Shown: positions 1-64,000 of the stretch, piece after piece
Position numbering within the stretch: the first letter of the stretch is position 1
Layout: each line of letters begins with the position of its first letter
From: Saprospiraceae bacterium
Lineage (GTDB): Bacteria > Bacteroidota > Bacteroidia > Chitinophagales > Saprospiraceae
Assembly: GCA_035299145.1 (NCBI GenBank)
Contig: DATGWZ010000023.1
Location: 681,801 to 745,800, forward strand
Direction of reading: 5' to 3'
Length of the DNA stretch: 64,000 nucleotides
Made by a program: the position numbers and the translations under genes
The notes under the pieces: model-generated
Told to the model about the DNA's origin: nothing
The model's input: only the letters and a program-made list of their open reading frames with translations
The model's database searches: none

Positions 1-1133
1 AGTATATTCCTGCTGATTACTATTCGTTGCATTTCTGATGTTCCTTCGTATATCTGCGTAATTTTGGCATCACGCATGAGTCTTTCTACATGGTATTCTT
101 TTACAAATCCATACCCACCGTGTACTTGTACTGCTTCTACTGTATGTTTCATGGCAACTTCTGACGCAAATAACTTTGCCATTGCTGCTGCAGAGGTGTA
201 ATCCATGCCTTGATCTTTCAGCCATGCCGCTCTATAAACAAGTAATCTTGCCGCCTCTATTTCTGTAGCCATATCGGCTAGCTTGAATGCAATGGCTTGG
301 TGCTGACTGATTGGTCTTCCGAATGCTTCTCTTTCTTTAGAGTATTTTACAGCGAGTTCGTATGCTCCTGCGGCAATACCTAGTGCTTGTGCAGCTATTC
401 CTATACGTCCACCAGATAGGACTTTCATGGCAAATTTAAAACCGAATCCATCTTCACCTATTCGGTTTTCTTTTGGTACTTTTACATCATTGTACATAAT
501 GGTATGTGTATCTGATGCTCTGATACCAAGTTTATCTTCTTTTGCTCCGATGGTAACTCCTGGCCAAGATGTCTCTATGATGAGCGCATTGATACCACGA
601 TGTCCTTTGTCGGTGTGTGTCTGAGCTATGACTAGATGGACGGATGATTTACCTCCATTAGTAATCCAGTTTTTTGTACCATTCAGCAAATAATGGTCGC
701 CCATATCTATGGCAGTAGTTCTTTGACTTGTCGCATCACTACCAGCTTCTGGTTCTGAAAGACAGAAAGAACCTATCCATTCACCTGACGTAAGTTTAGG
801 TAGGTATTTCATTTTCTGTTCTTCTGTGCCATAAGTTTCTATTCCCCAGCATACAAGTGAGTTGTTTACAGAGACGATTACTGAACAAGAGCTATCTACT
901 TTACTTATTTCTTCCATGGCCAATACATAGGATAGTGTATCCATTCCGCCACCACCATAATCTGGTGCTACCATCATACCTAAAAACCCAAGCTCACCCA
1001 TCATTTTGACTTGTTCGGTAGGATACTTCATTTCTCTATCACGATCTATGACGCCCGGTAACAATTCTCGTTGCGTAAAGTCTCTTGCTGCTTCTTGTAC
1101 TGATATTTGTTCTTCTGTTAATTCAAATTCCAT
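1..1133 (-). CDS. acyl-CoA dehydrogenase (N-terminal ~377 aa; the 3' end runs off the window)
   Basis: Own translation of the minus strand from the ATG at 1133..1131 gives MEFELTEEQ...MMVAPDYGGGGMD...FCLSEPEAGSDA...GTKNWITNG...QVHGGYGF...AKITQIYEGTSEMQ. These are hallmark ACAD motifs. It is missing from the ORF track because there is no stop codon inside the window. Confidence 0.9.
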   Translation of the reverse strand, partial: MEFELTEEQISVQEAARDFTQRELLPGVIDRDREMKYPTEQVKMMGELGFLGMMVAPDYGGGGMDTLSYVLAMEEISKVDSSCSVIVSVNNSLVCWGIETYGTEEQKMKYLPKLTSGEWIGSFCLSEPEAGSDATSQRTTAIDMGDHYLLNGTKNWITNGGKSSVHLVIAQTHTDKGHRGINALIIETSWPGVTIGAKEDKLGIRASDTHTIMYNDVKVPKENRIGEDGFGFKFAMKVLSGGRIGIAAQALGIAAGAYELAVKYSKEREAFGRPISQHQAIAFKLADMATEIEAARLLVYRAAWLKDQGMDYTSAAAMAKLFASEVAMKHTVEAVQVHGGYGFVKEYHVERLMRDAKITQIYEGTSEMQRIVISRNI

Positions 1134-1274
1134 TTGGTTAAGATATATTTTGATTTAAGAATGATTAAGGTGACACAAAAGTAAGGAAAAATACAGCAAT
1201 TTGTTTAACACAAAAACTGATATTTAATACTTACTTCTAATTGTGCGTCAATTTTATCCTAAAATCTTGTGGAA

Positions 1275-2183
1275 TTAGGAATTTGGGACCTTAATGGTAT
1301 ATTCTTTGCCTGGTGAGACAGTAAGTTTGGATGAAATCAACCATGGATTATAGAACTTAAGCATTCTGTAAGTTAGCCCATTTTCATGCGCAAAATCAGT
1401 CAAACTTGGTATGCTACTTGTGATTTTGATGTCTTTTAAGTTTTGTGGTTGATACTTATGCTCATCCTCTAGGTAATAGCCGAAATCGCTTGGGTTTTTT
1501 ACAATTTCTTTGATGGCGATGATTCTAAACAAATACCTAGATGTTTCTTCGTTAATATTCAAATCGTAGTAACTTGTTTCTTTTTGTTCTGCAAGTGACC
1601 TTGCAAACGAAGTAGGTCCTACATTATATGCTCCTGCTACATTGGTCCATGTGCCAAATCTTTTGTACATTTGTTTTACGTAGGCACATGCTGCCATAGT
1701 TGACTTCTCTAGGTGGAGCCTTTCATCTACTTCATCACTTATCTCGAGACCCATCTCCATAGCAGCAGGTTTCATAAATTGCCAAAATCCTTTAGCACTA
1801 GCTGAAGAAGTCACATTTCTCAAACCACTTTCTGCTATCGCAAGGTATTTGAAATCATCTGGCACTCCTTGTTCTTTTAGAATACGTTCTACAATTGGAA
1901 AATATTTAAAAGACATTTTTATATTGAGTAAAGTAGTTGATTGCCAATAGGCATTAACGCTCAACTCTCTATCTAATCTTTCTTTTGTATCAACATTAAT
2001 AGGAACTACTTCTCCCGCAAAATCAAACTTCTTATCCAGATTTACTGCTTTTATTTGCTGTGGCAATTCAAAAAAACGGCCTAAACTAGTATCTTTTGAA
2101 GAAAAGGACACGAATATCAATAGACAAAAGATGATACCTGATAAAAATCCGAATATTGGAAATAGGTTTTTATATTTTTCCAT
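1275..2183 (-). CDS. lytic transglycosylase (SLT/GH23 domain), membrane-anchored
   Basis: N-terminal TM helix. SLT motifs AIAESGL...AKGFWQFM...AYNVG. Confidence 0.8.
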   Translation of the reverse strand: MEKYKNLFPIFGFLSGIIFCLLIFVSFSSKDTSLGRFFELPQQIKAVNLDKKFDFAGEVVPINVDTKERLDRELSVNAYWQSTTLLNIKMSFKYFPIVERILKEQGVPDDFKYLAIAESGLRNVTSSASAKGFWQFMKPAAMEMGLEISDEVDERLHLEKSTMAACAYVKQMYKRFGTWTNVAGAYNVGPTSFARSLAEQKETSYYDLNINEETSRYLFRIIAIKEIVKNPSDFGYYLEDEHKYQPQNLKDIKITSSIPSLTDFAHENGLTYRMLKFYNPWLISSKLTVSPGKEYTIKVPNS

Positions 2184-2213
2184 GACTTTTTAATTAAAAT
2201 TTGAATGGTTAGG

Positions 2214-2732
2214 TTAAAGCACTCTTGGCCTTTTAAAAATAGGCACTGTACTGCATGGTTCGCCAAACATGATGCTCTGTGCATACGGCTGCATCATGGA
2301 TGTAATATGCGCATAAGCATTGGCAGGTACAGGTCGATTGCTGCATCCTTTTATAACGACTCTTTGATCTTTATATTGCTGATAATCAATTTTTTGGAGA
2401 GCTTCTCTATAGTACATTTTTAGATATTCTTCTTCAGTGCCATTGTATACATCAGCTGCTACATTTACTAGGTGCTGGTTGATCAGCATATAAGCCCACA
2501 GTGGGATGATGGCATCTGTACTACAACCTACCAATACTATTTTTCCTTGGTATGATGACCAGTCCATAGACTTTAGCGCATCTCTAAAATCTTTTTCTTT
2601 CAAGATCAAACCATGAAAGAGATAATCTTTGATGTCAAAAGATATAAAGTCTGCTTCGGGATAGAAATCTTCCAAATTGAAAGTGATGATGCCGCTTTCT
2701 GCTACTCTATTTATTAAAGGTGTGGATTCCAC
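2214..2732 (-). CDS. conserved hypothetical protein (resembles the Bacteroidota DUF2480 family; tentative)
   Basis: Clean 172-aa ORF, tightly packed downstream of scpB. The family call is from memory only. Confidence 0.55.
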   Translation of the reverse strand: MESTPLINRVAESGIITFNLEDFYPEADFISFDIKDYLFHGLILKEKDFRDALKSMDWSSYQGKIVLVGCSTDAIIPLWAYMLINQHLVNVAADVYNGTEEEYLKMYYREALQKIDYQQYKDQRVVIKGCSNRPVPANAYAHITSMMQPYAQSIMFGEPCSTVPIFKRPRVL

Positions 2733-2746
2733 TTTTTTATTTTTTA

Positions 2747-3379
2747 CTATTCTTCTTCTACTTTGTCTAAAGAATCAAAACCACTTTTTTTATCGTTTTG
2801 TTCTTCTTCGATAGGTGCTTGTTCTCCTATTTGGTTTTCTACAGGATCGATTTCTTTAGGTTTTGGTAGGTCCTGGATACTTTTTAGTCCAAAATAATCT
2901 GTAAATTTTGCAGTTGTGCTATAAAGAAGAGGTTTTCCTGGTCCATCACTTCTTCCAGCTATTTCAATAAGATCTTTTTCAAGGAGTTTTTGGACAGTAT
3001 AGTCACTATTCACTCCTCTAATCGATTCAAGTTCAGTTTTGGTGACAGGTTGTTTATATGCAATGATGGCCAAAGTTTCTAAAGCAGATTTACTTAATTT
3101 TTTATGGGTATTTTGTTTTAAGAATGTGCCAATGGTGCCATGATAAGCTCCTTTGGTCATAAACCTGAAGCCACCGCCAATCTCAATTATCTCAAATGAA
3201 TAATCGTCGCTGCTATATTTTTCCATAAGTGTTCCTATACAATCAGCGACTTCTTCATCTTTAAATGGAGTGCCAAGACTTTCTTCCAAAGCATTTTTGA
3301 TGTCATCAAAGCTTATAGATGGATTACCTGCAAATATGAGGCTTTCGATATGTAAGGTTAATTTTTCCAATTTTATCAA
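2747..3379 (-). CDS. scpB: SMC-Scp complex subunit ScpB
   Basis: LETLAIIAYKQPVTKTELESIRGVNSDYTVQKLLEKDLIEI winged-helix repeats, with an acidic C-terminal tail. Confidence 0.85.
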   Translation of the reverse strand: MIKLEKLTLHIESLIFAGNPSISFDDIKNALEESLGTPFKDEEVADCIGTLMEKYSSDDYSFEIIEIGGGFRFMTKGAYHGTIGTFLKQNTHKKLSKSALETLAIIAYKQPVTKTELESIRGVNSDYTVQKLLEKDLIEIAGRSDGPGKPLLYSTTAKFTDYFGLKSIQDLPKPKEIDPVENQIGEQAPIEEEQNDKKSGFDSLDKVEEE

Positions 3380-3653
3380 TTATATCATTAATCCCAATAT
3401 TGATTAGTGGAGATGCTCTTACCTAAATTATCAATCTTAAATCCTTACCTAGGAATGGAAATATTAGAAGATTTGGCAATCCCAAACAACATTGAAATAC
3501 AAATATACATAAATATTTTTGTGAATGAAATTATTTTTAGGAGTTTTCCACATTTAGATTGACATATAAATGTCGATAGGCTAATAAGATCTAAACTAAA
3601 AAGAGAGTTATTAAGATAAAAGGAACAGCACAAATTACAGAATCAAAGACTAT

Positions 3654-4013
3654 CTAATTGTTTATAAAATAAAGAATGATGAATATTATAATGCAGATCG
3701 CAAGTACTAATAATACTGCAATATGAATGTGTCGTTTGGGATAACTGCTAGTTTCAAGCTTGGATATCGTCTTATTTGTGTCTTTGTTTATTAACTTGTA
3801 TAATGGCAAACCTTTTTCAAGGATAAAACTCAATTCAAATAATTCTTCACCAAGCATAAAACTGAATATTTTGTCATTTTTGACTGAAAAATCTATGCAG
3901 ATTATGGCTTGATTAGAATAAATCAAAACGTGCCCAGATTTATCCCCATGGTACATGCTCAACTCATAGTCTATTCCTACTTTGTTTTTATAGATCCAAG
4001 AGTGTTGTGCCAT
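3654..4013 (-). CDS. hypothetical protein with a C-terminal TM anchor
   Basis: 119-aa ORF with a hydrophobic C-terminus (IAVLLVLAICIIIFIILYF). No recognisable family. Confidence 0.4.
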   Translation of the reverse strand: MAQHSWIYKNKVGIDYELSMYHGDKSGHVLIYSNQAIICIDFSVKNDKIFSFMLGEELFELSFILEKGLPLYKLINKDTNKTISKLETSSYPKRHIHIAVLLVLAICIIIFIILYFINN

Positions 4014-4089
4014 ATGGTCATGATGAATTCTAAATACAATCTAATTAGACACTTAATTGCTTATCCATCAAAGAAAATTTGAACATACC

Positions 4090-5184
4090 CTAAACATCGT
4101 ATGTCAAAACTACTTTGCTTGTTTTAGGATGTGCTTGACAAGTCAGAATATACCCTGCAGCCACTTCATCATCGTCAAGTGCATAACAACTGTCCATTAC
4201 TACTTCGCCTTCAGTTACTTTTGCCATACAGGTAGAGCATGCACCACTTGTACAAGAGTAAGGTGGATCTTTCTTAATATCTACTAGGACATCAAGGATA
4301 GTTTTACCTTTGGGTACAGTCACATCAAATGTTGACCCTTTGAGTGTTACAGACACTGTTGCTTGTGTAATGACACCTGAAGCATGTTCGCTTGATGACG
4401 ATGCAGCAGTGAAGTATTCTTTGTGGATACTTTTTTTGTCTATATGTTTATTTAATAATAAGGACTCTATCTTTTCTATAAAATCACCAGGACCACAAAT
4501 GTAATATTGTTGTTCACTGTTTTTTGGCAGGTAGGTTTTTATAAAATCTTCTACAACTGTTGCTCCGATCCGTCCTTGGGCGCCTTTCCAGTCAATGGTT
4601 TTTTTCGCAAATAAACCACCAATACCTCCAGTTTTTTTCTCTAATGGTTTGCTTAATACATAAGTGACAAATAATTGGTCTTGATATTTTGAAGCCAGAG
4701 CATCTAGTGCAGACTTAAATATAATATTGTTTTCATCTCTGCTTCCATACAATAGGTAACAAGTACTTCTAGGTTCTTCTTCTAGCAAAGTTTGAATCAT
4801 GGACATCACAGGAGTGATACCACTTCCTGCTGCTACAAAGTAATGATCTCTTGATTTCAGATGGTCCGTTTTTACTACAAAATGCCCCTCAGGTGTCATT
4901 ACATCCAGCATATCTCCGACATTTGCCTTTTCATTGAGGTAAGTAGACATAAGGCCACGACTCACTTTTTTGACAGTAACTCCGATTTTTGGTAAACCTG
5001 AGACCGTGCAAATAGAATACGCCCTACGACATTCCTGACCATTTATAGTTGTTTTAAGGGTAAGATATTGCCCTGCCGTAAATTGAAATTCTGAAGCTAA
5101 ATTGCTCGGTATTTCAAAAAAAATAGTTTTGGCATCAGATGTTTCGGAGACTATTTCGTTTATTTTTAGAGAATGAAAATTCAT
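4090..5184 (-). CDS. ferredoxin-NAD(P)+ reductase-type oxidoreductase with a C-terminal 2Fe-2S ferredoxin domain (PaaE-like)
   Basis: RRAYS FAD-binding motif, GSGITP NAD-binding motif, and a C-terminal CTSGACSTC...C plant-type 2Fe-2S cysteine pattern. Confidence 0.8.
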
Positions 5185-5352
5185 TTTTATACTTTTGTTA
5201 TTTTATTGGATATTTGCAATACTATTTGAGCGTGCGAAATTAAACATTTCTAAGCAATTGATAAGGTGTAGTGCTTCTATAAATAATATTATTAATATGC
5301 TTTTTTAATTAAATATATTGATATATAATACTTTACATAAATATTTGATTAC

Positions 5353-6072
5353 ATGTCTTTAAAACTGTCCATAATCATTCCTGCCTATAATGAAGGGAAA
5401 ACCATTCAAACAATTTTAGAAAAAGTAAGATCCGTCGAATTGATAGGACAGACGACCAAAGAAATAATTGTAGTCAACGATTGTTCAAAAGACGATACAG
5501 AAAAAAAAGTTTTTGACTATAAAGAACTTCATCCTAATATAGAAATTTCATATTATAAACATGAAGTTAATAAGGGAAAGGGTGCCGCACTGCATACAGG
5601 AATCAAGGAAGCCAAAGGCGATTTAGTAATCATACAAGATGCAGATCTTGAGTACGATCCAAATGAGTTTAACTTATTACTAAAGCCAATTTTAGATGGA
5701 TTTGCTGATGTTGTATATGGCTCTAGATTTATGGGTGGCAGACCACATAGAATATTATTTTTCTGGCATTCTATAGGAAATAAAGTATTGACAGCTTTTT
5801 CTAATATGCTCACCAATCTCAATCTTACGGATATGGAGACATGTTATAAAATGTGGAAATCAGACATCATAAAAAGTGTAAAACTAAAGGAAAATAGATT
5901 CGGTTTTGAGCCTGAAGTTACTGCTAGAATTGCCAGAATACCGAATATTAGAATCTATGAAGTAGGTATCTCGTATTACGGAAGGACATACGCGGAAGGT
6001 AAAAAAATAAATTGGAAAGACGGATTTAGAGCAATTTATTGCATTTTAAAATATAATATTTGGGCTAGGTAG
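5353..6072 (+). CDS. family 2 glycosyltransferase (polyprenol-phosphate sugar transferase-like)
   Basis: SIIIPAYNE...VVNDCSKDDT...IIQDADLEY, typical GT2 DxD architecture. Confidence 0.85.
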   Translation: MSLKLSIIIPAYNEGKTIQTILEKVRSVELIGQTTKEIIVVNDCSKDDTEKKVFDYKELHPNIEISYYKHEVNKGKGAALHTGIKEAKGDLVIIQDADLEYDPNEFNLLLKPILDGFADVVYGSRFMGGRPHRILFFWHSIGNKVLTAFSNMLTNLNLTDMETCYKMWKSDIIKSVKLKENRFGFEPEVTARIARIPNIRIYEVGISYYGRTYAEGKKINWKDGFRAIYCILKYNIWAR

Positions 6073-6163
6073 TCAACTTAGGATCAATAAGTTAAGGTAA
6101 ATTTTTTATAATACAACCAAAATATTTTTTCTATCATTAAATTGTATAAACCATAATAAATAG

Positions 6164-6934
6164 ATGATTCTAGCCATAGATATAGGAAATTCAAATATTG
6201 TGTTAGGACTCTGTCATGATGGCAAATGGAGCAATACCTTTAGATATGAAACGAAGGAAGCACAACCAGAGTTTTATTATGAGAATTCATTGAGAAATAT
6301 TCTCCTAGAATGGGGTATTTCGTCATCGGATATTATAGGCATTGTCATCAGTAGTGTTGTACCTGATTTGAATCAAAGTATCAGAGAAGCAGTTGAAAAT
6401 GTGACAGGTAAGGAACCAGTCATTTTGGGTAATGATGTTTATAAAAGTATAGATTTTCAGGTGCCTCATCCATATGAAATCGGTTCAGATATAGTTTCTA
6501 ATGCTTACGGTGCCTTGTGTTTGTATGATGACCATTGCATCATTGTAGATTTCGGCACAGCTTTGACATTTACGATTGTGGACAAAAACGAAGGAATAAA
6601 AGGTGTGTCTATCGTTCCAGGACTAAAAACAGCCATCCAATCTTTATCTACAAATACTGCATTATTACCAATTGTTCCACTAGCACTACCTTCGTCTGCT
6701 ATTGGTCATGATACTGTTTCGGCAATACAAAGTGGTGTGTTGTGGGGATATGTTGGATTGGTCACAGAACTTTTGAGAAAAATAAAATCAGAACTTCCGT
6801 ACGAGCACAAAGTCATAGCAACGGGTGGACTTTCTGATATACTACAGCCATTAGCAAACCAATTTGACCAAGTAAACAAAAATCTTACCTTAGACGGTAT
6901 GAGATTTTTGTACGAATTATACGTAAAAAAATAA
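6164..6934 (+). CDS. coaX: type III pantothenate kinase
   Basis: LAIDIGNSN phosphate-1 motif, DFGTA and ATGG motifs, 256 aa. Confidence 0.85.
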   Translation: MILAIDIGNSNIVLGLCHDGKWSNTFRYETKEAQPEFYYENSLRNILLEWGISSSDIIGIVISSVVPDLNQSIREAVENVTGKEPVILGNDVYKSIDFQVPHPYEIGSDIVSNAYGALCLYDDHCIIVDFGTALTFTIVDKNEGIKGVSIVPGLKTAIQSLSTNTALLPIVPLALPSSAIGHDTVSAIQSGVLWGYVGLVTELLRKIKSELPYEHKVIATGGLSDILQPLANQFDQVNKNLTLDGMRFLYELYVKK

Positions 6935-6945
6935 AAGACATTAGT

Positions 6946-7200
6946 ATGCTTTCAAATAATGATATCCTGAAAAAACTTCGCGTAGCTCTTCAGTTAAGAG
7001 ATGAAGATATTCTAGAGATACTAAACCTCGTGGATTTTAAAATAACAAAAGGAGCTTTAAATGATCTATTCAGAAAAGATGATCATCCTAATTATGTGGA
7101 AGCTGGCGACCAAATATTAAGAAATTTTCTGAATGGTCTCGTCATTTATAAAAGAGGAAAACCTGGTGAAGGGAAACCTGCTGAACCATCAAAAAAATAG
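6946..7200 (+). CDS. small conserved protein (DUF1456/YehS-like; tentative)
   Basis: 84-aa ORF starting MLSNNDILKKLRVALQLRDEDILEIL. The family call is from memory. Confidence 0.45.
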   Translation: MLSNNDILKKLRVALQLRDEDILEILNLVDFKITKGALNDLFRKDDHPNYVEAGDQILRNFLNGLVIYKRGKPGEGKPAEPSKK

Positions 7201-7235
7201 TGCTTTTTGATAAAATTCGTTATCAAAAAGCACTA
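7198..7235. terminator. bidirectional intrinsic terminator between convergent genes
   Basis: Perfect 16-bp inverted repeat: TAGTGCTTTTTGATAA, a 6-nt loop (AATTCG), then TTATCAAAAAGCACTA. The A/T runs inside the arms give U-tracts in both orientations. Confidence 0.6.
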
Positions 7236-7245
7236 TAACACAAAT

Positions 7246-7731
7246 TTATGCAGGCCATTTGATGGTTTCACCATCTTCTTCTACATCAGGAAGGATCTGA
7301 ATCTCGATAGCTTCACCGTCAGCAAACCATATCATAAAACCTAAATCTTCTGATTCTAAAAGCTCCAAATCTGGATTTTCATCATCTGATAGATCTTCTT
7401 CGTTTGATATCTCTATACCTTTTTCTGTAAAAAATGCAAGCACTTCTTCTTTGCTCAAACCTATCAATGATTTGCCATTTAAAGTGAAAAAAGGATCACT
7501 CACTGCGATAGACACCAATCTCCAATCGTAATCAGCATCAAAAACGATTGAAAATTCATTTTCGTCGTAATGCCATGACTCAAGTTCATCATTTACTTCT
7601 TCTTCAAAACCAGGTAAATTTTCGATTTCATCAGGTTTGCCGAGTAACTTTTTTGCTTCATCACGTGTCATACCGAATTTCAAGTCTCCAAGACCTACCC
7701 CAAATATGATTTCTTTAATTTGATTTTTCAT
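7246..7731 (-). CDS. hypothetical acidic cytoplasmic protein
   Basis: 161-aa ORF, very D/E-rich. No recognised family. Confidence 0.5.
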   Translation of the reverse strand: MKNQIKEIIFGVGLGDLKFGMTRDEAKKLLGKPDEIENLPGFEEEVNDELESWHYDENEFSIVFDADYDWRLVSIAVSDPFFTLNGKSLIGLSKEEVLAFFTEKGIEISNEEDLSDDENPDLELLESEDLGFMIWFADGEAIEIQILPDVEEDGETIKWPA

Positions 7732-7937
7732 CTACTATATTTATTTGTTTTTAATGATAATAAGTTATCAACTACTAGTTCTGAAAAAAATATTTCTAAA
7801 ATAATTTATGATCATTTTTGCCGACCATTTTATCTTAAAGTATTGATAATTATGGCACAAGGTAAGGAGATAATTATGATCAAAAATATTTTTACGTAAA
7901 AAGGTAAGATTTTATTGAAAAAACTACGATATTATTC

Positions 7938-7945
7938 TAATTTTG
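7938..7945 (+). promoter_or_regulatory. Bacteroidota sigma-A type -7 box (TAnnTTTG)
   Basis: TAATTTTG lies 18 nt upstream of the ATG at 7963. A TTG sits about 20 bp further upstream (7915-7917). Confidence 0.45.
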
Positions 7946-7962
7946 GAACAAATTAATCATTT

Positions 7963-8862
7963 ATGGCGGCATTATGGGGATTTGACCTTGGAGGTACAAA
8001 AATAGAAGGGATCATCATCGACTCGGAGACGAATCAAATTATTTCAAGGCTTAGAATTCCAACTGAAGGAGACAAAGGGTATGATCATGTAATCGTACAA
8101 ATCTGTAAATTGATCACTTTGCTAGAAACAGAAAGCGGATTAAAGCCAACAAAAATTGGTCTTGGTACACCTGGTACGATGGATCCAATTTTAAATGTCA
8201 TGAAAAACTGCAATACCACAGCACTCAATGGCAAAAACTTAAAAGCTGACTTGGAGAGTGTAGTGGGCATACCATTTAATATGAGTAATGATGCCAACTG
8301 TTTTGCGATAGCAGAAACCAAAATGGGCGTTATCAGCAAAGATATGCCTGATGCTTCTGTTGTTTTTGGAGTCATCTTAGGGACTGGAGTTGGTGGTGGT
8401 TTGGTCGTAAATGGTAAGGTGATAGGAGGTAGACAAGGTATCGGTGGCGAATGGGGACATAATTTTTTGGATGAATCTGGTGGTCAATGTTATTGTGGTA
8501 AAACTGGATGCGTAGAGACTATATTTTCTGGTCCGGCACTCGAAAGATATTATCACTCAATCAGTGGAAGCAAACAAAGACTCAAAGAAATTGTCGAAGG
8601 ATATCATTTAGGACAAGACACGTATGCTGTCGAGACGATGCAAAGACTATTTCATTATTTCGGCAAAGCAATGGCTGTAGTAATAAATATTGTGGATCCA
8701 GATGCTATTGTTATAGGTGGAGGAGTTGGTAATATTAATGAAATCTATACATTAGGAGTAGACGAAGTCAAAAAACATGTTTTTAACCATAGATTAGATA
8801 CAAAGTTTTACAAACCATTGTTGGGCGATAGTGCAGGTGTGTTTGGTGCAGCATTTTTATAG
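7963..8862 (+). CDS. ROK family sugar kinase (N-acetylglucosamine kinase-like)
   Basis: FDLGGTK ATP motif, and the ROK signature with a zinc motif, GHN...CYCGKTGCVE. Confidence 0.85.
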   Translation: MAALWGFDLGGTKIEGIIIDSETNQIISRLRIPTEGDKGYDHVIVQICKLITLLETESGLKPTKIGLGTPGTMDPILNVMKNCNTTALNGKNLKADLESVVGIPFNMSNDANCFAIAETKMGVISKDMPDASVVFGVILGTGVGGGLVVNGKVIGGRQGIGGEWGHNFLDESGGQCYCGKTGCVETIFSGPALERYYHSISGSKQRLKEIVEGYHLGQDTYAVETMQRLFHYFGKAMAVVINIVDPDAIVIGGGVGNINEIYTLGVDEVKKHVFNHRLDTKFYKPLLGDSAGVFGAAFL

Positions 8863-8961
8863 CTAAAGTTTCGTTAAAAAATCTAATTTTTTGGTTTCTA
8901 TAAAACAAGGATGGAAAGAAAACGTTATTTTTGTCACGATATAAATCAAAGATAGCAGATT

Positions 8962-9444
8962 TTGAAGACCATTTTAATAATATTGAGTTTTATGATTCCT
9001 TTAGGTTGGCCAGAAGGTCATCCTGATGAAATCTTACAATCTCAAATTATAGAATCAGTAAATAAAGTCAGAGAAAAAGGTTGTTATTGTGGTAGGAAAT
9101 ATATGCCACCTGCAGAAAAGGTCAAATGGAATGATGTACTTTATAAAAGTGCATACTCCCATGCAAACGAAATGAAGGAACACAATTTTTTTGCACATTT
9201 TTCTAAAGAAGGATTAGATATTGGGGCAAGACTGGATAGGTCGGGTTATAATTGGCTTGTAGCCGGTGAAAACTTGGGTGTGGGCCAGAAATCCTTTGAT
9301 GAAGTACTGAATGATTGGATAAAAAGCTATTCACATTGTGTCATGCTCATGAATCCTAAAGTAAACGAAATGGCTGTTGCTAAGGTTGATAAGTATTGGG
9401 TGCAGCATTTCGGCAAACAAATGCCACCGAAAAAAGGAAAATAA
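8962..9444 (+). CDS. secreted CAP/SCP (PR-1-like) domain protein
   Basis: Signal-like N-terminus. HANEM...FFAHFS...GENLG...HCVMLMNP pattern of CAP domains. TTG start as given in the ORF track; the start is uncertain. Confidence 0.65.
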   Translation: MKTILIILSFMIPLGWPEGHPDEILQSQIIESVNKVREKGCYCGRKYMPPAEKVKWNDVLYKSAYSHANEMKEHNFFAHFSKEGLDIGARLDRSGYNWLVAGENLGVGQKSFDEVLNDWIKSYSHCVMLMNPKVNEMAVAKVDKYWVQHFGKQMPPKKGK

Positions 9445-9471
9445 GCTATTATCATTTCCACTTTTCAATAT

Positions 9472-9963
9472 TTATTCAAACGATATCAGTATTTGATTTT
9501 TGTCTACGGTATTACCTTTAACGGCAGTTATGGATTTTATTACACCACTTCCAGGTGATTTTAGGATGTTTTCCATCTTCATTGCTTCTAAACTTAGCAA
9601 TTTATCACCTTCATTTACTTCTTGACCTTCTGTTACAAAAATATTTACCACCAATCCTGGCATTGGAGACTTTATTTCTTTCACAGAATGTTTTTGAGAT
9701 TTTAAGAATCCCAATTCATCTATCAATCTATCGATTTTTTCTTTTACTTTTACTTGATAATCAAAACCTGAAACATTGATGGTATATGTTTTGGTCTTTG
9801 GTTGGTAGCTTTTGACGCGTGCTTGATATTTTTTATTATTCAGCATTATGCTCCAGATATCTCCTTCTTGATGTAAGATTTGGAAATTTTTTGTGTGTAA
9901 AACTTCGTCTGTATAACTACTGAATTTATCTACTTCAAATACGGTGGTATCATTATTGTTCAT
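9472..9963 (-). CDS. biotin/lipoyl-attachment protein (biotin carboxyl carrier-like)
   Basis: C-terminal EAMKMEN biotinyl-lysine motif. Confidence 0.75.
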   Translation of the reverse strand: MNNNDTTVFEVDKFSSYTDEVLHTKNFQILHQEGDIWSIMLNNKKYQARVKSYQPKTKTYTINVSGFDYQVKVKEKIDRLIDELGFLKSQKHSVKEIKSPMPGLVVNIFVTEGQEVNEGDKLLSLEAMKMENILKSPGSGVIKSITAVKGNTVDKNQILISFE

Positions 9964-9972
9964 GGCAAATTA

Positions 9973-10359
9973 TTATGGTTTTTCGTCCGCTATTTTCAGC
10001 ATAAACGACGTCTCAAAAATAGTAAATAATACATAGATGAGCAGAAAAGGTAAGACAAATTTTCCATCTATGGGTTTAAATATTTCTCTATAGCCTAGTA
10101 ATAATACAATAGACATGACCATTCTGACGATCATATTTATTAAGGTATATGAAATAAATAATTGTTTGTTGGTACTTTTGACGCTTATTTTTAATGCTAT
10201 GAATAGTCCAATACTTAGTAAAGTAAATAAAACCACTGTCATTACACTCAGAAGAATCGTATCTGCTTGACTTTCAAAACTATGAACAAATACAAGTAAC
10301 AATACAAGACATGCTAAAAATATTAACAATTTTCTCACAAAAATAGAATACTCACTCAT
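9973..10359 (-). CDS. integral membrane protein (4 predicted TM helices)
   Basis: Hydrophobic 128-aa ORF overlapping the upstream gene by 4 nt. Confidence 0.5.
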   Translation of the reverse strand: MSEYSIFVRKLLIFLACLVLLLVFVHSFESQADTILLSVMTVVLFTLLSIGLFIALKISVKSTNKQLFISYTLINMIVRMVMSIVLLLGYREIFKPIDGKFVLPFLLIYVLFTIFETSFMLKIADEKP

Positions 10360-10580
10360 TTCGGCTTCATTAGATCTACAACCAGTTTGTACATGTATGC
10401 CCCGAATAAGAGCAACACTAATATCATAGTGGCAATAGGGACTTTAAGTCCAAAATAGGTATCTATATAGTTACCCAAATATATGCCAACAAAAATTACA
10501 AATGCTAATTGGAATGCAAGTCCAGAGTACTTCAGATAGACATTGACTTTTTTTATATTTTTTTCGTTAGGCTCTGACAT
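10356..10580 (-). CDS. AtpZ/AtpI-like small membrane protein
   Basis: 74 aa, two TM helices, YSGLAFQLAFVIFVGIYLGNYID pattern recalled from AtpZ-family proteins. Confidence 0.55.
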   Translation of the reverse strand: MSEPNEKNIKKVNVYLKYSGLAFQLAFVIFVGIYLGNYIDTYFGLKVPIATMILVLLLFGAYMYKLVVDLMKPK

Positions 10581-10591
10581 TGCTCTTTAGA

Positions 10592-11014
10592 CTAACCGCC
10601 TACTTTATTCAAAGGCTCTTTCTGAACCAACGACTTGAGCTTTTGGCCAGACATACTACATGTTACATTAAAGATTGCGCCAGTCTGTACCATGATTTTG
10701 TCTGTTACTATATCACCATTGACAATTCCAGTTTCCTTAACACTGAGTAATTCTTTGACAGAAATATTTCCTGTAAATGAGCCCTCTATAATTGCATTTA
10801 TACATGTGATATCTCCTTCTACTTTACCTTGTGGTCCTATGATGACACGACCTTTACAGTCTAATTTACCTATAAGAGACCCGTCTATTCTAATGTCGTT
10901 AGAAGCAACAATTTCTCCAATAATGTTTGTACCTTCAACAATACTATTACTGACATTAGTAGATGGTTGCGAGCCATTAGAGACATTTTGTTTTTCACTT
11001 TTATTTCCAAACAT
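10592..11014 (-). CDS. bactofilin (polymer-forming cytoskeletal protein)
   Basis: Repetitive beta-helix pattern: IRIDGSLIGKLDCKGRVIIGPQGKVEGDITC...FTGNISV. Confidence 0.8.
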   Translation of the reverse strand: MFGNKSEKQNVSNGSQPSTNVSNSIVEGTNIIGEIVASNDIRIDGSLIGKLDCKGRVIIGPQGKVEGDITCINAIIEGSFTGNISVKELLSVKETGIVNGDIVTDKIMVQTGAIFNVTCSMSGQKLKSLVQKEPLNKVGG

Positions 11015-11273
11015 TACTTTACTGTTTTTATGTCCGATTATTGGGGATAATCACGTATTAAAAAATTTACCTGAATATGATATGTTTTGCCTGGAAGGTT
11101 ACTATAATTATACCTAAAATATGATGAACACATTAATTATACTACAAAAAGATAAATAGAAGCCCGTTTTAATTTCCATTAAAGATGGTCTAATTATACT
11201 TTATCAATCTTATTTAAACGCCAGTGTATATTAAAATCAAATCTTAAGTTATGCTATTTGTTGTGTAAAAGAT

Positions 11274-12320
11274 TTAGAATCGTGGACAGTAAACACCTCT
11301 ACTTTCAGGACCACAAATATTGTAAATCAAAGAAAACTCAAATGCTCCGTTTGCAGGTGATGCTTGACGAAGACCTGAAACGTTGATATCATAACTAAAT
11401 CCAATACCAAATTGCTCATAATTAAATCTACTTGAAAGGATGACTGCATCTGAGTGAAGACCACCTTCTACTTTGTTACCTACTCTGTACCATGCACCTA
11501 CCTCAAAAGATTGATTTGTGGTTCTTGATGGTCCCATAGCAAATCTGAAGTTTGTACCAGCATTTAATGATCTGTGTGGACCCTGAGCCATATAAACTCC
11601 GAAAGGCAACATAGATATTTTTCTTGCTATCTCAAACTGTAATCCAGCATGAAGGGTATATCTGCTATATAAATTAACATCATCTCCCAAGAAAGTTACA
11701 TTAGGTCTGTTTAAATGGTGTAAAGCAGCACCAAAATACCAATTGGTATTATTGTCTATAATGCTAAACCATAACAATCCCGCAGAAATATCTGCATATA
11801 AAAAATCAAAGTCGGTAAAATTTGGCTCGTTGTTTGACAAAGTTTTGTCAAATCCTTCTGAAGTAATTTGCGAAGGCCATCTTAGATCGGTATCACTTAT
11901 ACTTCTAGATGACAAGCCAGCATCAGCACCAATTACCAAATAACTTGCTTTCTTTCTATATCCAGCCATTTTTTTGCTATATGACAAAGAAACTCTACCC
12001 TGAGTAGTACCAAATCTAGACTCTCCTGCTACATCACCCCAAAGTGATCCACCAATACCGAAATAATCTTCTCTTCCTACGGGAATTTTCTGGTCATAAG
12101 ACACAGAGTAGGTATTGTAGGCATTTGCTGTCAAAACTGCAGCCCATTGATTCCTATAATTTGCCACCATCCTGGTCTTACAATTCATTACTCCTGTCAA
12201 AGCTGGATTTAGATTCAGCGGTGACATATAAAACTGAGTAAAGTGGATATCTTGCGCATTTAATGCAAGCGAAGATAACAACAATAAGACAACACTAATC
12301 TTTGAAACTAACCTGTTCAT
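11274..12320 (-). CDS. PorP/SprF family type IX secretion system membrane protein
   Basis: Signal peptide followed by the family-defining AQDIHFTQFYMSPLNLNPALTG N-terminus. About 350 aa of beta-barrel-like sequence ending in F. Confidence 0.85.
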   Translation of the reverse strand: MNRLVSKISVVLLLLSSLALNAQDIHFTQFYMSPLNLNPALTGVMNCKTRMVANYRNQWAAVLTANAYNTYSVSYDQKIPVGREDYFGIGGSLWGDVAGESRFGTTQGRVSLSYSKKMAGYRKKASYLVIGADAGLSSRSISDTDLRWPSQITSEGFDKTLSNNEPNFTDFDFLYADISAGLLWFSIIDNNTNWYFGAALHHLNRPNVTFLGDDVNLYSRYTLHAGLQFEIARKISMLPFGVYMAQGPHRSLNAGTNFRFAMGPSRTTNQSFEVGAWYRVGNKVEGGLHSDAVILSSRFNYEQFGIGFSYDINVSGLRQASPANGAFEFSLIYNICGPESRGVYCPRF

Positions 12321-12453
12321 ATTAAATTTTTAATTAAATTGTGCTTTAAAAAGCTGCATTTATATTGCAAATGGAAGGTTAAAAATAGATATAAATTTTA
12401 AACCAACGTACAAACTAAAGAAAAAAAATTAATTTTTCTTCAATTTTTAATAT

Positions 12454-13545
12454 TTAGATTGACACTCGCTTACTCTTTCCTCCATACTTATCTATCAAGA
12501 TATTATCGTATTTATCGCTTGTATGAAGTAGATGTGTAAATAATGTAAAAACCGTCTCTACATTAATAAATTGGTCATATATCAACAATGACAAAATAAT
12601 GTCGTTATTCCTGATAGAAAAGGTGAGACCATCTAAAATATAATTCTGTTTTAATAAGAATTCATATATTACTGAAACATTATTTTCAGGCAACTCACAC
12701 ATATAAACATCACCTACTAATAAACCCGTTTTCTCATAATATGAGATACAGACATCAATACTGCCTTTTTTGATACACCAATTGTTAGGACCCTTCCTTG
12801 TAAGTGAAACATCGTACCCTAAACGGCCAATTAATGATTCGACAGTAATGCAAATACCATTCGGTTCATATGCTTTTATGTCCGATATTTTTCGAATTCC
12901 TACGCCACATAAAGAACAATTACTTTTCGGGTTATCTTCTACCTCAAAACTTATCTTTTTACATGATGTACACCGAACTCCTTTCAGACCTTTCCCTTCT
13001 TTATATTCTTTAATACAAGAAGAAAGAAGAAAACTAGGCAATGCATGACCTACATTTTTTTCTTTATGAATATTAAAAGTATTAATCCCAATAATCATGC
13101 CATCAGGTCCAATTAACGGACCTCCATTATTGACAGGATTCAAGGTGATATCGTGTAATATATAGTGGATATCGTCATTTAGATATTGAATGTCAAATAT
13201 TTTACCTTTTGTTACATTTTTGTTTTGAACTTCAATCACCATCACTTCGTCACCTTTTTTGATGACATCTAAATTGGACAACTCAATAGAAGGCATCTCA
13301 TGTGCTGAAGGTGGACTTATGAATGCAATATCATTAATCGTATCTAAATGTGCCACGGCTACCATTTGTTTCTCGAATGTAGCACCTGATATGACCACTT
13401 GTTTGTTGCCACGTACTACATGTTCATTCGTTATAATAATGTCAAATGATTTTAAATAAAATCCTGTACCCGTGCTGTATGGTGTTGCGATCTGTACGAT
13501 AATGTCAGCGCAATTATTTATAAAATGCATATTGTTAAAATTCAT
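12454..13545 (-). CDS. trypsin-fold (S1C/HtrA-like) domain protein with a substituted nucleophile, a zinc ribbon and a YbjN-like C-terminal domain
   Basis: His box GTGFYL...IITNEHVV and Asp box NDIAFI are present. The serine box GNSGGPL reads VNNGGPL; I re-translated this from the DNA at 13101-13139. Then CTSCKK...CSLCG, then a YbjN-like tail. Confidence 0.7.
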   Translation of the reverse strand: MNFNNMHFINNCADIIVQIATPYSTGTGFYLKSFDIIITNEHVVRGNKQVVISGATFEKQMVAVAHLDTINDIAFISPPSAHEMPSIELSNLDVIKKGDEVMVIEVQNKNVTKGKIFDIQYLNDDIHYILHDITLNPVNNGGPLIGPDGMIIGINTFNIHKEKNVGHALPSFLLSSCIKEYKEGKGLKGVRCTSCKKISFEVEDNPKSNCSLCGVGIRKISDIKAYEPNGICITVESLIGRLGYDVSLTRKGPNNWCIKKGSIDVCISYYEKTGLLVGDVYMCELPENNVSVIYEFLLKQNYILDGLTFSIRNNDIILSLLIYDQFINVETVFTLFTHLLHTSDKYDNILIDKYGGKSKRVSI

Positions 13546-13548
13546 AGC

Positions 13549-14865
13549 TTAAACATGATAAGTTGTTTTTTGAATCATAACAAAAAAGCTTTTATAAAAT
13601 TGGCAAGTTTTGCTGAAATCTAGTGTCTTCAATGGGATAGATAGATTAGGAAATTCAATTTGGTGTGTTGTTACAATGTTTTTAAGTGCAATTAAGATAG
13701 CTTTTTTATCCAAATGATCATCTCTTAAAAACTGCTGTTGATAACCTAACTCAACAAAAAAACCTGACTCTACGATACGGTAATATAATTGTAATAAATC
13801 TTTGGATGGTGCAGGTAGTGAATAAGAATAAAGTGAGAATCCTGCTAAATAGCCACATATAGCTTGCGCATATGCTTCATATCCTTGTTCAGCATACCAA
13901 TCAAAATCATCCATTTGCGCCTCTATAATATCAGCTAATCGTTGATGTCCTTCTGGCATAGAAGTACCGAAGGTAGAATTGACTTCATAGAGTTCTTTTC
14001 TAAATGTTTCGTAAGACATCTCATCTAGTTCTTTTATTCGAGCATAAATGATCTCGTTTTTGTTGTGGACATTTGTAATATTATCTTTAAAATATAGATC
14101 ATGACAATCTTTTATGCATTCCATTATCGTACCTTCCGGCTTCAGAAGGTAATCTATTTTGTATAACAGGTTCAGTAAAAAGTAAGATAGTCCGCCAGGA
14201 TATTGTATTTTGTCAAGATTGTTACTTTCGACTTCTATCACTACAGATTTAATCCAATTTTTAAAATACTTAAACTTCAGCTTTTTTTCTGATTCATCGA
14301 TTTTGCGAATATGGTCATAATCTACGGGGAAAACATCATCAAATTTTGCCATTAAAACATCATCCTTTCTGTCTGCTTCTGTAGCTAATTCTTTGAGTGC
14401 TTGATATATTTTGTGTGGTGAACCATCTTCTACAAAGGTATCAAAGACGAGACAAATACAGCTTTCATCATTGATAGCGTATTTTGTATATTTGAGATTG
14501 AAGTTTTCTTCTAGAAGTTGTTCCATAAGTTCAATATTTGGAACTTCGTATCTTACGATTCTTGCTTCAGCTTTAAATTGGGTAAAATTGGCTTCTCCAT
14601 TTATAATTTTCGAACCTTGATAAATTTTAAATACAATTTTGCCAGGGAGAAGCGTGTATGAAACATTTTTTTGCTCACCATGTGTCAAAAACTGCAAAAA
14701 CTCCTTGTATGATAAAATATATTTTTCATTATCAAAATATTCGATCGCTTTATCCCAATTTTTATACTTCTCTTCTTCTTTATAGGAGTCGGTATATCGA
14801 CCAAACTGAATGTCAGGATCTTTTAAATTTCCATTACGATTGAATATTTTCGAAAAAAAACTCAT
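13549..14865 (-). CDS. hypothetical 438-aa protein, operon partner of the pseudoprotease
   Basis: Stop lies 3 nt from the start of the downstream gene. No signal peptide. No recognised catalytic motifs. Confidence 0.55.
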   Translation of the reverse strand: MSFFSKIFNRNGNLKDPDIQFGRYTDSYKEEEKYKNWDKAIEYFDNEKYILSYKEFLQFLTHGEQKNVSYTLLPGKIVFKIYQGSKIINGEANFTQFKAEARIVRYEVPNIELMEQLLEENFNLKYTKYAINDESCICLVFDTFVEDGSPHKIYQALKELATEADRKDDVLMAKFDDVFPVDYDHIRKIDESEKKLKFKYFKNWIKSVVIEVESNNLDKIQYPGGLSYFLLNLLYKIDYLLKPEGTIMECIKDCHDLYFKDNITNVHNKNEIIYARIKELDEMSYETFRKELYEVNSTFGTSMPEGHQRLADIIEAQMDDFDWYAEQGYEAYAQAICGYLAGFSLYSYSLPAPSKDLLQLYYRIVESGFFVELGYQQQFLRDDHLDKKAILIALKNIVTTHQIEFPNLSIPLKTLDFSKTCQFYKSFFVMIQKTTYHV

Positions 14866-14895
14866 TTTTACATTTTGGTTTTACAACAAGACATC

Positions 14896-15873
14896 ATGGA
14901 TTTCCGAACAGCATTACAGATTGCGCCTACATCTATTCAGATTTCACATCAAGATAGCATCTTGTTGCTAGGGTCTTGTTTCTCACAGAACATCGGCGAG
15001 AGATTGCAAAAATATAAATTTAATTGTATTTCTAATCCTTTTGGTACAATCTTCAATCCGATATCTATTTCCAAACTTGTGGGTTATGCTTGCAAAAATC
15101 AGCCTGTAACTGAAGATGAACTCAAATTTTCACAAGGAGTGTATGTTCATCCTGACTTTCACAGTATCCTTTCTGATGTAAATGCGAACTTCGCTTTGGC
15201 AAAAGTAAATCACGCCATTGAATCTACACACCATTATATAAAGAAGTGTACACACCTTTTCATCACGTTAGGAACTGCCATAGCTTACAAAATGAATACT
15301 ACAGGTCAAATAGTAGCAAACTGTCACAAGTTACCTGCATCATACTTTCAGAAAGTAGATGTTAGTATAAATGATGGTCAAGAAGCACTAGAAAAAATGA
15401 TCAATGAAATAAAAGAATTTAATCCCAATGTGCACATCGTTTTTACAGCAAGTCCTGTGAGACATATCAAAGATGGTATCATAGAAAACACCAAAAGTAA
15501 GGCTAGATTACTGTGCATGATAGACGAAATAAATCGACATGATGAAGGTGTAAGTTATTTTCCAGCATATGATATTATGATGGATGATCTACGGGATTAT
15601 AGATTTTATGAAGCGGATATGATCCACCCAAATGCAGTCGCTATTGATTATATTTGGGAAAAGTTTAGTGGTCACTATTTCGCCAATGAAACTTTATCGC
15701 TGAATAAACAAATTCATAAAATACAATTGGCTAGCCTTCATTGTCCTTTTAATCCACAGAGTGAACAACATCAATCATTCATAAGACAGACATTATCTGA
15801 AATCGATGCTATCAAAGATAGGTATGAATGGTTGGATTTTGATTTGGAAATGAAAATGTTGAATCGATCGTAA
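14896..15873 (+). CDS. GSCFA domain protein
   Basis: LLLGSCFSQNIG, the family-naming GSCFA motif. I prefer the ATG at 14896 over the TTG at 14875 used in the ORF track. Confidence 0.8.
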   Translation: MDFRTALQIAPTSIQISHQDSILLLGSCFSQNIGERLQKYKFNCISNPFGTIFNPISISKLVGYACKNQPVTEDELKFSQGVYVHPDFHSILSDVNANFALAKVNHAIESTHHYIKKCTHLFITLGTAIAYKMNTTGQIVANCHKLPASYFQKVDVSINDGQEALEKMINEIKEFNPNVHIVFTASPVRHIKDGIIENTKSKARLLCMIDEINRHDEGVSYFPAYDIMMDDLRDYRFYEADMIHPNAVAIDYIWEKFSGHYFANETLSLNKQIHKIQLASLHCPFNPQSEQHQSFIRQTLSEIDAIKDRYEWLDFDLEMKMLNRS

Positions 15874-15892
15874 AATAAATAATGATCAATAA

Positions 15893-17047
15893 TCATATCA
15901 ACCTATTCACTTCCCCATTATTTCCTACATGGACCAATCCAGGTGTTTTCCCTACTTCTATACTTCCCAATCTATCATCGTAGCCCAAAGCTTGAGCGCC
16001 ATTGATCGTAGCCCACTGAATGAGTGTTTCTAATGGTACATACGAAGCATATTTTCTGATGGTCTTGACTTCTTCCCATATTGACAGTTGCCAGTTGGAT
16101 GTGAGACTATCCGTACCTAATGTTACCTTGGCGTTCGTGTCTAAGAAAACAGCATAATCGGGCATTCTATTTTCGATATAAAGATTTGCATTGGGACAAC
16201 TCGCCCAGAATACCTGATCATTCCACGTTTTTGCAGCAAGTACATCTTCTCTAGATGTGAGTGTGTTGTGCACAAAAATCGTCTTGAATTTTGGTTTAAG
16301 ATGTTGGATAGCATAGTGAATTGAAGTCCGTCCTGATGGTTTAAAATGGTCTAAAGAAAATCCAAACCCATCATAAAAATCTTTGAATCCACCCGTGCCT
16401 TTCTGAAACAACTCATCTTCAGCAGATGTCTCTTGATTATGAATGCTTATGGTTTGTCCTACTTGATTATGTTCATTTACAAAACTAAATAAATCTGGAC
16501 TTACTGTATATGGCGCATGTGGCACATAACTCTTGCGATTAAAATTAGCATCACTTTGACCAGCCATGACTTCCTGGTATTGGGCAATAGTGGCGGCGGT
16601 CATTGTAGGTTGTAGGAAATCAAACATCTCAATGAAAGAATAGTAATCTAACTTGCTTCGGTTTTTCGTAAGCGCGGTATCTGTTTTATTGGAAATGTCT
16701 CCTACAGCGACGATGCCATTTTTGTACATTTCTTCATCACCGTCTTGGATAGCTTGCAGTATCGTATCTTGATCGATATCTCTGAATCCTACTACTTTTT
16801 TTAAAAAAGGAAGTAAACCAGTACCTGTATCTACTTTGCCTTTCATGTGAGACAATTCGAGATGGCAATGTGTATTGACAAAACCAGCACAAATCATTCC
16901 ATCAAGTATTTGTACAGATGCAGCATCGTGGTCTGACAAGGAATCAATCGCTAGGATTTTACCTTTTTCATCTGTCACAATGACTTGATCAGAAAGCACT
17001 GGTCCTATAGATGTATATATCTTGTCTGCTGTAAATTTAAGGGTCAT
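15893..17047 (-). CDS. amidohydrolase family protein (chlorohydrolase/deaminase-like)
   Basis: NTHCHLELSH metal-binding HxH motif, a later HN and GTDS. Confidence 0.8.
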   Translation of the reverse strand: MTLKFTADKIYTSIGPVLSDQVIVTDEKGKILAIDSLSDHDAASVQILDGMICAGFVNTHCHLELSHMKGKVDTGTGLLPFLKKVVGFRDIDQDTILQAIQDGDEEMYKNGIVAVGDISNKTDTALTKNRSKLDYYSFIEMFDFLQPTMTAATIAQYQEVMAGQSDANFNRKSYVPHAPYTVSPDLFSFVNEHNQVGQTISIHNQETSAEDELFQKGTGGFKDFYDGFGFSLDHFKPSGRTSIHYAIQHLKPKFKTIFVHNTLTSREDVLAAKTWNDQVFWASCPNANLYIENRMPDYAVFLDTNAKVTLGTDSLTSNWQLSIWEEVKTIRKYASYVPLETLIQWATINGAQALGYDDRLGSIEVGKTPGLVHVGNNGEVNRLI

Positions 17048-17077
17048 CAGATATTACTTTTTTGATGCAATATTAGT

Positions 17078-18184
17078 TTAAAATTCTTTAATGATAAGAC
17101 CGTTTTTTATTCTTGGTTCAAACCATGTACTTTTGGGTGGTAATACATCACCTGCGTCACTTATTTTTATCATGTCATCTTTGGAAACGGGATATAGACA
17201 AAAACCTACATAGTCATTGCTTTTTCTTAGTTTTTCTTCCATCTTTTCTAGACCAGATACACCTTCGACATACATGACATCTGTGGCAGTTTTTATATCT
17301 TTGATGTTAACCACTTCTTTTAGAATATGATTATTAAATAAGTCTACATCGAGCAAGACTTCATTATTTCTAGACGACTTGAGTAGTTTTTTCTTCCATG
17401 TCAATGAAAACCATTCTTGATCAAGGATCATGGTCATTTGATGTTTTTTGTGAGGTTTGGCATGTTTGTTTATGGGTTTTATATCTACAAAGTGAGAGAT
17501 TTTTGCCATAAAGTTCAATTTGCTCATTTTTCCAGAAAGGTCTATGACTCTATTATAATCAAGGATTTCTAACTCTTTGAATGGAAAAAACACACATAAA
17601 AGTCCAGGATGCACGATATTGTCATCATGGAGATAATTTTTTCTAACCAATTTTGCCGTTATGGATGCTCTATGATGACCATCTGCAATATAAGAAGTAT
17701 GAACTTGCTGTTTGAAGAGTTCTTGAAGTCTTTCTATTTCACTTGGTTTTGATACTGCCCAAATGGTATGTTGCTCCTGATTTAAAGGCAATTCGATATC
17801 AAAAAATGGTTGATTATTTGTTACATATTTTTCTATGAAACTATCTATTTCTACTTTGTTTTCATAAGCTAATAACACAGGTTTGATCATGGCCTTTCTG
17901 GACAGCATCAATTGTAACATGGATTGTTCTTTATCCGTTAGGGTGTTTTCATGACCAAGAATCTTTTTATTTTCAATGTCTTCAATATCATTGCTAGCTA
18001 TGATGCCAGTAAATGTTTTGGAACCCTGAATTCTATAAATAAAAAGCGCCTTTTCAAGATGCGATGCAAAAAAACCTGAATGTCTAAAATTGACAAACTC
18101 AGCGCTCACGGTATCAAAAAATGATTCCGGAGAAGCAATCAGATCCGTATTGGGATATGATGCTTTGAATGGATAGATATTCAT
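17078..18184 (-). CDS. DUF1015 domain protein
   Basis: ADGHHR motif, and length and overall pattern typical of DUF1015. Confidence 0.75.
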   Translation of the reverse strand: MNIYPFKASYPNTDLIASPESFFDTVSAEFVNFRHSGFFASHLEKALFIYRIQGSKTFTGIIASNDIEDIENKKILGHENTLTDKEQSMLQLMLSRKAMIKPVLLAYENKVEIDSFIEKYVTNNQPFFDIELPLNQEQHTIWAVSKPSEIERLQELFKQQVHTSYIADGHHRASITAKLVRKNYLHDDNIVHPGLLCVFFPFKELEILDYNRVIDLSGKMSKLNFMAKISHFVDIKPINKHAKPHKKHQMTMILDQEWFSLTWKKKLLKSSRNNEVLLDVDLFNNHILKEVVNIKDIKTATDVMYVEGVSGLEKMEEKLRKSNDYVGFCLYPVSKDDMIKISDAGDVLPPKSTWFEPRIKNGLIIKEF

Positions 18185-18247
18185 TGCGAAAATGTTTGGT
18201 TAGGTGGGACGAAGATAGGCTATTTAGCGCAATTTTTACAAAAAAAA

Positions 18248-19225
18248 TTACACTGCTGCTGCTCTTCTTAATCTGTCATTGATAGCAATACCCAGATCTG
18301 TTTCAGGCAATAGTTCTGCATAAATGACATCTACTTCACAGCCATCTAAATATCTCATGCCAGCAAAAAGATTGTGCGCAGCATCTGCAAAGTTTCCAGA
18401 TGGTGACAGTACAACTTGGTGCTTGGATGGTATGTGTTGTACAAAATTTCTAAATGTAATGACACCTGTTCGTTCGGGATGAGATGTTGCGGACAACTTA
18501 TGTACATCTCCCAATATTAATGGTACCCTAGGTGCATAGTGGCTAGTGAGCATTCCAGGAGCTTCAGGATTGGAAGTAGAGATGTCACGGATTTTAACAT
18601 TACCTACCACGGATTCTATACTTTCTATAGACAAACCGCCTTTTCTTAGGACTTCTATTTCACCGTCTGTATTCATGCCTATGATCGTGCTTTCAAGTCC
18701 GACATTACATGCTCCACCATCGAGAATGTAATATATTTTGTTACCCAACTGATCTGCTACGTGCTGAGCGGTAGTGGGACTTATATATCCAAAAGGATTT
18801 GCACTTGGAGCTGCGAGTGGAAAATCGAGCTTTTCCAATAAAGCTTTGGTCACCGGATGTGCAGGTATTCTCACAGCAACAAAAGGAGATCCAGAAGTAA
18901 CGATATCTGGTACAATTTCTTTTTTACGAAGCAAAAATGTAAGTGGCCCCGGTGTAAATTTATCTGCCAACTCCCTGAAGATATTTGGTATTTCTTCCAC
19001 ATATTTTTCCACTTTGTCAAAAGATGATAAATGGATAATCAATGGGTCGAAAGTAGGTCGTTGTTTTATTTGAAATACTTTGGCTACAGCCTTGGTATCT
19101 AGTGCGTTTGCTGCTAGTCCATACACGGTTTCTGTGGGTATAGCTACTGCTTCACCTTTTTTTAATAGCGTTGCTGCTATATCTATATTATGGCCTATAA
19201 ATGATGATTCTGTCATAAGGGACAA
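18248..19225 (-). CDS. tsaC: L-threonylcarbamoyladenylate synthase, long Sua5/YwlC form
   Basis: PTETVYGLAANA...RPTFDPLI...SANPFG...ESTIIG motifs plus a C-terminal Sua5 domain. Confidence 0.9.
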   Translation of the reverse strand: MSLMTESSFIGHNIDIAATLLKKGEAVAIPTETVYGLAANALDTKAVAKVFQIKQRPTFDPLIIHLSSFDKVEKYVEEIPNIFRELADKFTPGPLTFLLRKKEIVPDIVTSGSPFVAVRIPAHPVTKALLEKLDFPLAAPSANPFGYISPTTAQHVADQLGNKIYYILDGGACNVGLESTIIGMNTDGEIEVLRKGGLSIESIESVVGNVKIRDISTSNPEAPGMLTSHYAPRVPLILGDVHKLSATSHPERTGVITFRNFVQHIPSKHQVVLSPSGNFADAAHNLFAGMRYLDGCEVDVIYAELLPETDLGIAINDRLRRAAAV

Positions 19226-19439
19226 AATTATAGTAATTCTATCAAATGTACTAATATTCAGATAAAAAAGAGAATATATATATAATGTTTTTTAAATGTA
19301 ATTGTTTTTTGACGAGATTTGTATTTCATAAATAAACTTTTGCTTGACTAAATGGTCTAACAGATTTATATAAAGAATGTCACTCTTTTGTGAACTTGTA
19401 CATATCCTTATTTCTTTATCAGAATGAAATCTTTCAAGT

Positions 19440-20738
19440 ATGAAGTCGTTATTCTTTTCAGTTGGTCTTTTTTTTATTACTACCGTCGTTCTTGGACAAA
19501 ACTTATATTTTCCACCCATTGTAGGTAATGAATGGGAAACCATCGATCCTGCTACCTTAAACTGGTGTGAAACAGGCAACAAAGCACTTGATGATTTTTT
19601 GATTGAGAAAGGGACCAAAGGGTTCATCATATTAAAAGATGGAAAAATCGTCAAAGAAACATACTTCGATACTTTTACGAAAGATAGTGTTTGGTATTGG
19701 GCATCTGCTGGTAAATCTATCACATCATTTATGGTAGGAATGGCGCAAGAAAAAGGTTTGCTCAACATAAATGACAAAACTTCCAAATACTTGGGTGAAG
19801 GCTGGACGAGCCTAACTCCTGAACAAGAAAATAAAATAACTATCTGGCATCAATTAACCATGACATCTGGACTAGATGACAGCGGAGATGATTTGGATTG
19901 CATGGTGCCTGAATGTCTCACTTATAAAGCAGATGCTGGTCAAAGATGGGCTTATCACAATGCGCCATATAGATTGCTACATAATGTTATGGCAGAAGCG
20001 TGGGGAAATACTTATCAAAACTTCATGAATACGCAACTGACCGTGAAGACTGGGATCGGCGGACTGTGGTTAGATGGTGTATTGTACAGTAAGCCTAGAA
20101 ATATGGCAAGATTCGGGCTATTGGCATTAAATAAAGGTACATGGAACGGACAAAGTATTTTAGGTGATCAGACCTATGTTGATGCAATGTCAGTACCATC
20201 GCAAATGATCAATAAATCATACGGTCTATTATGGTGGCTAAATGGTCAGGAATCGTTTATGTTGCCAGGTGTTCAATTGGCAATTAATAGATTTTTGATA
20301 CCAAATGCGCCATCAGATATGTATTGTGCATTGGGCAAAAATGATCAGAAAATATATGTTGTCCCGTCCCAAAATCTAGTGGTAGTTAGGGTAGGAAATG
20401 CTGGTGGAGAAATAGCAGGTGCCGTAAGTTCGTTTGATAACCAATTATGGGAAAAAATCAATGAACTCACTTGCACATCATCGACCCAAGAGTCATCAAA
20501 AGATAATTTCCAAATATATCCAAATCCGTTTGTTGATCAAATAGAGATTTTAAGTGACGAAAATTTTATAGATGCTGAAGTAACTATTTATAGTGTACAA
20601 GGCAGCTTAGTTTATCAAGGGAAATTTAAAAAAGATAGCTTAACTAATGTCTTAAAAGGTTTGTCTAGTGGTGTTTATTTTCTAAGATTTAAGAATGGAA
20701 AAGGCATGAATACAACCAAAAAAATAGTGAAATATTGA
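19440..20738 (+). CDS. secreted serine hydrolase (beta-lactamase fold) with a T9SS C-terminal sorting domain
   Basis: Signal peptide, SAGKS (SxxK) motif, and a C-terminal ~80 aa FQIYPNPFVDQIEI...GVYFLRFKNG...KIVKY. Confidence 0.8.
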   Translation: MKSLFFSVGLFFITTVVLGQNLYFPPIVGNEWETIDPATLNWCETGNKALDDFLIEKGTKGFIILKDGKIVKETYFDTFTKDSVWYWASAGKSITSFMVGMAQEKGLLNINDKTSKYLGEGWTSLTPEQENKITIWHQLTMTSGLDDSGDDLDCMVPECLTYKADAGQRWAYHNAPYRLLHNVMAEAWGNTYQNFMNTQLTVKTGIGGLWLDGVLYSKPRNMARFGLLALNKGTWNGQSILGDQTYVDAMSVPSQMINKSYGLLWWLNGQESFMLPGVQLAINRFLIPNAPSDMYCALGKNDQKIYVVPSQNLVVVRVGNAGGEIAGAVSSFDNQLWEKINELTCTSSTQESSKDNFQIYPNPFVDQIEILSDENFIDAEVTIYSVQGSLVYQGKFKKDSLTNVLKGLSSGVYFLRFKNGKGMNTTKKIVKY

Positions 20739-20740
20739 GT

Positions 20741-21310
20741 TTACTCCAAAGATATCTTTCTGGTCAAAATCGCTTTTTGGTATCCAATGATAGGATATGA
20801 TTTTACTTCGGGGATGTCTTCTTGACCTTCGGCCTTTATATTACCGGAGACTGTGGCAGGAACGCTTTTATTTACGATGATCTCAAAAATCATCTTATCT
20901 TCTTGTCTTTCGTAGATAGATATTAGTTGATTGCCCATTACTTCAAAATGGCTGATGAGTTTATTTTCCAACACATATGCATCAAGTAGTATCCCATTTT
21001 TTTCATCAACGACGTAGTGACCTTTGGATTTGTCTTTGGTTTTTAAGATGTAATCTCTTTTTCCTTTTATTTTATCTTCACCATAAATGATAACCCATTG
21101 AAAAATATCTGCGGAGTCCGTCCGTAGATTTTCTAAAGACATTGGGATAGATTGGAGTATGTTTTGATGGTTATAAATGTGAAGCGTTCCTTCCCAAACG
21201 CCAAGCCATTCATCAGGAAATGTTTTCAGTTGGGCAGAAGTACTATTTTGACCAATGGCAAGAGATGTAGTCACCATCGAAAAGAAGAGTATTAAGTAAC
21301 GTCTAAGCAT
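20741..21310 (-). CDS. hypothetical secreted protein
   Basis: 189-aa ORF with a signal peptide. Convergent with the preceding gene, 2 nt apart. Confidence 0.5.
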   Translation of the reverse strand: MLRRYLILFFSMVTTSLAIGQNSTSAQLKTFPDEWLGVWEGTLHIYNHQNILQSIPMSLENLRTDSADIFQWVIIYGEDKIKGKRDYILKTKDKSKGHYVVDEKNGILLDAYVLENKLISHFEVMGNQLISIYERQEDKMIFEIIVNKSVPATVSGNIKAEGQEDIPEVKSYPIIGYQKAILTRKISLE

Positions 21311-21381
21311 GGATATTTTTATTAATCAAACCCATATAAATTGTACAAAGTTCTAAACCCAAAAAAATCTAAATAAATGAC

Positions 21382-21627
21382 TTAAAGTAAAAATGTACCA
21401 ATTAATACCGCAAGTATTAGTAAACAAAAGTAACCAACGATTAGGTTATAAACATTTTGATTAAAATACTTAAACATAGTATCAGGATCTCGTTTCTTTA
21501 AGATTCCGATAAAGTCCTTTTTTTTAACTTTATTGTTAAAAGCTTTAAAAAAGAGATACCTTGTGTTAAGCCCAATACTTTTTATAATGTCTCCTCCAAA
21601 AATGAGAATCAGAAATTCCTCTAACAT
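21382..21627 (-). CDS. small hypothetical membrane protein
   Basis: 81-aa ORF with a C-terminal TM helix. Weak support. Confidence 0.3.
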   Translation of the reverse strand: MLEEFLILIFGGDIIKSIGLNTRYLFFKAFNNKVKKKDFIGILKKRDPDTMFKYFNQNVYNLIVGYFCLLILAVLIGTFLL

Positions 21628-21814
21628 TTAGGTATTCATTAATGTGCCAAATATAATAAAATTAATCATTTTTAAATGAAATAACTTCTATATTTACTTC
21701 TTGACCATCCTGTTAATTAAGGTGACATATACATTGTTACATTTGAACATAAAAAATGGTTTGCACAACACTTGTCATACAAACCATTTTTATTTATCTT
21801 CTTTTAAAAGTATA

Positions 21815-23080
21815 TCAAGGTCTAGAAACCTGAATAAAGCTACCAGGATTCACCCCTTTTTTCTCATCAATATTATTAATAGCTAGCAATTCGCCTAGCG
21901 GAATATTATAAGTTACTGCAAGGTCTGCCAATGACTCTTTTCTTCTCAACTGATGCATGACTGGCGTTTGGTTGATGATTGTAAGATCTTGAGCCAAAAG
22001 TTGTACTACCTTTCGAGATTTCATATTGTCTCTTATAGCATAAGATTTTACAGGTAACGCATCTATTTTTTCTAATGCTAAACTGTTATTTGTGCCTACA
22101 TTATATCCACCTAGAAGCCCCATGGGTTGATACTGACCATCCGTATTGGCTAACCTGAAATCTTGGGCATTATACCTATCCATATAGACCAGCATTTTTT
22201 GTTTTGGTAAAGTAAGATAATACTCACCACTTTCACTTGCTGGAATGTAATCCTTGCGATACATCGGATTAAGCACTTTTACTAGTTCAATGTCTATTTC
22301 AAATTCTTTTACTATTTTTTTGAATTCTACTTTATCAAACACCCTGACTGATGCTGCATACTTCAAGTCATCTGACGGCTCGATCGGTTGCAAATCATGG
22401 GCATAATAATAGTTCATCAAATAAGAAACAGCGATAAATTTTGGGATGTACTTTTGGGTTTCTCTAGGGAGATATTTTTGAATTTCCCAGTAATCTGTAC
22501 TCCCATTGGCTTTTTTGATGGCTTTATTTAGATTACCTGAGCCACAATTATAAGCTGTCAATGCTAATGTCCAATTTCCGTATATTTCGTATAAAAGCTT
22601 GAGATAATCCAATGCTTTGTCCGTAGACTTCATAAGGTCTTTTCTCTCGTCTATATGCTTGTCTATACGCAAACCATAGAGTTCAGCGGTACCTTTCATA
22701 AACTGCCATATACCTGCCGCGCCCTTGTGCGACTCTGTATAAGGTATCAGACCTGACTCAATAACAGCTACATATTTCAGTTCATCTGGGAGATTTTTTT
22801 CTCTGATGGCATTCTCGATAATTGGAAAATATAAAGAAGTCCTTCCTAAGATGGTCTCACTTTCTTTTCTCCGCACTTCTACCAATGCGGATATTTGTTC
22901 GGTCACCTCATCGGTCACCCTTACGTCTATGTTGGTGTTTAGGTTTTGAATTCTTTTGATGATTTCAGCATTGCTGGGGGATTTTGCAATGATAAAACCT
23001 GGTACCAAAAGAATCCAAATACACACCATCACAAGAATTCTTGTTGTCATTTTAAATGTGTTCATGGTAAAAATCAGCAT
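21815..23080 (-). CDS. membrane-bound lytic murein transglycosylase (SLT domain plus C-terminal LysM), MltD-like
   Basis: VAVIESGL...AAGIWQFM...AYNCG SLT motifs. C-terminal LysM-like HQLRRKESLADLAVTYNIPLGELLAINNI. Confidence 0.8.
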   Translation of the reverse strand: MLIFTMNTFKMTTRILVMVCIWILLVPGFIIAKSPSNAEIIKRIQNLNTNIDVRVTDEVTEQISALVEVRRKESETILGRTSLYFPIIENAIREKNLPDELKYVAVIESGLIPYTESHKGAAGIWQFMKGTAELYGLRIDKHIDERKDLMKSTDKALDYLKLLYEIYGNWTLALTAYNCGSGNLNKAIKKANGSTDYWEIQKYLPRETQKYIPKFIAVSYLMNYYYAHDLQPIEPSDDLKYAASVRVFDKVEFKKIVKEFEIDIELVKVLNPMYRKDYIPASESGEYYLTLPKQKMLVYMDRYNAQDFRLANTDGQYQPMGLLGGYNVGTNNSLALEKIDALPVKSYAIRDNMKSRKVVQLLAQDLTIINQTPVMHQLRRKESLADLAVTYNIPLGELLAINNIDEKKGVNPGSFIQVSRP

Positions 23081-23252
23081 TTTCTTGGGAGAAAAAATTA
23101 TTTAAATAAAATTATCAACATTACTTTTTAATAAGCAATATTGACAGGGTGTAAATAATTTTTGGGACGCAAAGATAGCACAAAAAGATGAATTTGTCAA
23201 ATAAATATACTTGTTAACAAAACATTATTTGTAATATACTGTAAATCAATAA

Positions 23253-24680
23253 CTATGCCAAACTATAATTTTGTACAAACTGAATTAACTTTTTATCTTC
23301 TTTCACATTTGCCATGAGTTGAACACCAAATGACAATCCATCACTATTTTTTCCACAGGGAATAGAGATCGCAGGAATACCCGCAAGATTGGCCAAAACA
23401 GTATAAATATCAGATAAATAAATTTCTAATGGGTCCGTTGGTTTCTGATCTACTGGCCATGCCACACTAGGAGCTGTAGGCAAAATGATAAAATCATACT
23501 GACTGAATATGTCTTGTATCTGTTGTTTTATCATCGTTCTTATTTGCTGAGCTTTGGTAAAATAAGCATCATAATAAGCTTCACTCAATACAAAACTGCC
23601 CAACATGATTCTTTTTTTCACCTCATCTCCAAATCCTTCTGACCTTGAATTTACATAAATTTCTTCGAGAGAATTAGCTTCAGCACTTCTATGTCCGTAT
23701 CTCACGCCGTCATATCTACTTAGATTAGAAGAAGCCTCAGCTGTTGTCAAAATATAGTAAGTGGGAACCAAATATTCTAATAATGGAAAACTTACTTTGG
23801 ATACCTGAGCACCTGATGACTTAAGCGAGTCTATGTAAGATGTTATGGATTGTTTGATATCACTATCAAGTGCATCACTATCAATGGCTTCCCCTAGGTA
23901 AGCAAATGTGTAGTCTTTAAAATCTTTTTGAAGTTCACTTTGATCACAGTATGTATCTTTTTGGAACATCGTAGCATCATATTCGTCTGTTTTAGACACT
24001 ACAGACATCACAATATCAAGGTCAGAAGCATGGTGTGCCAATAATCCCAATTGATCAAAAGACGATGCATAAGCTACCAATCCATGTCTAGAAACCATAC
24101 CATACGAAGGTTTATAACCCATTACGCCACACATACCTGCAGGCTGCCTCACTGATCCGCCCGTATCTGTGCCAAGGGCTACAAGGCAAGTATCCGTTTG
24201 AACAGAGACTGCTGCGCCACCACTCGATCCGCCAGATATTCTAGTCGTATCAGAAGCATTTTTGACAGGACCAAAATATGAATTTGTGTTGGCAGAACCC
24301 ATTCCGAATTCATCGCAGTTTGTCCTTCCGATGATGATGGCATCTTCTTTTAGTAGTAATTCTACGGCTGTAGCATTAAACTGACTTACAAAACCATCCA
24401 ATATTCTAGATCCTGCACTTACTTTATGATTTTTGTACACGATGAGATCTTTGATAGACACCACACAACCAAAAAGCTTGCCCAAAACGTCGGGATTTTC
24501 TTTTATTCGGATGTCAAGTGATCTTGCTTTTTCCAATGCTTCTTCAGCAAATACTTCTACATAGGCATTAAGATGTTCTGTAGTTTTTATATTGCCGAGA
24601 TAATACTGAATGATGTTTTCACAGCTTGTAGAACCGTTTTTTAAGGCAGTTTGTATTTGTGCTAAAGAATTATTTTGCAT
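23253..24680 (-). CDS. gatA: Asp-tRNA(Asn)/Glu-tRNA(Gln) amidotransferase subunit A
   Basis: Amidase signature GGSSGGAAVSV...GTDTGGSVRQPA, 475 aa. Confidence 0.9.
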   Translation of the reverse strand: MQNNSLAQIQTALKNGSTSCENIIQYYLGNIKTTEHLNAYVEVFAEEALEKARSLDIRIKENPDVLGKLFGCVVSIKDLIVYKNHKVSAGSRILDGFVSQFNATAVELLLKEDAIIIGRTNCDEFGMGSANTNSYFGPVKNASDTTRISGGSSGGAAVSVQTDTCLVALGTDTGGSVRQPAGMCGVMGYKPSYGMVSRHGLVAYASSFDQLGLLAHHASDLDIVMSVVSKTDEYDATMFQKDTYCDQSELQKDFKDYTFAYLGEAIDSDALDSDIKQSITSYIDSLKSSGAQVSKVSFPLLEYLVPTYYILTTAEASSNLSRYDGVRYGHRSAEANSLEEIYVNSRSEGFGDEVKKRIMLGSFVLSEAYYDAYFTKAQQIRTMIKQQIQDIFSQYDFIILPTAPSVAWPVDQKPTDPLEIYLSDIYTVLANLAGIPAISIPCGKNSDGLSFGVQLMANVKEDKKLIQFVQNYSLA

Positions 24681-25341
24681 ATGAAGATTCTTTTTTCATT
24701 TTATGTAAACCAATACCTAGATAAAAATTTATATTCTCAAAGTGAAAAGGTGGAGGTGTTTGGAATTGACTTTCATTTATAAATTCCCCTAAATCTGCTT
24801 TATACCTATTAGAAAACATCCAACCAACTTCTACAATACTCATTCGTACACCCAAAATCAGATGCATGTCTTCTTTTAGGAAGTGAATATATTCTGCCTT
24901 AAAGTTTATGCCTGCTGCAATGTTTTTAACAGTTTGCTTTTTAAGGGGATCTCTCATTGGGTCTGCATTGATGGTAACATAATCTGAGCTAAATGCTGTA
25001 CCTATAAACAAACCATTTTTATCGAAACTAAATAGTTTTTTTGTTTTTGTATAATCAAATCCAAATCCACGATATGTGAAATCATGAATCAAATTTGACT
25101 GCTTAGATTGTCTTATGTTGAAATGAAATAACCTACGTTTTTTCTCATTTTGTTTACCTATACCAAAGTCAAAAAAAAGATATCCTAAAAAATCAAGATT
25201 ATTTAATGGATAGTAGTTTCTATCTGTAAAACCACCGAGACTTCCCTCATACACCCTATGAAAATCGTTATCTTGACTCTTTGAGACAACCCAAGAGAAT
25301 ATAAATGAAATAAACAAAAACAGTTCTAGCTTTTGTCTCAT
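24670..25341 (-). CDS. hypothetical secreted, beta-barrel-like protein
   Basis: Signal peptide. Overlaps hisS by 4 nt and gatA by 11 nt, so it sits in the same operon. Confidence 0.5.
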   Translation of the reverse strand: MRQKLELFLFISFIFSWVVSKSQDNDFHRVYEGSLGGFTDRNYYPLNNLDFLGYLFFDFGIGKQNEKKRRLFHFNIRQSKQSNLIHDFTYRGFGFDYTKTKKLFSFDKNGLFIGTAFSSDYVTINADPMRDPLKKQTVKNIAAGINFKAEYIHFLKEDMHLILGVRMSIVEVGWMFSNRYKADLGEFINESQFQTPPPFHFENINFYLGIGLHKMKKESSYAK

Positions 25342-26807
25342 TGACTTACAAAATATGAAGATAAACTCGATACTTCCACATCACTTTGCTCACCCGTGAC
25401 CATATTTTTAAGACTTACTTTGCCAGCTTCTCTTTCGGTCTCACCGATAATAGCTACAAATGGTACTTTACGCGCATTGGCATAAGACATTTGTTTTTTC
25501 ATCTTGGTAGGTTCTGGATATAAATCGCAGGAAATGCCGGCTTGTCTCAAAATTGCTACCTGCTTGAATGCATATCTGTGGCTCTCCTCATCCAAGGCGA
25601 CAAATAGAACTTCGATATCTTTCTGCACATCTTCCGGAAAAAGGTTTAATTCTTCCATGACGTCATATATTCGCTCTGCACCGAAAGAGACACCTACACC
25701 CGACACGCCATTCAGTCCGAAAACACCTGTAAGATTGTCATATCTTCCGCCACCACCGATACTACCCATACGAAAACCAGGGTAATCTACGGTATCCACT
25801 TTTACTTCAAATATGCAACCAGTATAGTAATTGAGTCCTCGAGCTAAGTTTATACTAAAATCTAATGGAATAAACTGTGATTCAATATTTTCTAAATAAG
25901 TAAGTACTGATAATATTTCAAAGCATCCTTTTTTACCAATTTCAGAGCTGTCTTTAAATTTTTCAAGTAAACATGTTACCTTACAGGCATCATAAAAGTA
26001 TTTTGGGTATTCATGCATAAGATTATCTAAATCTCTTTGTCCACAATCTCTACAGATTTCATCGGTGCAATCATCAGAAGTAATGTTTAAACATGAAAAT
26101 ATACTTTCTATTGAATCAATTGAAATGCCTTTTCTTAACAAATCACCTTGAACTTCTTCAACAGAAACTTTATCTAATTTATCTAAGATTGTTACAATTT
26201 CAATAAATTTGTCTGAGCAACCACAATATTCAACTATTCCTTCTAATATCTTACGATTATTGATCAAAATACGAACTTTAATACCCAATTTACGGAAGAC
26301 TTCTGCATAAATATTGACCAATTCGGCTTCATACATTAATGATTCTGAACCCACTACATCTACGTCACACTGATAAAACTCCTGATATCTTCCACGTTGT
26401 GGACGATCGGCGCGCCATACTTGTTGGATCTGATATCGTTTAAATGGTAGGTTGATTTCGTTTTGGTTCATCACCACAAATCTCGCAAAAGGTACGGTAA
26501 GGTCATATCTTAGGCCACGTTTTGAGATAGAAGAAATCACCTTGTTGGAATCTAAGTTTTCCAATGCCGTTTTGTCCGCACCGGCCAAAAAATCTCCATT
26601 GTTTAACACTTTGAATAGCAACCGATCACCCTCTTCGCCATACTTTCCTGTAAGTGTAGCTAGGTTTTCCATCGTAGGTGTCTCGATCGGGAGGTACCCA
26701 TAAGTTTTAAATACATTTTCTATCGTATTGAAGATATACTTTCTTTTTATGACTTGTGATGGCAGAAAATCTCTTGTGCCTTTAGGTATCGATGGTTTTG
26801 AAGACAT
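25338..26807 (-). CDS. hisS: histidine--tRNA ligase (with an extra Cys-rich insertion)
   Basis: Class II motifs: KGTRDFLP, YQEFYQCDVD, ARGLNYYTG, GGGGRYD. Confidence 0.9.
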   Translation of the reverse strand: MSSKPSIPKGTRDFLPSQVIKRKYIFNTIENVFKTYGYLPIETPTMENLATLTGKYGEEGDRLLFKVLNNGDFLAGADKTALENLDSNKVISSISKRGLRYDLTVPFARFVVMNQNEINLPFKRYQIQQVWRADRPQRGRYQEFYQCDVDVVGSESLMYEAELVNIYAEVFRKLGIKVRILINNRKILEGIVEYCGCSDKFIEIVTILDKLDKVSVEEVQGDLLRKGISIDSIESIFSCLNITSDDCTDEICRDCGQRDLDNLMHEYPKYFYDACKVTCLLEKFKDSSEIGKKGCFEILSVLTYLENIESQFIPLDFSINLARGLNYYTGCIFEVKVDTVDYPGFRMGSIGGGGRYDNLTGVFGLNGVSGVGVSFGAERIYDVMEELNLFPEDVQKDIEVLFVALDEESHRYAFKQVAILRQAGISCDLYPEPTKMKKQMSYANARKVPFVAIIGETEREAGKVSLKNMVTGEQSDVEVSSLSSYFVSQ

Positions 26808-27094
26808 ATTGGTTAAGCTTAAATAAATCTTTATAAATAATATAGGACAATGTCGAATTGCTAATCTTGCCGACTAGCCTGAAATTAGTATTAATGTGTT
26901 TTTGAACGATGGTTCTTAATGTCCGCAAAGATACAAATCTTTGTTAAACCTATTGATTTCGATCAATAATTACCTTTTTAGTATACTTTTTGGTTGGTGA
27001 TTTCATTATATTTCATCAGATTACTATAAATTTGTAATTGAAATCATTTTTACTTTTTTTTTGAACAATTTAAGCAAATTTTTCTTTTGTCCAC

Positions 27095-27766
27095 ATGCAA
27101 AGTGCACGTCATACATATCTGCAATATTTTCGGTTGGGAGATACCGCATTTAGAGAGAAGGTAAGGTTTTATGAAGAAAACCCTGAAGCTTTATCTACGC
27201 TCTATTTTGATGAAAAAATAGATATTGATATTGACTATTTGATTTGTTTGTTTGAGGTAGGGCGATATGAAAGATTTCTTGAAAAAGTAGATCCAATAAT
27301 CGAAATTATCATCGAAGAAAATATTTTCGAATTCAGAAACGAAAACATATTCAACGATCTATTGCTTAAAAAAGCAGCCTGCTACTACCATACCAATCAG
27401 TTTGAAAAGGCAAATGCCATTTTAAAACAACTAATAAAAATTGCTCCTAAACATCCTTTAGCCATCGGTTTGTACGGTATTTGCAAACGCAAACAAAACA
27501 ACGATATTGCTACCACTATAAAAGCCTTGGGTATTGCAGCCTTATTGCTTGTAGTAAGTATATCTATTATTCAGATATTATTGTTTGAGCCGTTTTTTGA
27601 CGAATACATGGCCCCATTTTTGGTTTTGCGAACAATGTTGACGATGTTCTCCATATTAAGTTTCGTCTCTTTGGAGGTATATTTTCTGACTTCGATCTTT
27701 AAGGAAACAGGAAGGTTTCCTATCGCATTTCTAAATAAACTTTTTCGAATAGATAAAAATAAATAA
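27095..27766 (+). CDS. hypothetical membrane protein with a helical-repeat (TPR-like) N-terminal half
   Basis: 223-aa ORF with two or three C-terminal TM helices. Confidence 0.5.
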   Translation: MQSARHTYLQYFRLGDTAFREKVRFYEENPEALSTLYFDEKIDIDIDYLICLFEVGRYERFLEKVDPIIEIIIEENIFEFRNENIFNDLLLKKAACYYHTNQFEKANAILKQLIKIAPKHPLAIGLYGICKRKQNNDIATTIKALGIAALLLVVSISIIQILLFEPFFDEYMAPFLVLRTMLTMFSILSFVSLEVYFLTSIFKETGRFPIAFLNKLFRIDKNK

Positions 27767-27974
27767 AATACACAAAATTGTTGCATAAATTATGTTGGGA
27801 CTATTTAATTAAACTGTGTAACTATTTTATGATGGAACAATTTGTTTTATGTTCACACCCAAAGTAGTTTAAATTTTATAACATTTTCAGATACAAGCTA
27901 AATCTAGTCAAACTAATTCTACACGAATTTCAATGCTCATAAGGATTAATCTTAAATCCGAACCAACAACTTAT

Positions 27975-28009
27975 TTCCAATAATTGGAAATTTATTCCAT
28001 AATTCGGAA
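27975..28009. promoter_or_regulatory. tandem palindromic operator/UAS pair (TTCCA-N5-TGGAA)
   Basis: 27975-27989 TTCCAATAATTGGAA and 27995-28009 TTCCATAATTCGGAA. The starts are 20 bp apart. About 92-126 nt upstream of the ATG at 28101. Confidence 0.6.
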
Positions 28010-28063
28010 CATTTGGTTATATTTTATTAATATACCTTATTGATTATCAATTAGATATAAAAA

Positions 28064-28079
28064 TGGCATTACTTTGGCA
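28064..28079 (+). promoter_or_regulatory. candidate promoter: sigma-54-like TGGCAT-N5-TGGCA, overlapping a sigma-A type TACTTTGG -7 box
   Basis: TGGCATTACTTTGGCA has GG and GC at the canonical -24/-12 spacing. The same bases also contain TAnnTTTG (28070-28077). Confidence 0.4.
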
Positions 28080-28100
28080 CCCATATTACAAAATAAAGAT

Positions 28101-30461
28101 ATGGTGCGCGATATTTATAAGGTAATGGGGCTGATCCCTTCCAATAAACACGAATCAAAAGAAGTGTATGCAGTCAAAAATCCGGACGGGACTATTCGCT
28201 GGATTTGGCCAGTAGAACTTAAAAAACCAGAATTCCTGAGGTTCTATAATGAAAGCCCAACTAAAGCCGCCATTTATGTTGTTTTGATCAAATTAATATT
28301 CTCGTTTCGCTTACAGTCATGGTTTTTTAGCAAACAAAAAGTCAATGTTCCAGATATTTTAGGCGAAAAGTGGGCAATCTTTACTGGGACCATAGGAACG
28401 CAACAGAAATTGGTGATTTATGCCAATGACACTTTTGTTAAATTGCCTGTAGGTAAAAATGCAAAAGTTAGCTTAGAACGTGAAAAATCCACGCTTAATT
28501 GGCTTCAAAAGCAAACTTTTTCAACATTGAAGCATCCAAAAGTAATAGAAAATGGTGACTTTGAATATTGTCAAACTGCCTTTGATAAAAATATAAAAAG
28601 ATCTCCTATTTTAACCAATACACATTTAGATTTTACGCAAGAATTATTCAGTAAATCGCTCCAAAAAGTAACATTAAGTGAAAGTGAATCCTATGTCAAT
28701 TCAATGGCTTTGCTCCGACAATTAGAACACGATCCCAAAATGCCCAAGGGTTTACATGCAAAGCTTTATCTACTCCAATCACAATTAGATCAAGATAAAC
28801 TAACAGATTTTGGATTTGCACATGGAGATTTTACATCATGGAATATGTTTGTCTCCGAAAATAAATTATTTGTCTATGATTGGGAAGCAGCAGATGCAGA
28901 AATGCCCAAGGGATTTGATCTTTTTCATTTCATCATACAACAAGGTATTTTAGTGGACAGGAATGATTGGTCAAAAACTTATCAAGTCTTGTCAGAAAAA
29001 TTATTAAAAAGCGAAAAGCATCCTTTTTTTGAATCTATCGACGAGATGAATAGATATTTGTCCCTATATCTTTTATATCATATCACACGGTCTATGTCAA
29101 ATTATGTGGCACAGAAATGCTGGCACCCTCAGATATATTGGATGATAGATATGTGGAATACAGCATTAGATAACTTGATTGTCAATACATCTCAACGACA
29201 GCTTTTTATCAATACCCTTTTTGATCATTTAAAGCCGATTGAATATGCAGGGATAAAATTATCAGACTCTCATCCGGACTTTTGGTCAGAAGATTCTGAC
29301 ATTGATATTCTGATGAGACAAAAAGACTTAAGTTATATCACTCAATTATGCCATAATTCACCACTGAAAAACAAAGTAGTCACTACATCCAAGTCATTTA
29401 TGGAAAACATAGCTATCTACTTTCACGATGGTAGCTTTTTAAGCCTTGATTTGATACATAAATTAAAAAGAAAAAGCCAAGTATTTTTAGATGCAGACGC
29501 ATTATTAAGTAGATCAATAGTCAATGATCACGGCATCAAAACCTTGCACCCTACAGACGAAATGAGATATATCGTTTGGTTTTATGCTTTGAATAATACC
29601 CAAGTTCCATTTAAATATATGGGCAAAAAAATACATTTGCAATACGCCAATGGAAATGAAGATCTAGCTTTAATGTCATATTGCAAAGGTGATACAATGA
29701 ATGGGATGGCACTAAATAAGATTATTCTAACTAAAGCGGAAAATCGCGGGTGGAAAGGATTAAAAAATAAACTGTTTTATTATATGGATACCATACGTTC
29801 GTTTTTCCAAAATGGTGGCTTAGTCATTACTTTTAGTGGAGTAGATGGCGCCGGCAAATCTACTATTATAGAATATATCAAGTACAAATTAGAAAAAAAT
29901 CTTCGCAAAGATGTGATCGTCCTAAGACATAGACCATCTATACTTCCAATCATCAGTGCGCTAAGACATGGCAAAGAAAAGGCTGAAGCTATCTCCGTAA
30001 GCAAATTGCCGAGAACAGGTCAAAACAAAAACCTATTGTCGTCATTGTTGCGCTTTGGATACTATTATATTGATTTTATTCTAGGCCAATTTTATGTGTA
30101 TGTTAAGTATGTCATGCGCGGCAAAGTAGTGCTTTATGATAGATATTACTTTGATTTTATCAATGATGGTAAGCGATCAAACATCCTTCTACCTACTTCA
30201 TGGGTAAAATTTGGGTATCGATTTTTGCTCAAACCAGATCTTAATTATTTTTTATACGCCGAAGCAGGTACCATACTAGCTAGAAAACAGGAATTAGATA
30301 TCCAAACTATCGAAACGCTTACAAGTGATTATAAAAACCTTTTTGAACATTATGCAAATACTTATACATCAAGTGATTATATATCAATAGCAAACGAAAA
30401 ACTCGACGATACGCTTTCCATATTATTCAGAGGCGTTAAAACAAAAATATCGCAAATATGA
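28101..30461 (+). CDS. three-domain fusion: APH/choline-kinase-like phosphotransferase, nucleotidyltransferase-like middle region, thymidylate-kinase-like P-loop domain
   Basis: FAHGDFTSWNMF...VYDWE (Brenner-type kinase motifs). EDSDIDILM (pol-beta NTase-like DxD). ITFSGVDGAGKST plus LYDRYYFD (Tmk-like P-loop and DRY). I prefer the ATG at 28101; the ORF track starts at the TTG at 28074. Confidence 0.7.
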   Translation: MVRDIYKVMGLIPSNKHESKEVYAVKNPDGTIRWIWPVELKKPEFLRFYNESPTKAAIYVVLIKLIFSFRLQSWFFSKQKVNVPDILGEKWAIFTGTIGTQQKLVIYANDTFVKLPVGKNAKVSLEREKSTLNWLQKQTFSTLKHPKVIENGDFEYCQTAFDKNIKRSPILTNTHLDFTQELFSKSLQKVTLSESESYVNSMALLRQLEHDPKMPKGLHAKLYLLQSQLDQDKLTDFGFAHGDFTSWNMFVSENKLFVYDWEAADAEMPKGFDLFHFIIQQGILVDRNDWSKTYQVLSEKLLKSEKHPFFESIDEMNRYLSLYLLYHITRSMSNYVAQKCWHPQIYWMIDMWNTALDNLIVNTSQRQLFINTLFDHLKPIEYAGIKLSDSHPDFWSEDSDIDILMRQKDLSYITQLCHNSPLKNKVVTTSKSFMENIAIYFHDGSFLSLDLIHKLKRKSQVFLDADALLSRSIVNDHGIKTLHPTDEMRYIVWFYALNNTQVPFKYMGKKIHLQYANGNEDLALMSYCKGDTMNGMALNKIILTKAENRGWKGLKNKLFYYMDTIRSFFQNGGLVITFSGVDGAGKSTIIEYIKYKLEKNLRKDVIVLRHRPSILPIISALRHGKEKAEAISVSKLPRTGQNKNLLSSLLRFGYYYIDFILGQFYVYVKYVMRGKVVLYDRYYFDFINDGKRSNILLPTSWVKFGYRFLLKPDLNYFLYAEAGTILARKQELDIQTIETLTSDYKNLFEHYANTYTSSDYISIANEKLDDTLSILFRGVKTKISQI

Positions 30462-31183
30462 AAAACTTACTTCTATACTTCATTAGAAAGAGAAATCCTG
30501 ATTTTGTGATCGACAACGCTATAAGTAGTCGCTTTCTATTGGGATACATGCTTTCACTAGCTATAAAGGTGATGCGTGGTAGCAAGTTGTTTTTTATGGG
30601 TAGAAATCCCAAAGGGATGATACTTTCCTCTGGTGTAAAAATGACTTATCTATCTAAAATACAATGGGGTAAATTCCTAAAATTGGGTAAAAATGTAAGC
30701 CTAAGTGGATTGGGAAAAGAGGGCATCATCTTTGGTGACAATGTTAGTATAGGTGACTATAGTCAGATCATTGTCGCTACTACACTACAGAATATTGGAA
30801 AAGGTATTCACATCGGTCATCATGTGGGTATTGGAGAGTTTGCGTATCTTGGTGGTGCAGGTGGCTTAACTATAGGAGATGACTGTATCGTAGGTCAATA
30901 CTTTAGCTGTCATCCCGAAAACCACAATTTTAAAGATGTAGACTCACTCATCAGATTTCAAGGCGTGCAACGTAAAGGCATTATTATTGGCAAAAATTGC
31001 TGGATAGGAAGCAAAGTTACGATACTTGATGGCGTGGCAATTGGTGATGGTTGTGTAATAGCAGCAGGGGCAGTAGTCAATCAGTCTTTTCCTGCCAATA
31101 CCATCATAGGTGGTGTGCCGGCAAAAATAATAGGGCAAAGATGTCCTGAATTATCTTTTCACAAGATAAAAAATATTGCCTAA
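30458..31183 (+). CDS. hexapeptide-repeat (LbH) acyl/acetyltransferase
   Basis: Repeated [LIV]-G-x4 hexapeptides, e.g. IGKNCWIGSKVTILDGVAIGDGCVIAAGAVV. ATGA overlap with the upstream gene. Confidence 0.8.
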   Translation: MKNLLLYFIRKRNPDFVIDNAISSRFLLGYMLSLAIKVMRGSKLFFMGRNPKGMILSSGVKMTYLSKIQWGKFLKLGKNVSLSGLGKEGIIFGDNVSIGDYSQIIVATTLQNIGKGIHIGHHVGIGEFAYLGGAGGLTIGDDCIVGQYFSCHPENHNFKDVDSLIRFQGVQRKGIIIGKNCWIGSKVTILDGVAIGDGCVIAAGAVVNQSFPANTIIGGVPAKIIGQRCPELSFHKIKNIA

Positions 31184-32404
31184 ATGAAAACGATTCTTGC
31201 CACCACTTATGCAGTAAATCCATATAAAGGATCAGAAGATGGAATGGGATGGAATTTTGTGTTGCAAATAGCAAAAAACAATAAAGTCATAGCCATCACT
31301 AGGAAAAACAATAGAATGGACATTGAAAAATATATGTCTTCAAACCCAAATGATCTTTATGAAAATATGACTTTTCTTTATTTTGATTTGCCATACTGGA
31401 TGCGATGGTGGAAAAAAGGTGGCCGTGGTGCCATGCTTTATTACTGGATGTGGCAGAAAGGCATCGTTTCTTTTGTTAAAAACCAAAGTCTAGAATTTGA
31501 TATAGTGCATAACCTTAATTTTCACAATGACTGGACTCCCAGTTATTTATGGCAATTGGGCAAACCATTTGTATGGGGACCTGTAGGTCACCATCCATTG
31601 ATTCCAAGTCAATACCTTAAGGAATATTCATTCAAATATTTTTTAAAGGATCGGGCGACTTGGCTTATTAAAAATTATTTCTGGAAAGTCAATACATCCC
31701 TAAAGAATACAGCTGCAAAAGCAGATTTCGTTTGGTGCATGAATGACGCTGTACCTAGTAAACTCCATCTTAAACCAAAGCAGTACCAAATAATTCCTTC
31801 AGTAGCAACCCAAGATTTCGGTTTTATAGAAGGTTCGGAGAATGAAAATTTCACATTTATCTCTGCGGGTAGATTAGTTCCATTAAAGGGTTTTGATCTT
31901 GCTATTCGAGCTTTTACAACGTTTTATAATACCTTAAGTGATATAGAAAAAGCAAAAACAAAACTCATCATTGTTGGTAGTGGACCAGAAGATAAACTAC
32001 TTATAAAACTAGCTAGAGATTTAGGAGTAGAAAATAATATCCAATTTGTACTGTGGATGGAAAGGAATGAACTTATGAAATTATTTAAACAGTCGCAAGT
32101 ATTCCTATTCCCATCTCATGAGGGAGCTGGCATGGTCGTCCCTGAAGCTTTGTCATTCGGTCTGCCAGTGATTTGTCTCGACAATTGTGGCCCTGGTAGT
32201 TTTATAAACGAACAATGCGGTATTAAAATAAAGGAAGATACATATGATAATACCACAGTCAATCTAGCAGAAGCGATGCGAACTTTATATTCGGATAAAG
32301 CAAAATACAAAGGATTGAGACAAGGCGCAAGAGCACAGTTTGAGCATGTTTTTCATTGGGATAGACGTGGTGAACAATTGGCCAAAATTTATGACTCTTT
32401 ATAA
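31184..32404 (+). CDS. glycosyltransferase family 4 (GT-B fold)
   Basis: C-terminal FLFPSHEGAGMVVPEALSFGLPVI (EX7E motif). Confidence 0.8.
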   Translation: MKTILATTYAVNPYKGSEDGMGWNFVLQIAKNNKVIAITRKNNRMDIEKYMSSNPNDLYENMTFLYFDLPYWMRWWKKGGRGAMLYYWMWQKGIVSFVKNQSLEFDIVHNLNFHNDWTPSYLWQLGKPFVWGPVGHHPLIPSQYLKEYSFKYFLKDRATWLIKNYFWKVNTSLKNTAAKADFVWCMNDAVPSKLHLKPKQYQIIPSVATQDFGFIEGSENENFTFISAGRLVPLKGFDLAIRAFTTFYNTLSDIEKAKTKLIIVGSGPEDKLLIKLARDLGVENNIQFVLWMERNELMKLFKQSQVFLFPSHEGAGMVVPEALSFGLPVICLDNCGPGSFINEQCGIKIKEDTYDNTTVNLAEAMRTLYSDKAKYKGLRQGARAQFEHVFHWDRRGEQLAKIYDSL

Positions 32405-32411
32405 ATAAACC

Positions 32412-33497
32412 ATGAGAATATTTGCCTTTCATCTCCTAAACGATTATAGTGGTAGTCCTAAAGTATTAAAACAACTTGTCAATGGTTGGACCAATAACGG
32501 TATGGATTGTCATATAGTCACATGCAGCGGGAGAGAAGGGTTTTTGTCAGATATCAAAGGGGTAAAATATCACCATTATTGGTATAGATTTGCTCAGAAT
32601 CCATTCTTGAGATTGATTTTTCTAATGATCAGTCAGTTGCTTTTGATTATTAAAATGTATCCTGTCATCACAAAAAGCGACGTAATATACGTCAATACAG
32701 TGCTGCCCTTTGGTGCAGGAATATTAGGAAAGTTAAAAGGGTGTAAAGTCATATATCATATCCACGAAACAAGTATGAAACCTTGGATATTGAAAAAAAT
32801 TCTATTTGGAATTGCAGACGCTACATCCACAGAAGTAGTTTATGTATCCAAATATCTATCTGAACAGGAAACGATGAAAAAACCTGGACATGTGCTGTAC
32901 AATGCTTTGGAAACTTCTTTTTTGTCCAAAGCATTATTAAACAGAAAAGTGACACCTGATTATAAAAATGTGCTGATGATATGCTCCCTCAAAGCATACA
33001 AAGGTGTGAATGAGTATTTACAACTAGCAAAAAAAAATCCAGAATATGCTTTCCGACTTGTAGTGAATGCTTCTGCCATGGACATAGAAGTATATTTTGC
33101 AGGTCAAAATCTTCCGCAAAACTTAACGATATTTCCTACACAAAAAGATGTACATCCACAATATCAATGGGCTGATGTGGTCCTTAATTTGTCTCGTCCT
33201 GATGGATGGGTAGAAACATTTGGCCTTACAGTCATCGAAGCAATGGCTTATGGTCTCCCTGTCATAGTGCCTCCCGTAGGAGGAATAGCCGAGCTCGTAG
33301 AGAAAGGTGTTAATGGCTATAAAGCCGATAGCAGAAACGTCAATCACATATCACACCTGCTTGTGGATATATTGGAAGATAAAATACACTACGAAAAACT
33401 CAGTACCTACGCCAAGCAACTGATTGTCAAATATGACGAAGATAGTTTTGTGATGAAGAGTTGCGAGATGTTGAAAGATGAGCGTATTGCTCAATAA
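32412..33497 (+). CDS. glycosyltransferase family 4 (GT-B fold)
   Basis: ETFGLTVIEAMAYGLPVIVPPVGGIAELV motif. Confidence 0.8.
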   Translation: MRIFAFHLLNDYSGSPKVLKQLVNGWTNNGMDCHIVTCSGREGFLSDIKGVKYHHYWYRFAQNPFLRLIFLMISQLLLIIKMYPVITKSDVIYVNTVLPFGAGILGKLKGCKVIYHIHETSMKPWILKKILFGIADATSTEVVYVSKYLSEQETMKKPGHVLYNALETSFLSKALLNRKVTPDYKNVLMICSLKAYKGVNEYLQLAKKNPEYAFRLVVNASAMDIEVYFAGQNLPQNLTIFPTQKDVHPQYQWADVVLNLSRPDGWVETFGLTVIEAMAYGLPVIVPPVGGIAELVEKGVNGYKADSRNVNHISHLLVDILEDKIHYEKLSTYAKQLIVKYDEDSFVMKSCEMLKDERIAQ

Positions 33498-33516
33498 GTT
33501 AACTACAATTTAAGAA

Positions 33517-33551
33517 GCCCAATCGTTGGAAATGTTTTCCATTATCTGGAA
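33517..33551. promoter_or_regulatory. tandem operator/UAS pair (degenerate plus perfect TTCCA-N5-TGGAA)
   Basis: 33517-33531 GCCCAATCGTTGGAA and 33537-33551 TTCCATTATCTGGAA, in a 20-bp register. They lie in the only intergenic gap of the plus-strand glycosyltransferase arm. Confidence 0.55.
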
Positions 33552-33603
33552 AATCTAAAAAATAAAAATTACATAATAGATTGATATTCAATTATATAAA
33601 TAC

Positions 33604-33619
33604 TGGCACAGTATTGTAA
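33604..33619 (+). promoter_or_regulatory. TGGCAC box (sigma-54 -24-like; the -12 is poor)
   Basis: TGGCACAGTATTGTAA, 32 nt upstream of the ATG at 33636 and 60 nt from the centre of the proximal palindrome. Confidence 0.35.
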
Positions 33620-33635
33620 CTAGTTAAACTAAATA

Positions 33636-34856
33636 ATGAATATGACATCTTTAAAACAAAAAATAGCCATCATAGGCACAGTAGGTCTCCCAGCCAAATA
33701 TGGTGGATTCGAAACATTGGCTGAGCATCTTGTAGACAATATGAGTGATGATTATGACATCACCGTCTATTGCTCTGGAAAGAAATATGCACAGGCTGAC
33801 CGTCAACCCAAATACAAAAATGCTCATCTTGTATATTTACCTTTGGATGCCAATGGGATTCAGAGCATACCTTATGATTCTTGGTCTATAATCCATGCAT
33901 TGTTTTATGCAGATGTACTTTTGATATTAGGAGTTGCTGGAGCATGGATGCTACCGTTTGTAAAATTTTTTACAAATAAAAAGATCATTATTTCTATAGA
34001 TGGTATTGAATGGAAACGGAACAAATGGAGCAGACCTGCCAAGTGGTATCTATGGTGGGCAGAAAAAATGGCCGTAAAATATTCTCATATTGATATTTCA
34101 GATAATGAATCTATACAAGATTATACAGCGGTCAGATATGGGACTCTAAGCAGAATTATAGAATATGGAGCAGATCATACAATGACGGTTCCTGTACAAA
34201 CTTCATTAAAAACTTCTTATCCATTTCTTGGATTGCCTTACGCTTTTAAAGTATGCCGAATCGAACCAGAAAATAATGTGGATATTGTACTAAGTGCATT
34301 CTCAAAACTACCCAAACACCGTCTAGTCATCATAGGCAACTGGAATAATAGTGATTATGGCAAAAACCTTAAAAAAAAGTACAGCTCTTTTAATCATATC
34401 TTTTTGTTAGATCCAATCTATGACCAATCGACCTTAGATATGATACGTGGTAATGCATTCCTTTACATACATGGACACTCTGCCGGAGGTACCAATCCTT
34501 CCTTAGTAGAAGCTATGTATCTGGGCTTACCTATTTTTTCTTATGGTGTTACCTACAATCGCACGACAACAGAAAACAAAGCCAGATATTTTTATAATGA
34601 AGAAGAACTTATAAATCTAATTAACAATACCCAAATTGCAGAAGTAAAATCTATCGGCAATACAATGAAGGAGATTGCCTATCGTAGATATACATGGAAA
34701 ACAATAGCTGATAAATACCGGGCATTAATACGAGAAGTTTTAGTTAGCGAGCCGAAATCATCTATCACGCCTTCGGTAACTTTATTACCGGCAGGAGAGT
34801 TGCTAAAACGAGAATTATATCACCTACATTTCCAAAAACTGTTTTTCCAAAAATAA
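33636..34856 (+). CDS. DUF1972-type glycosyltransferase (rhamnosyl/glucosyltransferase WchF-like)
   Basis: N-terminal IAIIGTVGLPAKYGGFETLAEHL (DUF1972 pattern) and C-terminal GGTNPSLVEAM. Confidence 0.75.
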   Translation: MNMTSLKQKIAIIGTVGLPAKYGGFETLAEHLVDNMSDDYDITVYCSGKKYAQADRQPKYKNAHLVYLPLDANGIQSIPYDSWSIIHALFYADVLLILGVAGAWMLPFVKFFTNKKIIISIDGIEWKRNKWSRPAKWYLWWAEKMAVKYSHIDISDNESIQDYTAVRYGTLSRIIEYGADHTMTVPVQTSLKTSYPFLGLPYAFKVCRIEPENNVDIVLSAFSKLPKHRLVIIGNWNNSDYGKNLKKKYSSFNHIFLLDPIYDQSTLDMIRGNAFLYIHGHSAGGTNPSLVEAMYLGLPIFSYGVTYNRTTTENKARYFYNEEELINLINNTQIAEVKSIGNTMKEIAYRRYTWKTIADKYRALIREVLVSEPKSSITPSVTLLPAGELLKRELYHLHFQKLFFQK

Positions 34857-34862
34857 ATAATC

Positions 34863-35969
34863 ATGGCACCATCTGACATATTTTTAGTTTTAGGCATCGT
34901 ACTATCATTTTTTTTATCCATAATAGTGATGCCTATCTTTAGATCCATTGCTATTAGAATTGGTCTAGTAGATAAACCAGATCATCGCAAAATCCATCAA
35001 AACCATATTCCTTTAGTAGGTGGCTTAGCGATTGGTTTTACATTACTACTCACTTTATTGTTACTAGCAAGATTTGAGCTTATTTCAAGTGCGTTGGTAA
35101 AACTATTGGGGGGCAGTTATGTGTTGTTGATTATCGGAGCAATAGATGACAAAAAGGACATTAGAGCATCATATAAACTTGTAGTTCAGATTCTTTGCGC
35201 CATAATTATTGCTATGGCTGGTTACAGATTGACTTCATTTCATGGCATCTTAGGTATTTATGACATTTCTCTGGTCGCCCAATACATACTCTCAGTCATA
35301 CTAATTACTGGAGTCATTAATGCATTTAATCTAATGGATGGTATTGACGGTCTGGCTGGAGGATTAATGCTTATAGGTTTTATGATACTTGCTACAATCA
35401 GCTATTATATTGGGCATGAATTTTATACTTTGCTATGTTTGATCGTAGCGGGTAGCTTGATCAGTTTTTTAAGGTTCAATGTATTTAGTCCTAAAAATAA
35501 GATATTTATGGGTGATGCAGGTTCGCTTTTTTTAGGTTTTCTGATGATAGGCATAGCTATTGATTTAATAAATATTGCATCTAAGGATGCAATTGGGGCC
35601 GAAGTAATTTGGTTACTTCCTTTAATTATTGCTGTATTTATAATACCAGTTGCTGATTCTCTACGTGTGTATTTCACTAGAATCAAAAATGGTAATTCGC
35701 CATTTAAAGCAGATAGATCACATATCCATCATCTATTTCTAGAATTGGGATTGAAGCACACAAAGGTCACTTTTATCATATCAATGTTGAGCTTAAGCCT
35801 AGTAATTCTCGCATTTTTATTTCACTTTATATGGACATTAGATATCATCTTATTGGGTATAGTCGCGATGCTGAGCATCATGTATTATATTCTGAATATC
35901 AATAAACAAGTAAATGAATGGCAACAAAAAATTAAACAGATGGAGTCACAGATGGAGTCACAGATGTAG
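34863..35969 (+). CDS. MraY/WecA-family polyprenol-phosphate hexose/HexNAc-1-phosphate transferase (initiating transferase)
   Basis: About 10 TM helices, AIDDKKD, NAFNLMDGIDGLAGG, MGDAGSLFLGF motifs. Confidence 0.85.
   Translation: MAPSDIFLVLGIVLSFFLSIIVMPIFRSIAIRIGLVDKPDHRKIHQNHIPLVGGLAIGFTLLLTLLLLARFELISSALVKLLGGSYVLLIIGAIDDKKDIRASYKLVVQILCAIIIAMAGYRLTSFHGILGIYDISLVAQYILSVILITGVINAFNLMDGIDGLAGGLMLIGFMILATISYYIGHEFYTLLCLIVAGSLISFLRFNVFSPKNKIFMGDAGSLFLGFLMIGIAIDLINIASKDAIGAEVIWLLPLIIAVFIIPVADSLRVYFTRIKNGNSPFKADRSHIHHLFLELGLKHTKVTFIISMLSLSLVILAFLFHFIWTLDIILLGIVAMLSIMYYILNINKQVNEWQQKIKQMESQMESQM
35940..35966 (+). repeat. 12-bp tandem duplication (2.25 copies) at the 3' end of the WecA-like gene
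   Basis: ATGGAGTCACAG ATGGAGTCACAG ATG encodes MESQMESQM immediately before the stop. Confidence 0.9.
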
Positions 35970-36102
35970 TAGTTTTTTGTAGGCTTTATGATCATTAAGA
36001 TTTCAACCAGTTAGACATTTGTTTTTATTTCTCAGAAGATAGTCTGTGAGACACCAAATTTTAGATTAGCATATTTTTTTCTACATAAACACATTATATC
36101 CT

Positions 36103-36110
36103 TACCTTTG
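36103..36110 (+). promoter_or_regulatory. Bacteroidota sigma-A type -7 box (TAnnTTTG) for the regulatory operon
   Basis: TACCTTTG lies 15 nt upstream of the GTG at 36125. There is no TTCCA-N5-TGGAA site in this gap. Confidence 0.4.
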
Positions 36111-36124
36111 TTGGACAATTAATT

Positions 36125-37498
36125 GTGTTTATCGTGGCAAAACAACAACTATTCACCATATTCATTGTAGAAGATGATCCTTGGTATGGTCAATTATTAA
36201 GACATCATCTATCGCTCAATCCAGATTATGACATCAGACTCTTTACCACAGCAAAAGAGTGTCTGTCTGAATTGTACCACCAACCCGACGTGGTTTGTAT
36301 TGATTTTGGATTGCCTGATATGAGTGGTGATAAACTATTGACAAAAATAAAGGCTGTCAATAATCAACTACCAGTAGTTGTCATCAGTGGTCAGGAAGAG
36401 ATTGCTGTTGCTGTGGATTTATTAAAATCTGGGGCCAGAGACTACATCATCAAAGATGATCACACCAAAGATATGTTATGGCGTTCTATCATAAATATTC
36501 GTGAAAATGTCCATTTAAAACAAGAGGTAGAATCATTAAAAGAACAACTTGAAACCAAGTTTAACTTTGAAAAAACTATTATCGGTCAGAGTGACGCCTT
36601 AAAAAAGTCATTTAGACTCATCGAAAAAGCTATACATTCTAATATTAATGTATCCATTACAGGAGAGACAGGCACTGGAAAAGAAGTAGTAGCAAAAGCG
36701 ATTCATTACAATAGCGAAAGGAGAAAAAAACCATTTGTCGCTGTAAATATGGCAGCAATACCTAAAGAACTAATAGAAAGTGAGCTTTTCGGACACGAAA
36801 AAGGTGCATTCACTGGTGCGCTAAATCAGAAAAAAGGAAAATTTGAAGAAGCAGATGGCGGTACATTGTTTCTTGATGAAATAGGAGAATTAGAACTCAA
36901 TCTCCAAAGTAAAATCCTTAGAGCTTTACAAGAACGTGAAGTGACTAGAGTAGGTGGCAATAGTAGTGTAAAATTTGATGTAAGACTCATCACTGCTACC
37001 CACAAAAACTTGGCAGATGAAGTCAAAAATGGTAATTTCAGAGAAGATCTTTATTTTAGGATCATCGGTCTTCCTATAGAATTGCCACCTCTCCGTGATC
37101 GTGGACAAGACACATATATTCTAGCAAAACATTTTATCGATGAATATGCTAAAGAAAATAAAGTCAAACCACCTATCTTGACCACGTCAGCAAAAGAAAG
37201 GCTTATTAAATACCATTTTCCTGGTAATGTTCGCGAACTCAAAGCCATGATGGATCTTGCTTGCGTCATGTGTGACGGTCAAGAAATCAACGAACATGAT
37301 ATCAATTTTCATAAGGTCAGAGACAATGACCACTTTCTAGTCGGCGAGAAGACCATGAAAGAATATACAGCTGATATCATTGCCTTTTTCCTAAAAAAAT
37401 ATGACAACAATGTGGTATTGACAGCAGATAAGTTAGACATCGGAAAATCCACCATTTACAATATGATAAAAAGTGGTGAAATCTCCTTAAAAAAGTAA
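36125..37498 (+). CDS. sigma-54-dependent response regulator (REC, AAA+, Fis-type HTH), NtrC family
   Basis: REC with VVCIDFGLPDMSG. Walker A GETGTGKE. ESELFGHEKGAFTGA (GAFTGA loop). C-terminal HTH LDIGKSTIYNMIK. The GTG start is uncertain by a few codons. Confidence 0.9.
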   Translation: MFIVAKQQLFTIFIVEDDPWYGQLLRHHLSLNPDYDIRLFTTAKECLSELYHQPDVVCIDFGLPDMSGDKLLTKIKAVNNQLPVVVISGQEEIAVAVDLLKSGARDYIIKDDHTKDMLWRSIINIRENVHLKQEVESLKEQLETKFNFEKTIIGQSDALKKSFRLIEKAIHSNINVSITGETGTGKEVVAKAIHYNSERRKKPFVAVNMAAIPKELIESELFGHEKGAFTGALNQKKGKFEEADGGTLFLDEIGELELNLQSKILRALQEREVTRVGGNSSVKFDVRLITATHKNLADEVKNGNFREDLYFRIIGLPIELPPLRDRGQDTYILAKHFIDEYAKENKVKPPILTTSAKERLIKYHFPGNVRELKAMMDLACVMCDGQEINEHDINFHKVRDNDHFLVGEKTMKEYTADIIAFFLKKYDNNVVLTADKLDIGKSTIYNMIKSGEISLKK

Positions 37499-37501
37499 AA
37501 T

Positions 37502-38629
37502 ATGAAAATAAAACAGTTCCAAATTATTGATAATCAAGAGTATATAATCGAGCAAGATGATAATATAAATGTCGTTTTATGTTTTGGTAGCAAACAACTA
37601 TTGAATAACCAGAATGTGATAACTGATATATCCAAAGCATTTCCAAACGCAAATATAGCATACTGCTCTACCGCAGGAGAAATATATGATAATCAAGTCA
37701 TGGACAACAGTATTTCTGCTGTAGCTATACAATTTGGTCATACAAAGGTTCTTTCAAATAGCATTTCTATTGATCAATTTTCAAATAGTTTTGATGCAGG
37801 CAAAAGCTTAGTTTCTTGTTTTGATACGCAAGACTTACGGTATATTTTTGTATTGTCTGACGGGAGTAAAGTCAATGGAAGCGAACTCGTCAAAGGGATG
37901 AATGAAGTGATAGACGATCATATACCTATCACAGGCGGTTTGGCAGGAGACGGACCTCATTTTCAAAACACCTTGGTTGGACTGAATGAGCCACCGACTT
38001 CTGGCAAAATATTGGCTTTGGCGTTTTATGGTGTTAAATTAAAAGTATCACACAGCTCTATGGGAGGATGGGAACCTTTTGGTTTGCAAAGATTAGTAAC
38101 AAAATCTAAAGCAAACGAACTATTCGAAATAGATGGGAAAAATGCTTTAGATCTTTACAAAGAGTACCTAGGAAAATACAGTGAAGAATTGCCCGGTTCA
38201 GCACTTCTTTTTCCATTATCTGTACAACTCCATGATAGTGAAAATTCTCTTGTTCGTACCATTTTGTCTATTGATAATGAGCGCAAAAGCATGCTTTTTG
38301 CAGGCGATATCCCAGAAGGTAGCAAAGTTAGATTTATGAAAGCAAATTTTGATAGACTGATAGATGCTGCGAGTCAAGCCGCAAATGTATCAGTGACAGA
38401 TTTTAATAGTATAGAGCCTTCTTTAGCTATTCTTGTCAGTTGTGTAGGCCGCAAACTGATATTGTCAGATAGGATTGATGAAGAAGTAGAAGCCGTCAAA
38501 GATGTTTTGGGCAGTCATACTACTATTAGCGGATTCTATTCCTATGGCGAAATATCTCCTCTGTTAAAAGGCACTTCTTGTGAATTGCACAATCAAACAA
38601 TGACCATCACTTGTCTATCAGAAGAGTAA
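37502..38629 (+). CDS. FIST (N plus C) domain signal-sensing protein
   Basis: No TM or signal peptide. ILVSCVGRKL...GFYSYGEISP pattern recalled from FIST_C. 3 nt downstream of the response-regulator stop. Confidence 0.65.
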   Translation: MKIKQFQIIDNQEYIIEQDDNINVVLCFGSKQLLNNQNVITDISKAFPNANIAYCSTAGEIYDNQVMDNSISAVAIQFGHTKVLSNSISIDQFSNSFDAGKSLVSCFDTQDLRYIFVLSDGSKVNGSELVKGMNEVIDDHIPITGGLAGDGPHFQNTLVGLNEPPTSGKILALAFYGVKLKVSHSSMGGWEPFGLQRLVTKSKANELFEIDGKNALDLYKEYLGKYSEELPGSALLFPLSVQLHDSENSLVRTILSIDNERKSMLFAGDIPEGSKVRFMKANFDRLIDAASQAANVSVTDFNSIEPSLAILVSCVGRKLILSDRIDEEVEAVKDVLGSHTTISGFYSYGEISPLLKGTSCELHNQTMTITCLSEE

Positions 38630-38651
38630 TATCCACACAAAACAAAGTAAA

Positions 38652-41600
38652 ATGTATCATAAATTACTGAAAAAACAGATCAATAAGTTCCTAAATGATG
38701 ATCTACAAAAGGATGCAGAAATTCAGGAATTTCTTAAACATATCAATCAGTCATACCTATCCTTTGAGCGTGATAAAGATATAATGAATCATGCATTCAG
38801 TGTCAGTGAGAAAGAATTTCAAGAAGTAAACGAAAGTCTTAAAAAAGAATCTGAAGTAAGACAGATTACAATAGAAAAACTAAAAGAAGTTGTATTTCAA
38901 CTTGTAGATGAAGATCATTTTTTTGACAAATCTGAAAAGGATGATTTGTACAAAATTTCAGAATTTATCAACCTTCAAATACAAAAAAATAAAGGAACAG
39001 AAGAAAACCTAAAACGGACCATAAACTTATTCAAAACGCTATTAGCCAATCTCCAATCAGGTGTATTGGTTGAGAATGAAAATAGAGAAATCTTATTTAC
39101 CAATCATCTTTTTTGCAAAATGTTCGAAATACCGGCACCTCCAGATGCTTTGATAGGTGCTGACTGTTCTCAATCTGCAGAATTGAGCAAACATCTATTT
39201 TCTGATCCAGAAAGTTTTGTGTTATCAATAAATAAAATTCTTAATGAACAAATACCTGTTTACAATGAACTGATAGAAACAGTTTCTGGTCATTTCTATG
39301 AGCGCGATTACGTTCCGATCTTTATTGACAAGATATATAAAGGTCATTTATGGCAATACAAAGATATCACTGAAAGGGTCAATTACGAAAAACTCCTTCG
39401 CGAAAATGAAGAGCTAAATCGACTCATCATGGATACTGCCATGGATGCCATTACCCTGGCTGACACCAAAGGAGTTATCAGGTATTGGAATCCTGCAGCC
39501 GCTCAGTTATTTGGGTTTGCCAATGAAGATGCTATCGGAAGCAAATTGGCAGATACCATCATACCTATGAGACTTCGGGATGCGCATGAATCAGGCATGC
39601 AAAGATTTAATACAACTGGCGTAGGCAGAATATTTAACATGAGGCTAGAGTTACCAGCCTTACATGCTGACGGTCATGAGTTTCCAATAGAAATGTATAT
39701 CATAGGTTTTGAACAAAAAGGAGAGAAACTTTTTTGTGCTTTTATTAAGGATATAACTGAAAGAGTCGAAGCACAAAAAATTATTGACCAACAATTACAA
39801 CTGCAGGATTTACTCATCAATATATCATCTACATATATTAACATAGACCTTGATCAGGTCGAACACACTATAAATAAATCATTGCAAGAACTTGGCAAAT
39901 TTGTGGGAGCTGACCGGGCATATATTTTTGATTATGACTTTGAATTAAATACCACTTCCAATACTTATGAATGGTGCGAAGAAGGTACCACACCTGAATT
40001 TAATAATCTACAAAACGTTTCACTTGATTTTATGCCACAATGGGTAGAAAAACATAAGCAAGGTCTACCATTTTACATTCCCGACATGGAGTTACTTCCC
40101 TATGAAGGACCTGAAAGCCTTCGAGGCGTATTAGAGCCACAAGGAATAAAAAGTCTTATCACCATCCCAATGATAAGTAATAGTAAACTGATAGGTTTTG
40201 TAGGCTTCGATTCCGTAAAAGATAAACATGAATATTCTGAAAAAGAAATGAAGTTGTTGTCTCTTTTTGCCCAAATGTTGATTAATATATTCGAAAGAAA
40301 AAGAAAAGAAAACCTCCTTACAAAACAAGAAGAAAAATATCGTAATATTATAGCAAATATGAATCTTGGCTTATTGGAAGTGACACCAGACGAGACCATT
40401 ATTTTTGCTAATCAAAGCTTTTGTGATATGTCAGGTTATACAATTGAAGACTTGAAAGGAGAAAAAGCAATCAAATTTTTATTGTACGATGACGACCAAG
40501 AAGTATTAAACGAAAAGCTAAAACTGCGAGAAAAGGGTCAGTCAGACAGTTACGAAATAGCCGTCAAAAACAAGCAAGGTGAAATTCGCTGGTGGTTTAT
40601 CAGCGGAGCCCCAAATTATAATGATCGCAATGAATTAATTGGCTCCATAGGTATCCATCTAGACATTACCAATCAAAAAAAATTGGAAAAAGAACTGGAA
40701 AAAGCCAAACTGCAAGCTGAAGATGCATCTCGCGCCAAGGAATCTTTTCTGGCCAATATGAGTCATGAAATCCGTACACCACTTAATGCGATCATAGGTA
40801 TGATCAGAGAGTTGGGTCGTGAAGAACTGACCCCAAAACAAAACTCATACGTTAGCCATAGTGAGACAGCCGCAAGACACCTACTCACTATCGTCAATAA
40901 TATCCTTGATATGTCAAAGATCGAAGCTGGCGAATTGATTATTGATGCTAAGGAATTTAGCTTAATGTCAGTGATCGGAAATGTCATCAGTATCCTACAT
41001 TCAAAAGCACAAGAAAAGAAACTTGAACTTAATTACCATATAAGTCCTGATATCAAACCTGCCCTAATAGGCGATAGCGGTAGAGTCAGACAAATCCTTA
41101 TAAATCTAGTAGGGAATGCCATAAAATTTACCGATGCAGGCAAAATAGACCTTTCAGTAAATGTAAAACAAACCAATCAATATTTCCAACAACTAAGTTT
41201 TGAAATCAAAGACACAGGAATAGGTATGAATAAAGAATACCTAAATCAAATATTTAATAAGTTTTCGCAAGAAGAAGGGTCAGCCGCAAGAAGATACGAA
41301 GGTACTGGTCTTGGGATGACCATTACAAAAGAAATGATAAACCTTATGGGCGGAAATTGCGAAATACAAAGTGAAAAAGGAATAGGCACAACAGTAACAT
41401 TTAACCTTACACTACCTGTAGGTGACGAAAATAAACTGGTTGATAAAGATAGTTACCTTGTGGATGATAGCTTGCAAAATCTTAAGATTCTTTTGGTAGA
41501 AGATAATGAGATGAATAGCTTTATTGCATGTCAAAGTTTACATTATTTTGGGTGTATCGTAGATACTGCAAGTAACGGTATAGAAGCGATAGAAAAATTA

Positions 41601-42230
41601 GCAGTCCAAAAACCAGACCTTATTTTAATGGATATCCAAATGCCTGAAATGGACGGTATAGAAGCCACCAAATTTATTAGGGACGAAATGGCTATCTCTA
41701 CCCCAATAATCGCCTTGACGGCAAATGCATTTAAGCGCGACATAGATTTATATTTATCTATTGGTATGAATGATTATGTCACTAAACCATTCGAAGAAAA
41801 TGTACTATTTAACACCATTGCAAATACGCTAAATATTAAAACAAAAACACCAACTCTGACTAATATTTTGCAAAGCAAACCATCAAATGAGACACCATTG
41901 TATGATCTTACAAATATTAAAACATTGAGTCGTGGCGATCAGTCTTTTGTCAATAAAATGATTGAAATTTTTGTAGAACATACCCCAACTTCTGTGACTG
42001 AAATAAAAGTCGCTTTCGAAAATCAAGATTACTTGACGATCAGTAAGATAGCACACAGAATGAAACCAAGTATTGACAATATGGGCATTCATTTACTAAA
42101 AAATCCCATCAGAGAGTTGGAGTCAAGTGCCAAAATGGAAGTCGTGGATGATAAAAAGGTCGAATTATTAATAGAAAATATTGAAAATACCTTGGCAAAA
42201 GTGATAGAGGATTTGAAGGCAACAACTTAA
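38652..42230 (+). CDS. soluble hybrid sensor histidine kinase (coiled coil, PAS x2-3, GAF, HisKA, HATPase_c, REC, HPt)
   Basis: H-box MSHEIRTPLNAIIGM. N/G boxes LINLVGNAIKFT and DTGIGM...GTGLGM. REC LVEDNEMN...LILMDIQMPEMDG. HPt AHRMKPS. No TM helices. Confidence 0.9.
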   Translation: MYHKLLKKQINKFLNDDLQKDAEIQEFLKHINQSYLSFERDKDIMNHAFSVSEKEFQEVNESLKKESEVRQITIEKLKEVVFQLVDEDHFFDKSEKDDLYKISEFINLQIQKNKGTEENLKRTINLFKTLLANLQSGVLVENENREILFTNHLFCKMFEIPAPPDALIGADCSQSAELSKHLFSDPESFVLSINKILNEQIPVYNELIETVSGHFYERDYVPIFIDKIYKGHLWQYKDITERVNYEKLLRENEELNRLIMDTAMDAITLADTKGVIRYWNPAAAQLFGFANEDAIGSKLADTIIPMRLRDAHESGMQRFNTTGVGRIFNMRLELPALHADGHEFPIEMYIIGFEQKGEKLFCAFIKDITERVEAQKIIDQQLQLQDLLINISSTYINIDLDQVEHTINKSLQELGKFVGADRAYIFDYDFELNTTSNTYEWCEEGTTPEFNNLQNVSLDFMPQWVEKHKQGLPFYIPDMELLPYEGPESLRGVLEPQGIKSLITIPMISNSKLIGFVGFDSVKDKHEYSEKEMKLLSLFAQMLINIFERKRKENLLTKQEEKYRNIIANMNLGLLEVTPDETIIFANQSFCDMSGYTIEDLKGEKAIKFLLYDDDQEVLNEKLKLREKGQSDSYEIAVKNKQGEIRWWFISGAPNYNDRNELIGSIGIHLDITNQKKLEKELEKAKLQAEDASRAKESFLANMSHEIRTPLNAIIGMIRELGREELTPKQNSYVSHSETAARHLLTIVNNILDMSKIEAGELIIDAKEFSLMSVIGNVISILHSKAQEKKLELNYHISPDIKPALIGDSGRVRQILINLVGNAIKFTDAGKIDLSVNVKQTNQYFQQLSFEIKDTGIGMNKEYLNQIFNKFSQEEGSAARRYEGTGLGMTITKEMINLMGGNCEIQSEKGIGTTVTFNLTLPVGDENKLVDKDSYLVDDSLQNLKILLVEDNEMNSFIACQSLHYFGCIVDTASNGIEAIEKLAVQKPDLILMDIQMPEMDGIEATKFIRDEMAISTPIIALTANAFKRDIDLYLSIGMNDYVTKPFEENVLFNTIANTLNIKTKTPTLTNILQSKPSNETPLYDLTNIKTLSRGDQSFVNKMIEIFVEHTPTSVTEIKVAFENQDYLTISKIAHRMKPSIDNMGIHLLKNPIRELESSAKMEVVDDKKVELLIENIENTLAKVIEDLKATT

Positions 42231-42283
42231 ATTAGAGAATAGTAGAATATTTTCATAATCTTCAAAGGTTTTAATCAAATTTC

Positions 42284-42318
42284 TTCCAATAAGAAACATA
42301 AAATTCCATAATTTGGAA
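42284..42318. promoter_or_regulatory. tandem operator/UAS pair (half-site plus perfect TTCCA-N5-TGGAA)
   Basis: TTCCA at 42284-42288 (right half degenerate) and 42304-42318 TTCCATAATTTGGAA, in a 20-bp register. 107-141 nt upstream of the ATG at 42425. Confidence 0.55.
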
Positions 42319-42385
42319 TTTAAAACCTATCAATTTATTCCTATGTTATTGATAATGTGATTATTATGAAAGAGGATTGATTTTT

Positions 42386-42401
42386 GGCATACTGCTCATG
42401 T
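42386..42401 (+). promoter_or_regulatory. TGGCAT box (sigma-54 -24-like; no -12 GC)
   Basis: TGGCATACTGCTCATG, 39 nt upstream of the ATG at 42425. Confidence 0.3.
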
Positions 42402-42424
42402 ATTTACAAATAAAAAATAAACAC

Positions 42425-45400
42425 ATGAGACTCATTTTTATTATTCTATTAGCTTGGGTAGCCTTCTCCACCACATTGATTGCTGGTGGCGCACCTTCTA
42501 CCTACTTCAATATATATTTACCACCCAATAACGACCCTGTACAGCGCAATGTAGCGCTTATTGTCACGGCCATCTATGATGAAACAACATTTACCATTAC
42601 AGATGATGATGCGGATGGTGACAATGATGATACGGTGACGGGAACACTGAGCGCTGGTCAATCTTATGTACTCTACATCAAAGATAATGGTATCAATGAT
42701 GATGCTCAGTATGCTTCTGGAGGAGTACTAAAAAGAGATGGCGATTATTTTATTATCAATAGCTCAAAATTGGTTTTTGCTTCCATGTCCACGGATAGTG
42801 ATTGGCAACATGACTTTGTACCTAGTGTAAATAAGACATCCTTAGGTGGTAAATTTATCATTTATGCCCCAAAAATTACATCTTCTAAGCGTGATTTGAA
42901 TGTTTTTGCATTTGAAGACAATACAACTATTACAATATCCAAAATATCATCTGTACCAACAACTGCTACAGGGTATACAAACATAGATATTGATGCTAAA
43001 ACCATTGTAAAACAACGTACAATAAATCGAGGACAAGACATCATTCATCACTTTCAGGATGGCAGAGATGTGATGGAGACAGGAGCAACCTATATGATAG
43101 AATCCAATAAACCTGTATCTGTGCAATATGGTGCTTTATGGGCAAATGCTAGAGATGGCGGCGGGTACGTACCATCTTCTAATGGATCTTCTAGCGGAGA
43201 TCTATTCTATTTTGCAGTACCCTATCAGTCTATTGGCGAACAAGAAATAAGAATCGTGTCTTGGGATGATAATAACGCCGTTACACTTGAAAGATATGAA
43301 AATGGCAGCTGGATCAATATGAAGTCCTGGACAGTCAATCGTCTAAAGCCTGCTGACTGGATAGGAAAGAAAAATGGTAATGCGACTTATCCCACAGTGT
43401 TCAGAATTAGCTGTACACCTAATAAAAAGGTATCCGTATTTGAATGTAATTGGATGGAAACAGGTAGTCCAGGTACATCTGATATGGCATCAATGGTTTC
43501 TTCAGAAGCTGGAACAGATGCTGGCAAAGAGTTTTTAGTATACCTACTCCCTCCAGGAAATCAAAACAATGTTATAAATCCATTCACAGGTCAATTATTT
43601 GGTGGTAACTTTGCACATTGCTACATCTATGCAGGAGATCAAGCGGCAAATGTCACAATAAAGGATACTAAAACTAACGGATCGATTATCAATAGAACTT
43701 ATACTATCCAGCCAAATAGATACGTCGATGCCTTTTTTACATTGAATGAATGGAAGAGCATTTATAATGGAAATGGAAACCCAGATTCTGGACCCGATAG
43801 ACCCTATGTTTTGATAGAATCTAATCAAAATATTTCTGTTATGAACTCCAATACCAATGACAACTGGATGATGTATTTTGGGTCGTCACTTGAATCAGGA
43901 TTCTCACAAGTTGGTGATGCATCTCAGAATTCGGCTATACCTGGTGATAACATCACTTTTACATCTGTCATTACGAATGGTAGTAGCACTTTGACAAATA
44001 CAGAATTGCAAGTTGTCATTGGTTCTGGTGCCGTACCATCTTCATCTGAAGTTAATCTAGGCAATCAGAATATCCCAGGTGTCATTACATCTAATGAAAA
44101 CCAATCTACAATCACATTCAATAATGTACCAAACTTAGCTGCAAATCAACAAGTTTCTATCGTTACTGAATTAGTCATAAACCCAACTTTTAATAATGGG
44201 AATCCAATACCAAATAACACAGTCATTTCTATAGAATCTTCAGTAACTGGTCTTGTCAATGGTCAAGTGCAACAGTCAGTAATCACTGAAGGTATCCAAA
44301 ATAATTCAAGTAATCTATCTCAATTATTATTTAATCCATGCGCTACAGGTGTTTTGGGAGATGTGGCTACAGATAGCTGGAATATAGCTTGGGTAGATTA
44401 CAATAACGATGGGTGGGAAGATCTTTTTGTCACAGATCGTAATCCATCAAAACCCAATCTTTTGTTCACCAACAGTGCTGGTAATAATTTTTATAAAGCG
44501 ACCAATGGTCCACTAGTCAATTTAACAGAAAAAACAGTTGCTTCGGCATGGGGAGACTATAATAATGATGGTTTGGTAGATGTTTTTGTGGTGAATGCGA
44601 CAGGTACTCAAAGTAGATTATTCAAAAACGTTAACGGGAGCTATGTAGAAGTATCCAATACTGGACTAGATGTAGATCCACAATATTTTCATGGAGCTGC
44701 TTGGTTTGATATGGACAATGATGGTTTTCTGGATTTAATTGTTACCAATTATTTTGAGACAAAATTTCATAAAATATATCGTAATAATAAGAATGGCACC
44801 TTTACATCCCTTAAAGATAACCCTATTGCACTGGAAAGTAACAGATCCACAATGCCTGCTTTGGCAGATTATAATAATGATGGATTGGTAGATGTCTTTA
44901 TTCCGAATGGCAACGATAAGCCTAATTCTTTATTCAAAAATATAGGAAATGGTAATTTTGAAAAGATCACTCAAAGCGTACTTTCTGCCGCATCCCAAAA
45001 TAGTGTAGGTGCTTTGTGGGCCGATTATAATAATGATGGATGGGTAGATTTATATGTTTTAAATGCATCAAAACAACAAAATGAATTATTCAAAAACTTA
45101 GGTGATGGTAATTTTGAAAAAATAAACAACACTGCGCTTACTGAATCATTTGCCGACACCCATACAGCACTATGGCTAGATCATGACAATGATGGCGACT
45201 TAGATTTTTATATGTCAAATGATCAAGGTTCGAGTTTTTATTACATCAATAATGGGAATGACGATTTTACAAAAAAATTGGGTGAAATGGTAAGTTCAAA
45301 CTTTGGACATGCTATGGGAGCAGCTTCAGCCGATTATAATAGAGATGGACATATTGATATTTTTGTGGCTACACACACTAATGATAAAAATAAATTATTC

Positions 45401-47038
45401 TGTAATCAGTCTCATGAAAATAATCATTTTATCAATATTAAACTGGTAGGTACTTATAGTAATAAATCTGCTATAGGAAGCTCCATTAAAATAACTGCTA
45501 ATGGTCAGAGTCAATATCGTCAAGTGCTGCCTGTACAAGGATTGGGGAGTCAGAATAGCTTACGACAACACTTCGGTTTAGGTAATGCTACTACCGTTGC
45601 TACTATAGAAATAAAGTGGCCATCAGGATATGTTCAGATACTTAACAATATAGCAGTAGATCAGTTTGTCACCATTATAGAGGAAGCCGCAAACCTTGTC
45701 ACGGGATTTGCTTTTAGTGATGATAATGGTAATTGTACGTGGGAAGAAGGTGAACAAAAAATTGAGAATATTGCATTTACGATAGGATCTAATCAATCAA
45801 CATTCACATCCCGTAAAGATGGTATATTTGACCAGAGAATTGGAGCAGGAAATCATACAATAACGCTACAACCCAATGATTACTGGAGTCTAAACTGTTC
45901 ATCATCGGTGAATGTATCAGGAAACAATAACACTTTTAATATAAATCTGCCCCTGACAAAGATTGCAAATGGTGGTGATGCAGGTATCAGCTTTGGCGTC
46001 ACTGCTTGGAGAAGGGGATTTGCAAGCGAATCTATTCTTAGATATTACAATCAAGGTACTGCCAATGCGACAAATGCCAAAATAGAAGTAACTTACCCAT
46101 CGGGAATTGAACTGAAATCAGCAAGTATTCCTTGGACGGAGAAAATTGGTGATACTTATATATGGCAAATTGGCAATATCAATCCGGGAACAGATTTCAC
46201 CATCAATTTGCGCGATTCAGTAACTTTGGCGGTAACGGTCGGACAATTTTTGACACTAAATGCAAATATTATAACCACAAATTCAGATCTAAATCCTGCC
46301 AATAATACATTTACTGAAAATTTAGAAATAGTAGGCGCCATAGACCCGAATGACATCTTGGTTACACCGCGTGGTGAAGGCAAAGAAGGTTTTATAAAAA
46401 AAGACCAAACTTTAAAATATCATATCCGTTTCCAAAATGTGGGTACTTATGCAGCTTCTAGAATTGTATTGGAGAATCAATTATCAAAACACCTAGATTG
46501 GAATACTTTCAAAATAGAATCAGTAAGCCATGAAGGATATCACTATAGTATTGATGACAAAGGTTTATTAACTGTGAGGTTTAACAATATTGAATTACCT
46601 GACAGTACTAGCAATGAAGCGGAAAGTCACGGGTTTTTTATCTATACCATAAAGGCATTTGGAGATGTCAAGGGTGGAGAAAGAATTGAAAACAGTGTTT
46701 TAATTACATTTGATTATGAAGAATCTTTACAATCCAATGTAGTCGTAAATACTATTAAATATAATGGTAAACCTAATACAAAAAGCTTACATATATTCCC
46801 TAATCCTGCCACTGACTTGGTAAACGTTATAGGAGACGCTGGCGATATTCTGAAAGATCTTCCTTTATTACATACCATCAAAATATTAAACTTTGCAGGG
46901 AGCGTTATCAATGTAATTAACAATACTGAGAAGTATAATATTGATATTAATGTAAGCCATTTAGCGCCAGGTATTTATTATATAACTGGTTATGATTATG
47001 ACGGTCTTATTTATCAAGGGAAAATGGTGAAGATGTAA
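42425..47038 (+). CDS. ~1537-aa T9SS-secreted protein: four N-terminal ~110-aa repeats, 7 FG-GAP/VCBS repeats, an UnbV/ASPIC domain (CRTAC1-like), Ig-like/CARDB-like domains and a T9SS C-terminal domain
   Basis: Signal peptide MRLIFIILLAWVAFSTTLIAG. Seven xxDYNNDGxxDLFVxN repeats. KWPSGYVQIL UnbV-like segment. C-terminal LHIFPNPATDLVNVIG...GIYYITGYDYDGLIYQGKMVKM. I prefer the ATG at 42425 over the TTG at 42377. Confidence 0.85.
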   Translation: MRLIFIILLAWVAFSTTLIAGGAPSTYFNIYLPPNNDPVQRNVALIVTAIYDETTFTITDDDADGDNDDTVTGTLSAGQSYVLYIKDNGINDDAQYASGGVLKRDGDYFIINSSKLVFASMSTDSDWQHDFVPSVNKTSLGGKFIIYAPKITSSKRDLNVFAFEDNTTITISKISSVPTTATGYTNIDIDAKTIVKQRTINRGQDIIHHFQDGRDVMETGATYMIESNKPVSVQYGALWANARDGGGYVPSSNGSSSGDLFYFAVPYQSIGEQEIRIVSWDDNNAVTLERYENGSWINMKSWTVNRLKPADWIGKKNGNATYPTVFRISCTPNKKVSVFECNWMETGSPGTSDMASMVSSEAGTDAGKEFLVYLLPPGNQNNVINPFTGQLFGGNFAHCYIYAGDQAANVTIKDTKTNGSIINRTYTIQPNRYVDAFFTLNEWKSIYNGNGNPDSGPDRPYVLIESNQNISVMNSNTNDNWMMYFGSSLESGFSQVGDASQNSAIPGDNITFTSVITNGSSTLTNTELQVVIGSGAVPSSSEVNLGNQNIPGVITSNENQSTITFNNVPNLAANQQVSIVTELVINPTFNNGNPIPNNTVISIESSVTGLVNGQVQQSVITEGIQNNSSNLSQLLFNPCATGVLGDVATDSWNIAWVDYNNDGWEDLFVTDRNPSKPNLLFTNSAGNNFYKATNGPLVNLTEKTVASAWGDYNNDGLVDVFVVNATGTQSRLFKNVNGSYVEVSNTGLDVDPQYFHGAAWFDMDNDGFLDLIVTNYFETKFHKIYRNNKNGTFTSLKDNPIALESNRSTMPALADYNNDGLVDVFIPNGNDKPNSLFKNIGNGNFEKITQSVLSAASQNSVGALWADYNNDGWVDLYVLNASKQQNELFKNLGDGNFEKINNTALTESFADTHTALWLDHDNDGDLDFYMSNDQGSSFYYINNGNDDFTKKLGEMVSSNFGHAMGAASADYNRDGHIDIFVATHTNDKNKLFCNQSHENNHFINIKLVGTYSNKSAIGSSIKITANGQSQYRQVLPVQGLGSQNSLRQHFGLGNATTVATIEIKWPSGYVQILNNIAVDQFVTIIEEAANLVTGFAFSDDNGNCTWEEGEQKIENIAFTIGSNQSTFTSRKDGIFDQRIGAGNHTITLQPNDYWSLNCSSSVNVSGNNNTFNINLPLTKIANGGDAGISFGVTAWRRGFASESILRYYNQGTANATNAKIEVTYPSGIELKSASIPWTEKIGDTYIWQIGNINPGTDFTINLRDSVTLAVTVGQFLTLNANIITTNSDLNPANNTFTENLEIVGAIDPNDILVTPRGEGKEGFIKKDQTLKYHIRFQNVGTYAASRIVLENQLSKHLDWNTFKIESVSHEGYHYSIDDKGLLTVRFNNIELPDSTSNEAESHGFFIYTIKAFGDVKGGERIENSVLITFDYEESLQSNVVVNTIKYNGKPNTKSLHIFPNPATDLVNVIGDAGDILKDLPLLHTIKILNFAGSVINVINNTEKYNIDINVSHLAPGIYYITGYDYDGLIYQGKMVKM

Positions 47039-47063
47039 CAAAAGAAACTAATTTTTGAAAATA

Positions 47064-47102
47064 AAAGAGCCATCAGTAATAAAATACTTGAAGGCTTTTT
47101 TG
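47064..47102 (+). terminator. weak intrinsic terminator after the T9SS cargo gene
   Basis: Imperfect stem AGCC-TCAG / TTGA-GGCT followed by TTTTTTG. Confidence 0.35.
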
Positions 47103-47620
47103 TTTTAATCATATCAATTATGATCTAAATTTTTGTCATAGTAACTGATCCGCTTTATACTGGCATTGAAATAATGAATTGAAAATTCTAAATAAGCATT
47201 GCTTACTTGCCATACAGAAGCTCATTGATTATGGGTCTTTCTATATTTTTAAGTTTCGGTTTGTGTACTACAGATTTTAGTTTTATGAACGGTTTATGAT
47301 GTTTTTCAAAGTTCTGTGTTACTGAACTATATTAATTTCTGAATTGTAATTCAATCTTCAGAAAATTAAAAACAAAGGATCTAATATGCCATACATTCAG
47401 CACTTATAGTTCTGACAATTGGTAAACTCTGATTATGCGTTAGAACTTTGTAATGAGAAGCTAAAATGCAATAAATCAGCTATTTATATCCAAAAAGCGT
47501 AGCATCGCTACGGTTACAACGGAAAAATAGTCCGCCTTGGTGGATTCTGATTTTCAGACCTTGTCAAGCCAAAGGCATGAAGTTTAGCTTCGGAATTGAT
47601 TTTCTAAAGCATATTTCGGG

Positions 47621-47819
47621 CAATGTCGTTAAGTTAAGGTGTTTTTAATGTTTTTACCAATCCTAAATTGGTATCCACAAGCCGGTGTTTGTGGTTCCTT
47701 CATTATTGAGTGAAATCGTTCACTCAATTTGCTTTGCAACCATTCAGTCATCTTAAAATGGACTGTGTGACGCCATAGCGTTAAGGACTTCATAAATCTG
47801 TTTTAACTAAACGACATTG
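47621..47819. mobile_element. 199-bp MITE-like element (alternatively a structured ncRNA) with 17-bp terminal inverted repeats and a 10-bp flanking direct repeat
   Basis: Left TIR CAATGTCGTTAAGTTAA (47621-47637) and right TIR TTAACTAAACGACATTG (47803-47819) are complementary at 16 of 17 positions. An identical ATATTTCGGG lies at 47611-47620 and 47820-47829. There is no ORF inside. Confidence 0.45.
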
Positions 47820-48099
47820 ATATTTCGGGTTAAATCTAATGGTAAATTTTTATTTAGATGGTTGTAGTTTGTAACTGCCTTTTAGCTTTGCATTTTAATT
47901 AAATTGATCATAATCTTTTACTTTCGAAACGATAGTACTATCAAAGTATTTATCTAAATACACACAAAACTGACCTAAATATAGAGAAATTCATAATTGT
48001 ATGGAATCAAAGTAATAGATTTAGATCATAGCTTACCTTCGTGTTCATTTCATGAAAAATCCTTAGACTTATAATTCATAATAAAAAATCATTTCATCA

Positions 48100-49371
48100 C
48101 TACACCTTCCTAACCATCATCTTTTCTACTCTCGTTAGATACTTTCTATTATCAAAAGCAATCATAAATATCACCAATTGGTAAAAAAGTATGCCATAAT
48201 TAGACTCTCCGAAAATACCGAACTCTGTAAATGAATTGATAATCACAGGGATTAACATGCCTAGCAACATGAGTTTTATCTCTTTATTTTCCCTAAAGAT
48301 GCCGCGTAATGTAAATATCATCTGAAATATCACCAGCGTCAGTCCTACAAATCCTAAATTCATCAATACCTGCATAAAAGTATTATGAGTCATCTTGCCA
48401 GGATAAGTGTGTGTACTCTGAAAAAACTCTTTGTAGTCAATACGCATAAACCCAAAACCCAATAAAGGTTCTCTAGGCAATCCTTCACTGATAAGGGCTT
48501 TCCAGAAAGGTAACCTTCCTGTCATACTCATGACTTCTTCGAGTCTTTCTGTGTCTCCACCTTTAAGTACTACTTTCCAAATGGCAACTGGCGCAATGAT
48601 AAGCATACCCGCGATGATAAGTGCTTTGAGTTGTTTTTTGTCAGACTGACTAATATGAAAGTAAATAATTAACAAAGCTCCGATCAACGATGATCTCGAA
48701 CCTGTGGCATACAGGGCATAAAAAATGACGATTAATTTTACAATAGTCCATACTGTGTGATGCTTACGATATAAATCAAAAATCAAGCAAGCTACACCTA
48801 CACCCGCAAGCATACCGAGTTCATTGGGATTCATAATATACCCGCCAAGTCTTGCTTCTTCACCACCGTGGGTCAGCCTGTAAAATGTATCAGGATCGAC
48901 AAACATACCTACGACAAATATCAGAATAAGGATAAAAACCGTATTGCCCAATAAATTGTAGAGTTTGGTCGTATTGTTGGGAAAGTAGATATTTAATAAG
49001 GCTATACTTTTGACAAAAAAGTAACAAAATACCAGACTTTGCATCGTCATAAACCACTGCAACGCACTAAAACCTACATTTGTACTCCACAAAAAAGACA
49101 AAAATCCAAGACCAAGATAAGCAAAATACAATCTTGATGCCAATACATTCTTTGCTACCAAAGTATCTGGTGCACCATTATTTACAATTCGTCGGTAGAT
49201 TAGATAGGATCCTATCAATACACCCATGCGACCTACTACTTTGATGACTCTTGTGATGATAATATTTTCACTCCACGTAAAAAAGCCTGCCACCATTAGA
49301 AATAATAGGACAAATAACCATGTATTGATACTTTTCAGAAATTCTGCCTCATTAAAATTTTTATATCTCAT
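48100..49371 (-). CDS. O-antigen ligase/polymerase family (Wzy-like) membrane protein
   Basis: About 10-12 TM helices, ATGSRSSLIGAL motif in a periplasmic-loop context typical of the Wzy_C family. Confidence 0.7.
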   Translation of the reverse strand: MRYKNFNEAEFLKSINTWLFVLLFLMVAGFFTWSENIIITRVIKVVGRMGVLIGSYLIYRRIVNNGAPDTLVAKNVLASRLYFAYLGLGFLSFLWSTNVGFSALQWFMTMQSLVFCYFFVKSIALLNIYFPNNTTKLYNLLGNTVFILILIFVVGMFVDPDTFYRLTHGGEEARLGGYIMNPNELGMLAGVGVACLIFDLYRKHHTVWTIVKLIVIFYALYATGSRSSLIGALLIIYFHISQSDKKQLKALIIAGMLIIAPVAIWKVVLKGGDTERLEEVMSMTGRLPFWKALISEGLPREPLLGFGFMRIDYKEFFQSTHTYPGKMTHNTFMQVLMNLGFVGLTLVIFQMIFTLRGIFRENKEIKLMLLGMLIPVIINSFTEFGIFGESNYGILFYQLVIFMIAFDNRKYLTRVEKMMVRKV

Positions 49372-50477
49372 ATCCCGTACATCTCATCAAATTGTGGTAA
49401 AATTGCTGACCATGCAAAATGGGTTTTTACCATAATTTTTGCGTTTTCACCTTTGGGCAAAAGTTTATTTTTTTGCCATTCAGCGTAAAGTGTCATCAAT
49501 CCTGTGGTTATTTCTTTTGAACTTTCATTGATTACAGCTATACCAGCATCATATTTTTCTATGGTTTCGGCTACATTTGTTGCCTGACTCACAATGCAAG
49601 GCAAACCCATTGATGCTGCTTCCAATACAGAAGCCGGTAGTCCTTCGTTACGAGAAGGATGGGCAAAAACATGCATTTCAGACATGATGTTTTCTTTAAC
49701 TTGACCGAATTTACTTCCGAAAAGTTTAACTTTATTGACCAATTTTTTTTCGATTATCATAGCTTGAAGTGTCTCCCTTTCATCACTATCTCCCAATATC
49801 CAGAGCTCTGTCTGTGGCATCTGTTTTGTAAAAGCTTCAAAAGCATCGACCAATAAATCCAGACCTTTGGTATAAATATCCAGTCTTCCTACAAATCCTA
49901 TGATGAACTTCTGGCTGTCATTTGCTATTGCCAAAGTCGGTGGCTGTGACTCGAAACCATAAGGAAGAAGAAAACTCTTATTATTATCAAAGATCGTAGC
50001 CAATCCCAAAGTCTCGCTTTGTCCGATACAATGTATTTTATAAGCAGATCGAAGGACATTTTTTTCAAATAGTTGGAAATACATCTTCTTAACCAAAGCA
50101 CTCTTTTGCATGGCAATCGTATTATATCCACCATGTGGTGTCACAATATATCTAGCATTGTATTTTTTAAGTGTACTTGCTACTGCCCAAAAGGTAGATA
50201 CCCAAGATCCATGTATGTGGAAAACAGCTTTATTTGCATGGGCTTTGATGGCTGCTTTCAGTGTGCTGTCCAAGGCAAAATGATGTTTGCCCAATGGAAA
50301 TAGTAAGGTTGAAAAAGCTCGCTCTGGAAAATTTTTGATTGGATCTTTTGTGATGCCCCACACAGAGACATTTCTACCAGATTCAGCTTGTTTGGTGGCG
50401 AGTTGGAATACTACTTTATTGACGCCATTCATCCTTTCTGGATTGGCTTTACCCAAGACTATGTGAATGATTTCCAT
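49368..50477 (-). CDS. glycosyltransferase family 4 (GT-B fold)
   Basis: HPSRNEGLPASVLEAASMGLPCIVS (EX7E). 4-nt overlap with the downstream gene. Confidence 0.8.
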   Translation of the reverse strand: MEIIHIVLGKANPERMNGVNKVVFQLATKQAESGRNVSVWGITKDPIKNFPERAFSTLLFPLGKHHFALDSTLKAAIKAHANKAVFHIHGSWVSTFWAVASTLKKYNARYIVTPHGGYNTIAMQKSALVKKMYFQLFEKNVLRSAYKIHCIGQSETLGLATIFDNNKSFLLPYGFESQPPTLAIANDSQKFIIGFVGRLDIYTKGLDLLVDAFEAFTKQMPQTELWILGDSDERETLQAMIIEKKLVNKVKLFGSKFGQVKENIMSEMHVFAHPSRNEGLPASVLEAASMGLPCIVSQATNVAETIEKYDAGIAVINESSKEITTGLMTLYAEWQKNKLLPKGENAKIMVKTHFAWSAILPQFDEMYGI

Positions 50478-51709
50478 AATGATCTTTCTTTTTTATGTAA
50501 TGAATATTGCCATATGGCGAAGAGTACTAATTGGTTTAGCCCTAGGCCTATGATGGCACCTGTGAGTTGGAAATTTGAGAGTAAATATGATGCTGTCGAT
50601 AAACTTAAGGCAAAAGAGATGATATATCCACTTAGAAATAAATGATTCATTTCATGCAATCTGATAAGCATTCTGACAGGATAATTTATCAATATGATTA
50701 CATACAATATAACCATCCATCTGATCACAAAGCCATAAGTGATATATGCTTTTCCACCTGCTAAAAGTATGATTTGATCTGCAAATACAAACATGACTAA
50801 CAGAATAATAACTACTGGAAATATCGTTTTGACTATCAGTGTCTTTAAATATTCGTAAGCTACTTGTTTAGATTGCTGAAAACGGATAGACGCTTGTGGT
50901 AAAACATAACTTTCTATGCCTTGTAGCAATACATTGATCAATCCAAATAATGTCTGTACCAATCTAAATGCACCAAGTGCCTCCACACCTAAAATCAAAC
51001 CTGATGTTGCCACAAAAAAATTGGATGTCAACCATTGTACAATTGCTGTGGGAGCTAACCATTGAGCTTGTTTAAAATGGGTCTTTAGAAAATCTAAGCT
51101 TTCTGTTTTGATATATGTTGAGTTAATCAAATTACCTATAAAAAAAACAATACTTGGCAAAAAACCCAAAGTCATTAATAGTAATACCTGTGATATGCTA
51201 AGTTCTAAAAGATAGGTTATAGCAGCGGCGGCTATTTGTGAGAATGTCACCAATAATTCAATGACAACAAGTTTGTTCATCTTATTTTCGACCAACAATC
51301 TCTTGCGTACATAGTCAAAAAGGATCGTAGTTATTGCATAAGCACCTGCAGGAAATAATACCATCGACCAACCGAAATCGTAATATCTATCTAAAAAGTA
51401 AATGAAGCTCACAGCAAAAAATGTAATTAACATTACACCTAATTGCATCAGAACGGTGGCAGATAAATAGCTCTTATTTTCTTTGTGAGTACCATACAAA
51501 ACTTGCATAGGTTGTACGACAAAAGCACTAGAAATACTCATCAATAAAAAAGTATATAACTGTATCGATACAAAGACACCAAAATCATAAGCTTGTAGCG
51601 TCCGTGCAAAAATAAGAATGGTAAAAAAAGTAGTACCACTATATAATGCTTGATCTAGGATAACTTTCGTTTTGTCCGTAAATAGTATGCTTTTAAGACC
51701 AAATTTCAT
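50459..51709 (-). CDS. oligosaccharide flippase (Wzx/MOP superfamily)
   Basis: 416 aa, about 12 TM helices. Position between the wzc-like gene and the glycosyltransferase. Confidence 0.7.
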   Translation of the reverse strand: MKFGLKSILFTDKTKVILDQALYSGTTFFTILIFARTLQAYDFGVFVSIQLYTFLLMSISSAFVVQPMQVLYGTHKENKSYLSATVLMQLGVMLITFFAVSFIYFLDRYYDFGWSMVLFPAGAYAITTILFDYVRKRLLVENKMNKLVVIELLVTFSQIAAAAITYLLELSISQVLLLMTLGFLPSIVFFIGNLINSTYIKTESLDFLKTHFKQAQWLAPTAIVQWLTSNFFVATSGLILGVEALGAFRLVQTLFGLINVLLQGIESYVLPQASIRFQQSKQVAYEYLKTLIVKTIFPVVIILLVMFVFADQIILLAGGKAYITYGFVIRWMVILYVIILINYPVRMLIRLHEMNHLFLSGYIISFALSLSTASYLLSNFQLTGAIIGLGLNQLVLFAIWQYSLHKKERSLWKSFT

Positions 51710-53910
51710 ATCAAAGATTTTTTGACTGGTTTTGTCATAAATTTCTTTACTATTTGGATCATCTCAGAGATTATATTTGGATTGTATTGATATCTGTTTA
51801 ATACGAAATGTACATTAGAAAATTTAAATTCATCACACAGTAGGTTATATTGCAAGATAGCTTTTTTGGGTGTATACCTTGCATCCAAAAAAACCAAATT
51901 ACAGTCACTTAATGACATCCAGGCATTGGACAATATTCCATCTGTAACACTTTCATTATTGATTAATACGAGATCATATTGGTCTAAATGTTGGATGGTA
52001 TATGTCTCGAGAGCATCAAGTGTTTTATGAGTGAATTTTTCAATATCCAATCGTAGATAATCGACATTTGACAGCTTTGTTTTCAGCGGACTTTCGCTGA
52101 TTTCTTCGATATTGGACAATATTCCTTCAGCGTCTAGAATGAGTACTTTTCTACCCTGTAATCCCAAGACTTCTGCTACATTTACAAGATGTAATACTTT
52201 CCCTTCATTTGTTTTTGCGGACGTGAAGCACACTATTTCTTTATCTTGGATGACTTCTTTTACAAACAAATTTTGAACGGATTTTAAGAAATGCTTTCGC
52301 AAAGCTTCAGGAGATTTTAAGTACGGCGTATGTAATGTGACAGGCAAAGTAGAATTAGATTCTATACTCTCCACATCATTTACCCTTGCTTTTAAAGCAT
52401 GAACTATAGTGATCAATGCTATCGCGAAAAACATACCCAATAGCGCACATACAATGATAATTATCGGTCTATTAGGTGATACGGGATTTTTAGATATCGC
52501 AGCAGGAGTAATGATTCTATGGAATGATAATTTTGCTGCTCGCGCTATATCTGCTTCTATTTTTTTGTTATTGAGAAAATTGTAAGAACCCTGAAAAATT
52601 TCGAAGTCCCTATTCATCATATTCATAAGCTTTTCCTTTTCTGGGAGACCTATAAATACTTTTTCTGCTTCTTCGATATCGTCATTCAGATTTTTATATT
52701 TTGTGTCTAAGCTTTTTTTAGTGTTTTGTATACTTTCTACGAGATAATCCGTGTGGTCTTTGATCTTTTTGTCCACGAGTCTTACCCTTTCATCGTTAGC
52801 TGTATATGTAAGCAATAAGTCCTTTTTTTCACCCTGTAGCTGTTTTATTTTTTTAACCATCTCGGTAGAAAGCAAGTCTGTAAACGCTTCAAAATTTGGT
52901 GCCAAATCCAGAAAATTATCTTTACCACGTGCGATATAGTCATTCAATTCGTGGATAGCCTCAAGATTCATTTTTATATTGGTCTGTTGAATTTTCAGTT
53001 GAGATATTTTACGTAAATCTGTTTCTGTTTCCTGACGTATATTTATAATATTTTTATCGTCTCTATAACCTTGGATATTATTCTCTGAGTTGCTTAGCTT
53101 TTTAGACACTTCATCTATTCTATTATTAAGAAATTGTGATGTCGTCTCTGCAGCTTGATATTTAATACTGATATAATCATCGATGTAGGCACTAGCAAGA
53201 GCATTTACAAATACAGCGGCTTTTTCTGGAACAGCACTTTTGTAACTGATACGTATCACAGGCACATCTTTATCTACAGATGTTACATCAAGGTGGGTCA
53301 ATACTTCTTGTATCAGTGCCTCTTTGTTTTTTACTTGATAAACATAGGTACCTATAATAGTCATGTTTGGTTTTTCTTCCAATAATGGTCTATTTATACC
53401 TACCAAAAGTTTTCCTCCTTCAAATTGTAGACTTTCATCCATTTTTCCAGCCAGGGTGGTTCCTATATTTGGTAAGGTTAAGGTATAGTTTTCTGTATCT
53501 TTGACATTAATGATAAAATCCTTTCCATACCACTGATCGTCTTCTATCGACATTTGCAGATTGATAGGTGAGTCATTGTAAAGTTCTGTATTTTTGATGG
53601 CTCCTTTTCTATATAATGTCGTGTGATATCCTATTTTGTCTAATACTTTTTCAAGTAGTACATGAGATTTGATCACTTCTATTTCAGCCGCAATTTTATT
53701 AGCACTAGCAAACACGTCCAAGTCTTTAAATAAGTTGGCTCCTGTCACACTTTCTCCTACATCTGCAAGTCTAAGTTTTGTCGTACTTTCGTACATGGGT
53801 GTCGTGTAAGACAGATACTTTTTTGCTATCCAGATCCCTGCCACCATACACAAGATGATGATGGGTAATCCACGAAGGTAAGGTTTTAAGATTTTAAGAC
53901 TTTCTTCCAT
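51706..53910 (-). CDS. Wzc/GumC-like polysaccharide co-polymerase with a degenerate C-terminal BY-kinase-like domain
   Basis: N-terminal TM, Wzz-like domain, long coiled coil, second TM. The C-terminal P-loop region reads FTSAKTNEGKV / VLILDAEG / LVLINNES instead of GEGK[ST] / DxDxR / DTPP. Confidence 0.75.
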   Translation of the reverse strand: MEESLKILKPYLRGLPIIILCMVAGIWIAKKYLSYTTPMYESTTKLRLADVGESVTGANLFKDLDVFASANKIAAEIEVIKSHVLLEKVLDKIGYHTTLYRKGAIKNTELYNDSPINLQMSIEDDQWYGKDFIINVKDTENYTLTLPNIGTTLAGKMDESLQFEGGKLLVGINRPLLEEKPNMTIIGTYVYQVKNKEALIQEVLTHLDVTSVDKDVPVIRISYKSAVPEKAAVFVNALASAYIDDYISIKYQAAETTSQFLNNRIDEVSKKLSNSENNIQGYRDDKNIINIRQETETDLRKISQLKIQQTNIKMNLEAIHELNDYIARGKDNFLDLAPNFEAFTDLLSTEMVKKIKQLQGEKKDLLLTYTANDERVRLVDKKIKDHTDYLVESIQNTKKSLDTKYKNLNDDIEEAEKVFIGLPEKEKLMNMMNRDFEIFQGSYNFLNNKKIEADIARAAKLSFHRIITPAAISKNPVSPNRPIIIIVCALLGMFFAIALITIVHALKARVNDVESIESNSTLPVTLHTPYLKSPEALRKHFLKSVQNLFVKEVIQDKEIVCFTSAKTNEGKVLHLVNVAEVLGLQGRKVLILDAEGILSNIEEISESPLKTKLSNVDYLRLDIEKFTHKTLDALETYTIQHLDQYDLVLINNESVTDGILSNAWMSLSDCNLVFLDARYTPKKAILQYNLLCDEFKFSNVHFVLNRYQYNPNIISEMIQIVKKFMTKPVKKSLI

Positions 53911-53934
53911 TATAAAATGTTGTTAACTTGGTAT

Positions 53935-53950
53935 GTATATGATAAAGCCA
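53935..53950 (-). promoter_or_regulatory. TGGCT box (weak sigma-54 -24-like) inside the loop of an 11-bp inverted repeat
   Basis: The minus strand reads TGGCTTTATCATATAC, 40 nt upstream of the ATG at 53910. The inverted-repeat arms are 53927-53937 and 53953-53963. Confidence 0.25.
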
Positions 53951-54013
53951 TTTACATACCAAGATGTATTATATTGATAATTAATTACTTATGAAATGTT
54001 TGAATAGAATGTA

Positions 54014-54047
54014 TTCCATTTATTAGATACAAATCCAAATATTGGAA
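54014..54047. promoter_or_regulatory. operator/UAS pair (half-site plus ATCCA-N5-TGGAA) between wza and the wzc-like gene
   Basis: TTCCA at 54014-54018 (right half degenerate) and 54033-54047 ATCCAAATATTGGAA, in a 19-bp register. Confidence 0.5.
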
Positions 54048-54058
54048 ATTCAAGTTGT

Positions 54059-54808
54059 TTAAAATGCGCCTATCAAAATGGCAGCAGATGTTGCAGAAGT
54101 TGCAATAGGAATGATGGTAGAGATTCGTTTGTCAAACTCTTTATTTTTCTTTGATGGAGCTATAATGATATCTCCTGGACGCAACTGAATATTGCGAGCA
54201 CCTTCATCAGAAGCAATGGTCAGGTCTATATTTGCTATTTTAACTTTCGGACCATCTTGTCGTAATACTTTAATACTCTTCAGATTTGCATAATACTCAA
54301 ATCCCCCAGCTTTAGCTACTAGTTCTAGCAACGAATTATTATCTTTATCTACATGGATGACAGCAGGATTTCTAAATTCGCCGAGCAATGTGATTTCTTT
54401 GTTCATCACTTTGACATCTACGATGGGATTAGCTATCCATTGACTGATTAGGCTTTTTATACTATCTTTCAGCATAGGTAATGTCATACCTTTGACCATC
54501 ATGGTTCCAATTTTTGGAATTTCTATATTGCCATTTGCATCTACCATCAACCATTTTCCATAAACTTCATTAGAATTATATATCCCATATACCGATCCTA
54601 TACTAAGCTCATCTTGTCCCCAAACACTGATATTTACCTTGTTGTCTATTTCGATGATGTGTTGATAATCAGCACGATATCTAAAAATACTATCTAACTT
54701 GATCTCTTCATTTTCTTTTTCTGGAGAAAAGTGAAATAGGTTTTGGGTTTTGCATGAATCCAATAATAAGATAATACCTAAAAAGAGTATAAATTTTAGA
54801 TTTCGCAT
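54059..54808 (-). CDS. wza: polysaccharide export outer-membrane protein (Wza family: Poly_export plus SLBB)
   Basis: Lipoprotein-like signal (LLLDSC). PKIGTMMVKGMTLPMLKDSI and LRPGDIIIAP motifs. Confidence 0.8.
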   Translation of the reverse strand: MRNLKFILFLGIILLLDSCKTQNLFHFSPEKENEEIKLDSIFRYRADYQHIIEIDNKVNISVWGQDELSIGSVYGIYNSNEVYGKWLMVDANGNIEIPKIGTMMVKGMTLPMLKDSIKSLISQWIANPIVDVKVMNKEITLLGEFRNPAVIHVDKDNNSLLELVAKAGGFEYYANLKSIKVLRQDGPKVKIANIDLTIASDEGARNIQLRPGDIIIAPSKKNKEFDKRISTIIPIATSATSAAILIGAF

Positions 54809-55239
54809 TATAAGAAAAGATTTGCAAGTTTTTGAAGTGGTTTATTTTTCTTGTTGATGATCAACTGATGGATTTCACCTATTCTATATAATACTTTGGT
54901 GATTTTATCAGTAGTATCACTTCCTTTTATGATGTAATCAAAAGCACCATACTTGAGTGAGTCAATAGCTGTAGTCATATCTTCTTGTCCGGAAACCATG
55001 ACTACATAAATATTAGGATCAAATCGTTTGATTTTTTTTAATACTTCAAAACCATTTAAATCATCCATCTGATGGTCAAGAAGTACTATGCCAGGCTTTT
55101 CTGTTAATTCATTTAGACAAGAAGTCCCATTTGAAAAGCAAGTCACATCGTCATATCCTAGATTTTGGAGATGTTGTTTAAAGATTGTAGACGTAAAGAT
55201 GTCGTCGTCAGCTATAAAGATTTTTTTTGTATTGATCAT
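54808..55239 (-). CDS. stand-alone CheY-like response regulator receiver protein
   Basis: IFIADDD...VLLDHQMDDLNG...VVMVSGQ...DYIIKG. No output domain. The stop overlaps the wza start (TAATG). Confidence 0.85.
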   Translation of the reverse strand: MINTKKIFIADDDIFTSTIFKQHLQNLGYDDVTCFSNGTSCLNELTEKPGIVLLDHQMDDLNGFEVLKKIKRFDPNIYVVMVSGQEDMTTAIDSLKYGAFDYIIKGSDTTDKITKVLYRIGEIHQLIINKKNKPLQKLANLFL

Positions 55240-55267
55240 GGTAACATATTTTTGTTATGTTACTATA

Positions 55268-55283
55268 AACGAAGGTTATGCCA
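55268..55283 (-). promoter_or_regulatory. TGGCAT box (sigma-54 -24-like; the -12 reads TCGTT)
   Basis: The minus strand reads TGGCATAACCTTCGTT, 44 nt upstream of the ATG at 55239 and 60 nt from the centre of the palindrome. Confidence 0.35.
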
Positions 55284-55335
55284 ATTTACAAATAATTGAT
55301 ATACAGCTATATACAAAATAATAAAAAATTTTAAA

Positions 55336-55369
55336 TTCCATATTTTGGAATCAATTCCACATGAAAGAT
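55336..55369. promoter_or_regulatory. operator/UAS pair (perfect TTCCA-N5-TGGAA plus half-site) in the divergent receiver-wza / GH53 intergenic region
   Basis: 55336-55350 TTCCATATTTTGGAA and TTCCA at 55355-55359, in a 19-bp register. Confidence 0.55.
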
Positions 55370-55689
55370 TCTTGATAACTAAAAAAATCACCATAAAAAA
55401 CCATTCTTAAGTCTTTCAAGATCAAAAATCGTAACTTATCCAATGAAATGATTATTGGGTCGACACTTAAATTTACTTATTATGAGCTTTATTAACTGCA
55501 TTCTTAATCACAGGTGCCTTTTTACCTTAACTTATCCCATTTTTGGTAAATCCAATTAAACTATTCGTTCATAAAAGAATAAATAAATCCATTACTGTGG
55601 TCCAAAATAATCCATGTCAAAATGAACAAACATGCAAATATTCATATTGTAACACTCGTCTAAGCATAGCAAATTCACAATACCTTATC

Positions 55690-56748
55690 ATGAACAAACT
55701 TTTCAATTTTATCATCATTCTTTTGGCTGCCTGTTCTGAACCCAAAGAAGATATTAATTCAGTTTCAGACAACCTTGAAATACGGGGTGCTGACATATCC
55801 TTCCTTCCTGAACTTAGGAAATCTGGTATCACTACCCGAAATACTGCTGGTAATATAGAAGACATGCTCACAACACTTAAAGCTGAGGGTATGAACGTGG
55901 TAAGATTGCGTATTTGGAACAATCCTTCCAACGAACATTCTTCAATGGCAGAGGTCACTACCTTTGCTAAGGAAATCAAAGCTGCTGGAATGAAGGTGTG
56001 GATAACGGTGCATTACTCTGACTGGTGGGCAGACCCAGGCAAACAAAATAAACCGAATGCATGGAAAAATCTTCCGTTTCAAGTTTTAAAAGACAGTGTG
56101 TATCAATTTACAGCAAAAATTATAAAAGATATAAATCCGGAGTATATCCAAATAGGTAATGAAATCAATAATGGACTGCTATGGCCAGATGGTAATATTT
56201 CTAACCTAACTCAGATGAAAGAGTTGCTAGCAATAGGTGTAAAAGCTGTAAGGGACCAAAATCCCACTACAAAAATTATGATGCATTATGCTGGACACAA
56301 AGAAGCATTTGATTTTTTTGATAAAATTAAAGACCTTGATTACGATCTTATGGGTTTGTCTTACTACCCATTTTGGCATGGCAAAAACATGGATTCTTTA
56401 TCCACAAATTTCAAAATTCTGGGTGATACCTTCGGTAAAAACATTGTGATTGCTGAAACAGCATACCCTTTCACTTTTGGATTTAATGATGAAACTAATA
56501 ATGTGATAGGTTTACAAGAACAGATACATCCCGATTTCCCACCGACGGTACCAGGTCAACGAGACTTTTTATTTAAGGTAAGAGACATCATCGCTGATGC
56601 ACCCAAAGGAATCGGATTTTGTTATTGGGCACCTGAATGGGTTTCATTCAAAGGTAAAACAGCAACAGATGGTTCGTCTTGGGAAAATCAAGCCTTATGG
56701 GGCTTTGACAATAAAGCTTTGGCAGGTATTAAGGTGTTTAATCCTTAA
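55690..56748 (+). CDS. GH53 arabinogalactan endo-beta-1,4-galactanase, lipoprotein
   Basis: MNKLFNFIIILLAAC lipobox. GADISFLPE, VRLRIWNNP, IQIGNEINNG and IAETAYPF (the two catalytic Glu contexts of GH53). The ATG at 55690 is preferred over the TTG at 55543. Confidence 0.8.
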   Translation: MNKLFNFIIILLAACSEPKEDINSVSDNLEIRGADISFLPELRKSGITTRNTAGNIEDMLTTLKAEGMNVVRLRIWNNPSNEHSSMAEVTTFAKEIKAAGMKVWITVHYSDWWADPGKQNKPNAWKNLPFQVLKDSVYQFTAKIIKDINPEYIQIGNEINNGLLWPDGNISNLTQMKELLAIGVKAVRDQNPTTKIMMHYAGHKEAFDFFDKIKDLDYDLMGLSYYPFWHGKNMDSLSTNFKILGDTFGKNIVIAETAYPFTFGFNDETNNVIGLQEQIHPDFPPTVPGQRDFLFKVRDIIADAPKGIGFCYWAPEWVSFKGKTATDGSSWENQALWGFDNKALAGIKVFNP

Positions 56749-56753
56749 GAATC

Positions 56754-56803
56754 TATAAACAATCGTTTCCCTTAAGGGTCAGGGTAAAAAACGATTGTTT
56801 ATA
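56754..56803. terminator. bidirectional terminator-like hairpin between convergent genes
   Basis: Perfect 15-bp arms TATAAACAATCGTTT and AAACGATTGTTTATA around a 20-nt loop that itself contains the palindrome CCCTTAAGGG. Confidence 0.55.
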
Positions 56804-56849
56804 ATTTGGATAAGAAAAATTTTAATTATTTTTTATAACTCTTTTGTAC

Positions 56850-57305
56850 TTAAAAATACTTTTCGACCACTTTTTCACGATAGTCAAAGATCTCTTGGAG
56901 TTTGCTTTTGACAAAAAGCGTATTTGCTATTCTGCCTAAAAAACCCAACGGAAGGCCATAATTCACAATATCAGTCATTTCTACGCCACCTTCAACTTCT
57001 TTGAACCAATGTTGGTGGTGCCAGAAACTGTATGGTCCGAATCGCTGCTCATCCACAAAATACTTTTTGTCAATGACATGGGTAATCTCCGTTGTCCAAC
57101 TCATGGGAATGCCCAAAACTGGCGTCACAACATAAGATATAATCTGACCTGAATACATTTTGCCATCGCCAAGATCAGATGTAATCTCAAAACCCATGTA
57201 TTCAGGTGTTATCTTTTTGAGATTGACTGGTGAAGAAAAAAAATCCCATGCTTGATCCAATGTGATGGGTAAAAACTGCTTTTTTGAAAGCGTATATATT
57301 TTCAT
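56850..57305 (-). CDS. SRPBCC (START/polyketide-cyclase-like) ligand-binding domain protein
   Basis: MKIYTLSKKQFLPITLDQAWDFFSSP...WHHQH pattern. The internal ATG at 57305 is preferred; the ORF track starts at 57338. Confidence 0.65.
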   Translation of the reverse strand: MKIYTLSKKQFLPITLDQAWDFFSSPVNLKKITPEYMGFEITSDLGDGKMYSGQIISYVVTPVLGIPMSWTTEITHVIDKKYFVDEQRFGPYSFWHHQHWFKEVEGGVEMTDIVNYGLPLGFLGRIANTLFVKSKLQEIFDYREKVVEKYF

Positions 57306-57388
57306 TACTATATTTAAATTTTTGAAATGGGGTAACATAAATTGGTTACTTTTGTTCTAAATCTTTACTCAATCATAAAGCAAAAAGC

Positions 57389-57850
57389 ATGTCAATACAA
57401 AACGGATTAGCCATTACACTTCAAAATAGAAAGGCACTAAAAAAGATTTTGGACTTTCATACTTTGGATCAGATCAATCATATTCCGAATGGTTTTAATA
57501 ATAATATCCTATGGAATTGCGCCCATGTCATCGCTGTCCAACAAATGTTAACATACGGACTGAATAATCTGCCTTTTGGTATTCCCAAAGAGTTTGTGTT
57601 TAGATTTACACCTGGCACCAAGCCTGATGCTGTGTATGATGCTGCCTTAGTAGATGAAGTAAAATCTTTGTTATTTACGTCTTTCGAGCAGTTTCAAGCT
57701 GATATCAATGATAATAAGTTTGTAGCTTTTAATCCATTTATGACTGCCCTAAAATTTGAAATAAACGACTTAGAAAAAGCAGTTGCTTTTAATCAATACC
57801 ACGAATCATTGCACATGGGACACATTCTAAATTTGATGAAGTTTGTTTGA
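57389..57850 (+). CDS. DinB-superfamily protein
   Basis: 153 aa, with His residues in four-helix-bundle positions (CAHVIAV...YHESLHMGH). Confidence 0.6.
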   Translation: MSIQNGLAITLQNRKALKKILDFHTLDQINHIPNGFNNNILWNCAHVIAVQQMLTYGLNNLPFGIPKEFVFRFTPGTKPDAVYDAALVDEVKSLLFTSFEQFQADINDNKFVAFNPFMTALKFEINDLEKAVAFNQYHESLHMGHILNLMKFV

Positions 57851-57866
57851 CATCAATACCATACGC

Positions 57867-59135
57867 TTAATCTGGCATATTGTACTCCTTGATTTTACGG
57901 TATAAAGTTCTTTCTGAAATGCCTAACTCGTCCGCGGCATCTTTACGACGATTATTAAATTTTTTGAGCGCTTTGCGAATCATATCTTTCTCCATCTCTT
58001 CGATAGAAAGTATTTCTTCCACGTCTTCTGTGTCATTGTAGTTACTCCCTTTGCCAGGTAAGATGATAGGTCGGCTGTCATAAGCAGGATAATCTTCTTC
58101 TTCCATGTCTTGTGGCTTTCTATCAAAAACCTTCTTAAATACGGCATCTGTACTATATCCTTGCATGGATTTTAGTGCACCTAAATCTGGTAATGTAAGG
58201 TCATTGGCTCGTACCAATTCGTAAATAAGGGACTTCACATCACTGAGATCGCTCTTCATTTCGAGCAAGAATTTGAATAATATTTCTCTTTCTTGATAGG
58301 AAGATTCGCCACCTAGGTTAAATTCGCCACCTTTGCTCGGCAACAATCTGCTTTTGATATGTGGTACTAAATCTACCAATTCTTCTACATCGAGTTCTTT
58401 GGCTTCTGACAACACACTCAGCTGCTCCACCATATTTTTTAGCTCACGAATATTACCTGGCCATCTATAGTTTTCTATTAGTAACTTGGCTTCAGGTGTC
58501 AATGTAATAGAGTCAGATCTGTATTTTTCAGCAAAATCTCCAGAAAACTTTCTGAACAGCATGTAGATATCTTCTCTTCTTTCGTGGAGTGATGGAACTT
58601 TAATGGGCACGGTATTGAGACGGTAGTAAAGATCTTCTCTAAATCGTCCGGAATGAATTTTTTCTTCTAAATTGACATTTGTCGCTGCCACAATTCTCAC
58701 ATCCGTATTGAGTACCTTGGAAGATCCTACTCTCAGAAACTCACCACTTTCTAATATCCTTAATAAATATGCTTGCGTATCTAGCGGCATTTCACCTATC
58801 TCATCCAAAAATATCGTACCGCCATTAACCGTCTCGAAGTATCCTTTTCTTTCTGTCACAGCACCCGTAAACGATCCTTTTTCGTGGCCAAAAAGCTCAG
58901 AATTGATCGTACCCGCAGGTATTGCACCACAGTTGATCGCTATAAAATTGTTGTGTTTTCTAAGGCTCAATTCATGAATGATACGGCTGAAAATCTCTTT
59001 ACCTACACCACTTTCTCCTTGTATGAGTACAGAAAGATCAGTCGTTGCTACCCTGATTGCTGTATTGAGCGCTCTTTCCAGCAGTGGTGACCTACCGATG
59101 ATACCGAATCTTTGTTTTACGCCTTGAATATTCAT
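57867..59135 (-). CDS. sigma-54-dependent transcriptional activator without a receiver domain (AAA+ plus Fis HTH)
   Basis: GESGVGKE, ELFGHEKGSFTGA, C-terminal HTH LGISERTLYRKIK. Sits immediately upstream of miaB; the two are co-directional on the minus strand. Confidence 0.9.
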   Translation of the reverse strand: MNIQGVKQRFGIIGRSPLLERALNTAIRVATTDLSVLIQGESGVGKEIFSRIIHELSLRKHNNFIAINCGAIPAGTINSELFGHEKGSFTGAVTERKGYFETVNGGTIFLDEIGEMPLDTQAYLLRILESGEFLRVGSSKVLNTDVRIVAATNVNLEEKIHSGRFREDLYYRLNTVPIKVPSLHERREDIYMLFRKFSGDFAEKYRSDSITLTPEAKLLIENYRWPGNIRELKNMVEQLSVLSEAKELDVEELVDLVPHIKSRLLPSKGGEFNLGGESSYQEREILFKFLLEMKSDLSDVKSLIYELVRANDLTLPDLGALKSMQGYSTDAVFKKVFDRKPQDMEEEDYPAYDSRPIILPGKGSNYNDTEDVEEILSIEEMEKDMIRKALKKFNNRRKDAADELGISERTLYRKIKEYNMPD

Positions 59136-59174
59136 TTTTTGACTAAGTTATCAGTTTATGGAATTGGGTATGTA

Positions 59175-60602
59175 TTAGTCTATGATCTCACCTCTCAGTG
59201 TTCCCGTGGTTGTAGAAGTGACATGAACCATCACATAATCTCCTGGCGCATATCCTGGTTTTTTAGGAAAATTGATCATCTTGTTCTGACTATTTCTACC
59301 TTTAAACTCTTGGTCAGATTTTTTGGAATTACCTTCTATCAATACCTTAAAAGTTTGACCTACATCCTGCAAATTATGTAAATGACCGATATGTCTTTGT
59401 TTTTCGACTATCTCAGCGAGTCTTCGTTTTTTTACATCTTCTGTGATGTCGTCTTGATATTTTTTAGCGGCAGGTGTTCCCGGTCTTTCGGAGTAAGAAA
59501 ACATATAAGACATACTAAATTTTGCCCATTCTATCATGCTCAGCGTATCTTGATGTTCTTCTTCAGTCTCAGAACAAAATCCTGAAATAATATCTGACGA
59601 AATAGCACAATCTGGTATGATTCTGTAAATGGATTCCACCCTTTCCATATACCATTCGCGATCATAAGTACGATTCATCATGGCTAGAATACGACTATTG
59701 CCTGATTGTATAGGTAGGTGGATGTAGTTACAGATATTTTCGTATTTCTGTATGGTGTGGAGTACGTCGTCCGTAATATCTTTTGGATGTGAAGTAGAAA
59801 ATCTAATTCTCAAATCAGGATGAACATGGGCAACTCGCTCTAGCAATTGTGCAAAATTGACATGTTCTGATTCGTCGGGACTTGTCCATTTATATGAATC
59901 TACATTCTGTCCCAATAAGGTCACATCTCTGAATCCTCTGTCATACAGATCTTGTGCTTCAGCGACAATAGAATAAGCATCTCTGCTTCGTTCCCTACCA
60001 CGTGTGAATGGCACTACACAAAACGAACACATATTATCACATCCTCTCATGATAGATATGTAAGCAATGACACCATTGCTATCAAGTCTTAGAGGTGAGA
60101 TATCTGCATACGTTTCTTCTCTTGACAGTAGCACATTGATACCTTTGTCTCCTTCATCTGCTTTGGCTAACAAATTGGGCAAGTCTCTGTATGCATCAGG
60201 ACCGACTACAATATCTACCAACTTCTCTTGTTCTAGAAGTTTTGCTTTGAGTCGTTCAGCCATACATCCGAGTACGCCGATCAATACATCAGGTTTCTGA
60301 CGTTTTAGCTTATTAAATATACTGAGTCTTTGTCTGACATTTTCTTCTGCTTTTTCTCTTATCGAACAGGTATTTATCAGAATCAAATCTGCTTCTTCCA
60401 TATCTCTTGTAGGTCCAAAACCTGCACCTCCAAGTATGGATGCCACAATCTCCGAATCGCTAAAATTCATCGCGCATCCATAAGACTCAATATAAAATTT
60501 TCTAAGACCTTCGGCAGCTTGGTCAAAATATAAGACCTCGCCTTGTTTTGCCTCATTTATTTCTTTACTTACCCCTAGAAGGGTGACATTGTCATCGTAC
60601 AT
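59175..60602 (-). CDS. miaB: tRNA (N6-isopentenyl adenosine(37)-C2)-methylthiotransferase
   Basis: UPF0004 domain with YGCAMN. Radical-[16 protein letters not shown]-terminal TRAM domain. Confidence 0.9.
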
Positions 60603-60865
60603 ACAGGAAAAAGATATTTTTTAATTATCGGGAGTGCAAAAATACGACTTTAATTGTGGATGTGTGACAAAATGGCAGACAATTTAGATTTGATGATAAA
60701 TATTAGTGTCTTTTTGTATTGTAACTCATAATATTACACGTTTTCCTATCGAATATTTGGCCATTCTAACATCAATACATGAATGTGAAACCTTCCTTCT
60801 AATTTTATTGTTGGTTGTCTTTCAAACAAAATGAGTAATTTTGTACTTAAATTTTAATCCATACC

Positions 60866-63247
60866 ATGTTTTTATATCCGAAAGATATTAAAGAAAAGCT
60901 CGAATTTAACAAAGTCATTGAACATATCAAATTAGAATGTTTGTCTGAATTAGGCAAATCCCATTTTGACAATATAGAAATCCTGACCGATTTGGCCAGA
61001 ATAGATCGTTTGCTCAATGAAACAGAAGAATTCAAAAAATCTATGGAACGTGGCGAACATATTCCATTATCAAGATTCGAATCGATCACAGATGATGTGA
61101 AATTGCTTAGAAAGGAAGGTTATGTACTTGATATAGAAAGCATTAGGAATATATACCTAATTGTGGCCATTGGACAAGAGCTAATTAAATATTTCCTAGA
61201 TACTGAAAAAGCAAAACTCAACCCACTAGTAAATGAACTGATTTCTAATATTATTATTGATAAAAACCTAACCAAAGAAATAGATAGAGTGCTCGATGAT
61301 GAAGGCGAAGTAAGGCCAAATGCATCTGAAGAGTTACTAAAAATTTCTAAACTAATAAAGTCAAAAGAAAGAGAACTTGACAAGGTATTCAATGACGAAG
61401 TAGAGCTTTACAAAAACAAAGGTTTTCTGCTTGATTCATTGGAGAGTTTGCGTAATGGCAGGAGGGTATTGACAGTAGCAGTAGAGCACAAAAGAAAAAT
61501 CGGAGGTATCATACACGATGAATCTGCCACAGGTAAAACAGTCTTTATAGAACCTGAAAAGGTGATCGCTATAAACAATGAAGTATATAATCTTTACGCG
61601 GAAAGAAGACATGAGATATACAAGATTATCAGGGCATTGTGTGCATTTATGCGACCATATGCAGATGCGCTTCTTGTGATGCAACACACACTTGTCAAAC
61701 TAGATACGATAAGAGCTAAAGCAAAATTTGCCTATAGAATATTTGCCAGAAAACCTTACACCCAAGAGAAACCCATTTTTGCATTTAAGACAGCGTATAA
61801 TCCAATTTTAGTTTTAAAAAATGAAAATATAGCTGATGCTGTTGTTCCTTTTGACTTAGAGTTACATGGTAATAACAGGATTTTGGTACTGAGTGGTCCC
61901 AATGCGGGCGGTAAGTCCGTAGCTATGAAGTCTGTAGGTCTGATACAATTGATGTTACAGTCAGGTATGCTTGTGCCAGCAGACGAGAACTCTAAATTCG
62001 GTATTTTCCATAAAATATTTGTGGATATAGGCGATCAACAATCACTTGAAGATGACCTGAGTACCTATAGTTCTCACTTAAAAAATATGCGTGTCACGAC
62101 AGAAAACGCAGACAAATCAACGCTAGTCTTGATAGACGAGTTCGGTTCTGGTACGGATCCAAAAATAGGTGGTGCCATCGCTGAAGCAGTACTCAACGAC
62201 CTAAATCATAAAAAGATACATGGCGTCATAACTACGCACTATTCCAACTTGAAATTTTATGCTTTTAAAGCACATAATATTGTGAATGGTTCCATGGAGT
62301 TTGACAAACATAACTTACTTCCTACTTTCAGAATGCATATCGGCAAACCTGGTAGTTCTTTTGCCTATGAAATTGCAGAAAAAATAGGATTGGACCATCG
62401 CATAGTAACTTATGCGCAACACAAAACTGGCAAAAACGAAAAAGCCATAGACGACATGCTCATCACGCTCATGGCTGAGAAAAAAGAGTATGAAGATAAA
62501 CTCTCGTCTCTTATAGAAAAACAAGATAAGCTCGATAGACTCATGCAATCGTATGAAACACTAAACGCAGATCTTGAAATAAGACGTAAAAAAATAAAAC
62601 TCCAAGCTAAGGAACAAGCAGCAAGTTCGGTCATGGAGCAAAATAAGGAAATGCAAAAGATTCTAAAAGAAATCAAACATTCCAAAGATGAAGAAAAGGC
62701 AATGCAAGCATCTATCGCTCTCAAAAAGAAACAAGAAGACACCATCAAAGAGCTAGAATCGCTCAAAATGGAAGTGTTTGCCAAAGAAATAAGTGCTAGT
62801 ACTGAAAAAATAGAAGTGGGATCTTTCGTGCGAATGCGAAATGGTACGAGTACTGGCGAAATATTGAGCATCAATAAAAATATGGCTGAGATTCAGATGG
62901 GATTTATCACCTTAAAAGTGCCATTGATAGACCTAATTTCAGCCAAAGAACCCATCGAAACTCGATCTACCAAAAGTGTCACTACCAATATTTCTAAAGG
63001 TGAACGAATAGATACCCAAATCGATATCAGAGAATATACCAAAAATGATGCGCTATCGATGCTCCAAAGTTTTCTCGACAATGCCTTACTCAATAATGCA
63101 TACGAACTCAAAATCATCCATGGTGTAGGTACAGGCGTGATGAAAAACGAAGTCAAAAAAATGCTTAGACAGTATAAAGATGTCAAAGAGTTTTGGCATC
63201 CGGAGCCAGATCAAGGCGGAGAAGGTGTCACTTTGGTGAAATTTTGA
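60866..63247 (+). CDS. mutS2: endonuclease MutS2 (MutS domain V ATPase plus C-terminal Smr)
   Basis: Walker A GPNAGGKS, LIDEFGSGTDP, long coiled coil, and C-terminal Smr LKIIHGVGTGVMK. Confidence 0.9.
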   Translation: MFLYPKDIKEKLEFNKVIEHIKLECLSELGKSHFDNIEILTDLARIDRLLNETEEFKKSMERGEHIPLSRFESITDDVKLLRKEGYVLDIESIRNIYLIVAIGQELIKYFLDTEKAKLNPLVNELISNIIIDKNLTKEIDRVLDDEGEVRPNASEELLKISKLIKSKERELDKVFNDEVELYKNKGFLLDSLESLRNGRRVLTVAVEHKRKIGGIIHDESATGKTVFIEPEKVIAINNEVYNLYAERRHEIYKIIRALCAFMRPYADALLVMQHTLVKLDTIRAKAKFAYRIFARKPYTQEKPIFAFKTAYNPILVLKNENIADAVVPFDLELHGNNRILVLSGPNAGGKSVAMKSVGLIQLMLQSGMLVPADENSKFGIFHKIFVDIGDQQSLEDDLSTYSSHLKNMRVTTENADKSTLVLIDEFGSGTDPKIGGAIAEAVLNDLNHKKIHGVITTHYSNLKFYAFKAHNIVNGSMEFDKHNLLPTFRMHIGKPGSSFAYEIAEKIGLDHRIVTYAQHKTGKNEKAIDDMLITLMAEKKEYEDKLSSLIEKQDKLDRLMQSYETLNADLEIRRKKIKLQAKEQAASSVMEQNKEMQKILKEIKHSKDEEKAMQASIALKKKQEDTIKELESLKMEVFAKEISASTEKIEVGSFVRMRNGTSTGEILSINKNMAEIQMGFITLKVPLIDLISAKEPIETRSTKSVTTNISKGERIDTQIDIREYTKNDALSMLQSFLDNALLNNAYELKIIHGVGTGVMKNEVKKMLRQYKDVKEFWHPEPDQGGEGVTLVKF

Positions 63248-63377
63248 TATTAGAAAGCTGGGTGTAAGCCATTTTTTCATTCAATTTCTAAAAAATTCCT
63301 TTTGACTCCTTTCAGAGATGGGATATAACAAAAGCAATTTTTATGAAAGTGCAATTTTGGGATACACCTAGAAAGTC

Positions 63378-63860
63378 TCAAAAGCGTCTACTCACGCCAA
63401 TGTTTAGCCTATTCAAAAAGTAACCGTCACCCAATTCTTTGTTGCTGTAGATAGGACAAAATTGCATTCCGGTTGTTATGAAATGTGTTTTGTTTACATT
63501 AAATCTAAGCTCAAGTGTCGGTTCGATTGTAAAATTGTAACTGTATCCTTCTCTGCCATACCATAATTTGCTTTGATATTCTGATCTTACATCTAGCCCT
63601 GCAAATGCTTCTATCCATTTGTATGAAAGCAAATTGTATTTGTATCCTAATGTAAATCCATGACTTCTGTAAGTAGTAAAAAGGGACCCATGAATGAATT
63701 GTTTTGGAGAAATAGCCCTTTCATACCCGATGTTAAATTCTAATCCAGAATAAGCGTTATGCGAAGATCCAATCTTAACCGAATTGAGTTTCCCTGGATT
63801 GTACTGACCGAAAAGTGGAAAAGATAGTAAGCTGACCGCTAGGAAAATTAATGTTTTCAT
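63378..63860 (-). CDS. small outer-membrane beta-barrel-like hypothetical protein
   Basis: Signal peptide, alternating aromatic/hydrophilic pattern, C-terminal RRF. Confidence 0.5.
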   Translation of the reverse strand: MKTLIFLAVSLLSFPLFGQYNPGKLNSVKIGSSHNAYSGLEFNIGYERAISPKQFIHGSLFTTYRSHGFTLGYKYNLLSYKWIEAFAGLDVRSEYQSKLWYGREGYSYNFTIEPTLELRFNVNKTHFITTGMQFCPIYSNKELGDGYFLNRLNIGVSRRF

Positions 63861-64000
63861 TTATAAATATAATTTTAGTTTAACAATAATAACCTAACGA
63901 CCCACAAAAGTATCTTGTGATCGCCTTAAGATAAGTTTAACGCACAAGGAATAAAATTTTAGTTTTTCTTAACCATAAAAACGTGAAAGGACATATTAAA

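What the first reader, a model, noticed from the sequence alone, without database searches (positions are those of the whole stretch)
27975..55369. Locus-restricted palindrome AWTTCCA-N5-TGGAAWT, in 19-20 bp phased pairs, ahead of five transcription units of the EPS locus
The following sites can be read directly in the sequence.
- 27975 TTCCAATAATTGGAA and 27995 TTCCATAATTCGGAA, ahead of the kinase-fusion/glycosyltransferase operon.
- 33517 GCCCAATCGTTGGAA and 33537 TTCCATTATCTGGAA, in the only gap inside that operon.
- 42284 (left half only) and 42304 TTCCATAATTTGGAA, ahead of the 1537-aa T9SS protein.
- 54014 (left half only) and 54033 ATCCAAATATTGGAA, between wza and the wzc-like gene.
- 55336 TTCCATATTTTGGAA and 55355 (left half only), ahead of the receiver-wza genes.

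Each locus has a strong site plus a second site (near-perfect at 27995, degenerate at the other four loci) whose start is 19-20 bp away. That is two helical turns, so both sites face the same side of the DNA. Scanning by eye, I found no copy in the intergenic regions of the other ~36 kb of the window, and none in front of the regulator operon at 36125.

Paired dyad sites about 90-140 bp upstream of start codons are the classic layout of enhancer-binding-protein UAS elements. The only DNA-binding regulator encoded inside the locus is the NtrC-type response regulator at 36125..37498. The motif would place glycan assembly, glycan export and a secreted FG-GAP protein in one regulon. I do not recognise this dyad as a described operator.
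Basis: partly seen in the sequence, partly recalled or inferred. Interest (0 to 1): 0.85.

Follow-up and report, generated by a model that had tools for sequence, protein, structure and literature searches.

The report
Sigma-54 enhancer sites of polysaccharide locus
A paired DNA palindrome (TTCCA-N5-TGGAA) sits about 60 and 80 bases upstream of sigma-54-type promoters in front of five gene groups for making and exporting a surface polysaccharide, is conserved in front of the same genes across distant Bacteroidota, and is most likely the docking site of the activator protein encoded inside the locus.

Summary
The window has 5 exact TTCCA-N5-TGGAA copies against 0.14 expected. Four are intergenic, each with a weaker partner 19-20 bp away.

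All five sites have a sigma-54-like -24/-12 element (TGGCAY...TTGG) starting 60-62 bp downstream of the proximal dyad centre. None has the Bacteroidota sigma-A box, whereas the regulator operon does.

In 80 related loci there are 22 intergenic exact dyads against 0.55 expected. All lie about 100 bp upstream of orthologues of the same genes or of the regulator genes. They occur in Flavobacterium, Saprospiraceae, Mucilaginibacter and a 61% G+C metagenome organism, and only where the orthologous REC-AAA+-HTH activator is encoded.

The likely mechanism is a tandem upstream activating sequence bound by the in-locus NtrC-family activator. That activator is probably fed by the adjacent FIST (NosP-like) protein and hybrid kinase. 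The design matches Vibrio fischeri SypG and its syp enhancers, but the sequence, phylum and inputs differ. I found no description of this motif. It is a well-supported new member of a known kind, of moderate interest. Binding and sigma-54 dependence remain untested.

The parts
27975..27989 (.). Unit A distal dyad TTCCAATAATTGGAA (exact)
   Evidence: matrix score 22.2 bits, rank 2
27995..28009 (.). Unit A proximal dyad TTCCATAATTCGGAA (1 mismatch)
   Evidence: matrix rank 5; centre lies 62 bp from the -24 T
28040..28050 (.). Unit A spacer palindrome TTGATTATCAA, candidate site for a bending protein
   Evidence: This class occurs in 8 of 29 sites against a 0.7% background, always 21-28 bp upstream of the -24 T.
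28064..28079 (+). Unit A sigma-54-like -24/-12 element TGGCATTACTTTGGCA. It overlaps the listed TTG start at 28074, so the real start is probably the ATG at 28102.
   Evidence: Nearly the same element (TGGCATTCGGTTGGCC) precedes orthologues of the kinase-fusion gene in 61% G+C contigs L100 and L177.
28102..33497 (+). Target unit A: kinase-fusion protein (APH-like plus thymidylate-kinase-like), hexapeptide transferase, two GT1 glycosyltransferases
   Evidence: Pfam
33517..33531 (.). Unit B distal degenerate dyad GCCCAATCGTTGGAA (2 mismatches)
33537..33551 (.). Unit B proximal dyad TTCCATTATCTGGAA (exact)
   Evidence: matrix rank 1
33581..33591 (.). Unit B spacer palindrome TTGATATTCAA
33604..33619 (+). 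Unit B -24 element TGGCAC, 60 bp from the dyad centre. The -12 region (TTGTA) is one base off the canonical register.
   Evidence: Orthologous promoters occur in L001, L002 and L048.
33636..35969 (+). Target unit B: DUF1972/GT1 glycosyltransferase and WecA-like GT4 initiating transferase
   Evidence: Pfam
36103..36110 (+). TACCTTTG, which matches the Bacteroidota sigma-A -7 box TAnnTTTG, ahead of the regulator operon. There is no dyad and no TGGC element here.
   Evidence: consensus from PMC9723704
36125..37498 (+). Proposed binder: response-regulator-type sigma-54 activator (REC, AAA+ with GAFTGA, C-terminal HTH ...LDIGKSTIYNMIKSGE)
   Evidence: Pfam. Full-length alignment to Aquifex NtrC4 (4L4U), including its DNA-binding domain. 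The C-terminus gives only a weak HTH_17 match.
37502..38629 (+). FIST N+C protein, homologous over its full length to NosP but far below the equivalog cutoff
38652..42230 (+). Hybrid histidine kinase (PAS, GAF, HisKA, HATPase, REC, Hpt)
42284..42298 (.). Unit C distal half-site TTCCAATAAGAAACA (4 mismatches; weak)
42304..42318 (.). Unit C proximal dyad TTCCATAATTTGGAA (exact)
   Evidence: matrix rank 3
42373..42400 (+). Unit C promoter region with an unresolved register. Either AGGATTGA...TTGGC starting at 42373 (62 bp from the dyad centre) or TGGCAT starting at 42385 (74 bp from the dyad centre, with a non-canonical -12).
   Evidence: The same arrangement occurs in L001. Distances of 68-73 bp occur in other lineages.
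42425..47038 (+). Target unit C: 1537-aa FG-GAP/ASPIC protein with a T9SS C-terminal sorting domain
   Evidence: Pfam. Orthologues preceded by the dyad occur in L001 and L005. The gene is absent from the closest relative, L002.
48100..53910 (-). Target unit D: Wzc-like chain-length protein, unknown 416-aa protein, GT1 glycosyltransferase, Wzy-like polymerase
   Evidence: Pfam
53946..53961 (-). Unit D -24/-12 element TGGTATGTAAATGGCT
   Evidence: 60 bp from the proximal dyad centre
54014..54028 (.). Unit D proximal degenerate dyad (2 mismatches)
54033..54047 (.). Unit D distal dyad ATCCAAATATTGGAA (1 mismatch)
   Evidence: the same site occurs in L002
54059..55239 (-). Target unit E: stand-alone receiver protein (143 aa) and Wza-like exporter
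   Evidence: Pfam. Orthologues of this receiver gene are the most frequent dyad target in other genomes.
55268..55283 (-). Unit E -24/-12 element TGGCATAACCTTCGTT
   Evidence: 60 bp from the proximal dyad centre
55336..55350 (.). Unit E proximal dyad TTCCATATTTTGGAA (exact)
   Evidence: matrix rank 4
55355..55369 (.). Unit E distal half-site TTCCACATGAAAGAT (3 mismatches)

Best explanation
The paired dyads are tandem upstream activating sequences (enhancers) for five sigma-54-dependent promoters of an exopolysaccharide locus.

Proposed steps:
1. The regulator operon is 36125-42230: receiver-AAA+-HTH activator, FIST/NosP-like protein, and hybrid PAS/GAF histidine kinase with an Hpt domain. It is transcribed from an ordinary sigma-A promoter.
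2. A signal sensed by the FIST protein and/or the kinase changes phosphotransfer to the activator's receiver domain.
3. The activator's C-terminal helix-turn-helix dimers occupy TTCCA-N5-TGGAA half-sites, which recur every 10 bp. Two dyads lie 19-20 bp apart, so both face the same side of the helix. Their centres lie about 60 and 80 bp upstream of the -24 element, roughly -86 and -106 from the predicted start.
4. The bound activator assembles into the AAA+ ring and reaches sigma-54 RNA polymerase held at the -24/-12 element. An A/T-rich spacer lies between them. In part of the sites it carries a TGATWATCA palindrome that may bind a bending protein.
5. ATP hydrolysis opens the promoter and switches on glycan assembly, polymerisation and export, a T9SS-secreted FG-GAP protein, and a stand-alone receiver protein that may feed back on the phosphorelay.

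What is shown: the sequences, their statistics, their conservation, their fixed geometry, and the domain content of the proteins. What is inferred: binding by this activator, sigma-54 dependence, the signal, the feedback, and the bending protein.
For: - Motif excess: 5 exact copies against 0.14 expected.
- Independent recovery: a matrix trained on other genomes ranks the window's sites first and finds nothing of 10 bits or more outside the locus.
- Promoters: TGG[CT] with G at position 14 occurs 60-63 bp from the proximal dyad centre in 19 of 24 sites, against a 0.9% null rate (binomial p about 1e-34). The consensus is TTTTGGCWYGA-N2-TTGG. Mapped sigma-54 promoters of Flavobacterium psychrophilum, such as TTGGCACGATTTTAGTTGTG, show the same T-R-G-T at -12.
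- Sigma-A boxes: no TAnnTTTG occurs in the five target regions, and one occurs ahead of the regulator operon.
- Conservation: 22 intergenic exact dyads in 170 kb of intergenic DNA from related loci, against 0.55 expected, at 26 times the density seen in coding sequence. All lie upstream of system genes: the receiver-wza operon in 13 or more Flavobacterium and other loci, the kinase-fusion gene (L003, L100, L177), the DUF1972 glycosyltransferase (L001, L002, L048), the FG-GAP gene (L001, L005), or the activator and kinase operons (L018-L020, L024, L048, L109).
- Link to the activator: 18 of 24 loci with the orthologous activator carry an intergenic exact dyad, against 0 of 56 FIST-kinase loci without it (Fisher p = 4e-13).
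- Competence of the activator: it has a receiver domain with the acceptor Asp, Walker A, GAFTGA, and a C-terminal HTH that aligns to the NtrC4 DNA-binding domain.
- Not a repeat: the spacers between the motifs are unrelated (39% identity against 37% expected), so this is not a dispersed repeat.
Against: - There is no transcription-start, binding or mutant data.
- rpoN is not in the window and was not verified for this genome.
- The -12 region of unit B is one base off register. The register of unit C is ambiguous (62 or 74 bp from the dyad centre).
- Partner sites 42284 and 55355 are weak.
- The activator's C-terminus does not reach Pfam's HTH_8 threshold.
- The co-occurrence of activator and dyad is confounded, because loci without the activator also lack the target genes.
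- Some orthologous loci (L022, L028, L051, L075) show no dyad within the 10-kb flanks.
- Most of the first 120 exact double dyads returned from metagenomes belong to unrelated contexts, for example next to a LexA-like S24 peptidase gene, or satellite DNA. The sequence alone is therefore not diagnostic.
- Genome-wide density in this organism could not be measured.
Confidence: 0.8

Rival explanations
1. The dyads are enhancer sites, but a different activator binds them. The candidate is the receiver-less AAA+-HTH_8 protein at 57867-59135 or an unlinked paralogue. The in-locus activator would then act elsewhere.
For: A second sigma-54 activator with a canonical Fis-type HTH lies 2.5 kb from the locus. 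The in-locus activator's HTH scores poorly against Pfam HTH models. Binding is untested.
Against: In Flavobacterium, Mucilaginibacter and metagenome loci the dyads sit next to the REC-AAA+-HTH orthologue, and no second activator gene lies within 10 kb. Dyads ahead of that activator's own operon suggest autoregulation. In F. psychrophilum a sigma-54-dependent regulator gene sits beside lptE, a housekeeping context. Whether that regulator is the counterpart of the miaB-adjacent activator at 57867-59135 was not tested.
Confidence: 0.1
2. The dyads are operators of a conventional repressor or activator acting on sigma-A promoters, and the downstream TGGC elements are incidental.
For: Paired palindromes are also typical of repressor operators. 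An identical double dyad lies next to a LexA-like gene in unrelated metagenome contigs.
Against: The -24/-12-like element occurs at a fixed 60-63 bp in 19 of 24 sites, against a 0.9% null rate. No sigma-A -7 box occurs in any of the five regions. The dyads lie about 85-105 bp upstream of the predicted start, too far for promoter occlusion. No conventional regulator gene is conserved with the sites.
Confidence: 0.05
3. The matches are chance products of A/T-rich intergenic DNA or copies of a dispersed repeat.
For: The window is 35% G+C and the spacers are A/T-rich. Two partner sites are weak.
Against: Shuffles and Markov simulations predict 0.14 copies in the window and 0.55 in the related loci, against 5 and 22 observed. 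The sites are recovered by an independently trained matrix. They are conserved across classes, including a 61% G+C organism. The flanking spacers are not homologous.
Confidence: 0.01

Closest known systems
[quoted passage not shown]
   Same: A polysaccharide locus split into several operons. Each operon has a sigma-54 promoter and a conserved upstream site for a response-regulator-type activator encoded inside the locus. The activator is fed by hybrid kinases. In V. fischeri one input is nitric oxide through HnoX and HahK (PMC10162802; abstract of PMC12369376).
   Different: The site sequences differ: TTCTCANNNTGMDWN for SypG against TTCCA-N5-TGGAA here. This system is in Bacteroidota rather than Vibrionaceae. 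Here the sites form a tandem pair 19-20 bp apart at a near-constant 60 and 80 bp from -24. The auxiliary sensor is a FIST protein rather than H-NOX. The regulon includes a T9SS-secreted FG-GAP protein and a stand-alone receiver.
Enteric NtrC at glnAp2 (tandem TGCACC-N5-GGTGCA sites) and LuxO sites (TTGCAWWWTGCAA)
   Same: The activator has the same domain order. Dimeric HTH binding to an inverted repeat whose half-sites lie about one helical turn apart. Two sites on the same face nucleate the oligomer. The LuxO half-site TTGCA resembles TTCCA (the NtrC details are from general knowledge).
   Different: The half-site sequence differs, and the spacer is N5 against LuxO's N3. The sites lie closer to the promoter, at about -86 and -106 rather than -108 and -140. 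The protein scores below the NCBIfam cutoffs for NtrC (389 against 559) and LuxO (337 against 800).
NosP-type operons (nosR-nosP-nosK; P. aeruginosa NosP/NahK)
   Same: The gene order is response regulator, FIST protein, histidine kinase. The FIST protein is homologous over its whole length to NosP. The kinase weakly matches the NahK/ErcS family. The output is biofilm-related.
   Different: The regulator's output domain is a sigma-54 AAA+ activator rather than a c-di-GMP enzyme. The NosP model score is 71.7 against a cutoff of 450, so nitric oxide or heme sensing is only a lead.
PEP-CTERM/exosortase PrsK-PrsR system and Myxococcus EpsI/Nla24
   Same: Sigma-54 activators of the response-regulator type are encoded with exopolysaccharide loci (PMC1569441; the Myxococcus case is from general knowledge). 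The Wzc-like protein weakly matches the XrtA-system chain-length determinant.
   Different: The PrsR model score is 367 against a cutoff of 503, so this protein is not an equivalog. No exosortase or PEP-CTERM proteins are present. Secretion here is by T9SS.

Membership tests
Sigma-54 (-24/-12) promoter | GG at -24 and G(C) at -12 separated by 10 bp, within a TGGCAC-N5-TTGC-like sequence | tested here: met
   Met at units A, D and E. Unit B is one base off register. Unit C has two possible registers. Across 25 sites the consensus is TGGCWYGA-N2-TTGG, with GG invariant and G14 present in 22 of 25. It resembles mapped F. psychrophilum sigma-54 promoters.
Sigma-54 (-24/-12) promoter | Transcription starts about 12 bp downstream of the -12 element and requires rpoN | not testable with these tools
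   No transcriptome or mutant data are available, and rpoN is not in the window.
Bacterial enhancer (activator-binding upstream activating sequence) | Dyad-symmetric sites, often in tandem, within about 70-150 bp upstream of a sigma-54 promoter | tested here: met
   Dyad centres lie 60-63 and 79-82 bp upstream of the -24 T. In Desulfovibrio, many sigma-54 promoters lie within about 100 nt of the closest activator site.
Bacterial enhancer (activator-binding upstream activating sequence) | Conserved upstream of orthologous target genes and co-occurring with the cognate activator gene | tested here: met
   The caveat is that activator presence and target-gene presence are confounded.
Bacterial enhancer (activator-binding upstream activating sequence) | Physically bound by the activator, and required for activation | not testable with these tools
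   Needs gel shift or footprinting, and reporter mutagenesis.
NtrC-family group I activator (REC-AAA+-HTH) | Receiver domain with the acceptor Asp, and a sigma-54 interaction domain with GAFTGA | tested here: met
   Pfam Response_reg scores 69 bits and Sigma54_activat 240 bits. GAFTGA, Walker A and the aligned Asp are seen in the alignment to 4L4U.
NtrC-family group I activator (REC-AAA+-HTH) | C-terminal Fis-type helix-turn-helix (Pfam HTH_8) | tested here: inconclusive
   HTH_8 is not detected, and HTH_17 scores 22.6 bits, below its cutoff of 27. However, residues up to 450 align with the NtrC4 DNA-binding domain, and the segment LDIGKSTIY(N/K)M is conserved in orthologues.
Named activator equivalogs (NtrC, PrsR, AtoC, LuxO, ZraR) | Score at or above the NCBIfam curated cutoff | tested here: not met
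   All are below cutoff. For example, NtrC scores 389.5 against 558.6 and PrsR 366.9 against 502.6.
SypG/syp-enhancer system | Site consensus TTCTCANNNTGMDWN | tested here: not met
   The sites here are TTCCA-N5-TGGAA. The architecture is the same but the sequence differs.
NosP nitric-oxide sensor with its partner kinase | FIST N and C domains encoded next to a histidine kinase and a response regulator | tested here: met
   Pfam FIST scores 156 bits and FIST_C 134 bits. The gene order is RR-FIST-HK, as in nosRPK.
NosP nitric-oxide sensor with its partner kinase | NosP equivalog score; heme binding and NO response | tested here: not met
   NF041558 scores 71.7 bits against a cutoff of 450. Heme and NO binding are not testable here.

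The most novel reading that the evidence does not exclude
A circuit shared by several classes of Bacteroidota runs from a NosP-like FIST sensor and a hybrid kinase to a dedicated sigma-54 activator. The activator switches on a conserved exopolysaccharide-plus-adhesin regulon through an enhancer of nearly fixed geometry: dyads at about -86 and -106, and a TGATWATCA palindrome near -45 for a bending protein. A stand-alone receiver gene, the most frequent target found in other genomes, provides feedback. This would be an undescribed biofilm switch of the phylum, possibly responsive to nitric oxide or heme.
Probability: 0.3. Interest if true: 0.65.

Novelty: new member of a known kind. Interest (0 to 1): 0.5.

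Why it matters
Sigma-54 regulons and their activators are poorly charted in Bacteroidota. The mapped promoters in F. psychrophilum could not be assigned to particular activators. A 2025 cross-phylum survey highlighted polysaccharide-export genes as sigma-54 targets in Myxococcia, and in the passages I searched it did not list polysaccharide export or biosynthesis among the Bacteroidota enrichments.

This motif gives a concrete, testable regulon: a defined site, a defined activator, five target units here, and orthologous targets in culturable Flavobacterium species. It links a FIST/NosP-like sensory module to exopolysaccharide production and a T9SS cargo protein. It also supplies a matrix for finding further targets in complete genomes.

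Tried and rejected
- Dispersed repeat or mobile element: rejected, because the spacers are no more alike than composition predicts.
- Functional internal site at 54505 in wza: rejected, because it is the codon image of the conserved peptide IEIPKIG and orthologues vary at synonymous positions.
- Known RNA families in the window: none found at Rfam gathering thresholds.
- Unbiased metagenome scan for the exact double dyad. Only about 7 of 120 belong to this system (L100, L109, L142, L177, L178, L192). They are nevertheless informative, because they show conservation in a 61% G+C organism.
- Absolutely rigid spacing: softened. The distance is 60-63 bp in the FIST-linked set, but 68-73 bp in L109, L100, L177 and L142.
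- Covariation between the recognition helix and the site: only a hint. L044 and L051 have IGVSTIYKM and no dyad. L022, L028 and L075 have the usual IGKSTIYKM and also show none within their flanks.
- Literature searches for this motif or for a Bacteroidota polysaccharide activator found nothing specific.
- IHF assignment for the spacer palindrome: only unit E matches WATCAANNNNTTR fully, so this is left as a candidate.

Full report
**Observation.** The window contains five exact copies of TTCCA-N5-TGGAA, against 0.14 expected from dinucleotide-preserving shuffles, and none of 100 shuffles reached five. Four of them (27975, 33537, 42304, 55336) lie in the 12% of the window that is intergenic. 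One-mismatch copies at 27995 and 54033 are also intergenic.

Each strong site has a partner 19-20 bp away. The partners carry 1 mismatch (27995), 2 (33517), 2 (54014), 3 (55355) and 4 (42284). Only about 0.1% of 15-mers have 2 or fewer mismatches, 0.5% have 3 or fewer, and 2.5% have 4 or fewer. The pairing is therefore firm at three loci, plausible at 55355, and unproven at 42284. A weight matrix trained only on sites from other genomes ranks the window's sites 33537, 27975, 42304, 55336 and 27995 first to fifth. It finds nothing of 10 bits or more outside 27975-55350 and nothing ahead of 36125. The 54505 copy spells I-P-K-I-G within the conserved Wza peptide IEIPKIG. Orthologous genes keep the peptide but differ from the dyad at 0-4 positions, all synonymous, so this copy is a by-product of coding.

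**Gene content.**
- 28074-33497: a kinase-fusion protein, a hexapeptide transferase and two GT1 enzymes.
- 33636-35969: a DUF1972/GT1 enzyme and a WecA-like transferase.
- 36125-37498: a receiver plus sigma-54-interaction-domain activator.
- 37502-38629: a FIST protein.
- 38652-42230: a PAS/GAF hybrid kinase with receiver and Hpt domains.
- 42425-47038: an FG-GAP protein with a T9SS sorting domain.
- Minus strand: Wzy, GT1, an unknown 416-aa protein, a Wzc-like protein, Wza, and a 143-aa stand-alone receiver.

A second activator, with AAA+ and HTH_8 domains but no receiver, lies outside the locus at 57867-59135 next to a MiaB-like gene.

Downstream of every pair there is a sigma-54-type -24/-12 element. 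The T of its TGG lies 60-62 bp from the centre of the proximal dyad.
- Unit A: TGGCATTACTTTGGCA at 28064.
- Unit B: TGGCACAGTATTGTA at 33604.
- Unit D: TGGTATGTAAATGGCT at 53961, minus strand.
- Unit E: TGGCATAACCTTCGTT at 55283, minus strand.
- Unit C: either AGGATTGATTTTTGGC at 42373 (62 bp) or TGGCAT at 42385 (74 bp).

Across 24 sites from the window and related loci, 19 have TGG[CT] with G at position 14 at 60-63 bp. The null rate at random intergenic positions is 0.9%, giving a binomial p of about 1e-34. The consensus is TTTTGGCWYGA-N2-TTGG. Experimentally mapped sigma-54 promoters of Flavobacterium psychrophilum are described as typical -24/-12 elements. Examples include TTGGCACGATTTTAGTTGTG (remF), with the same T-R-G-T at -12. 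None of the five target regions contains the Bacteroidota sigma-A -7 box TAnnTTTG in the gene's orientation. The region ahead of the regulator operon has one, TACCTTTG at 36103-36110. The element at 28064-28079 overlaps the listed TTG start of the first gene, so its real start is probably the ATG at 28102.

**Conservation.** The FIST protein was used to fetch 80 loci from species-representative genomes. The closest are Saprospiraceae genomes assembled from metagenomes (76-87% identity), so the window probably comes from that family. FIST-kinase pairs are widespread. In a subset, the pair is preceded by an orthologue of the activator (53-98% identity) and flanked by orthologues of the polysaccharide genes, in a different gene order in Flavobacterium.

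These loci hold 22 intergenic exact dyads, against 0.55 expected from Markov simulation of their intergenic DNA. That is 26 times the density found in coding sequence. All 22 lie roughly 100 bp upstream of system genes:
- the stand-alone receiver gene that heads the wza-wzc-...-wzy operon, in 13 or more loci;
- the kinase-fusion gene (L003);
- the DUF1972 transferase (L001, L002, L048);
- the FG-GAP gene (L001, L005);
- the activator gene itself (L019, L024, L048);
- the kinase-FIST operon (L018, L020, L048).

Eighteen of 24 loci with the orthologous activator have an intergenic exact dyad, against 0 of 56 without it (Fisher p = 4e-13). The caveat is that loci without the activator also lack the target genes. 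The cases of apparent autoregulation, where the dyad precedes the regulator genes and no polysaccharide genes are nearby, are the more specific link.

An unbiased metagenome scan for the exact double dyad added contigs of 61% G+C (L100, L177). There the pair, followed by TGGCATTCGGTTGGCC, precedes orthologues of the kinase-fusion operon. It also added contigs where the pair precedes receiver-gene or FIST-kinase orthologues (L109, L142, L192). The spacers between the dyads and promoters of the five window units are no more alike than base composition predicts (39% against 37%). The shared islands are therefore not copies of a repeat.

**A second element.** A short palindrome (TTGATTATCAA, TTGATATTCAA, and TGATWATC in general) occurs in 8 of 29 spacers, against a 0.7% background. 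It always lies 21-28 bp upstream of the -24 T, near -45 from the predicted start, and it occurs in several lineages. The other three window units have partial copies. It may bind an HU/IHF-type bending protein, and unit E matches WATCAANNNNTTR. This is inference. In several Flavobacterium loci the same stretch is instead occupied by a terminator-like hairpin of the upstream kinase gene, whose T-run abuts the -24 TGGC.

**The activator.** It has a receiver domain with the aligned acceptor Asp, Walker A, GAFTGA and an AAA+ lid. It aligns over residues 10-450 with full-length Aquifex NtrC4 (4L4U), including the DNA-binding helix-turn-helix. Pfam HTH_8 is not detected in the C-terminus, which gives only a sub-threshold HTH_17 match. 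The segment LDIGKSTIY(N/K)M is conserved among orthologues. It differs from the canonical Fis-type helix of the second activator (LGISERTLYRKIKEY), which fits a distinct specificity. The protein scores below every NCBIfam equivalog cutoff (NtrC, PrsR, AtoC, LuxO, ZraR).

The FIST protein matches the NosP model over its full length but scores 71.7 bits against a cutoff of 450. The kinase weakly matches the NahK/ErcS family. The gene order, regulator then FIST then kinase, is that of nosR-nosP-nosK operons, where the regulator usually carries a c-di-GMP domain.

**Mechanism.** The best-supported model is a classical sigma-54 enhancer. Dimers of the activator sit on two dyads on the same face of the helix, at about -86 and -106. 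They oligomerise after phosphorylation through the kinase's Hpt relay and activate sigma-54 polymerase held at -24/-12. The regulator operon itself appears to be sigma-A-driven in this genome and autoregulated in others. The stand-alone receiver, the target most often preceded by the dyad in the related loci (13 or more), could be a phosphate sink or a connector. Confidence is about 0.8 for 'enhancer of sigma-54 promoters' and somewhat lower for the identity of the binder.

Three rivals were weighed:
- a different activator binds the sites (0.1);
- the sites are conventional operators on sigma-A promoters (0.05);
- the matches are chance or a repeat (0.01).

**Comparison with known systems.** The design matches the Vibrio fischeri syp locus, which has several sigma-54 promoters, each with a site for the locus-encoded SypG. 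It also matches tandem NtrC sites. The site sequence differs from SypG's TTCTCANNNTGMDWN and from LuxO's TTGCAWWWTGCAA. A promoter-to-site distance under 100 bp is ordinary for such activators. What stands out is the near-constancy of 60-63 bp across classes, although 68-73 bp occurs in other lineages.

I found no description of this motif or regulon in the searchable literature.

**Verdict.** This is a real, conserved regulatory element and a new member of a known kind.

Noticed in passing
It spells I-P-K-I-G within the conserved peptide IEIPKIG. Orthologues keep the peptide but vary at synonymous positions, so it is a coding coincidence. It has no partner site and no downstream TGGC element.
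   Followed up: yes
window 28040-28050, 33581-33591; partial copies near 42349-42357, 53973-53980, 55295-55302: A second conserved element, the palindrome TTGATWATCAA/TGATWATC, lies 21-28 bp upstream of the -24 T. It occurs in 8 of 29 sites from several lineages, against a 0.7% background. It may be a site for a bending protein (HU/IHF type). It also resembles the core of a Fur box.
   Followed up: partly
window 57867-59135 (-) and 59175-60602 (-): A second sigma-54 activator without a receiver domain (AAA+, lid, canonical HTH_8) lies next to a MiaB-like radical-SAM/TRAM gene, just outside the polysaccharide locus. Its targets are unknown. None of the dyads in other genomes lies near an orthologue of it.
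   Followed up: partly
window 47039-48099: About 1 kb between the convergent FG-GAP and wzy genes has no open reading frame of 100 aa or more and no Rfam match. The closest relative (L002) lacks the FG-GAP gene entirely, with the kinase followed directly by wzy. This junction is therefore variable.
   Followed up: partly
window 28064-28104: The listed TTG start of the 795-aa kinase-fusion gene (28074) lies inside the predicted -24/-12 element. The ATG at 28102 is the more likely start. Likewise, the FG-GAP gene probably starts at ATG 42425, not TTG 42377.
   Followed up: partly
L003 about 15010-15050; also L006, L009, L013 spacers: In several Flavobacterium loci, a G+C-rich hairpin followed by a T-run sits between the dyads and the -24 element, and its T-run merges into TTTTGGC. 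It looks like the intrinsic terminator of the upstream kinase gene. A terminator would then be embedded in the enhancer-promoter spacer.
   Followed up: no
L089, L102, L104, L107, L114, L118, L122, L124, L140, L152, L156, L157 (metagenome contigs, 53-68% G+C): A recurrent double dyad, TTCCACGGTGTGGAAAAGTTTTCCACGGTGTGGAA, occurs in these contigs. In L124 and L102 it lies tens of bases upstream of a Peptidase_S24 (LexA-like) gene. It may be a LexA operator of an unidentified lineage that uses the same half-sites and the same 20-bp phasing.
   Followed up: partly
L083, L087, L093, L108, L113, L116, L119, L136, L193, L196, L197 and others (soil contigs, 66-72% G+C): Another recurrent double dyad, TTCCAGATACTGGAAC-CGAG-TTCCACTATCTGGAA, has a TGGAAC-N4-GTTCCA core. 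No sigma-54-like element follows it and no gene resembles any in this locus. Its function is unknown.
   Followed up: no
L088, L190, L198 (low-G+C metagenome contigs): Arrays of three TTCCA-N5-TGGAA dyads are followed by good sigma-54 elements, for example TGGCATGCCTATTGCT. They precede genes unrelated to this locus: a lamin-tail-domain-like protein, and secreted proteins of unknown function. These may be targets of paralogous activators or further regulon members.
   Followed up: partly
L051 and L044: Two loci have an activator orthologue with IGVSTIYKM instead of IGKSTIY(N/K)M in the putative recognition region, and they show no dyad. In L051 the kinase-fusion operon is present but is not preceded by dyads or a TGGC element. 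This may be a specificity change or a loss of this control.
   Followed up: partly

What the first reader, a model, noticed from the sequence alone, without database searches (positions are those of the whole stretch)
28064..28079. A TGGCW box follows every operator pair at a fixed distance: sigma-54-like -24 elements with weak or atypical -12, and one that overlaps a sigma-A -7 box
The five boxes, read on the coding strand, are listed below.
- 28064 TGGCATTACTTTGGCA
- 33604 TGGCACAGTATTGTAA
- 42386 TGGCATACTGCTCATG
- 53950 (minus) TGGCTTTATCATATAC
- 55283 (minus) TGGCATAACCTTCGTT

They lie 37, 32, 39, 40 and 44 nt upstream of their start codons. They lie 60-62 nt (three cases), 71 nt and 75 nt from the centre of the nearest palindrome. 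TGGC should be rare in these AT-rich spacers, so five out of five looks non-random.

Only the first box keeps both the GG and the GC of the canonical TGGCAC-N5-TTGCA at correct spacing. The 55283 box keeps TCG. The other three lack the -12 GC. The first box also contains TACTTTGG, a match to the Bacteroidota sigma-A -7 consensus TAnnTTTG, so the promoter class there is ambiguous.

Two readings are possible. This may be a sigma-54 regulon with an unusual -12 region, or the TGGCW box may belong to something else, such as an ECF-type promoter or an extra protein site.
Basis: partly seen in the sequence, partly recalled or inferred. Interest (0 to 1): 0.6.

Follow-up and report, generated by a model that had tools for sequence, protein, structure and literature searches.

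The report
Sigma-54 promoters of an exopolysaccharide locus
The TGGCA boxes are most likely the -24 elements of sigma-54 promoters that switch on four (perhaps five) operons of a polysaccharide-export locus, and their odd-looking -12 halves are normal for this bacterial phylum rather than exceptional.

Summary
The five boxes exist; one coordinate is off by one (42385, not 42386). Four read TGGCAY; the fifth reads TGGCT.

They are not chance. The enhancer-plus-TGGCA pattern gives 3 window hits against 0.01 expected. It recurs in 29 of 43 genomes of the genus and in two other families, always before orthologous EPS genes.

Sigma-54 is the best reading (about 0.85):
- The locus encodes an NtrC-type activator with GAFTGA.
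- The genome has a single canonical rpoN.
- The TTCCA-N5-TGGAA enhancers sit near -86 and -106.
- After TGGCA, the conserved bases are Y5, T11 and G13, exactly in -24/-12 register.
- None of the five spacers has the sigma-A box TAnnTTTG, found before 43% of this genome's genes.

The claimed sigma-A overlap at 28064 is not an exact match.

The "atypical -12" is a benchmark problem. dnaK promoters in 29 of 30 genomes across the order read TGGCAY-N5-TTG, with C following in only 5. TSS-mapped Flavobacterium psychrophilum sigma-54 promoters read TTGA, CTGA, TTGT and TAGT. The EPS set additionally relaxes T(-14).

The 53950 box fits the regulon model poorly and lies in a hairpin loop; it is doubtful.

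An earlier report of this scan already described the activator cassette and enhancer.

The parts
28064..28079 (+). Unit 1 sigma-54 promoter core, TGGCAT-tactt-TGGCA. It has -24 GG and -13/-12 GC in register. Predicted TSS is near 28090. It drives genes 28101-33497 (kinase-like fusion, acetyltransferase, two GT4).
   Evidence: Conserved in 12 of 12 orthologous upstream regions.
27975..28009 (.). Unit 1 enhancer: two TTCCA-N5-xGGAA palindromes with centres 20 bp apart, about -86 and -106 from the predicted start.
   Evidence: This palindrome type occurs only in this locus of the 6.05 Mb genome.
28039..28051 (.). Unit 1 middle palindrome ATTGAT-T-ATCAAT, between enhancer and -24 box.
   Evidence: Conserved across three families.
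33604..33619 (+). Unit 2 promoter core, TGGCAC-agtat-TGTA. Predicted TSS is near 33630. It drives the DUF1972 glycosyltransferase and the GT family 4 (WecA-like) gene, 33636-35969.
   Evidence: Rank 2 of 36,736 TGGC sites.
33537..33551 (.). Unit 2 enhancer palindrome TTCCATTATCTGGAA, with an extra TGGAA half-site just upstream.
33580..33592 (.). Unit 2 middle palindrome ATTGAT-A-TTCAAT.
42385..42400 (+). Unit 3 promoter core, TGGCAT-actgc-TCAT. T11 is kept and G13 is lost. Predicted TSS is near 42411. It drives the FG-GAP/ASPIC T9SS cargo gene 42425-47038.
   Evidence: rank 89. The 85-86 nt architecture is conserved in G017 and G019 orthologues.
42284..42318 (.). Unit 3 enhancer: an imperfect copy plus the perfect TTCCATAATTTGGAA.
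55268..55283 (-). Unit 5 promoter core, TGGCAT-aacct-TCGT. Predicted TSS is near 55257. It drives the receiver-only gene, wza and probably the rest of the minus arm down to 48100.
   Evidence: Rank 1 of 36,736 TGGC sites.
55336..55350 (.). Unit 5 enhancer palindrome TTCCAAAATATGGAA, with a TGGAA half-site upstream.
55295..55305 (-). Unit 5 middle box TGTATATCAAT.
53935..53950 (-). Unit 4 box, TGGCTT-tatca-TATA, between wza and the wzc-like gene. It is a doubtful or decayed promoter.
   Evidence: rank 8980. G017 and G031 carry TGGCAT-N5-TCGT here. More distant relatives have no spacer at all.
53927..53963 (-). 11-bp perfect inverted repeat that encloses the unit 4 box. As RNA it is a -16.5 kcal/mol hairpin.
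   Evidence: z = -5.7.
36125..37498 (+). NtrC-type enhancer-binding protein: receiver, AAA+ domain with GAFTGA, and a C-terminal HTH. It is the presumed activator of the promoters.
37502..42230 (+). FIST protein and hybrid PAS/GAF histidine kinase with HPt. They are the presumed signal input to the activator.

Best explanation
The TGGCA boxes are the -24 elements of sigma-54 (RpoN) promoters that head the transcription units of a roughly 27-kb exopolysaccharide locus.

How it most likely works:
- RpoN holoenzyme sits as a closed complex on TGGCAY-N5-T-(G/A/T)-G-(A/T).
- The locus-encoded NtrC-type response regulator receives phosphate from the adjacent FIST and hybrid-kinase pair.
- The regulator binds the paired TTCCA-N5-TGGAA enhancers centred about 60 and 80 bp upstream of the box.
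- It loops over and uses ATP to open the promoter. Transcription then starts about 26 nt downstream of the T of TGGCA, which leaves 5' leaders of only about 6-18 nt.

The missing C at -12 is the normal state of sigma-54 promoters in this lineage. The EPS promoters are weaker still at -14. They probably bind holoenzyme poorly on their own and depend on the fixed upstream architecture, which includes a conserved ATTGAT-N-ATCAAT palindrome at about -44.

Shown here: the sequence elements, their register, their conservation, and the presence of rpoN and the activator.

Inferred: which protein binds which site, the start sites, and the dependence on rpoN.

This applies to units 1, 2, 3 and 5. The unit 4 box is doubtful.
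For: Sigma-54 machinery and enhancers
- One rpoN is present. Its HTH (STVSRV) and RpoN box (ARRTIAKYRE) align with K. pneumoniae sigma-54.
- The genome has five true enhancer-binding proteins. One lies in the middle of the locus and carries GAFTGA, Walker A and B motifs, a receiver domain and a C-terminal HTH.
- The enhancer-like palindromes occur only in this locus genome-wide.

Conservation in register
- In 38 non-redundant promoters from three families, the bases after the imposed TGGCA are Y5 in 35/38, T11 in 33/38 and G13 in 27/38. These are exactly the positions of the sigma-54 consensus.
- A matrix built only from other genomes ranks the window's boxes 1, 2, 89 and 143 of 36,736 TGGC sites.

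Not sigma-A
- TAnnTTTG is found before 43% of 2265 genes, peaking 20-50 nt from the ATG. It is found in 0/5 of these spacers and in 2/29 relatives.

The lineage's own sigma-54 model
- dnaK, htpG and grpE here read TGGCAW-N5-TTGA.
- dnaK upstream regions in 29 of 30 genomes from the order's families read TGGCAY-N5-TTG, followed by A in 20, T in 4 and C in 5.
- TSS-mapped F. psychrophilum sigma-54 promoters read CTGA (groS), TTGA (clpB), TAGT (remF, validated by mutagenesis), TTGT (twice) and TTGC (once) (PMC9723704).

Genome-wide avoidance
- TGGCAY-N5-TTG is depleted to 0.60 of phase-matched spacings (P = 2e-9). The depletion occurs only with the TGGCAY core and only at N5.
- It also holds for TTG[ATG] (0.66) and TGG[AT] (0.64).
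- In the genus, TGGCAY-N5-TKGW is rarer than the N8 control in 42 of 43 genomes, 4133 against 5121 sites.
Against: - There are no transcript 5' ends and no rpoN or activator mutant.
- Units 3 and 4 lack G13. Unit 2 fits better with a 4-nt than a 5-nt spacer.
- The T[A/C]G forms, frequent in the regulon, show no genome-wide avoidance. Binding strength for them is therefore unsupported by that test.
- The predicted leaders are very short (6-18 nt).
- The 38-promoter set was collected with TGGCA imposed. Only the positions outside it count, together with the protein-anchored sets.
- The avoidance signal is an indirect inference from composition.
Confidence: 0.85

Rival explanations
1. The TGGCA box is a binding site for some other protein. 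For example, it could form a composite operator with the ATTGAT-N-ATCAAT palindrome. The operons would then be transcribed by sigma-A or an ECF sigma factor from elements not yet recognised.
For: A third conserved palindrome lies only 8-13 nt upstream of the box, and nothing identifies what binds it. Some promoters read TCGT at +11 to +14, which resembles the CGT of ECF -10 boxes.
Against: - There is no TAnnTTTG in any of the five spacers, and no TAnnTTGY pattern in the position table.
- The two conserved blocks are 6 nt apart. That fits -24/-12 geometry, not the 16-19 nt of sigma-70-family promoters.
- An activator with GAFTGA needs a sigma-54 promoter as its target, and none other is present in the locus.
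- The conserved T11 and G13 fall exactly on sigma-54 consensus positions.
Confidence: 0.08
2. The boxes are sigma-54 promoters, but the degenerate -12 is a regulon-specific adaptation. It would set low occupancy or a leaky, partly activator-independent basal level. It would not simply be the lineage norm.
For: T at position 12 is invariant in 29 dnaK promoters but occurs in only 8/38 EPS promoters. The consensus C at -12 is reported to keep basal transcription in check (PMC4551910).
Against: The missing C itself is shared with the lineage's chaperone promoters and with F. psychrophilum. Only the -14 relaxation is special. The validated remF promoter of F. psychrophilum also reads TAGT.
Confidence: 0.3
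3. The unit 4 box (53950, TGGCT) is not a promoter. It would be the loop of an intercistronic RNA hairpin in a transcript that runs from the unit 5 promoter through wza into the wzc-like gene.
For: - The box fits the regulon matrix poorly, at rank 8980.
- A perfect 11-bp stem gives -16.5 kcal/mol with z = -5.7.
- Relatives at 50-56% identity have wza and wzc adjacent with no spacer.
Against: G017 and G031 carry a good TGGCAT-N5-TCGT with the middle box at the same place. Degenerate enhancer half-sites remain upstream in the window. The site may therefore be a weakened but live promoter.
Confidence: 0.5

Closest known systems
Sigma-54 (-24/-12) promoters as compiled for Proteobacteria (TGGCAC-N5-TTGCW; Barrios et al. 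1999, cited in PMC4551910)
   Same: They share the -24 TGGCAY, one helical turn to a T..G element, upstream enhancer sites, and an AAA+ activator with GAFTGA encoded nearby.
   Different: The C at -12 is conserved in 96% of compiled promoters. Here it is at background frequency, 5/38. T(-14) is also variable.
TSS-mapped sigma-54 (SM4) promoters of Flavobacterium psychrophilum (PMC9723704)
   Same: Both are from the same phylum. The -12 forms are the same: TTGA, TTGT, TAGT and CTGA, with C rare. They also control surface functions such as the sprB gliding operon. In this genome a consensus TGGCACGTGTTTTGCA site sits before an SprB-repeat giant protein.
   Different: The SM4 genes named in the parts of that paper examined (its Table 2A and the supplement rows retrieved) are chaperones, gliding genes and exported proteins, not an EPS locus. 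No TTCCA-N5-TGGAA enhancer is described there. The paper calls the motif 'typical' and does not remark on the missing C.
Pseudomonas putida Pu and other weak sigma-54 promoters that need an architectural protein (IHF) to recruit holoenzyme (from memory, not tested here)
   Same: Both have a weak core promoter and a conserved element between enhancer and promoter at a fixed distance.
   Different: The middle element here is a symmetric palindrome, ATTGAT-N-ATCAAT. That points to a dimeric regulator rather than the asymmetric IHF site. Its binding protein is unknown.
EPS loci under sigma-54 activators in other phyla (BerB/Bep in Burkholderia, PMC9684580; PEP-CTERM/PrsR, PMC1569441; the theme in Francke et al. 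2011, PMC3162934)
   Same: A dedicated enhancer-binding protein is embedded in, or lies next to, a polysaccharide biosynthesis and export locus.
   Different: The phylum, the sensor module (FIST plus a soluble hybrid kinase), the enhancer sequence and the -12 form all differ.

Membership tests
sigma-54-dependent promoter | -24 element with the GG doublet (TGGCAY) | tested here: met
   TGGCAT or TGGCAC is present at 28064, 33604, 42385 and 55283. At 53950 the box is TGGCT, with the GG kept. It is conserved in orthologous promoters chosen by protein only.
sigma-54-dependent promoter | -12 element with the GC doublet, 10 bp from the GG | tested here: not met
   Only unit 1 has GC in register. C14 occurs in 5/38 regulon promoters. 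However, G(-13) and T(-15) are conserved in register. The lineage's own sigma-54 promoters also lack the C, so the criterion as usually written does not fit this phylum.
sigma-54-dependent promoter | rpoN present in the genome with intact DNA-binding determinants | tested here: met
   There is a single 499-aa RpoN. It aligns full length to solved sigma-54 structures, and its HTH and RpoN box are conserved.
sigma-54-dependent promoter | Cognate AAA+ activator with a GAFTGA loop | tested here: met
   ORF 36125-37498 matches Sigma54_activat at 1.8e-71. GAFTGA, Walker A and B motifs, a receiver domain and an HTH are present.
sigma-54-dependent promoter | Upstream activator sites about 80-150 bp from the start | tested here: met
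   Paired palindromes are centred about 60 and 80 bp upstream of the box. That is about -86 and -106.
sigma-54-dependent promoter | Transcription start about 12 nt downstream of the -12 element; dependence on rpoN and the activator | not testable with these tools
No transcript data were available.
Bacteroidota sigma-A promoter | -7 box TAnnTTTG about 20-50 nt upstream of the start codon | tested here: not met
   It is present in 0/5 window spacers and 2/29 relatives, against 43% of 2265 genes of this genome.
ECF / sigma-70-family promoter | Two conserved elements separated by 16-19 nt | tested here: not met
   The conserved blocks (positions 0-5 and 11-13) are 5-6 nt apart. No further conserved block lies downstream up to +26.

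The most novel reading that the evidence does not exclude
Sigma-54 promoters of Bacteroidota as a whole may have dropped the near-universal C at -12. The consensus would be TGGCAY-N5-TTG(A/T), and the EPS regulon would go further, to T-R-G-W.

The C at -12 forms the fork junction that locks the closed complex. Its loss would mean that this phylum's enhancer-dependent polymerase is silenced and opened somewhat differently. It would also mean that promoter searches built on the proteobacterial matrix systematically miss regulons such as this one.
Probability: 0.5. Interest if true: 0.6.

Novelty: new variant of a known kind. Interest (0 to 1): 0.42.

Why it matters
The result completes the wiring diagram of a conserved exopolysaccharide switch in Saprospiraceae-like Bacteroidota: sensor pair, then activator, then enhancer, then sigma-54 promoter on each operon.

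It also shows that the textbook -12 GC rule is a poor guide in this phylum. Matrix-based sigma-54 regulon predictions for Bacteroidota are therefore likely to be incomplete.

The role of the -12 cytosine in keeping sigma-54 promoters silent could be tested in a natural system that lacks it.

Tried and rejected
1. Spacing peak in intergenic DNA. I looked for a genome-wide excess of TGGCAY-N5-TTG in intergenic DNA as a spacing peak and found none (20 sites at N5 against 10-24 at other spacings). An apparent excess in my hand list was therefore not used as evidence.
2. Enrichment before start codons. TGGCA is not generally enriched 30-50 nt before start codons.
4. Primary papers. Barrios 1999 and Wang/Guo/Gralla 1999 are not held. 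The 96% figure and the basal-transcription role are cited second-hand from PMC4551910.
5. Internal palindrome. The palindrome at 54505-54519 inside wza has no TGGCA downstream and was set aside as coding sequence.
6. IHF reading of the middle box. WATCAANNNNTTR fits unit 5 only. The element is symmetric, so I do not claim IHF.
7. SM5-type promoter. The sigma-A-like TAnnTTGY motif of F. psychrophilum is not matched by the position table.
8. Order-wide pattern search. Most hits outside the genus were coding-sequence coincidences. Only nine, in families f25 and f11, showed the full architecture.
9. Literature. Searches for a prior description of this regulon, or of sigma-54 in Saprospiraceae, found nothing.

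Full report
**What is there**

The window is G000:C23:681801-745800 of a 6.05 Mb, 35% GC Bacteroidota genome.

Positions 27.9-55.4 kb hold an exopolysaccharide locus. It has two arms:
- Plus strand: a kinase-like fusion protein, an acetyltransferase and glycosyltransferases, then a WecA-like GT4. Next come a regulatory cassette and a giant FG-GAP/ASPIC cargo protein with a T9SS tail.
- Minus strand: a receiver-only protein, Wza, a Wzc-like protein, an unknown protein, a glycosyltransferase and Wzy.

The five boxes are real.

**More than chance**

- The enhancer-type palindrome TTCCA-(A/T-rich)5-TGGAA occurs nowhere else in the genome.
- The composite pattern TTCCA-N5-TGGAA-N45-72-TGGCA matches three times in the window, against 0.01 expected.
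- It matches in 29 of 43 genomes of the genus, up to six times per genome. The reversed pattern gives about zero.
- Nearly always the gap is exactly 52 nt. One gene family (unit 3) has 66-67 nt in all its orthologues.
- Unit-1 orthologues were found by protein alone, from 96% down to 41% identity. All 12 with an intact upstream region carry TGGCA 35-46 nt before the ATG.
- The same three-part architecture turns up in two other families of the order. It again precedes the DUF1972 glycosyltransferase, the receiver gene and secreted proteins.

**Which polymerase**

- The genome has one rpoN. Its product aligns full length to solved sigma-54 structures. It keeps the -12 helix-turn-helix (STVSRV) and the RpoN box (ARRTIAKYRE).
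- The genome has five true enhancer-binding proteins. One lies in the centre of this locus at 36125-37498. It has a receiver domain, an AAA+ domain with GAFTGA, and a C-terminal HTH. A FIST protein and a hybrid kinase follow it.
- I collected 38 non-redundant promoters of the regulon: 5 from the window, 24 from the genus and 9 from other families. Outside the imposed TGGCA, the conserved positions are Y at +5 (35/38), T at +11 (33/38) and G at +13 (27/38). These are the positions of C, T and G in TGGCAC-N5-TTGC.
- The two conserved blocks are half a turn to one turn apart. That fits -24/-12 geometry and not the 16-19 nt of sigma-70-family promoters.
- A matrix built only from other genomes ranks the window boxes 1, 2, 89 and 143 among all 36,736 TGGC sites of the genome. 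The 53950 box ranks 8980.

**Not sigma-A**

This organism uses the Bacteroidota -7 box. An exact TAnnTTTG lies within 120 nt of 43% of 2265 genes, peaking 20-50 nt from the ATG. Scrambled motifs give 6-12%. None of the five spacers has one, and only 2 of 29 related promoters do.

It also lacks the final Y of the TAnnTTGY variant described in F. psychrophilum.

**The -12 question**

The C at -12 is present in only 5 of 38 regulon promoters. It is reported in 96% of compiled sigma-54 promoters (PMC4551910). I first took this for a regulon peculiarity. The lineage's own promoters say otherwise:
- In this genome, dnaK, htpG and grpE read TGGCAW-N5-TTGA. These genes are transcribed from TSS-mapped sigma-54 promoters in F. 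psychrophilum (PMC9723704).
- dnaK upstream regions from 30 genomes across the order's families contain TGGCAY-N5-TTG in 29. The next base is A in 20, T in 4 and C in 5.
- The F. psychrophilum supplementary table gives CTGA (groS), TTGA (clpB), TAGT (remF, validated by mutagenesis), TTGT (two sRNA promoters) and TTGC (AsmA).
- Full consensus sites also exist here, for instance TGGCACGTGTTTTGCA before an SprB-repeat giant protein.

So RpoN recognises the classical site, but the C is dispensable in this phylum. What remains special to the EPS regulon is position +12. It is T in all 29 dnaK promoters but G, A or T in the EPS set.

**An indirect read-out of what RpoN binds**

- Across the whole genome, TGGCAY-N5-TTG is depleted to 0.60 of the count at phase-matched spacings (P = 2e-9).
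- The depletion is specific. Other cores, such as TGGCAA, TGGCAG, TGCCAY and AGGCAY, give 0.9-1.2. Spacings N3, N4, N6 and N7 give 0.9-1.2.
- It is strongest for TTGC (0.35). It also holds for TTGT (0.49), TTGA (0.67) and TGG[AT] (0.64, P = 0.002). It does not hold for TAG or TCG.
- In the genus, TGGCAY-N5-TKGW is rarer than the N8 control in 42 of 43 genomes (4133 against 5121 sites).
- I read this as selection against stray holoenzyme-binding sites. On that reading, the C-less forms, including the TGGW common in the EPS regulon, are bound. This is an inference from composition, not a binding assay.

**Unit 4**

The spacer between wza and the wzc-like gene exists only in the closer relatives. 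G017 and G031 carry a good TGGCAT-N5-TCGT there. Relatives at 50-56% identity have the two genes adjacent.

In the window's clade the box has become TGGCT with TATA at -12. It lies in the loop of a perfect 11-bp hairpin (-16.5 kcal/mol, z = -5.7). It may be a decayed promoter or an intercistronic RNA structure.

**Mechanism proposed**

The FIST and hybrid-kinase pair phosphorylates the activator. The activator binds the enhancers at about -86 and -106 and opens RpoN closed complexes at four operons. Transcription starts about 26 nt after the T of TGGCA.

The regulatory cassette itself has no box or enhancer. It does have an exact TACCTTTG sigma-A box at 36103-36110, so it is probably made constitutively.

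A conserved palindrome, ATTGAT-N-ATCAAT, is centred 18-19 nt upstream of the box. It belongs to the architecture in all three families. Its binding protein is unknown.

**Limits**

Start sites and rpoN dependence are inferred.

An earlier report of this scan (e1-3900313) had already described the activator cassette and the enhancer. This report adds the promoter half and the lineage-specific -12 model.

Noticed in passing
window 28039-28051, 33580-33592, 55295-55305 (-); also L138, L140, L154, L156: A third conserved element, the palindrome ATTGAT-N-ATCAAT, is centred 18-19 nt upstream of TGGCA, at about -44. It is kept across three families. Its symmetry suggests a dimeric regulator rather than IHF. 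No candidate protein was identified.
   Followed up: partly
whole genome G000 and 43 genomes of the genus: TGGCAY-N5-TTG (and TGGW) is under-represented relative to phase-matched spacings. The effect is specific to that core and that spacing. It looks like selection against stray sigma-54 binding sites.
   Followed up: yes
G000:C30:129276 (dnaK), C23:113424 (htpG), C23:~656580 (grpE); L158-L187: Chaperone genes carry TGGCAY-N5-TTGA promoters that are conserved across the families of the order sampled. The heat-shock regulon of this lineage appears to be sigma-54 driven with a C-less -12.
   Followed up: partly
G000:C5:53967 (-), C10:255390 (-): Full consensus sigma-54 sites (TGGCACGTGTTTTGCA, TGGTATAATGTTTGCT) lie 54-76 nt before giant surface proteins of 2758 aa (SprB repeats) and 1830 aa (HYR domain).
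   Followed up: partly
window 36103-36110: An exact sigma-A -7 box, TACCTTTG, lies 15 nt before the GTG start of the activator gene. The regulatory cassette has no TGGCA box or enhancer of its own.
   Followed up: no
window 53927-53963 (-): A perfect 11-bp inverted repeat encloses the TGGCT box. As RNA it folds at -16.5 kcal/mol (z = -5.7). It is present only in the window's close clade.
   Followed up: partly
window 54505-54519: A sixth perfect TTCCA-N5-TGGAA palindrome lies inside the wza coding sequence. No TGGCA follows it at the usual distance.
   Followed up: partly
window 28075-28080: The -12 of unit 1 is itself a second TGGCAC. The tandem TGGCA-N6-TGGCA recurs in three unrelated promoters of the regulon (L081, L088, L138).
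   Followed up: no
L113 (G062:C2:2642-4840): One relative carries a second, decayed copy of the wzc-like gene with 24 in-frame stops. It lies next to an intact copy of the unit 5 promoter.
   Followed up: no
window 57867-59135 (-): A second enhancer-binding protein lies next to a MiaB-like radical SAM gene. It has an AAA+ domain and HTH_8 but no receiver. It is unrelated to the EPS locus.
   Followed up: no

What the first reader, a model, noticed from the sequence alone, without database searches (positions are those of the whole stretch)
36125..42230. Cytoplasmic three-gene signalling cassette (sigma-54 response regulator, stand-alone FIST protein, TM-less hybrid kinase with HPt) embedded in the centre of an EPS locus
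The three genes are packed with 3-nt and 22-nt gaps. The kinase (1192 aa) has no TM helix. It carries PAS/GAF modules, HisKA-HATPase, its own REC and a terminal HPt, so it is a phosphorelay rather than a simple two-component pair.

The FIST protein is a separate polypeptide between the regulator and the kinase. That suggests it acts as a dissociable ligand-sensing subunit. FIST domains remain poorly characterised experimentally.

A second, output-less CheY-like receiver (54808..55239) heads the export operon and could be an alternative acceptor for the HPt. The cassette has a sigma-A type -7 box (36103) and no TTCCA dyad, so it appears to be made constitutively and to control the flanking dyad-bearing units.
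Basis: partly seen in the sequence, partly recalled or inferred. Interest (0 to 1): 0.7.

Follow-up and report, generated by a model that had tools for sequence, protein, structure and literature searches.

The report
FIST-kinase-sigma54 switch controlling an EPS locus
Three tightly packed genes in a Saprospiraceae-like bacterium (a sigma-54 response regulator, a stand-alone FIST sensor protein and a soluble hybrid kinase) most likely form the dedicated switch for the surrounding exopolysaccharide genes, acting through a repeated TTCCA-N5-TGGAA enhancer, and the same module recurs across Bacteroidota without having been described.

Summary

Both computable refutation tests fail to refute. The FIST HMMs hit strongly, and the triad is syntenic with the same EPS genes in at least four Bacteroidota classes.

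New results:
- The TTCCA-N5-TGGAA dyads (5 perfect in the window against 0.07 expected) track the triad across genomes: 22 observed against 0.31 expected in 14 triad loci.
- The dyads lie 52-88 nt upstream of TGGCAY-N5-TnG sigma-54-type promoters, so they are the likely enhancers of this regulator.
- The CheY-Wza-Wzc operon directly follows the kinase in Flavobacteriia.
- The kinase's first ~120 residues are an unannotated module specific to FIST-adjacent kinases, and one protein has it fused to FIST.

The closest known systems are NosP-NahK/NosK and V. cholerae NosP-VpsS-LuxU-LuxO. This FIST clade fails the NosP equivalog threshold (72 against 450 bits), so its ligand is unknown.

Verdict: a real, conserved, undescribed variant of a known signalling design. 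Biochemical steps are inferred, not shown.

The parts
36103..36110 (+). Bacteroidota sigma-A type -7 box TACCTTTG upstream of the RR gene. There is no dyad in this promoter region.
36125..37498 (+). Sigma-54-dependent response regulator (REC, AAA+ with GAFTGA, AAA lid, C-terminal HTH 'LDIGKSTIYNMIK'). The public gene call starts at 36134.
37502..38629 (+). Stand-alone FIST_N + FIST_C protein. It belongs to a clade about 50% identical across phyla. It is NosP-like in architecture but is not a NosP equivalog.
38652..39011 (+). Kinase residues 1-120: a Pfam-less N-terminal module specific to kinases encoded directly after FIST genes. It is the candidate FIST-receiving domain.
39024..40670 (+). 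Kinase sensory region: a PAS-like domain (res 125-245), PAS (256-368), GAF (404-543) and PAS (561-673).
40734..41414 (+). Kinase core: HisKA (res 695-760, H-box SHEIRTPLN) and HATPase_c (807-921).
41487..41819 (+). Kinase internal receiver domain (res 946-1056).
41958..42191 (+). Kinase C-terminal HPt domain (res 1103-1180, His in AHRMKPS). The Pfam score is 23.1 bits, just under the 24.6 cutoff.
27975..28009 (.). Tandem dyads TTCCAATAATTGGAA and TTCCATAATTCGGAA (candidate enhancer) upstream of the unk786-acetyltransferase-GT4-GT4 operon.
28064..28078 (+). -24/-12-like element TGGCATTACTTTGGC, 36 nt before the called start at 28101.
33537..33551 (.). Dyad TTCCATTATCTGGAA upstream of the DUF1972-GT / WecA-like operon.
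33604..33618 (+). -24/-12-like element TGGCACAGTATTGTA.
42304..42318 (.). Dyad TTCCATAATTTGGAA immediately downstream of the kinase and upstream of the FG-GAP/ASPIC T9SS-cargo gene.
42385..42399 (+). -24-like element TGGCATACTGCTCAT (poor -12), 39 nt before the called start at 42425.
54033..54047 (.). One-mismatch dyad ATCCAAATATTGGAA in the wza-wzc intergenic region.
53947..53961 (-). -24/-12-like element TGGTATGTAAATGGC upstream of the wzc-like gene.
55336..55350 (.). Dyad TTCCATATTTTGGAA upstream of the CheY-Wza operon, with an extra TGGAA half-site beside it.
55269..55283 (-). -24/-12-like element TGGCATAACCTTCGT upstream of the CheY-like gene.
54808..55239 (-). REC-only CheY-like protein, first gene of the export operon. 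It is a paralogue of the RR receiver (38% identity).
48100..54808 (-). Target export/polymerisation genes: Wza (54059-54808), Wzc-like Wzz/GNVR (51706-53910), unk416 (50459-51709), GT4 (49368-50477) and Wzy_C (48100-49371).
28101..35969 (+). Target biosynthesis genes: unk786, hexapeptide acetyltransferase, two GT4 genes, DUF1972-GT1 and a WecA-like Glycos_transf_4.
42425..47038 (+). Target FG-GAP/UnbV_ASPIC protein with a Por_Secre_tail (T9SS cargo).

Best explanation
This is a dedicated cytoplasmic phosphorelay that switches a Wzy/Wza/Wzc-type exopolysaccharide locus on through sigma-54.

Proposed pathway:
1. The soluble FIST protein binds an unknown small ligand and docks on the kinase, most likely on its unannotated N-terminal ~120-residue module. 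This modulates autophosphorylation, as NosP does with NosK, NahK and VpsS. The kinase's own PAS-GAF-PAS modules add further cytoplasmic inputs.
2. Phosphate passes His (HisKA) to Asp (internal REC) to His (C-terminal HPt), then to the Asp of the sigma-54 response regulator.
3. The phosphorylated regulator binds the TTCCA-N5-TGGAA dyads, which are often tandem and about 20 bp apart. An A/T-rich bendable spacer follows.
4. The regulator remodels sigma-54 holoenzyme sitting on TGGCAY-N5-TnG promoters 52-88 nt downstream. In this window it thereby activates at least five units: unk786 plus GTs; DUF1972-GT plus the WecA-like gene; the T9SS-secreted FG-GAP protein; wzc to wzy; and cheY-wza.
5. The CheY-like receiver is a target of the system and a paralogue of the regulator's receiver. 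It probably competes for the HPt phosphate (feedback or sink) or relays the signal to the export machinery.

Shown here: gene content, motifs, synteny, dyad and promoter statistics.
Inferred: FIST-kinase contact, direction of regulation, the ligand, all phosphotransfer steps and RR-dyad binding.
For: - Domains and motifs are intact, and the kinase has no TM segment.
- A kinase lies directly downstream of FIST in 68 of 79 loci. In 57 of them it carries the N-terminal module.
- The module is N-terminal in essentially all of 349 representative clusters, and one protein has FIST fused in front of it.
- The triad is conserved with the same EPS genes in Flavobacteriaceae, Flavobacterium, Chryseobacterium, Pedobacter, Lewinellaceae and Saprospiraceae.
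- Perfect dyads, observed against expected: window 5 against 0.07, all inside 27-55.6 kb; triad loci 22 against 0.31; low-GC non-triad FIST loci 3 against 0.48.
- A TGGYAY hexamer lies 45-95 nt from 19 of 36 dyads, against 9.8% at random positions (p about 1e-10).
- The unselected -12 positions are conserved: T12 in 19 of 20 and G14 in 14 of 20.
- The -24 boxes lie 31-50 nt before start codons.
- The RR recognition helix LDIGKSTIYN is near-invariant across five classes and differs in the window's other EBP.
- Dyads follow the triad even where no EPS genes are nearby (L004, L027, L038, L052).
- Precedents: NosP binds and inhibits NosK in a nosR-nosP-nosK operon with the same gene order (PMC12570481), and NosP-VpsS-LuxU-LuxO leads to vps biofilm genes (PMC6769237).
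- The CheY is 38% identical to the RR receiver, against 34% over 67 aa to the kinase REC.
Against: - There are no biochemical data for any step.
- The -12 element lacks the canonical GC (C15 in only 5 of 20), and some promoters (42385, 33604) fit poorly, so sigma-54 dependence is not proven.
- rpoN was not seen, because it lies outside the window.
- The FIST clade and the kinase fail the NosP and NahK NCBIfam thresholds (71.7 against 450 and 152 against 400), so the NosP analogy may not extend to the ligand or the sign of regulation.
- Dyads also co-occur with the EPS genes, so another regulator cannot be formally excluded.
- Three variant loci (L009, L013, L017) have no perfect dyad.
- L072 has the cluster but no RR hit.
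- The single FIST-kinase fusion (P0130) could be a gene-calling artefact.
Confidence: 0.68

Rival explanations
1. It is a true NosP-type nitric-oxide or heme sensor. The FIST protein binds heme, NO-bound FIST inhibits the kinase, and EPS/biofilm genes are shut off in response to NO, exactly as in Vibrio, Pseudomonas and Burkholderia. This rival concerns only the ligand and the sign of regulation. It is compatible with the architecture above.
For: - NosP is the only NCBIfam family the FIST protein hits.
- The kinase hits the NahK/ErcS 'near_NosP' model.
- The gene order is the same as nosRPK (PMC12570481).
- The output is biofilm-related, as in all NosP systems (PMC6769237).
- Cys314, Cys360, His184 and His363 are invariant and could ligate a cofactor.
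- The source appears to be activated-sludge-type Saprospiraceae, where denitrification-derived NO would be plausible (inference).
Against: - Scores are far below the equivalog cutoffs for every clade member tested, including the proteobacterial ones (43-88 bits against 450).
- A review notes that FIST ligand binding is poorly understood and that heme itself, rather than NO, may be the signal in some systems (PMC8846402).
- No NosP structure or ligand-residue map was available to test.
Confidence: 0.25
2. The kinase's own PAS-GAF-PAS modules are the real sensors. The FIST protein is a scaffold or adaptor, for example one that modulates phosphatase activity or couples to another kinase, rather than the ligand-binding input.
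For: - The window kinase carries about 550 residues of PAS and GAF domains.
- In variant loci the FIST gene sits between a long PAS-HPt kinase and a short Nterm-HisKA-REC kinase, which suggests multi-kinase wiring.
Against: - Minimal partner kinases of about 500 aa have only the N-terminal module, HisKA, HATPase and REC, with no other sensory domain. In those loci FIST must supply the input.
- FIST conservation is extreme (about 50% identity across phyla), which is typical of a ligand- or cofactor-binding protein.
Confidence: 0.2
3. The TTCCA-N5-TGGAA dyad is the operator of a different regulator encoded elsewhere, and the RR acts on other promoters. Under this reading the cassette merely travels with the EPS genes.
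For: - RR-dyad binding has not been demonstrated.
- The dyads also co-occur with the EPS genes.
- The -12 elements are weak.
Against: - The RR is the only DNA-binding protein in the conserved cluster.
- Dyads accompany the triad even in loci without EPS genes in the flanks, and they sit directly upstream of the RR or FIST genes there (L004, L027, L038, L052, L042).
- The recognition helix is near-invariant, matching an invariant dyad.
- Dyad to -24 spacing of 52-88 nt with an A/T-rich spacer is the classic bEBP layout.
Confidence: 0.08

Closest known systems
NosP-NosK/NahK accessory-sensor two-component systems (P. aeruginosa PA1975/PA1976, B. pseudomallei nosRPK, L. pneumophila NosP-NahK-NarR)
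   Same: - A stand-alone FIST_N+FIST_C protein is encoded directly beside a soluble histidine kinase.
- The RR-FIST-HK gene order matches nosRPK.
- The output concerns biofilm and matrix.
- FIST binds the kinase and controls its autophosphorylation in the known systems (PMC12570481, PMC8846402).
   Different: - The FIST protein scores 71.7 bits against the 450-bit NosP cutoff, and the kinase 152 against 400 for the NahK/ErcS model.
- The output is a sigma-54 transcription activator, not a c-di-GMP enzyme or the Gac/Rsm network.
- The kinase has its own PAS-GAF-PAS modules and an in-chain HPt.
- The ligand is unknown.
- The phylum is Bacteroidota.
Vibrio cholerae NosP-VpsS-LuxU-LuxO pathway
   Same: A FIST protein regulates a cytosolic hybrid kinase. 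Phosphate then passes through an HPt to a sigma-54 EBP response regulator, which finally controls exopolysaccharide (vps) genes (PMC6769237).
   Different: - In Vibrio the HPt (LuxU) is a separate, shared protein, and LuxO is encoded elsewhere.
- LuxO acts indirectly through Qrr sRNAs. Here the HPt is fused, the RR is co-operonic, and the EPS operons themselves carry the enhancer and the -24/-12 elements.
NtrC-family bEBP response regulators controlling EPS, such as PEP-CTERM PrsK/PrsR (TIGR02915). General theme in Francke et al. 2011 (PMC3162934).
   Same: - REC, AAA+ (GAFTGA) and HTH architecture.
- Palindromic upstream enhancers.
- Association of sigma-54 EBPs with EPS clusters.
   Different: - Scores are below the cutoffs for NtrC (389.5 against 558.6) and PrsR (366.9 against 502.6).
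- The partner kinase is soluble, hybrid and FIST-assisted.
- No exosortase or PEP-CTERM genes were seen among the annotated neighbours.
Unorthodox hybrid kinases ArcB, BarA, TorS and EvgS
   Same: A HisKA-HATPase-REC-HPt four-step relay in one chain. These are the best NCBIfam alignments.
   Different: All are far below the equivalog cutoffs. They are membrane-anchored, whereas this kinase has no TM segment and has a FIST-associated N-terminal module.
Human FBXO22 FIST domain (PDB 8ua3, 8s7d)
   Same: It is the best structural match of the AlphaFold model (E 2.4e-11, TM 0.55-0.62), which confirms the FIST fold.
   Different: Identity is 11%. FBXO22 is a eukaryotic ubiquitin-ligase substrate receptor with no functional relation to kinases.

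Membership tests
FIST domain proteins (Pfam PF08495 + PF10442) | Both the FIST N and FIST C HMMs score above their gathering thresholds. | tested here: met
   156.0 bits (cutoff 23.2) and 134.1 bits (cutoff 28.5). The AF2 model best matches the FBXO22 FIST domain.
NosP (NCBIfam NF041558 equivalog) | HMM score of at least 450 bits. | tested here: not met
   Window FIST scores 71.7 bits. Seven clade members from six phyla or classes score 43-88 bits.
NosP | Encoded adjacent to and co-oriented with a histidine kinase that lacks a membrane sensor. | tested here: met
   22-nt gap to a kinase with no TM segment. A kinase lies directly downstream in 68 of 79 related loci.
NosP | Binds heme and senses NO or heme. 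| not testable with these tools
   No NosP structure or ligand-residue map is available. Only invariant Cys and His residues were noted.
NosP | Physically binds the kinase and modulates its autophosphorylation. | not testable with these tools
   Indirect support only: the conserved N-terminal module in partner kinases and one FIST-kinase fusion.
NahK/ErcS family hybrid kinase (NCBIfam NF041832) | HMM score of at least 400 bits. | tested here: not met
   152 bits.
Unorthodox hybrid histidine kinase (HisKA-HATPase-REC-HPt) | All four phosphorelay modules are present with their catalytic His, Asp and His residues. | tested here: met
   The HPt scores 23.1 bits, marginally under Pfam's 24.6 cutoff (E 9e-5), with His in AHRMKPS. 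The TorS and ArcB alignments span it.
Unorthodox hybrid histidine kinase (ArcB/BarA/TorS equivalogs) | Equivalog score, and a membrane anchor. | tested here: not met
   BarA 384.5 against 890, TorS 371.5 against 676.5, ArcB 325.2 against 838. No hydrophobic segment.
Sigma-54 bacterial enhancer-binding response regulator (NtrC class) | REC with the acceptor Asp, an AAA+ Sigma54_activat domain with GAFTGA and Walker A, and a C-terminal HTH. | tested here: met
Sigma-54 bacterial enhancer-binding response regulator (NtrC class) | Target promoters of the -24 GG / -12 GC type, with upstream palindromic enhancers. | tested here: inconclusive
   The -24 element TGGCAY is strong and correctly placed. 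T12 and G14 are conserved, but the canonical C15 is not. Enhancer-like dyads are strongly enriched. No transcription data exist.
NtrC (TIGR01818) / PrsR PEP-CTERM regulator (TIGR02915) equivalogs | Score above the curated cutoff. | tested here: not met
   389.5 against 558.6 and 366.9 against 502.6.
Wzx/Wzy-dependent EPS/capsule locus | Initiating phosphoglycosyl transferase, GTs, Wzy-type polymerase, Wzc-type co-polymerase and Wza exporter. | tested here: met
   Glycos_transf_4, four GT4/GT1 genes, Wzy_C, Wzz+GNVR and Poly_export. No Wzx flippase was identified; unk416 has no Pfam hit.

The most novel reading that the evidence does not exclude
The window holds one example of a phylum-wide, undescribed Bacteroidota regulon with three new elements:
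1. A FIST clade distinct from NosP, about 50% identical from Bacteroidota to Nitrospirota, Acidobacteriota and Proteobacteria and present in at least 595 species. It would sense a ligand other than NO or heme.
2. A previously undefined ~120-residue N-terminal 'FIST-receiver' domain on kinases, through which that FIST protein signals.
3. A fully definable enhancer code (tandem TTCCA-N5-TGGAA plus TGGCAY-N5-TnG sigma-54 promoters), through which one EBP directly drives a complete EPS synthesis and export locus and a T9SS cargo protein.
Probability: 0.3. Interest if true: 0.75.

Novelty: new variant of a known kind. Interest (0 to 1): 0.55.

Why it matters
Regulation of exopolysaccharide and biofilm formation in environmental Bacteroidota (flavobacteria, Saprospiraceae of activated sludge, Chryseobacterium, Pedobacter) is almost unknown.

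This module offers a compact, testable circuit. It has one sensor protein, one kinase, one sigma-54 activator, a 15-bp enhancer that can be searched genome-wide, and a defined set of target operons.

It extends the FIST accessory-sensor paradigm, so far limited to proteobacterial NosP, to a different and much more widespread FIST clade.

It also points to a specific unannotated kinase domain as the likely FIST docking site. That would help explain how FIST proteins signal in general.

Tried and rejected
- A canonical sigma-54 consensus scan of the whole window (TGGCAC-N5-TTGC, up to 2 mismatches) gave 40 hits against 39 expected, so it is uninformative alone. Signal appeared only after anchoring on the dyads.
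- The E. coli-type sigma-70 and terminator scan of 35.8-48.2 kb was at background level. It showed no terminator-like site between the WecA-like gene and the RR.
- A PDB sequence search with the FIST protein gave no hits.
- Three NosP primary papers or reviews (PMC10625800, PMC5468770, PMC10478957) are not held in the library, so the NosP heme-ligand residues could not be compared.
- An exact-sequence look-up of window ORF 21815-23080 failed.
- Rfam and tRNA scans of the window found nothing.
- I considered filing the system as NosP/NahK, NtrC, PrsR, or ArcB/BarA/TorS. All were rejected as memberships because the curated cutoffs are missed by wide margins.
- I considered the window's second EBP (57867-59135, no REC, HTH_8) as the dyad binder. 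It is unlikely: its recognition helix differs, and a similar sigma-54-dependent regulator is annotated in F. psychrophilum, there next to lptE (PMC9723704).
- FIST-kinase complex modelling was not possible, because the structure tool takes single chains only.


Full report
OBSERVATION

All are on the + strand, with gaps of 3 and 22 nt.

Pfam confirms every domain call:
- The first protein has Response_reg, Sigma54_activat (1.8e-71), AAA_lid_14 and a weak C-terminal HTH.
- The second has FIST N (1.4e-45) plus FIST_C (4.2e-39).
- The third has three PAS domains, a GAF, HisKA, HATPase_c, a receiver and a C-terminal Hpt.

The Hpt match (23.1 bits, E 9e-5) is marginally under Pfam's 24.6-bit cutoff. 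However, the phospho-accepting motif AHRMKPS is present, and the NCBIfam TorS and ArcB alignments run through it.

The kinase has no hydrophobic segment. Its maximum 19-residue Kyte-Doolittle mean is 1.28, against 2.76 and 2.99 for the WecA-like and Wzc-like proteins of the same locus.

The H-box His, both receiver Asp residues, Walker A and the sigma-54-contacting GAFTGA loop are intact.

The Bacteroidota-type -7 box TACCTTTG lies at 36103, as stated, and the RR promoter region has no dyad.

CONTEXT

Precomputed Pfam calls on the source contig plus my own scan show the following layout.
- Upstream on the + strand: a TPR protein, an unknown 786-aa protein, a hexapeptide acetyltransferase, two GT4 genes, a DUF1972-GT1 and a WecA-like initiating transferase.
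- Next: the cassette, followed by a 1537-aa FG-GAP/UnbV_ASPIC protein with a T9SS sorting tail.
- Convergent on the - strand: CheY-like REC (54808-55239), Wza, a Wzz/GNVR Wzc-like protein, an unknown 416-aa protein, a GT4 and a Wzy_C protein.

So the cassette does sit in the middle of a Wzy-type EPS locus. Close homologues are labelled Saprospiraceae.

THE DYADS ARE REAL AND BELONG TO THE CASSETTE

The window contains five perfect TTCCA-N5-TGGAA palindromes, against 0.07 expected from composition. All five lie within 27-55.6 kb.
- Four are intergenic, 70-110 nt upstream of operon starts (27975, 33537, 42304, 55336).
- One-mismatch copies add a tandem site at 27995 and an intergenic site at 54033 between wza and wzc.
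- Partial or full second dyads about 20 bp away are common, both here and in relatives.

Each intergenic dyad is followed by an A/T-rich TTGAT..ATCAA-like stretch and then by TGGCA[C/T], which lies 31-50 nt before the start codon.

Across the window plus 80 related loci, a TGGYAY hexamer lies 45-95 nt from 19 of 36 dyads, against 9.8% at random positions (p about 1e-10).

I aligned 20 such promoters on the GG. The positions that were not used for selection are conserved: T12 in 19 of 20 and G14 in 14 of 20. These correspond to the T and G of the canonical -12 TTGC. The canonical C15 is not conserved.

This is the classic enhancer, bend and -24/-12 layout of a sigma-54 promoter, but with a degenerate -12. 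Validated sigma-54 promoters with non-canonical -12 elements are documented (PMC12316311). Flavobacteria have sigma-54 with typical -24/-12 promoters (PMC9723704).

COMPARATIVE TEST

A scan of one genome per species found relatives of the FIST protein in at least 595 species. Identity is about 50% even in Nitrospirota, Acidobacteriota, Planctomycetota and Proteobacteria.

In the 80 loci retrieved:
- A kinase lies directly downstream of FIST in 68 of 79 informative cases.
- That kinase shares the window kinase's first ~120 residues in 57 cases.

The full RR-FIST-HK(HPt) triad occurs in 14 loci, from Saprospiraceae, Lewinella, Flavobacteriaceae, Flavobacterium, Chryseobacterium, Pedobacter, Edaphocola and Ferruginibacter. 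Variants with the order RR-HK(HPt)-FIST-short HK occur in Mucilaginibacter and others.

Every one of the 14 triad loci carries at least one perfect dyad. Observed against expected counts are 22 against 0.31 in triad loci and 3 against 0.48 in low-GC non-triad FIST loci.

Synteny with EPS genes is strong:
- In Flavobacteriaceae, Flavobacterium, two Chryseobacterium species and one further MAG, the order is RR-FIST-HK-[dyad]-CheY-Wza-Wzc-unk416-GT4-Wzy, fully contiguous.
- In Pedobacter, the unk786-to-WecA operon precedes the RR, with dyads in front of unk786 and of FIST.
- A Lewinellaceae locus has the whole cluster.

In loci with no EPS genes in the flanks (L004, L027, L038, L052), dyads still sit next to the RR. 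This ties the dyad to the regulator rather than to the sugar genes.

The RR's C-terminal recognition helix (LDIGKSTIYN) is nearly invariant across five classes. It differs in the window's other, REC-less EBP.

THE FIST PROTEIN AND ITS KINASE

The only NCBIfam family hit by the FIST protein is NosP, the nitric-oxide and heme-sensing FIST protein. The score is 71.7 bits against a 450-bit cutoff.

Clade members from Beta- and Gammaproteobacteria, Nitrospirota, Acidobacteriota and Flavobacterium score 43-88 bits. The kinase hits the NahK/ErcS 'near NosP' model at 152 against 400 bits.

So this is a NosP-like design but a separate and unusually conserved FIST clade. No PDB entry is related by sequence.

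An AlphaFold model built on a 42-sequence alignment is confident (pLDDT 90.2, pTM 0.90). Its best structural matches are the FIST domain of human FBXO22 (E 2.4e-11, TM 0.55-0.62). No bacterial FIST structure is available.

Invariant His184, Cys314, Cys360 and His363 are candidate cofactor ligands. This is inference.

Kinase residues 2-120 have no Pfam family. In an exhaustive search of 1.84 billion representatives, 349 clusters carry this module, essentially always at residues ~3-125.

All nine carriers I scanned are histidine kinases. The one exception in position, P0130, has FIST_N-FIST_C fused directly in front of the module. That is Rosetta-stone support for a functional link between FIST and this module.

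The roughly 500-aa minimal partner kinases consist only of this module plus HisKA, HATPase and REC. In those systems FIST must therefore be the sensory input.

MECHANISM

Shown here: composition, motifs, synteny and cis-element statistics.

Inferred:
1. FIST binds a ligand and docks on the kinase N-terminal module to tune autophosphorylation. This follows NosP-NosK (two-hybrid and 32P assays in PMC12570481) and NosP-VpsS (PMC6769237).
2. Phosphate flows His to Asp to His within the kinase, and then to the RR.
3. The RR binds tandem dyads and activates sigma-54 promoters of at least five units.

The CheY-like receiver is a conserved first gene of the export operon and is itself dyad-controlled. 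It is more similar to the RR's receiver (38% over 117 aa, 83 bits) than to the kinase's receiver (34% over 67 aa, 35 bits).

'Constitutive' expression of the cassette is not established. No terminator-like site separates it from the dyad-driven upstream operon. In several other genomes the dyad lies directly upstream of the RR or FIST gene.

COMPARISON WITH WHAT IS KNOWN, AND NOVELTY

The closest systems are these:
- The proteobacterial NosP-NahK/NosK modules. The nosRPK operon has the same gene order, but its outputs are c-di-GMP enzymes or the Gac network.
- The V. cholerae NosP-VpsS-LuxU-LuxO route to vps genes. The logic matches (FIST, cytosolic hybrid kinase, HPt, sigma-54 EBP, EPS), but the components are dispersed and the control is indirect, through sRNAs.

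The general association of sigma-54 EBPs with EPS clusters is known (PMC3162934).

Full-text searches found no description of this Bacteroidota module, its dyad or the kinase N-terminal module. A review states that FIST ligand binding and signal propagation are little understood (PMC8846402).

I therefore classify this as a new variant of a known kind. It is real, conserved and mechanistically interpretable, with an unknown ligand and no experimental support yet. Interest is moderate to good for signal-transduction and Bacteroidota biofilm specialists.

Noticed in passing
window 28101-30461 (+): The first gene of the dyad-controlled GT operon encodes a 786-aa protein. It has only weak hits to a thymidylate-kinase-like P-loop (res 588-776) and an APH phosphotransferase segment (res 220-274). 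It is conserved at the head of the same operon in Pedobacter (36%) and Lewinellaceae (40%). It may be an undescribed kinase-like EPS component.
   Followed up: partly
window 50459-51709 (-): A 416-aa protein with no Pfam hit sits between the Wzc-like and GT4 genes. It is conserved in the same position in all syntenic loci (34-36% identity). No Wzx flippase was identified in the locus, so this protein may fill that role or another missing one.
   Followed up: no
window 42425-47038 (+): A large FG-GAP/UnbV_ASPIC protein with a Por_Secre_tail (T9SS cargo) has its own dyad and -24 box. It is conserved after the kinase in the closest relative (L002). So the regulon seems to include a secreted or surface protein besides the EPS enzymes.
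   Followed up: partly
window 54505-54519 and 50064-50078: A perfect dyad lies inside the wza coding sequence, and a one-mismatch dyad lies inside the GT4c gene. These could be internal enhancers or chance. No TGGYAY element was checked downstream of either.
   Followed up: no
window 57867-59135 (-): A second sigma-54 activator has no receiver domain (Sigma54_activat, AAA lid and HTH_8) and lies next to a radical-SAM MiaB-like gene. F. psychrophilum also has an annotated probable sigma-54-dependent regulator, there next to lptE (PMC9723704), so this one may be a housekeeping-type EBP. It shows that the organism uses sigma-54 beyond the EPS locus.
   Followed up: partly
loci L009, L010, L012, L013 (Mucilaginibacter, Ferruginibacter): A variant wiring has the order RR, long PAS kinase with HPt (no N-terminal module), FIST, then a short kinase (N-terminal module, HisKA, HATPase, REC, no HPt). 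This suggests that the window's single kinase corresponds to a fusion of two kinases, or that those genomes run a two-kinase relay. Some other loci have stand-alone HPt genes just upstream of FIST (L020, L036, L017).
   Followed up: partly
protein P0130: A 1641-aa protein carries FIST_N and FIST_C fused to the kinase N-terminal module, then PAS, HisKA, HATPase and REC. I did not check whether it is a true fusion or a merged gene call.
   Followed up: partly
window 47039-48099: A roughly 1 kb non-coding gap lies between the convergent FG-GAP gene and the Wzy gene. It holds several terminator-like hairpins (47498-47512, 47529-47546, 47705-47728) and one called 54-aa ORF. It has no Rfam or tRNA hit.
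   Followed up: partly
window 28074 and 42377: The mechanical TTG starts of two ORFs lie upstream of or across the predicted -24 boxes (28064, 42385). The true starts are therefore most likely the downstream ATGs used by the public gene calls (28101, 42425).
   Followed up: yes
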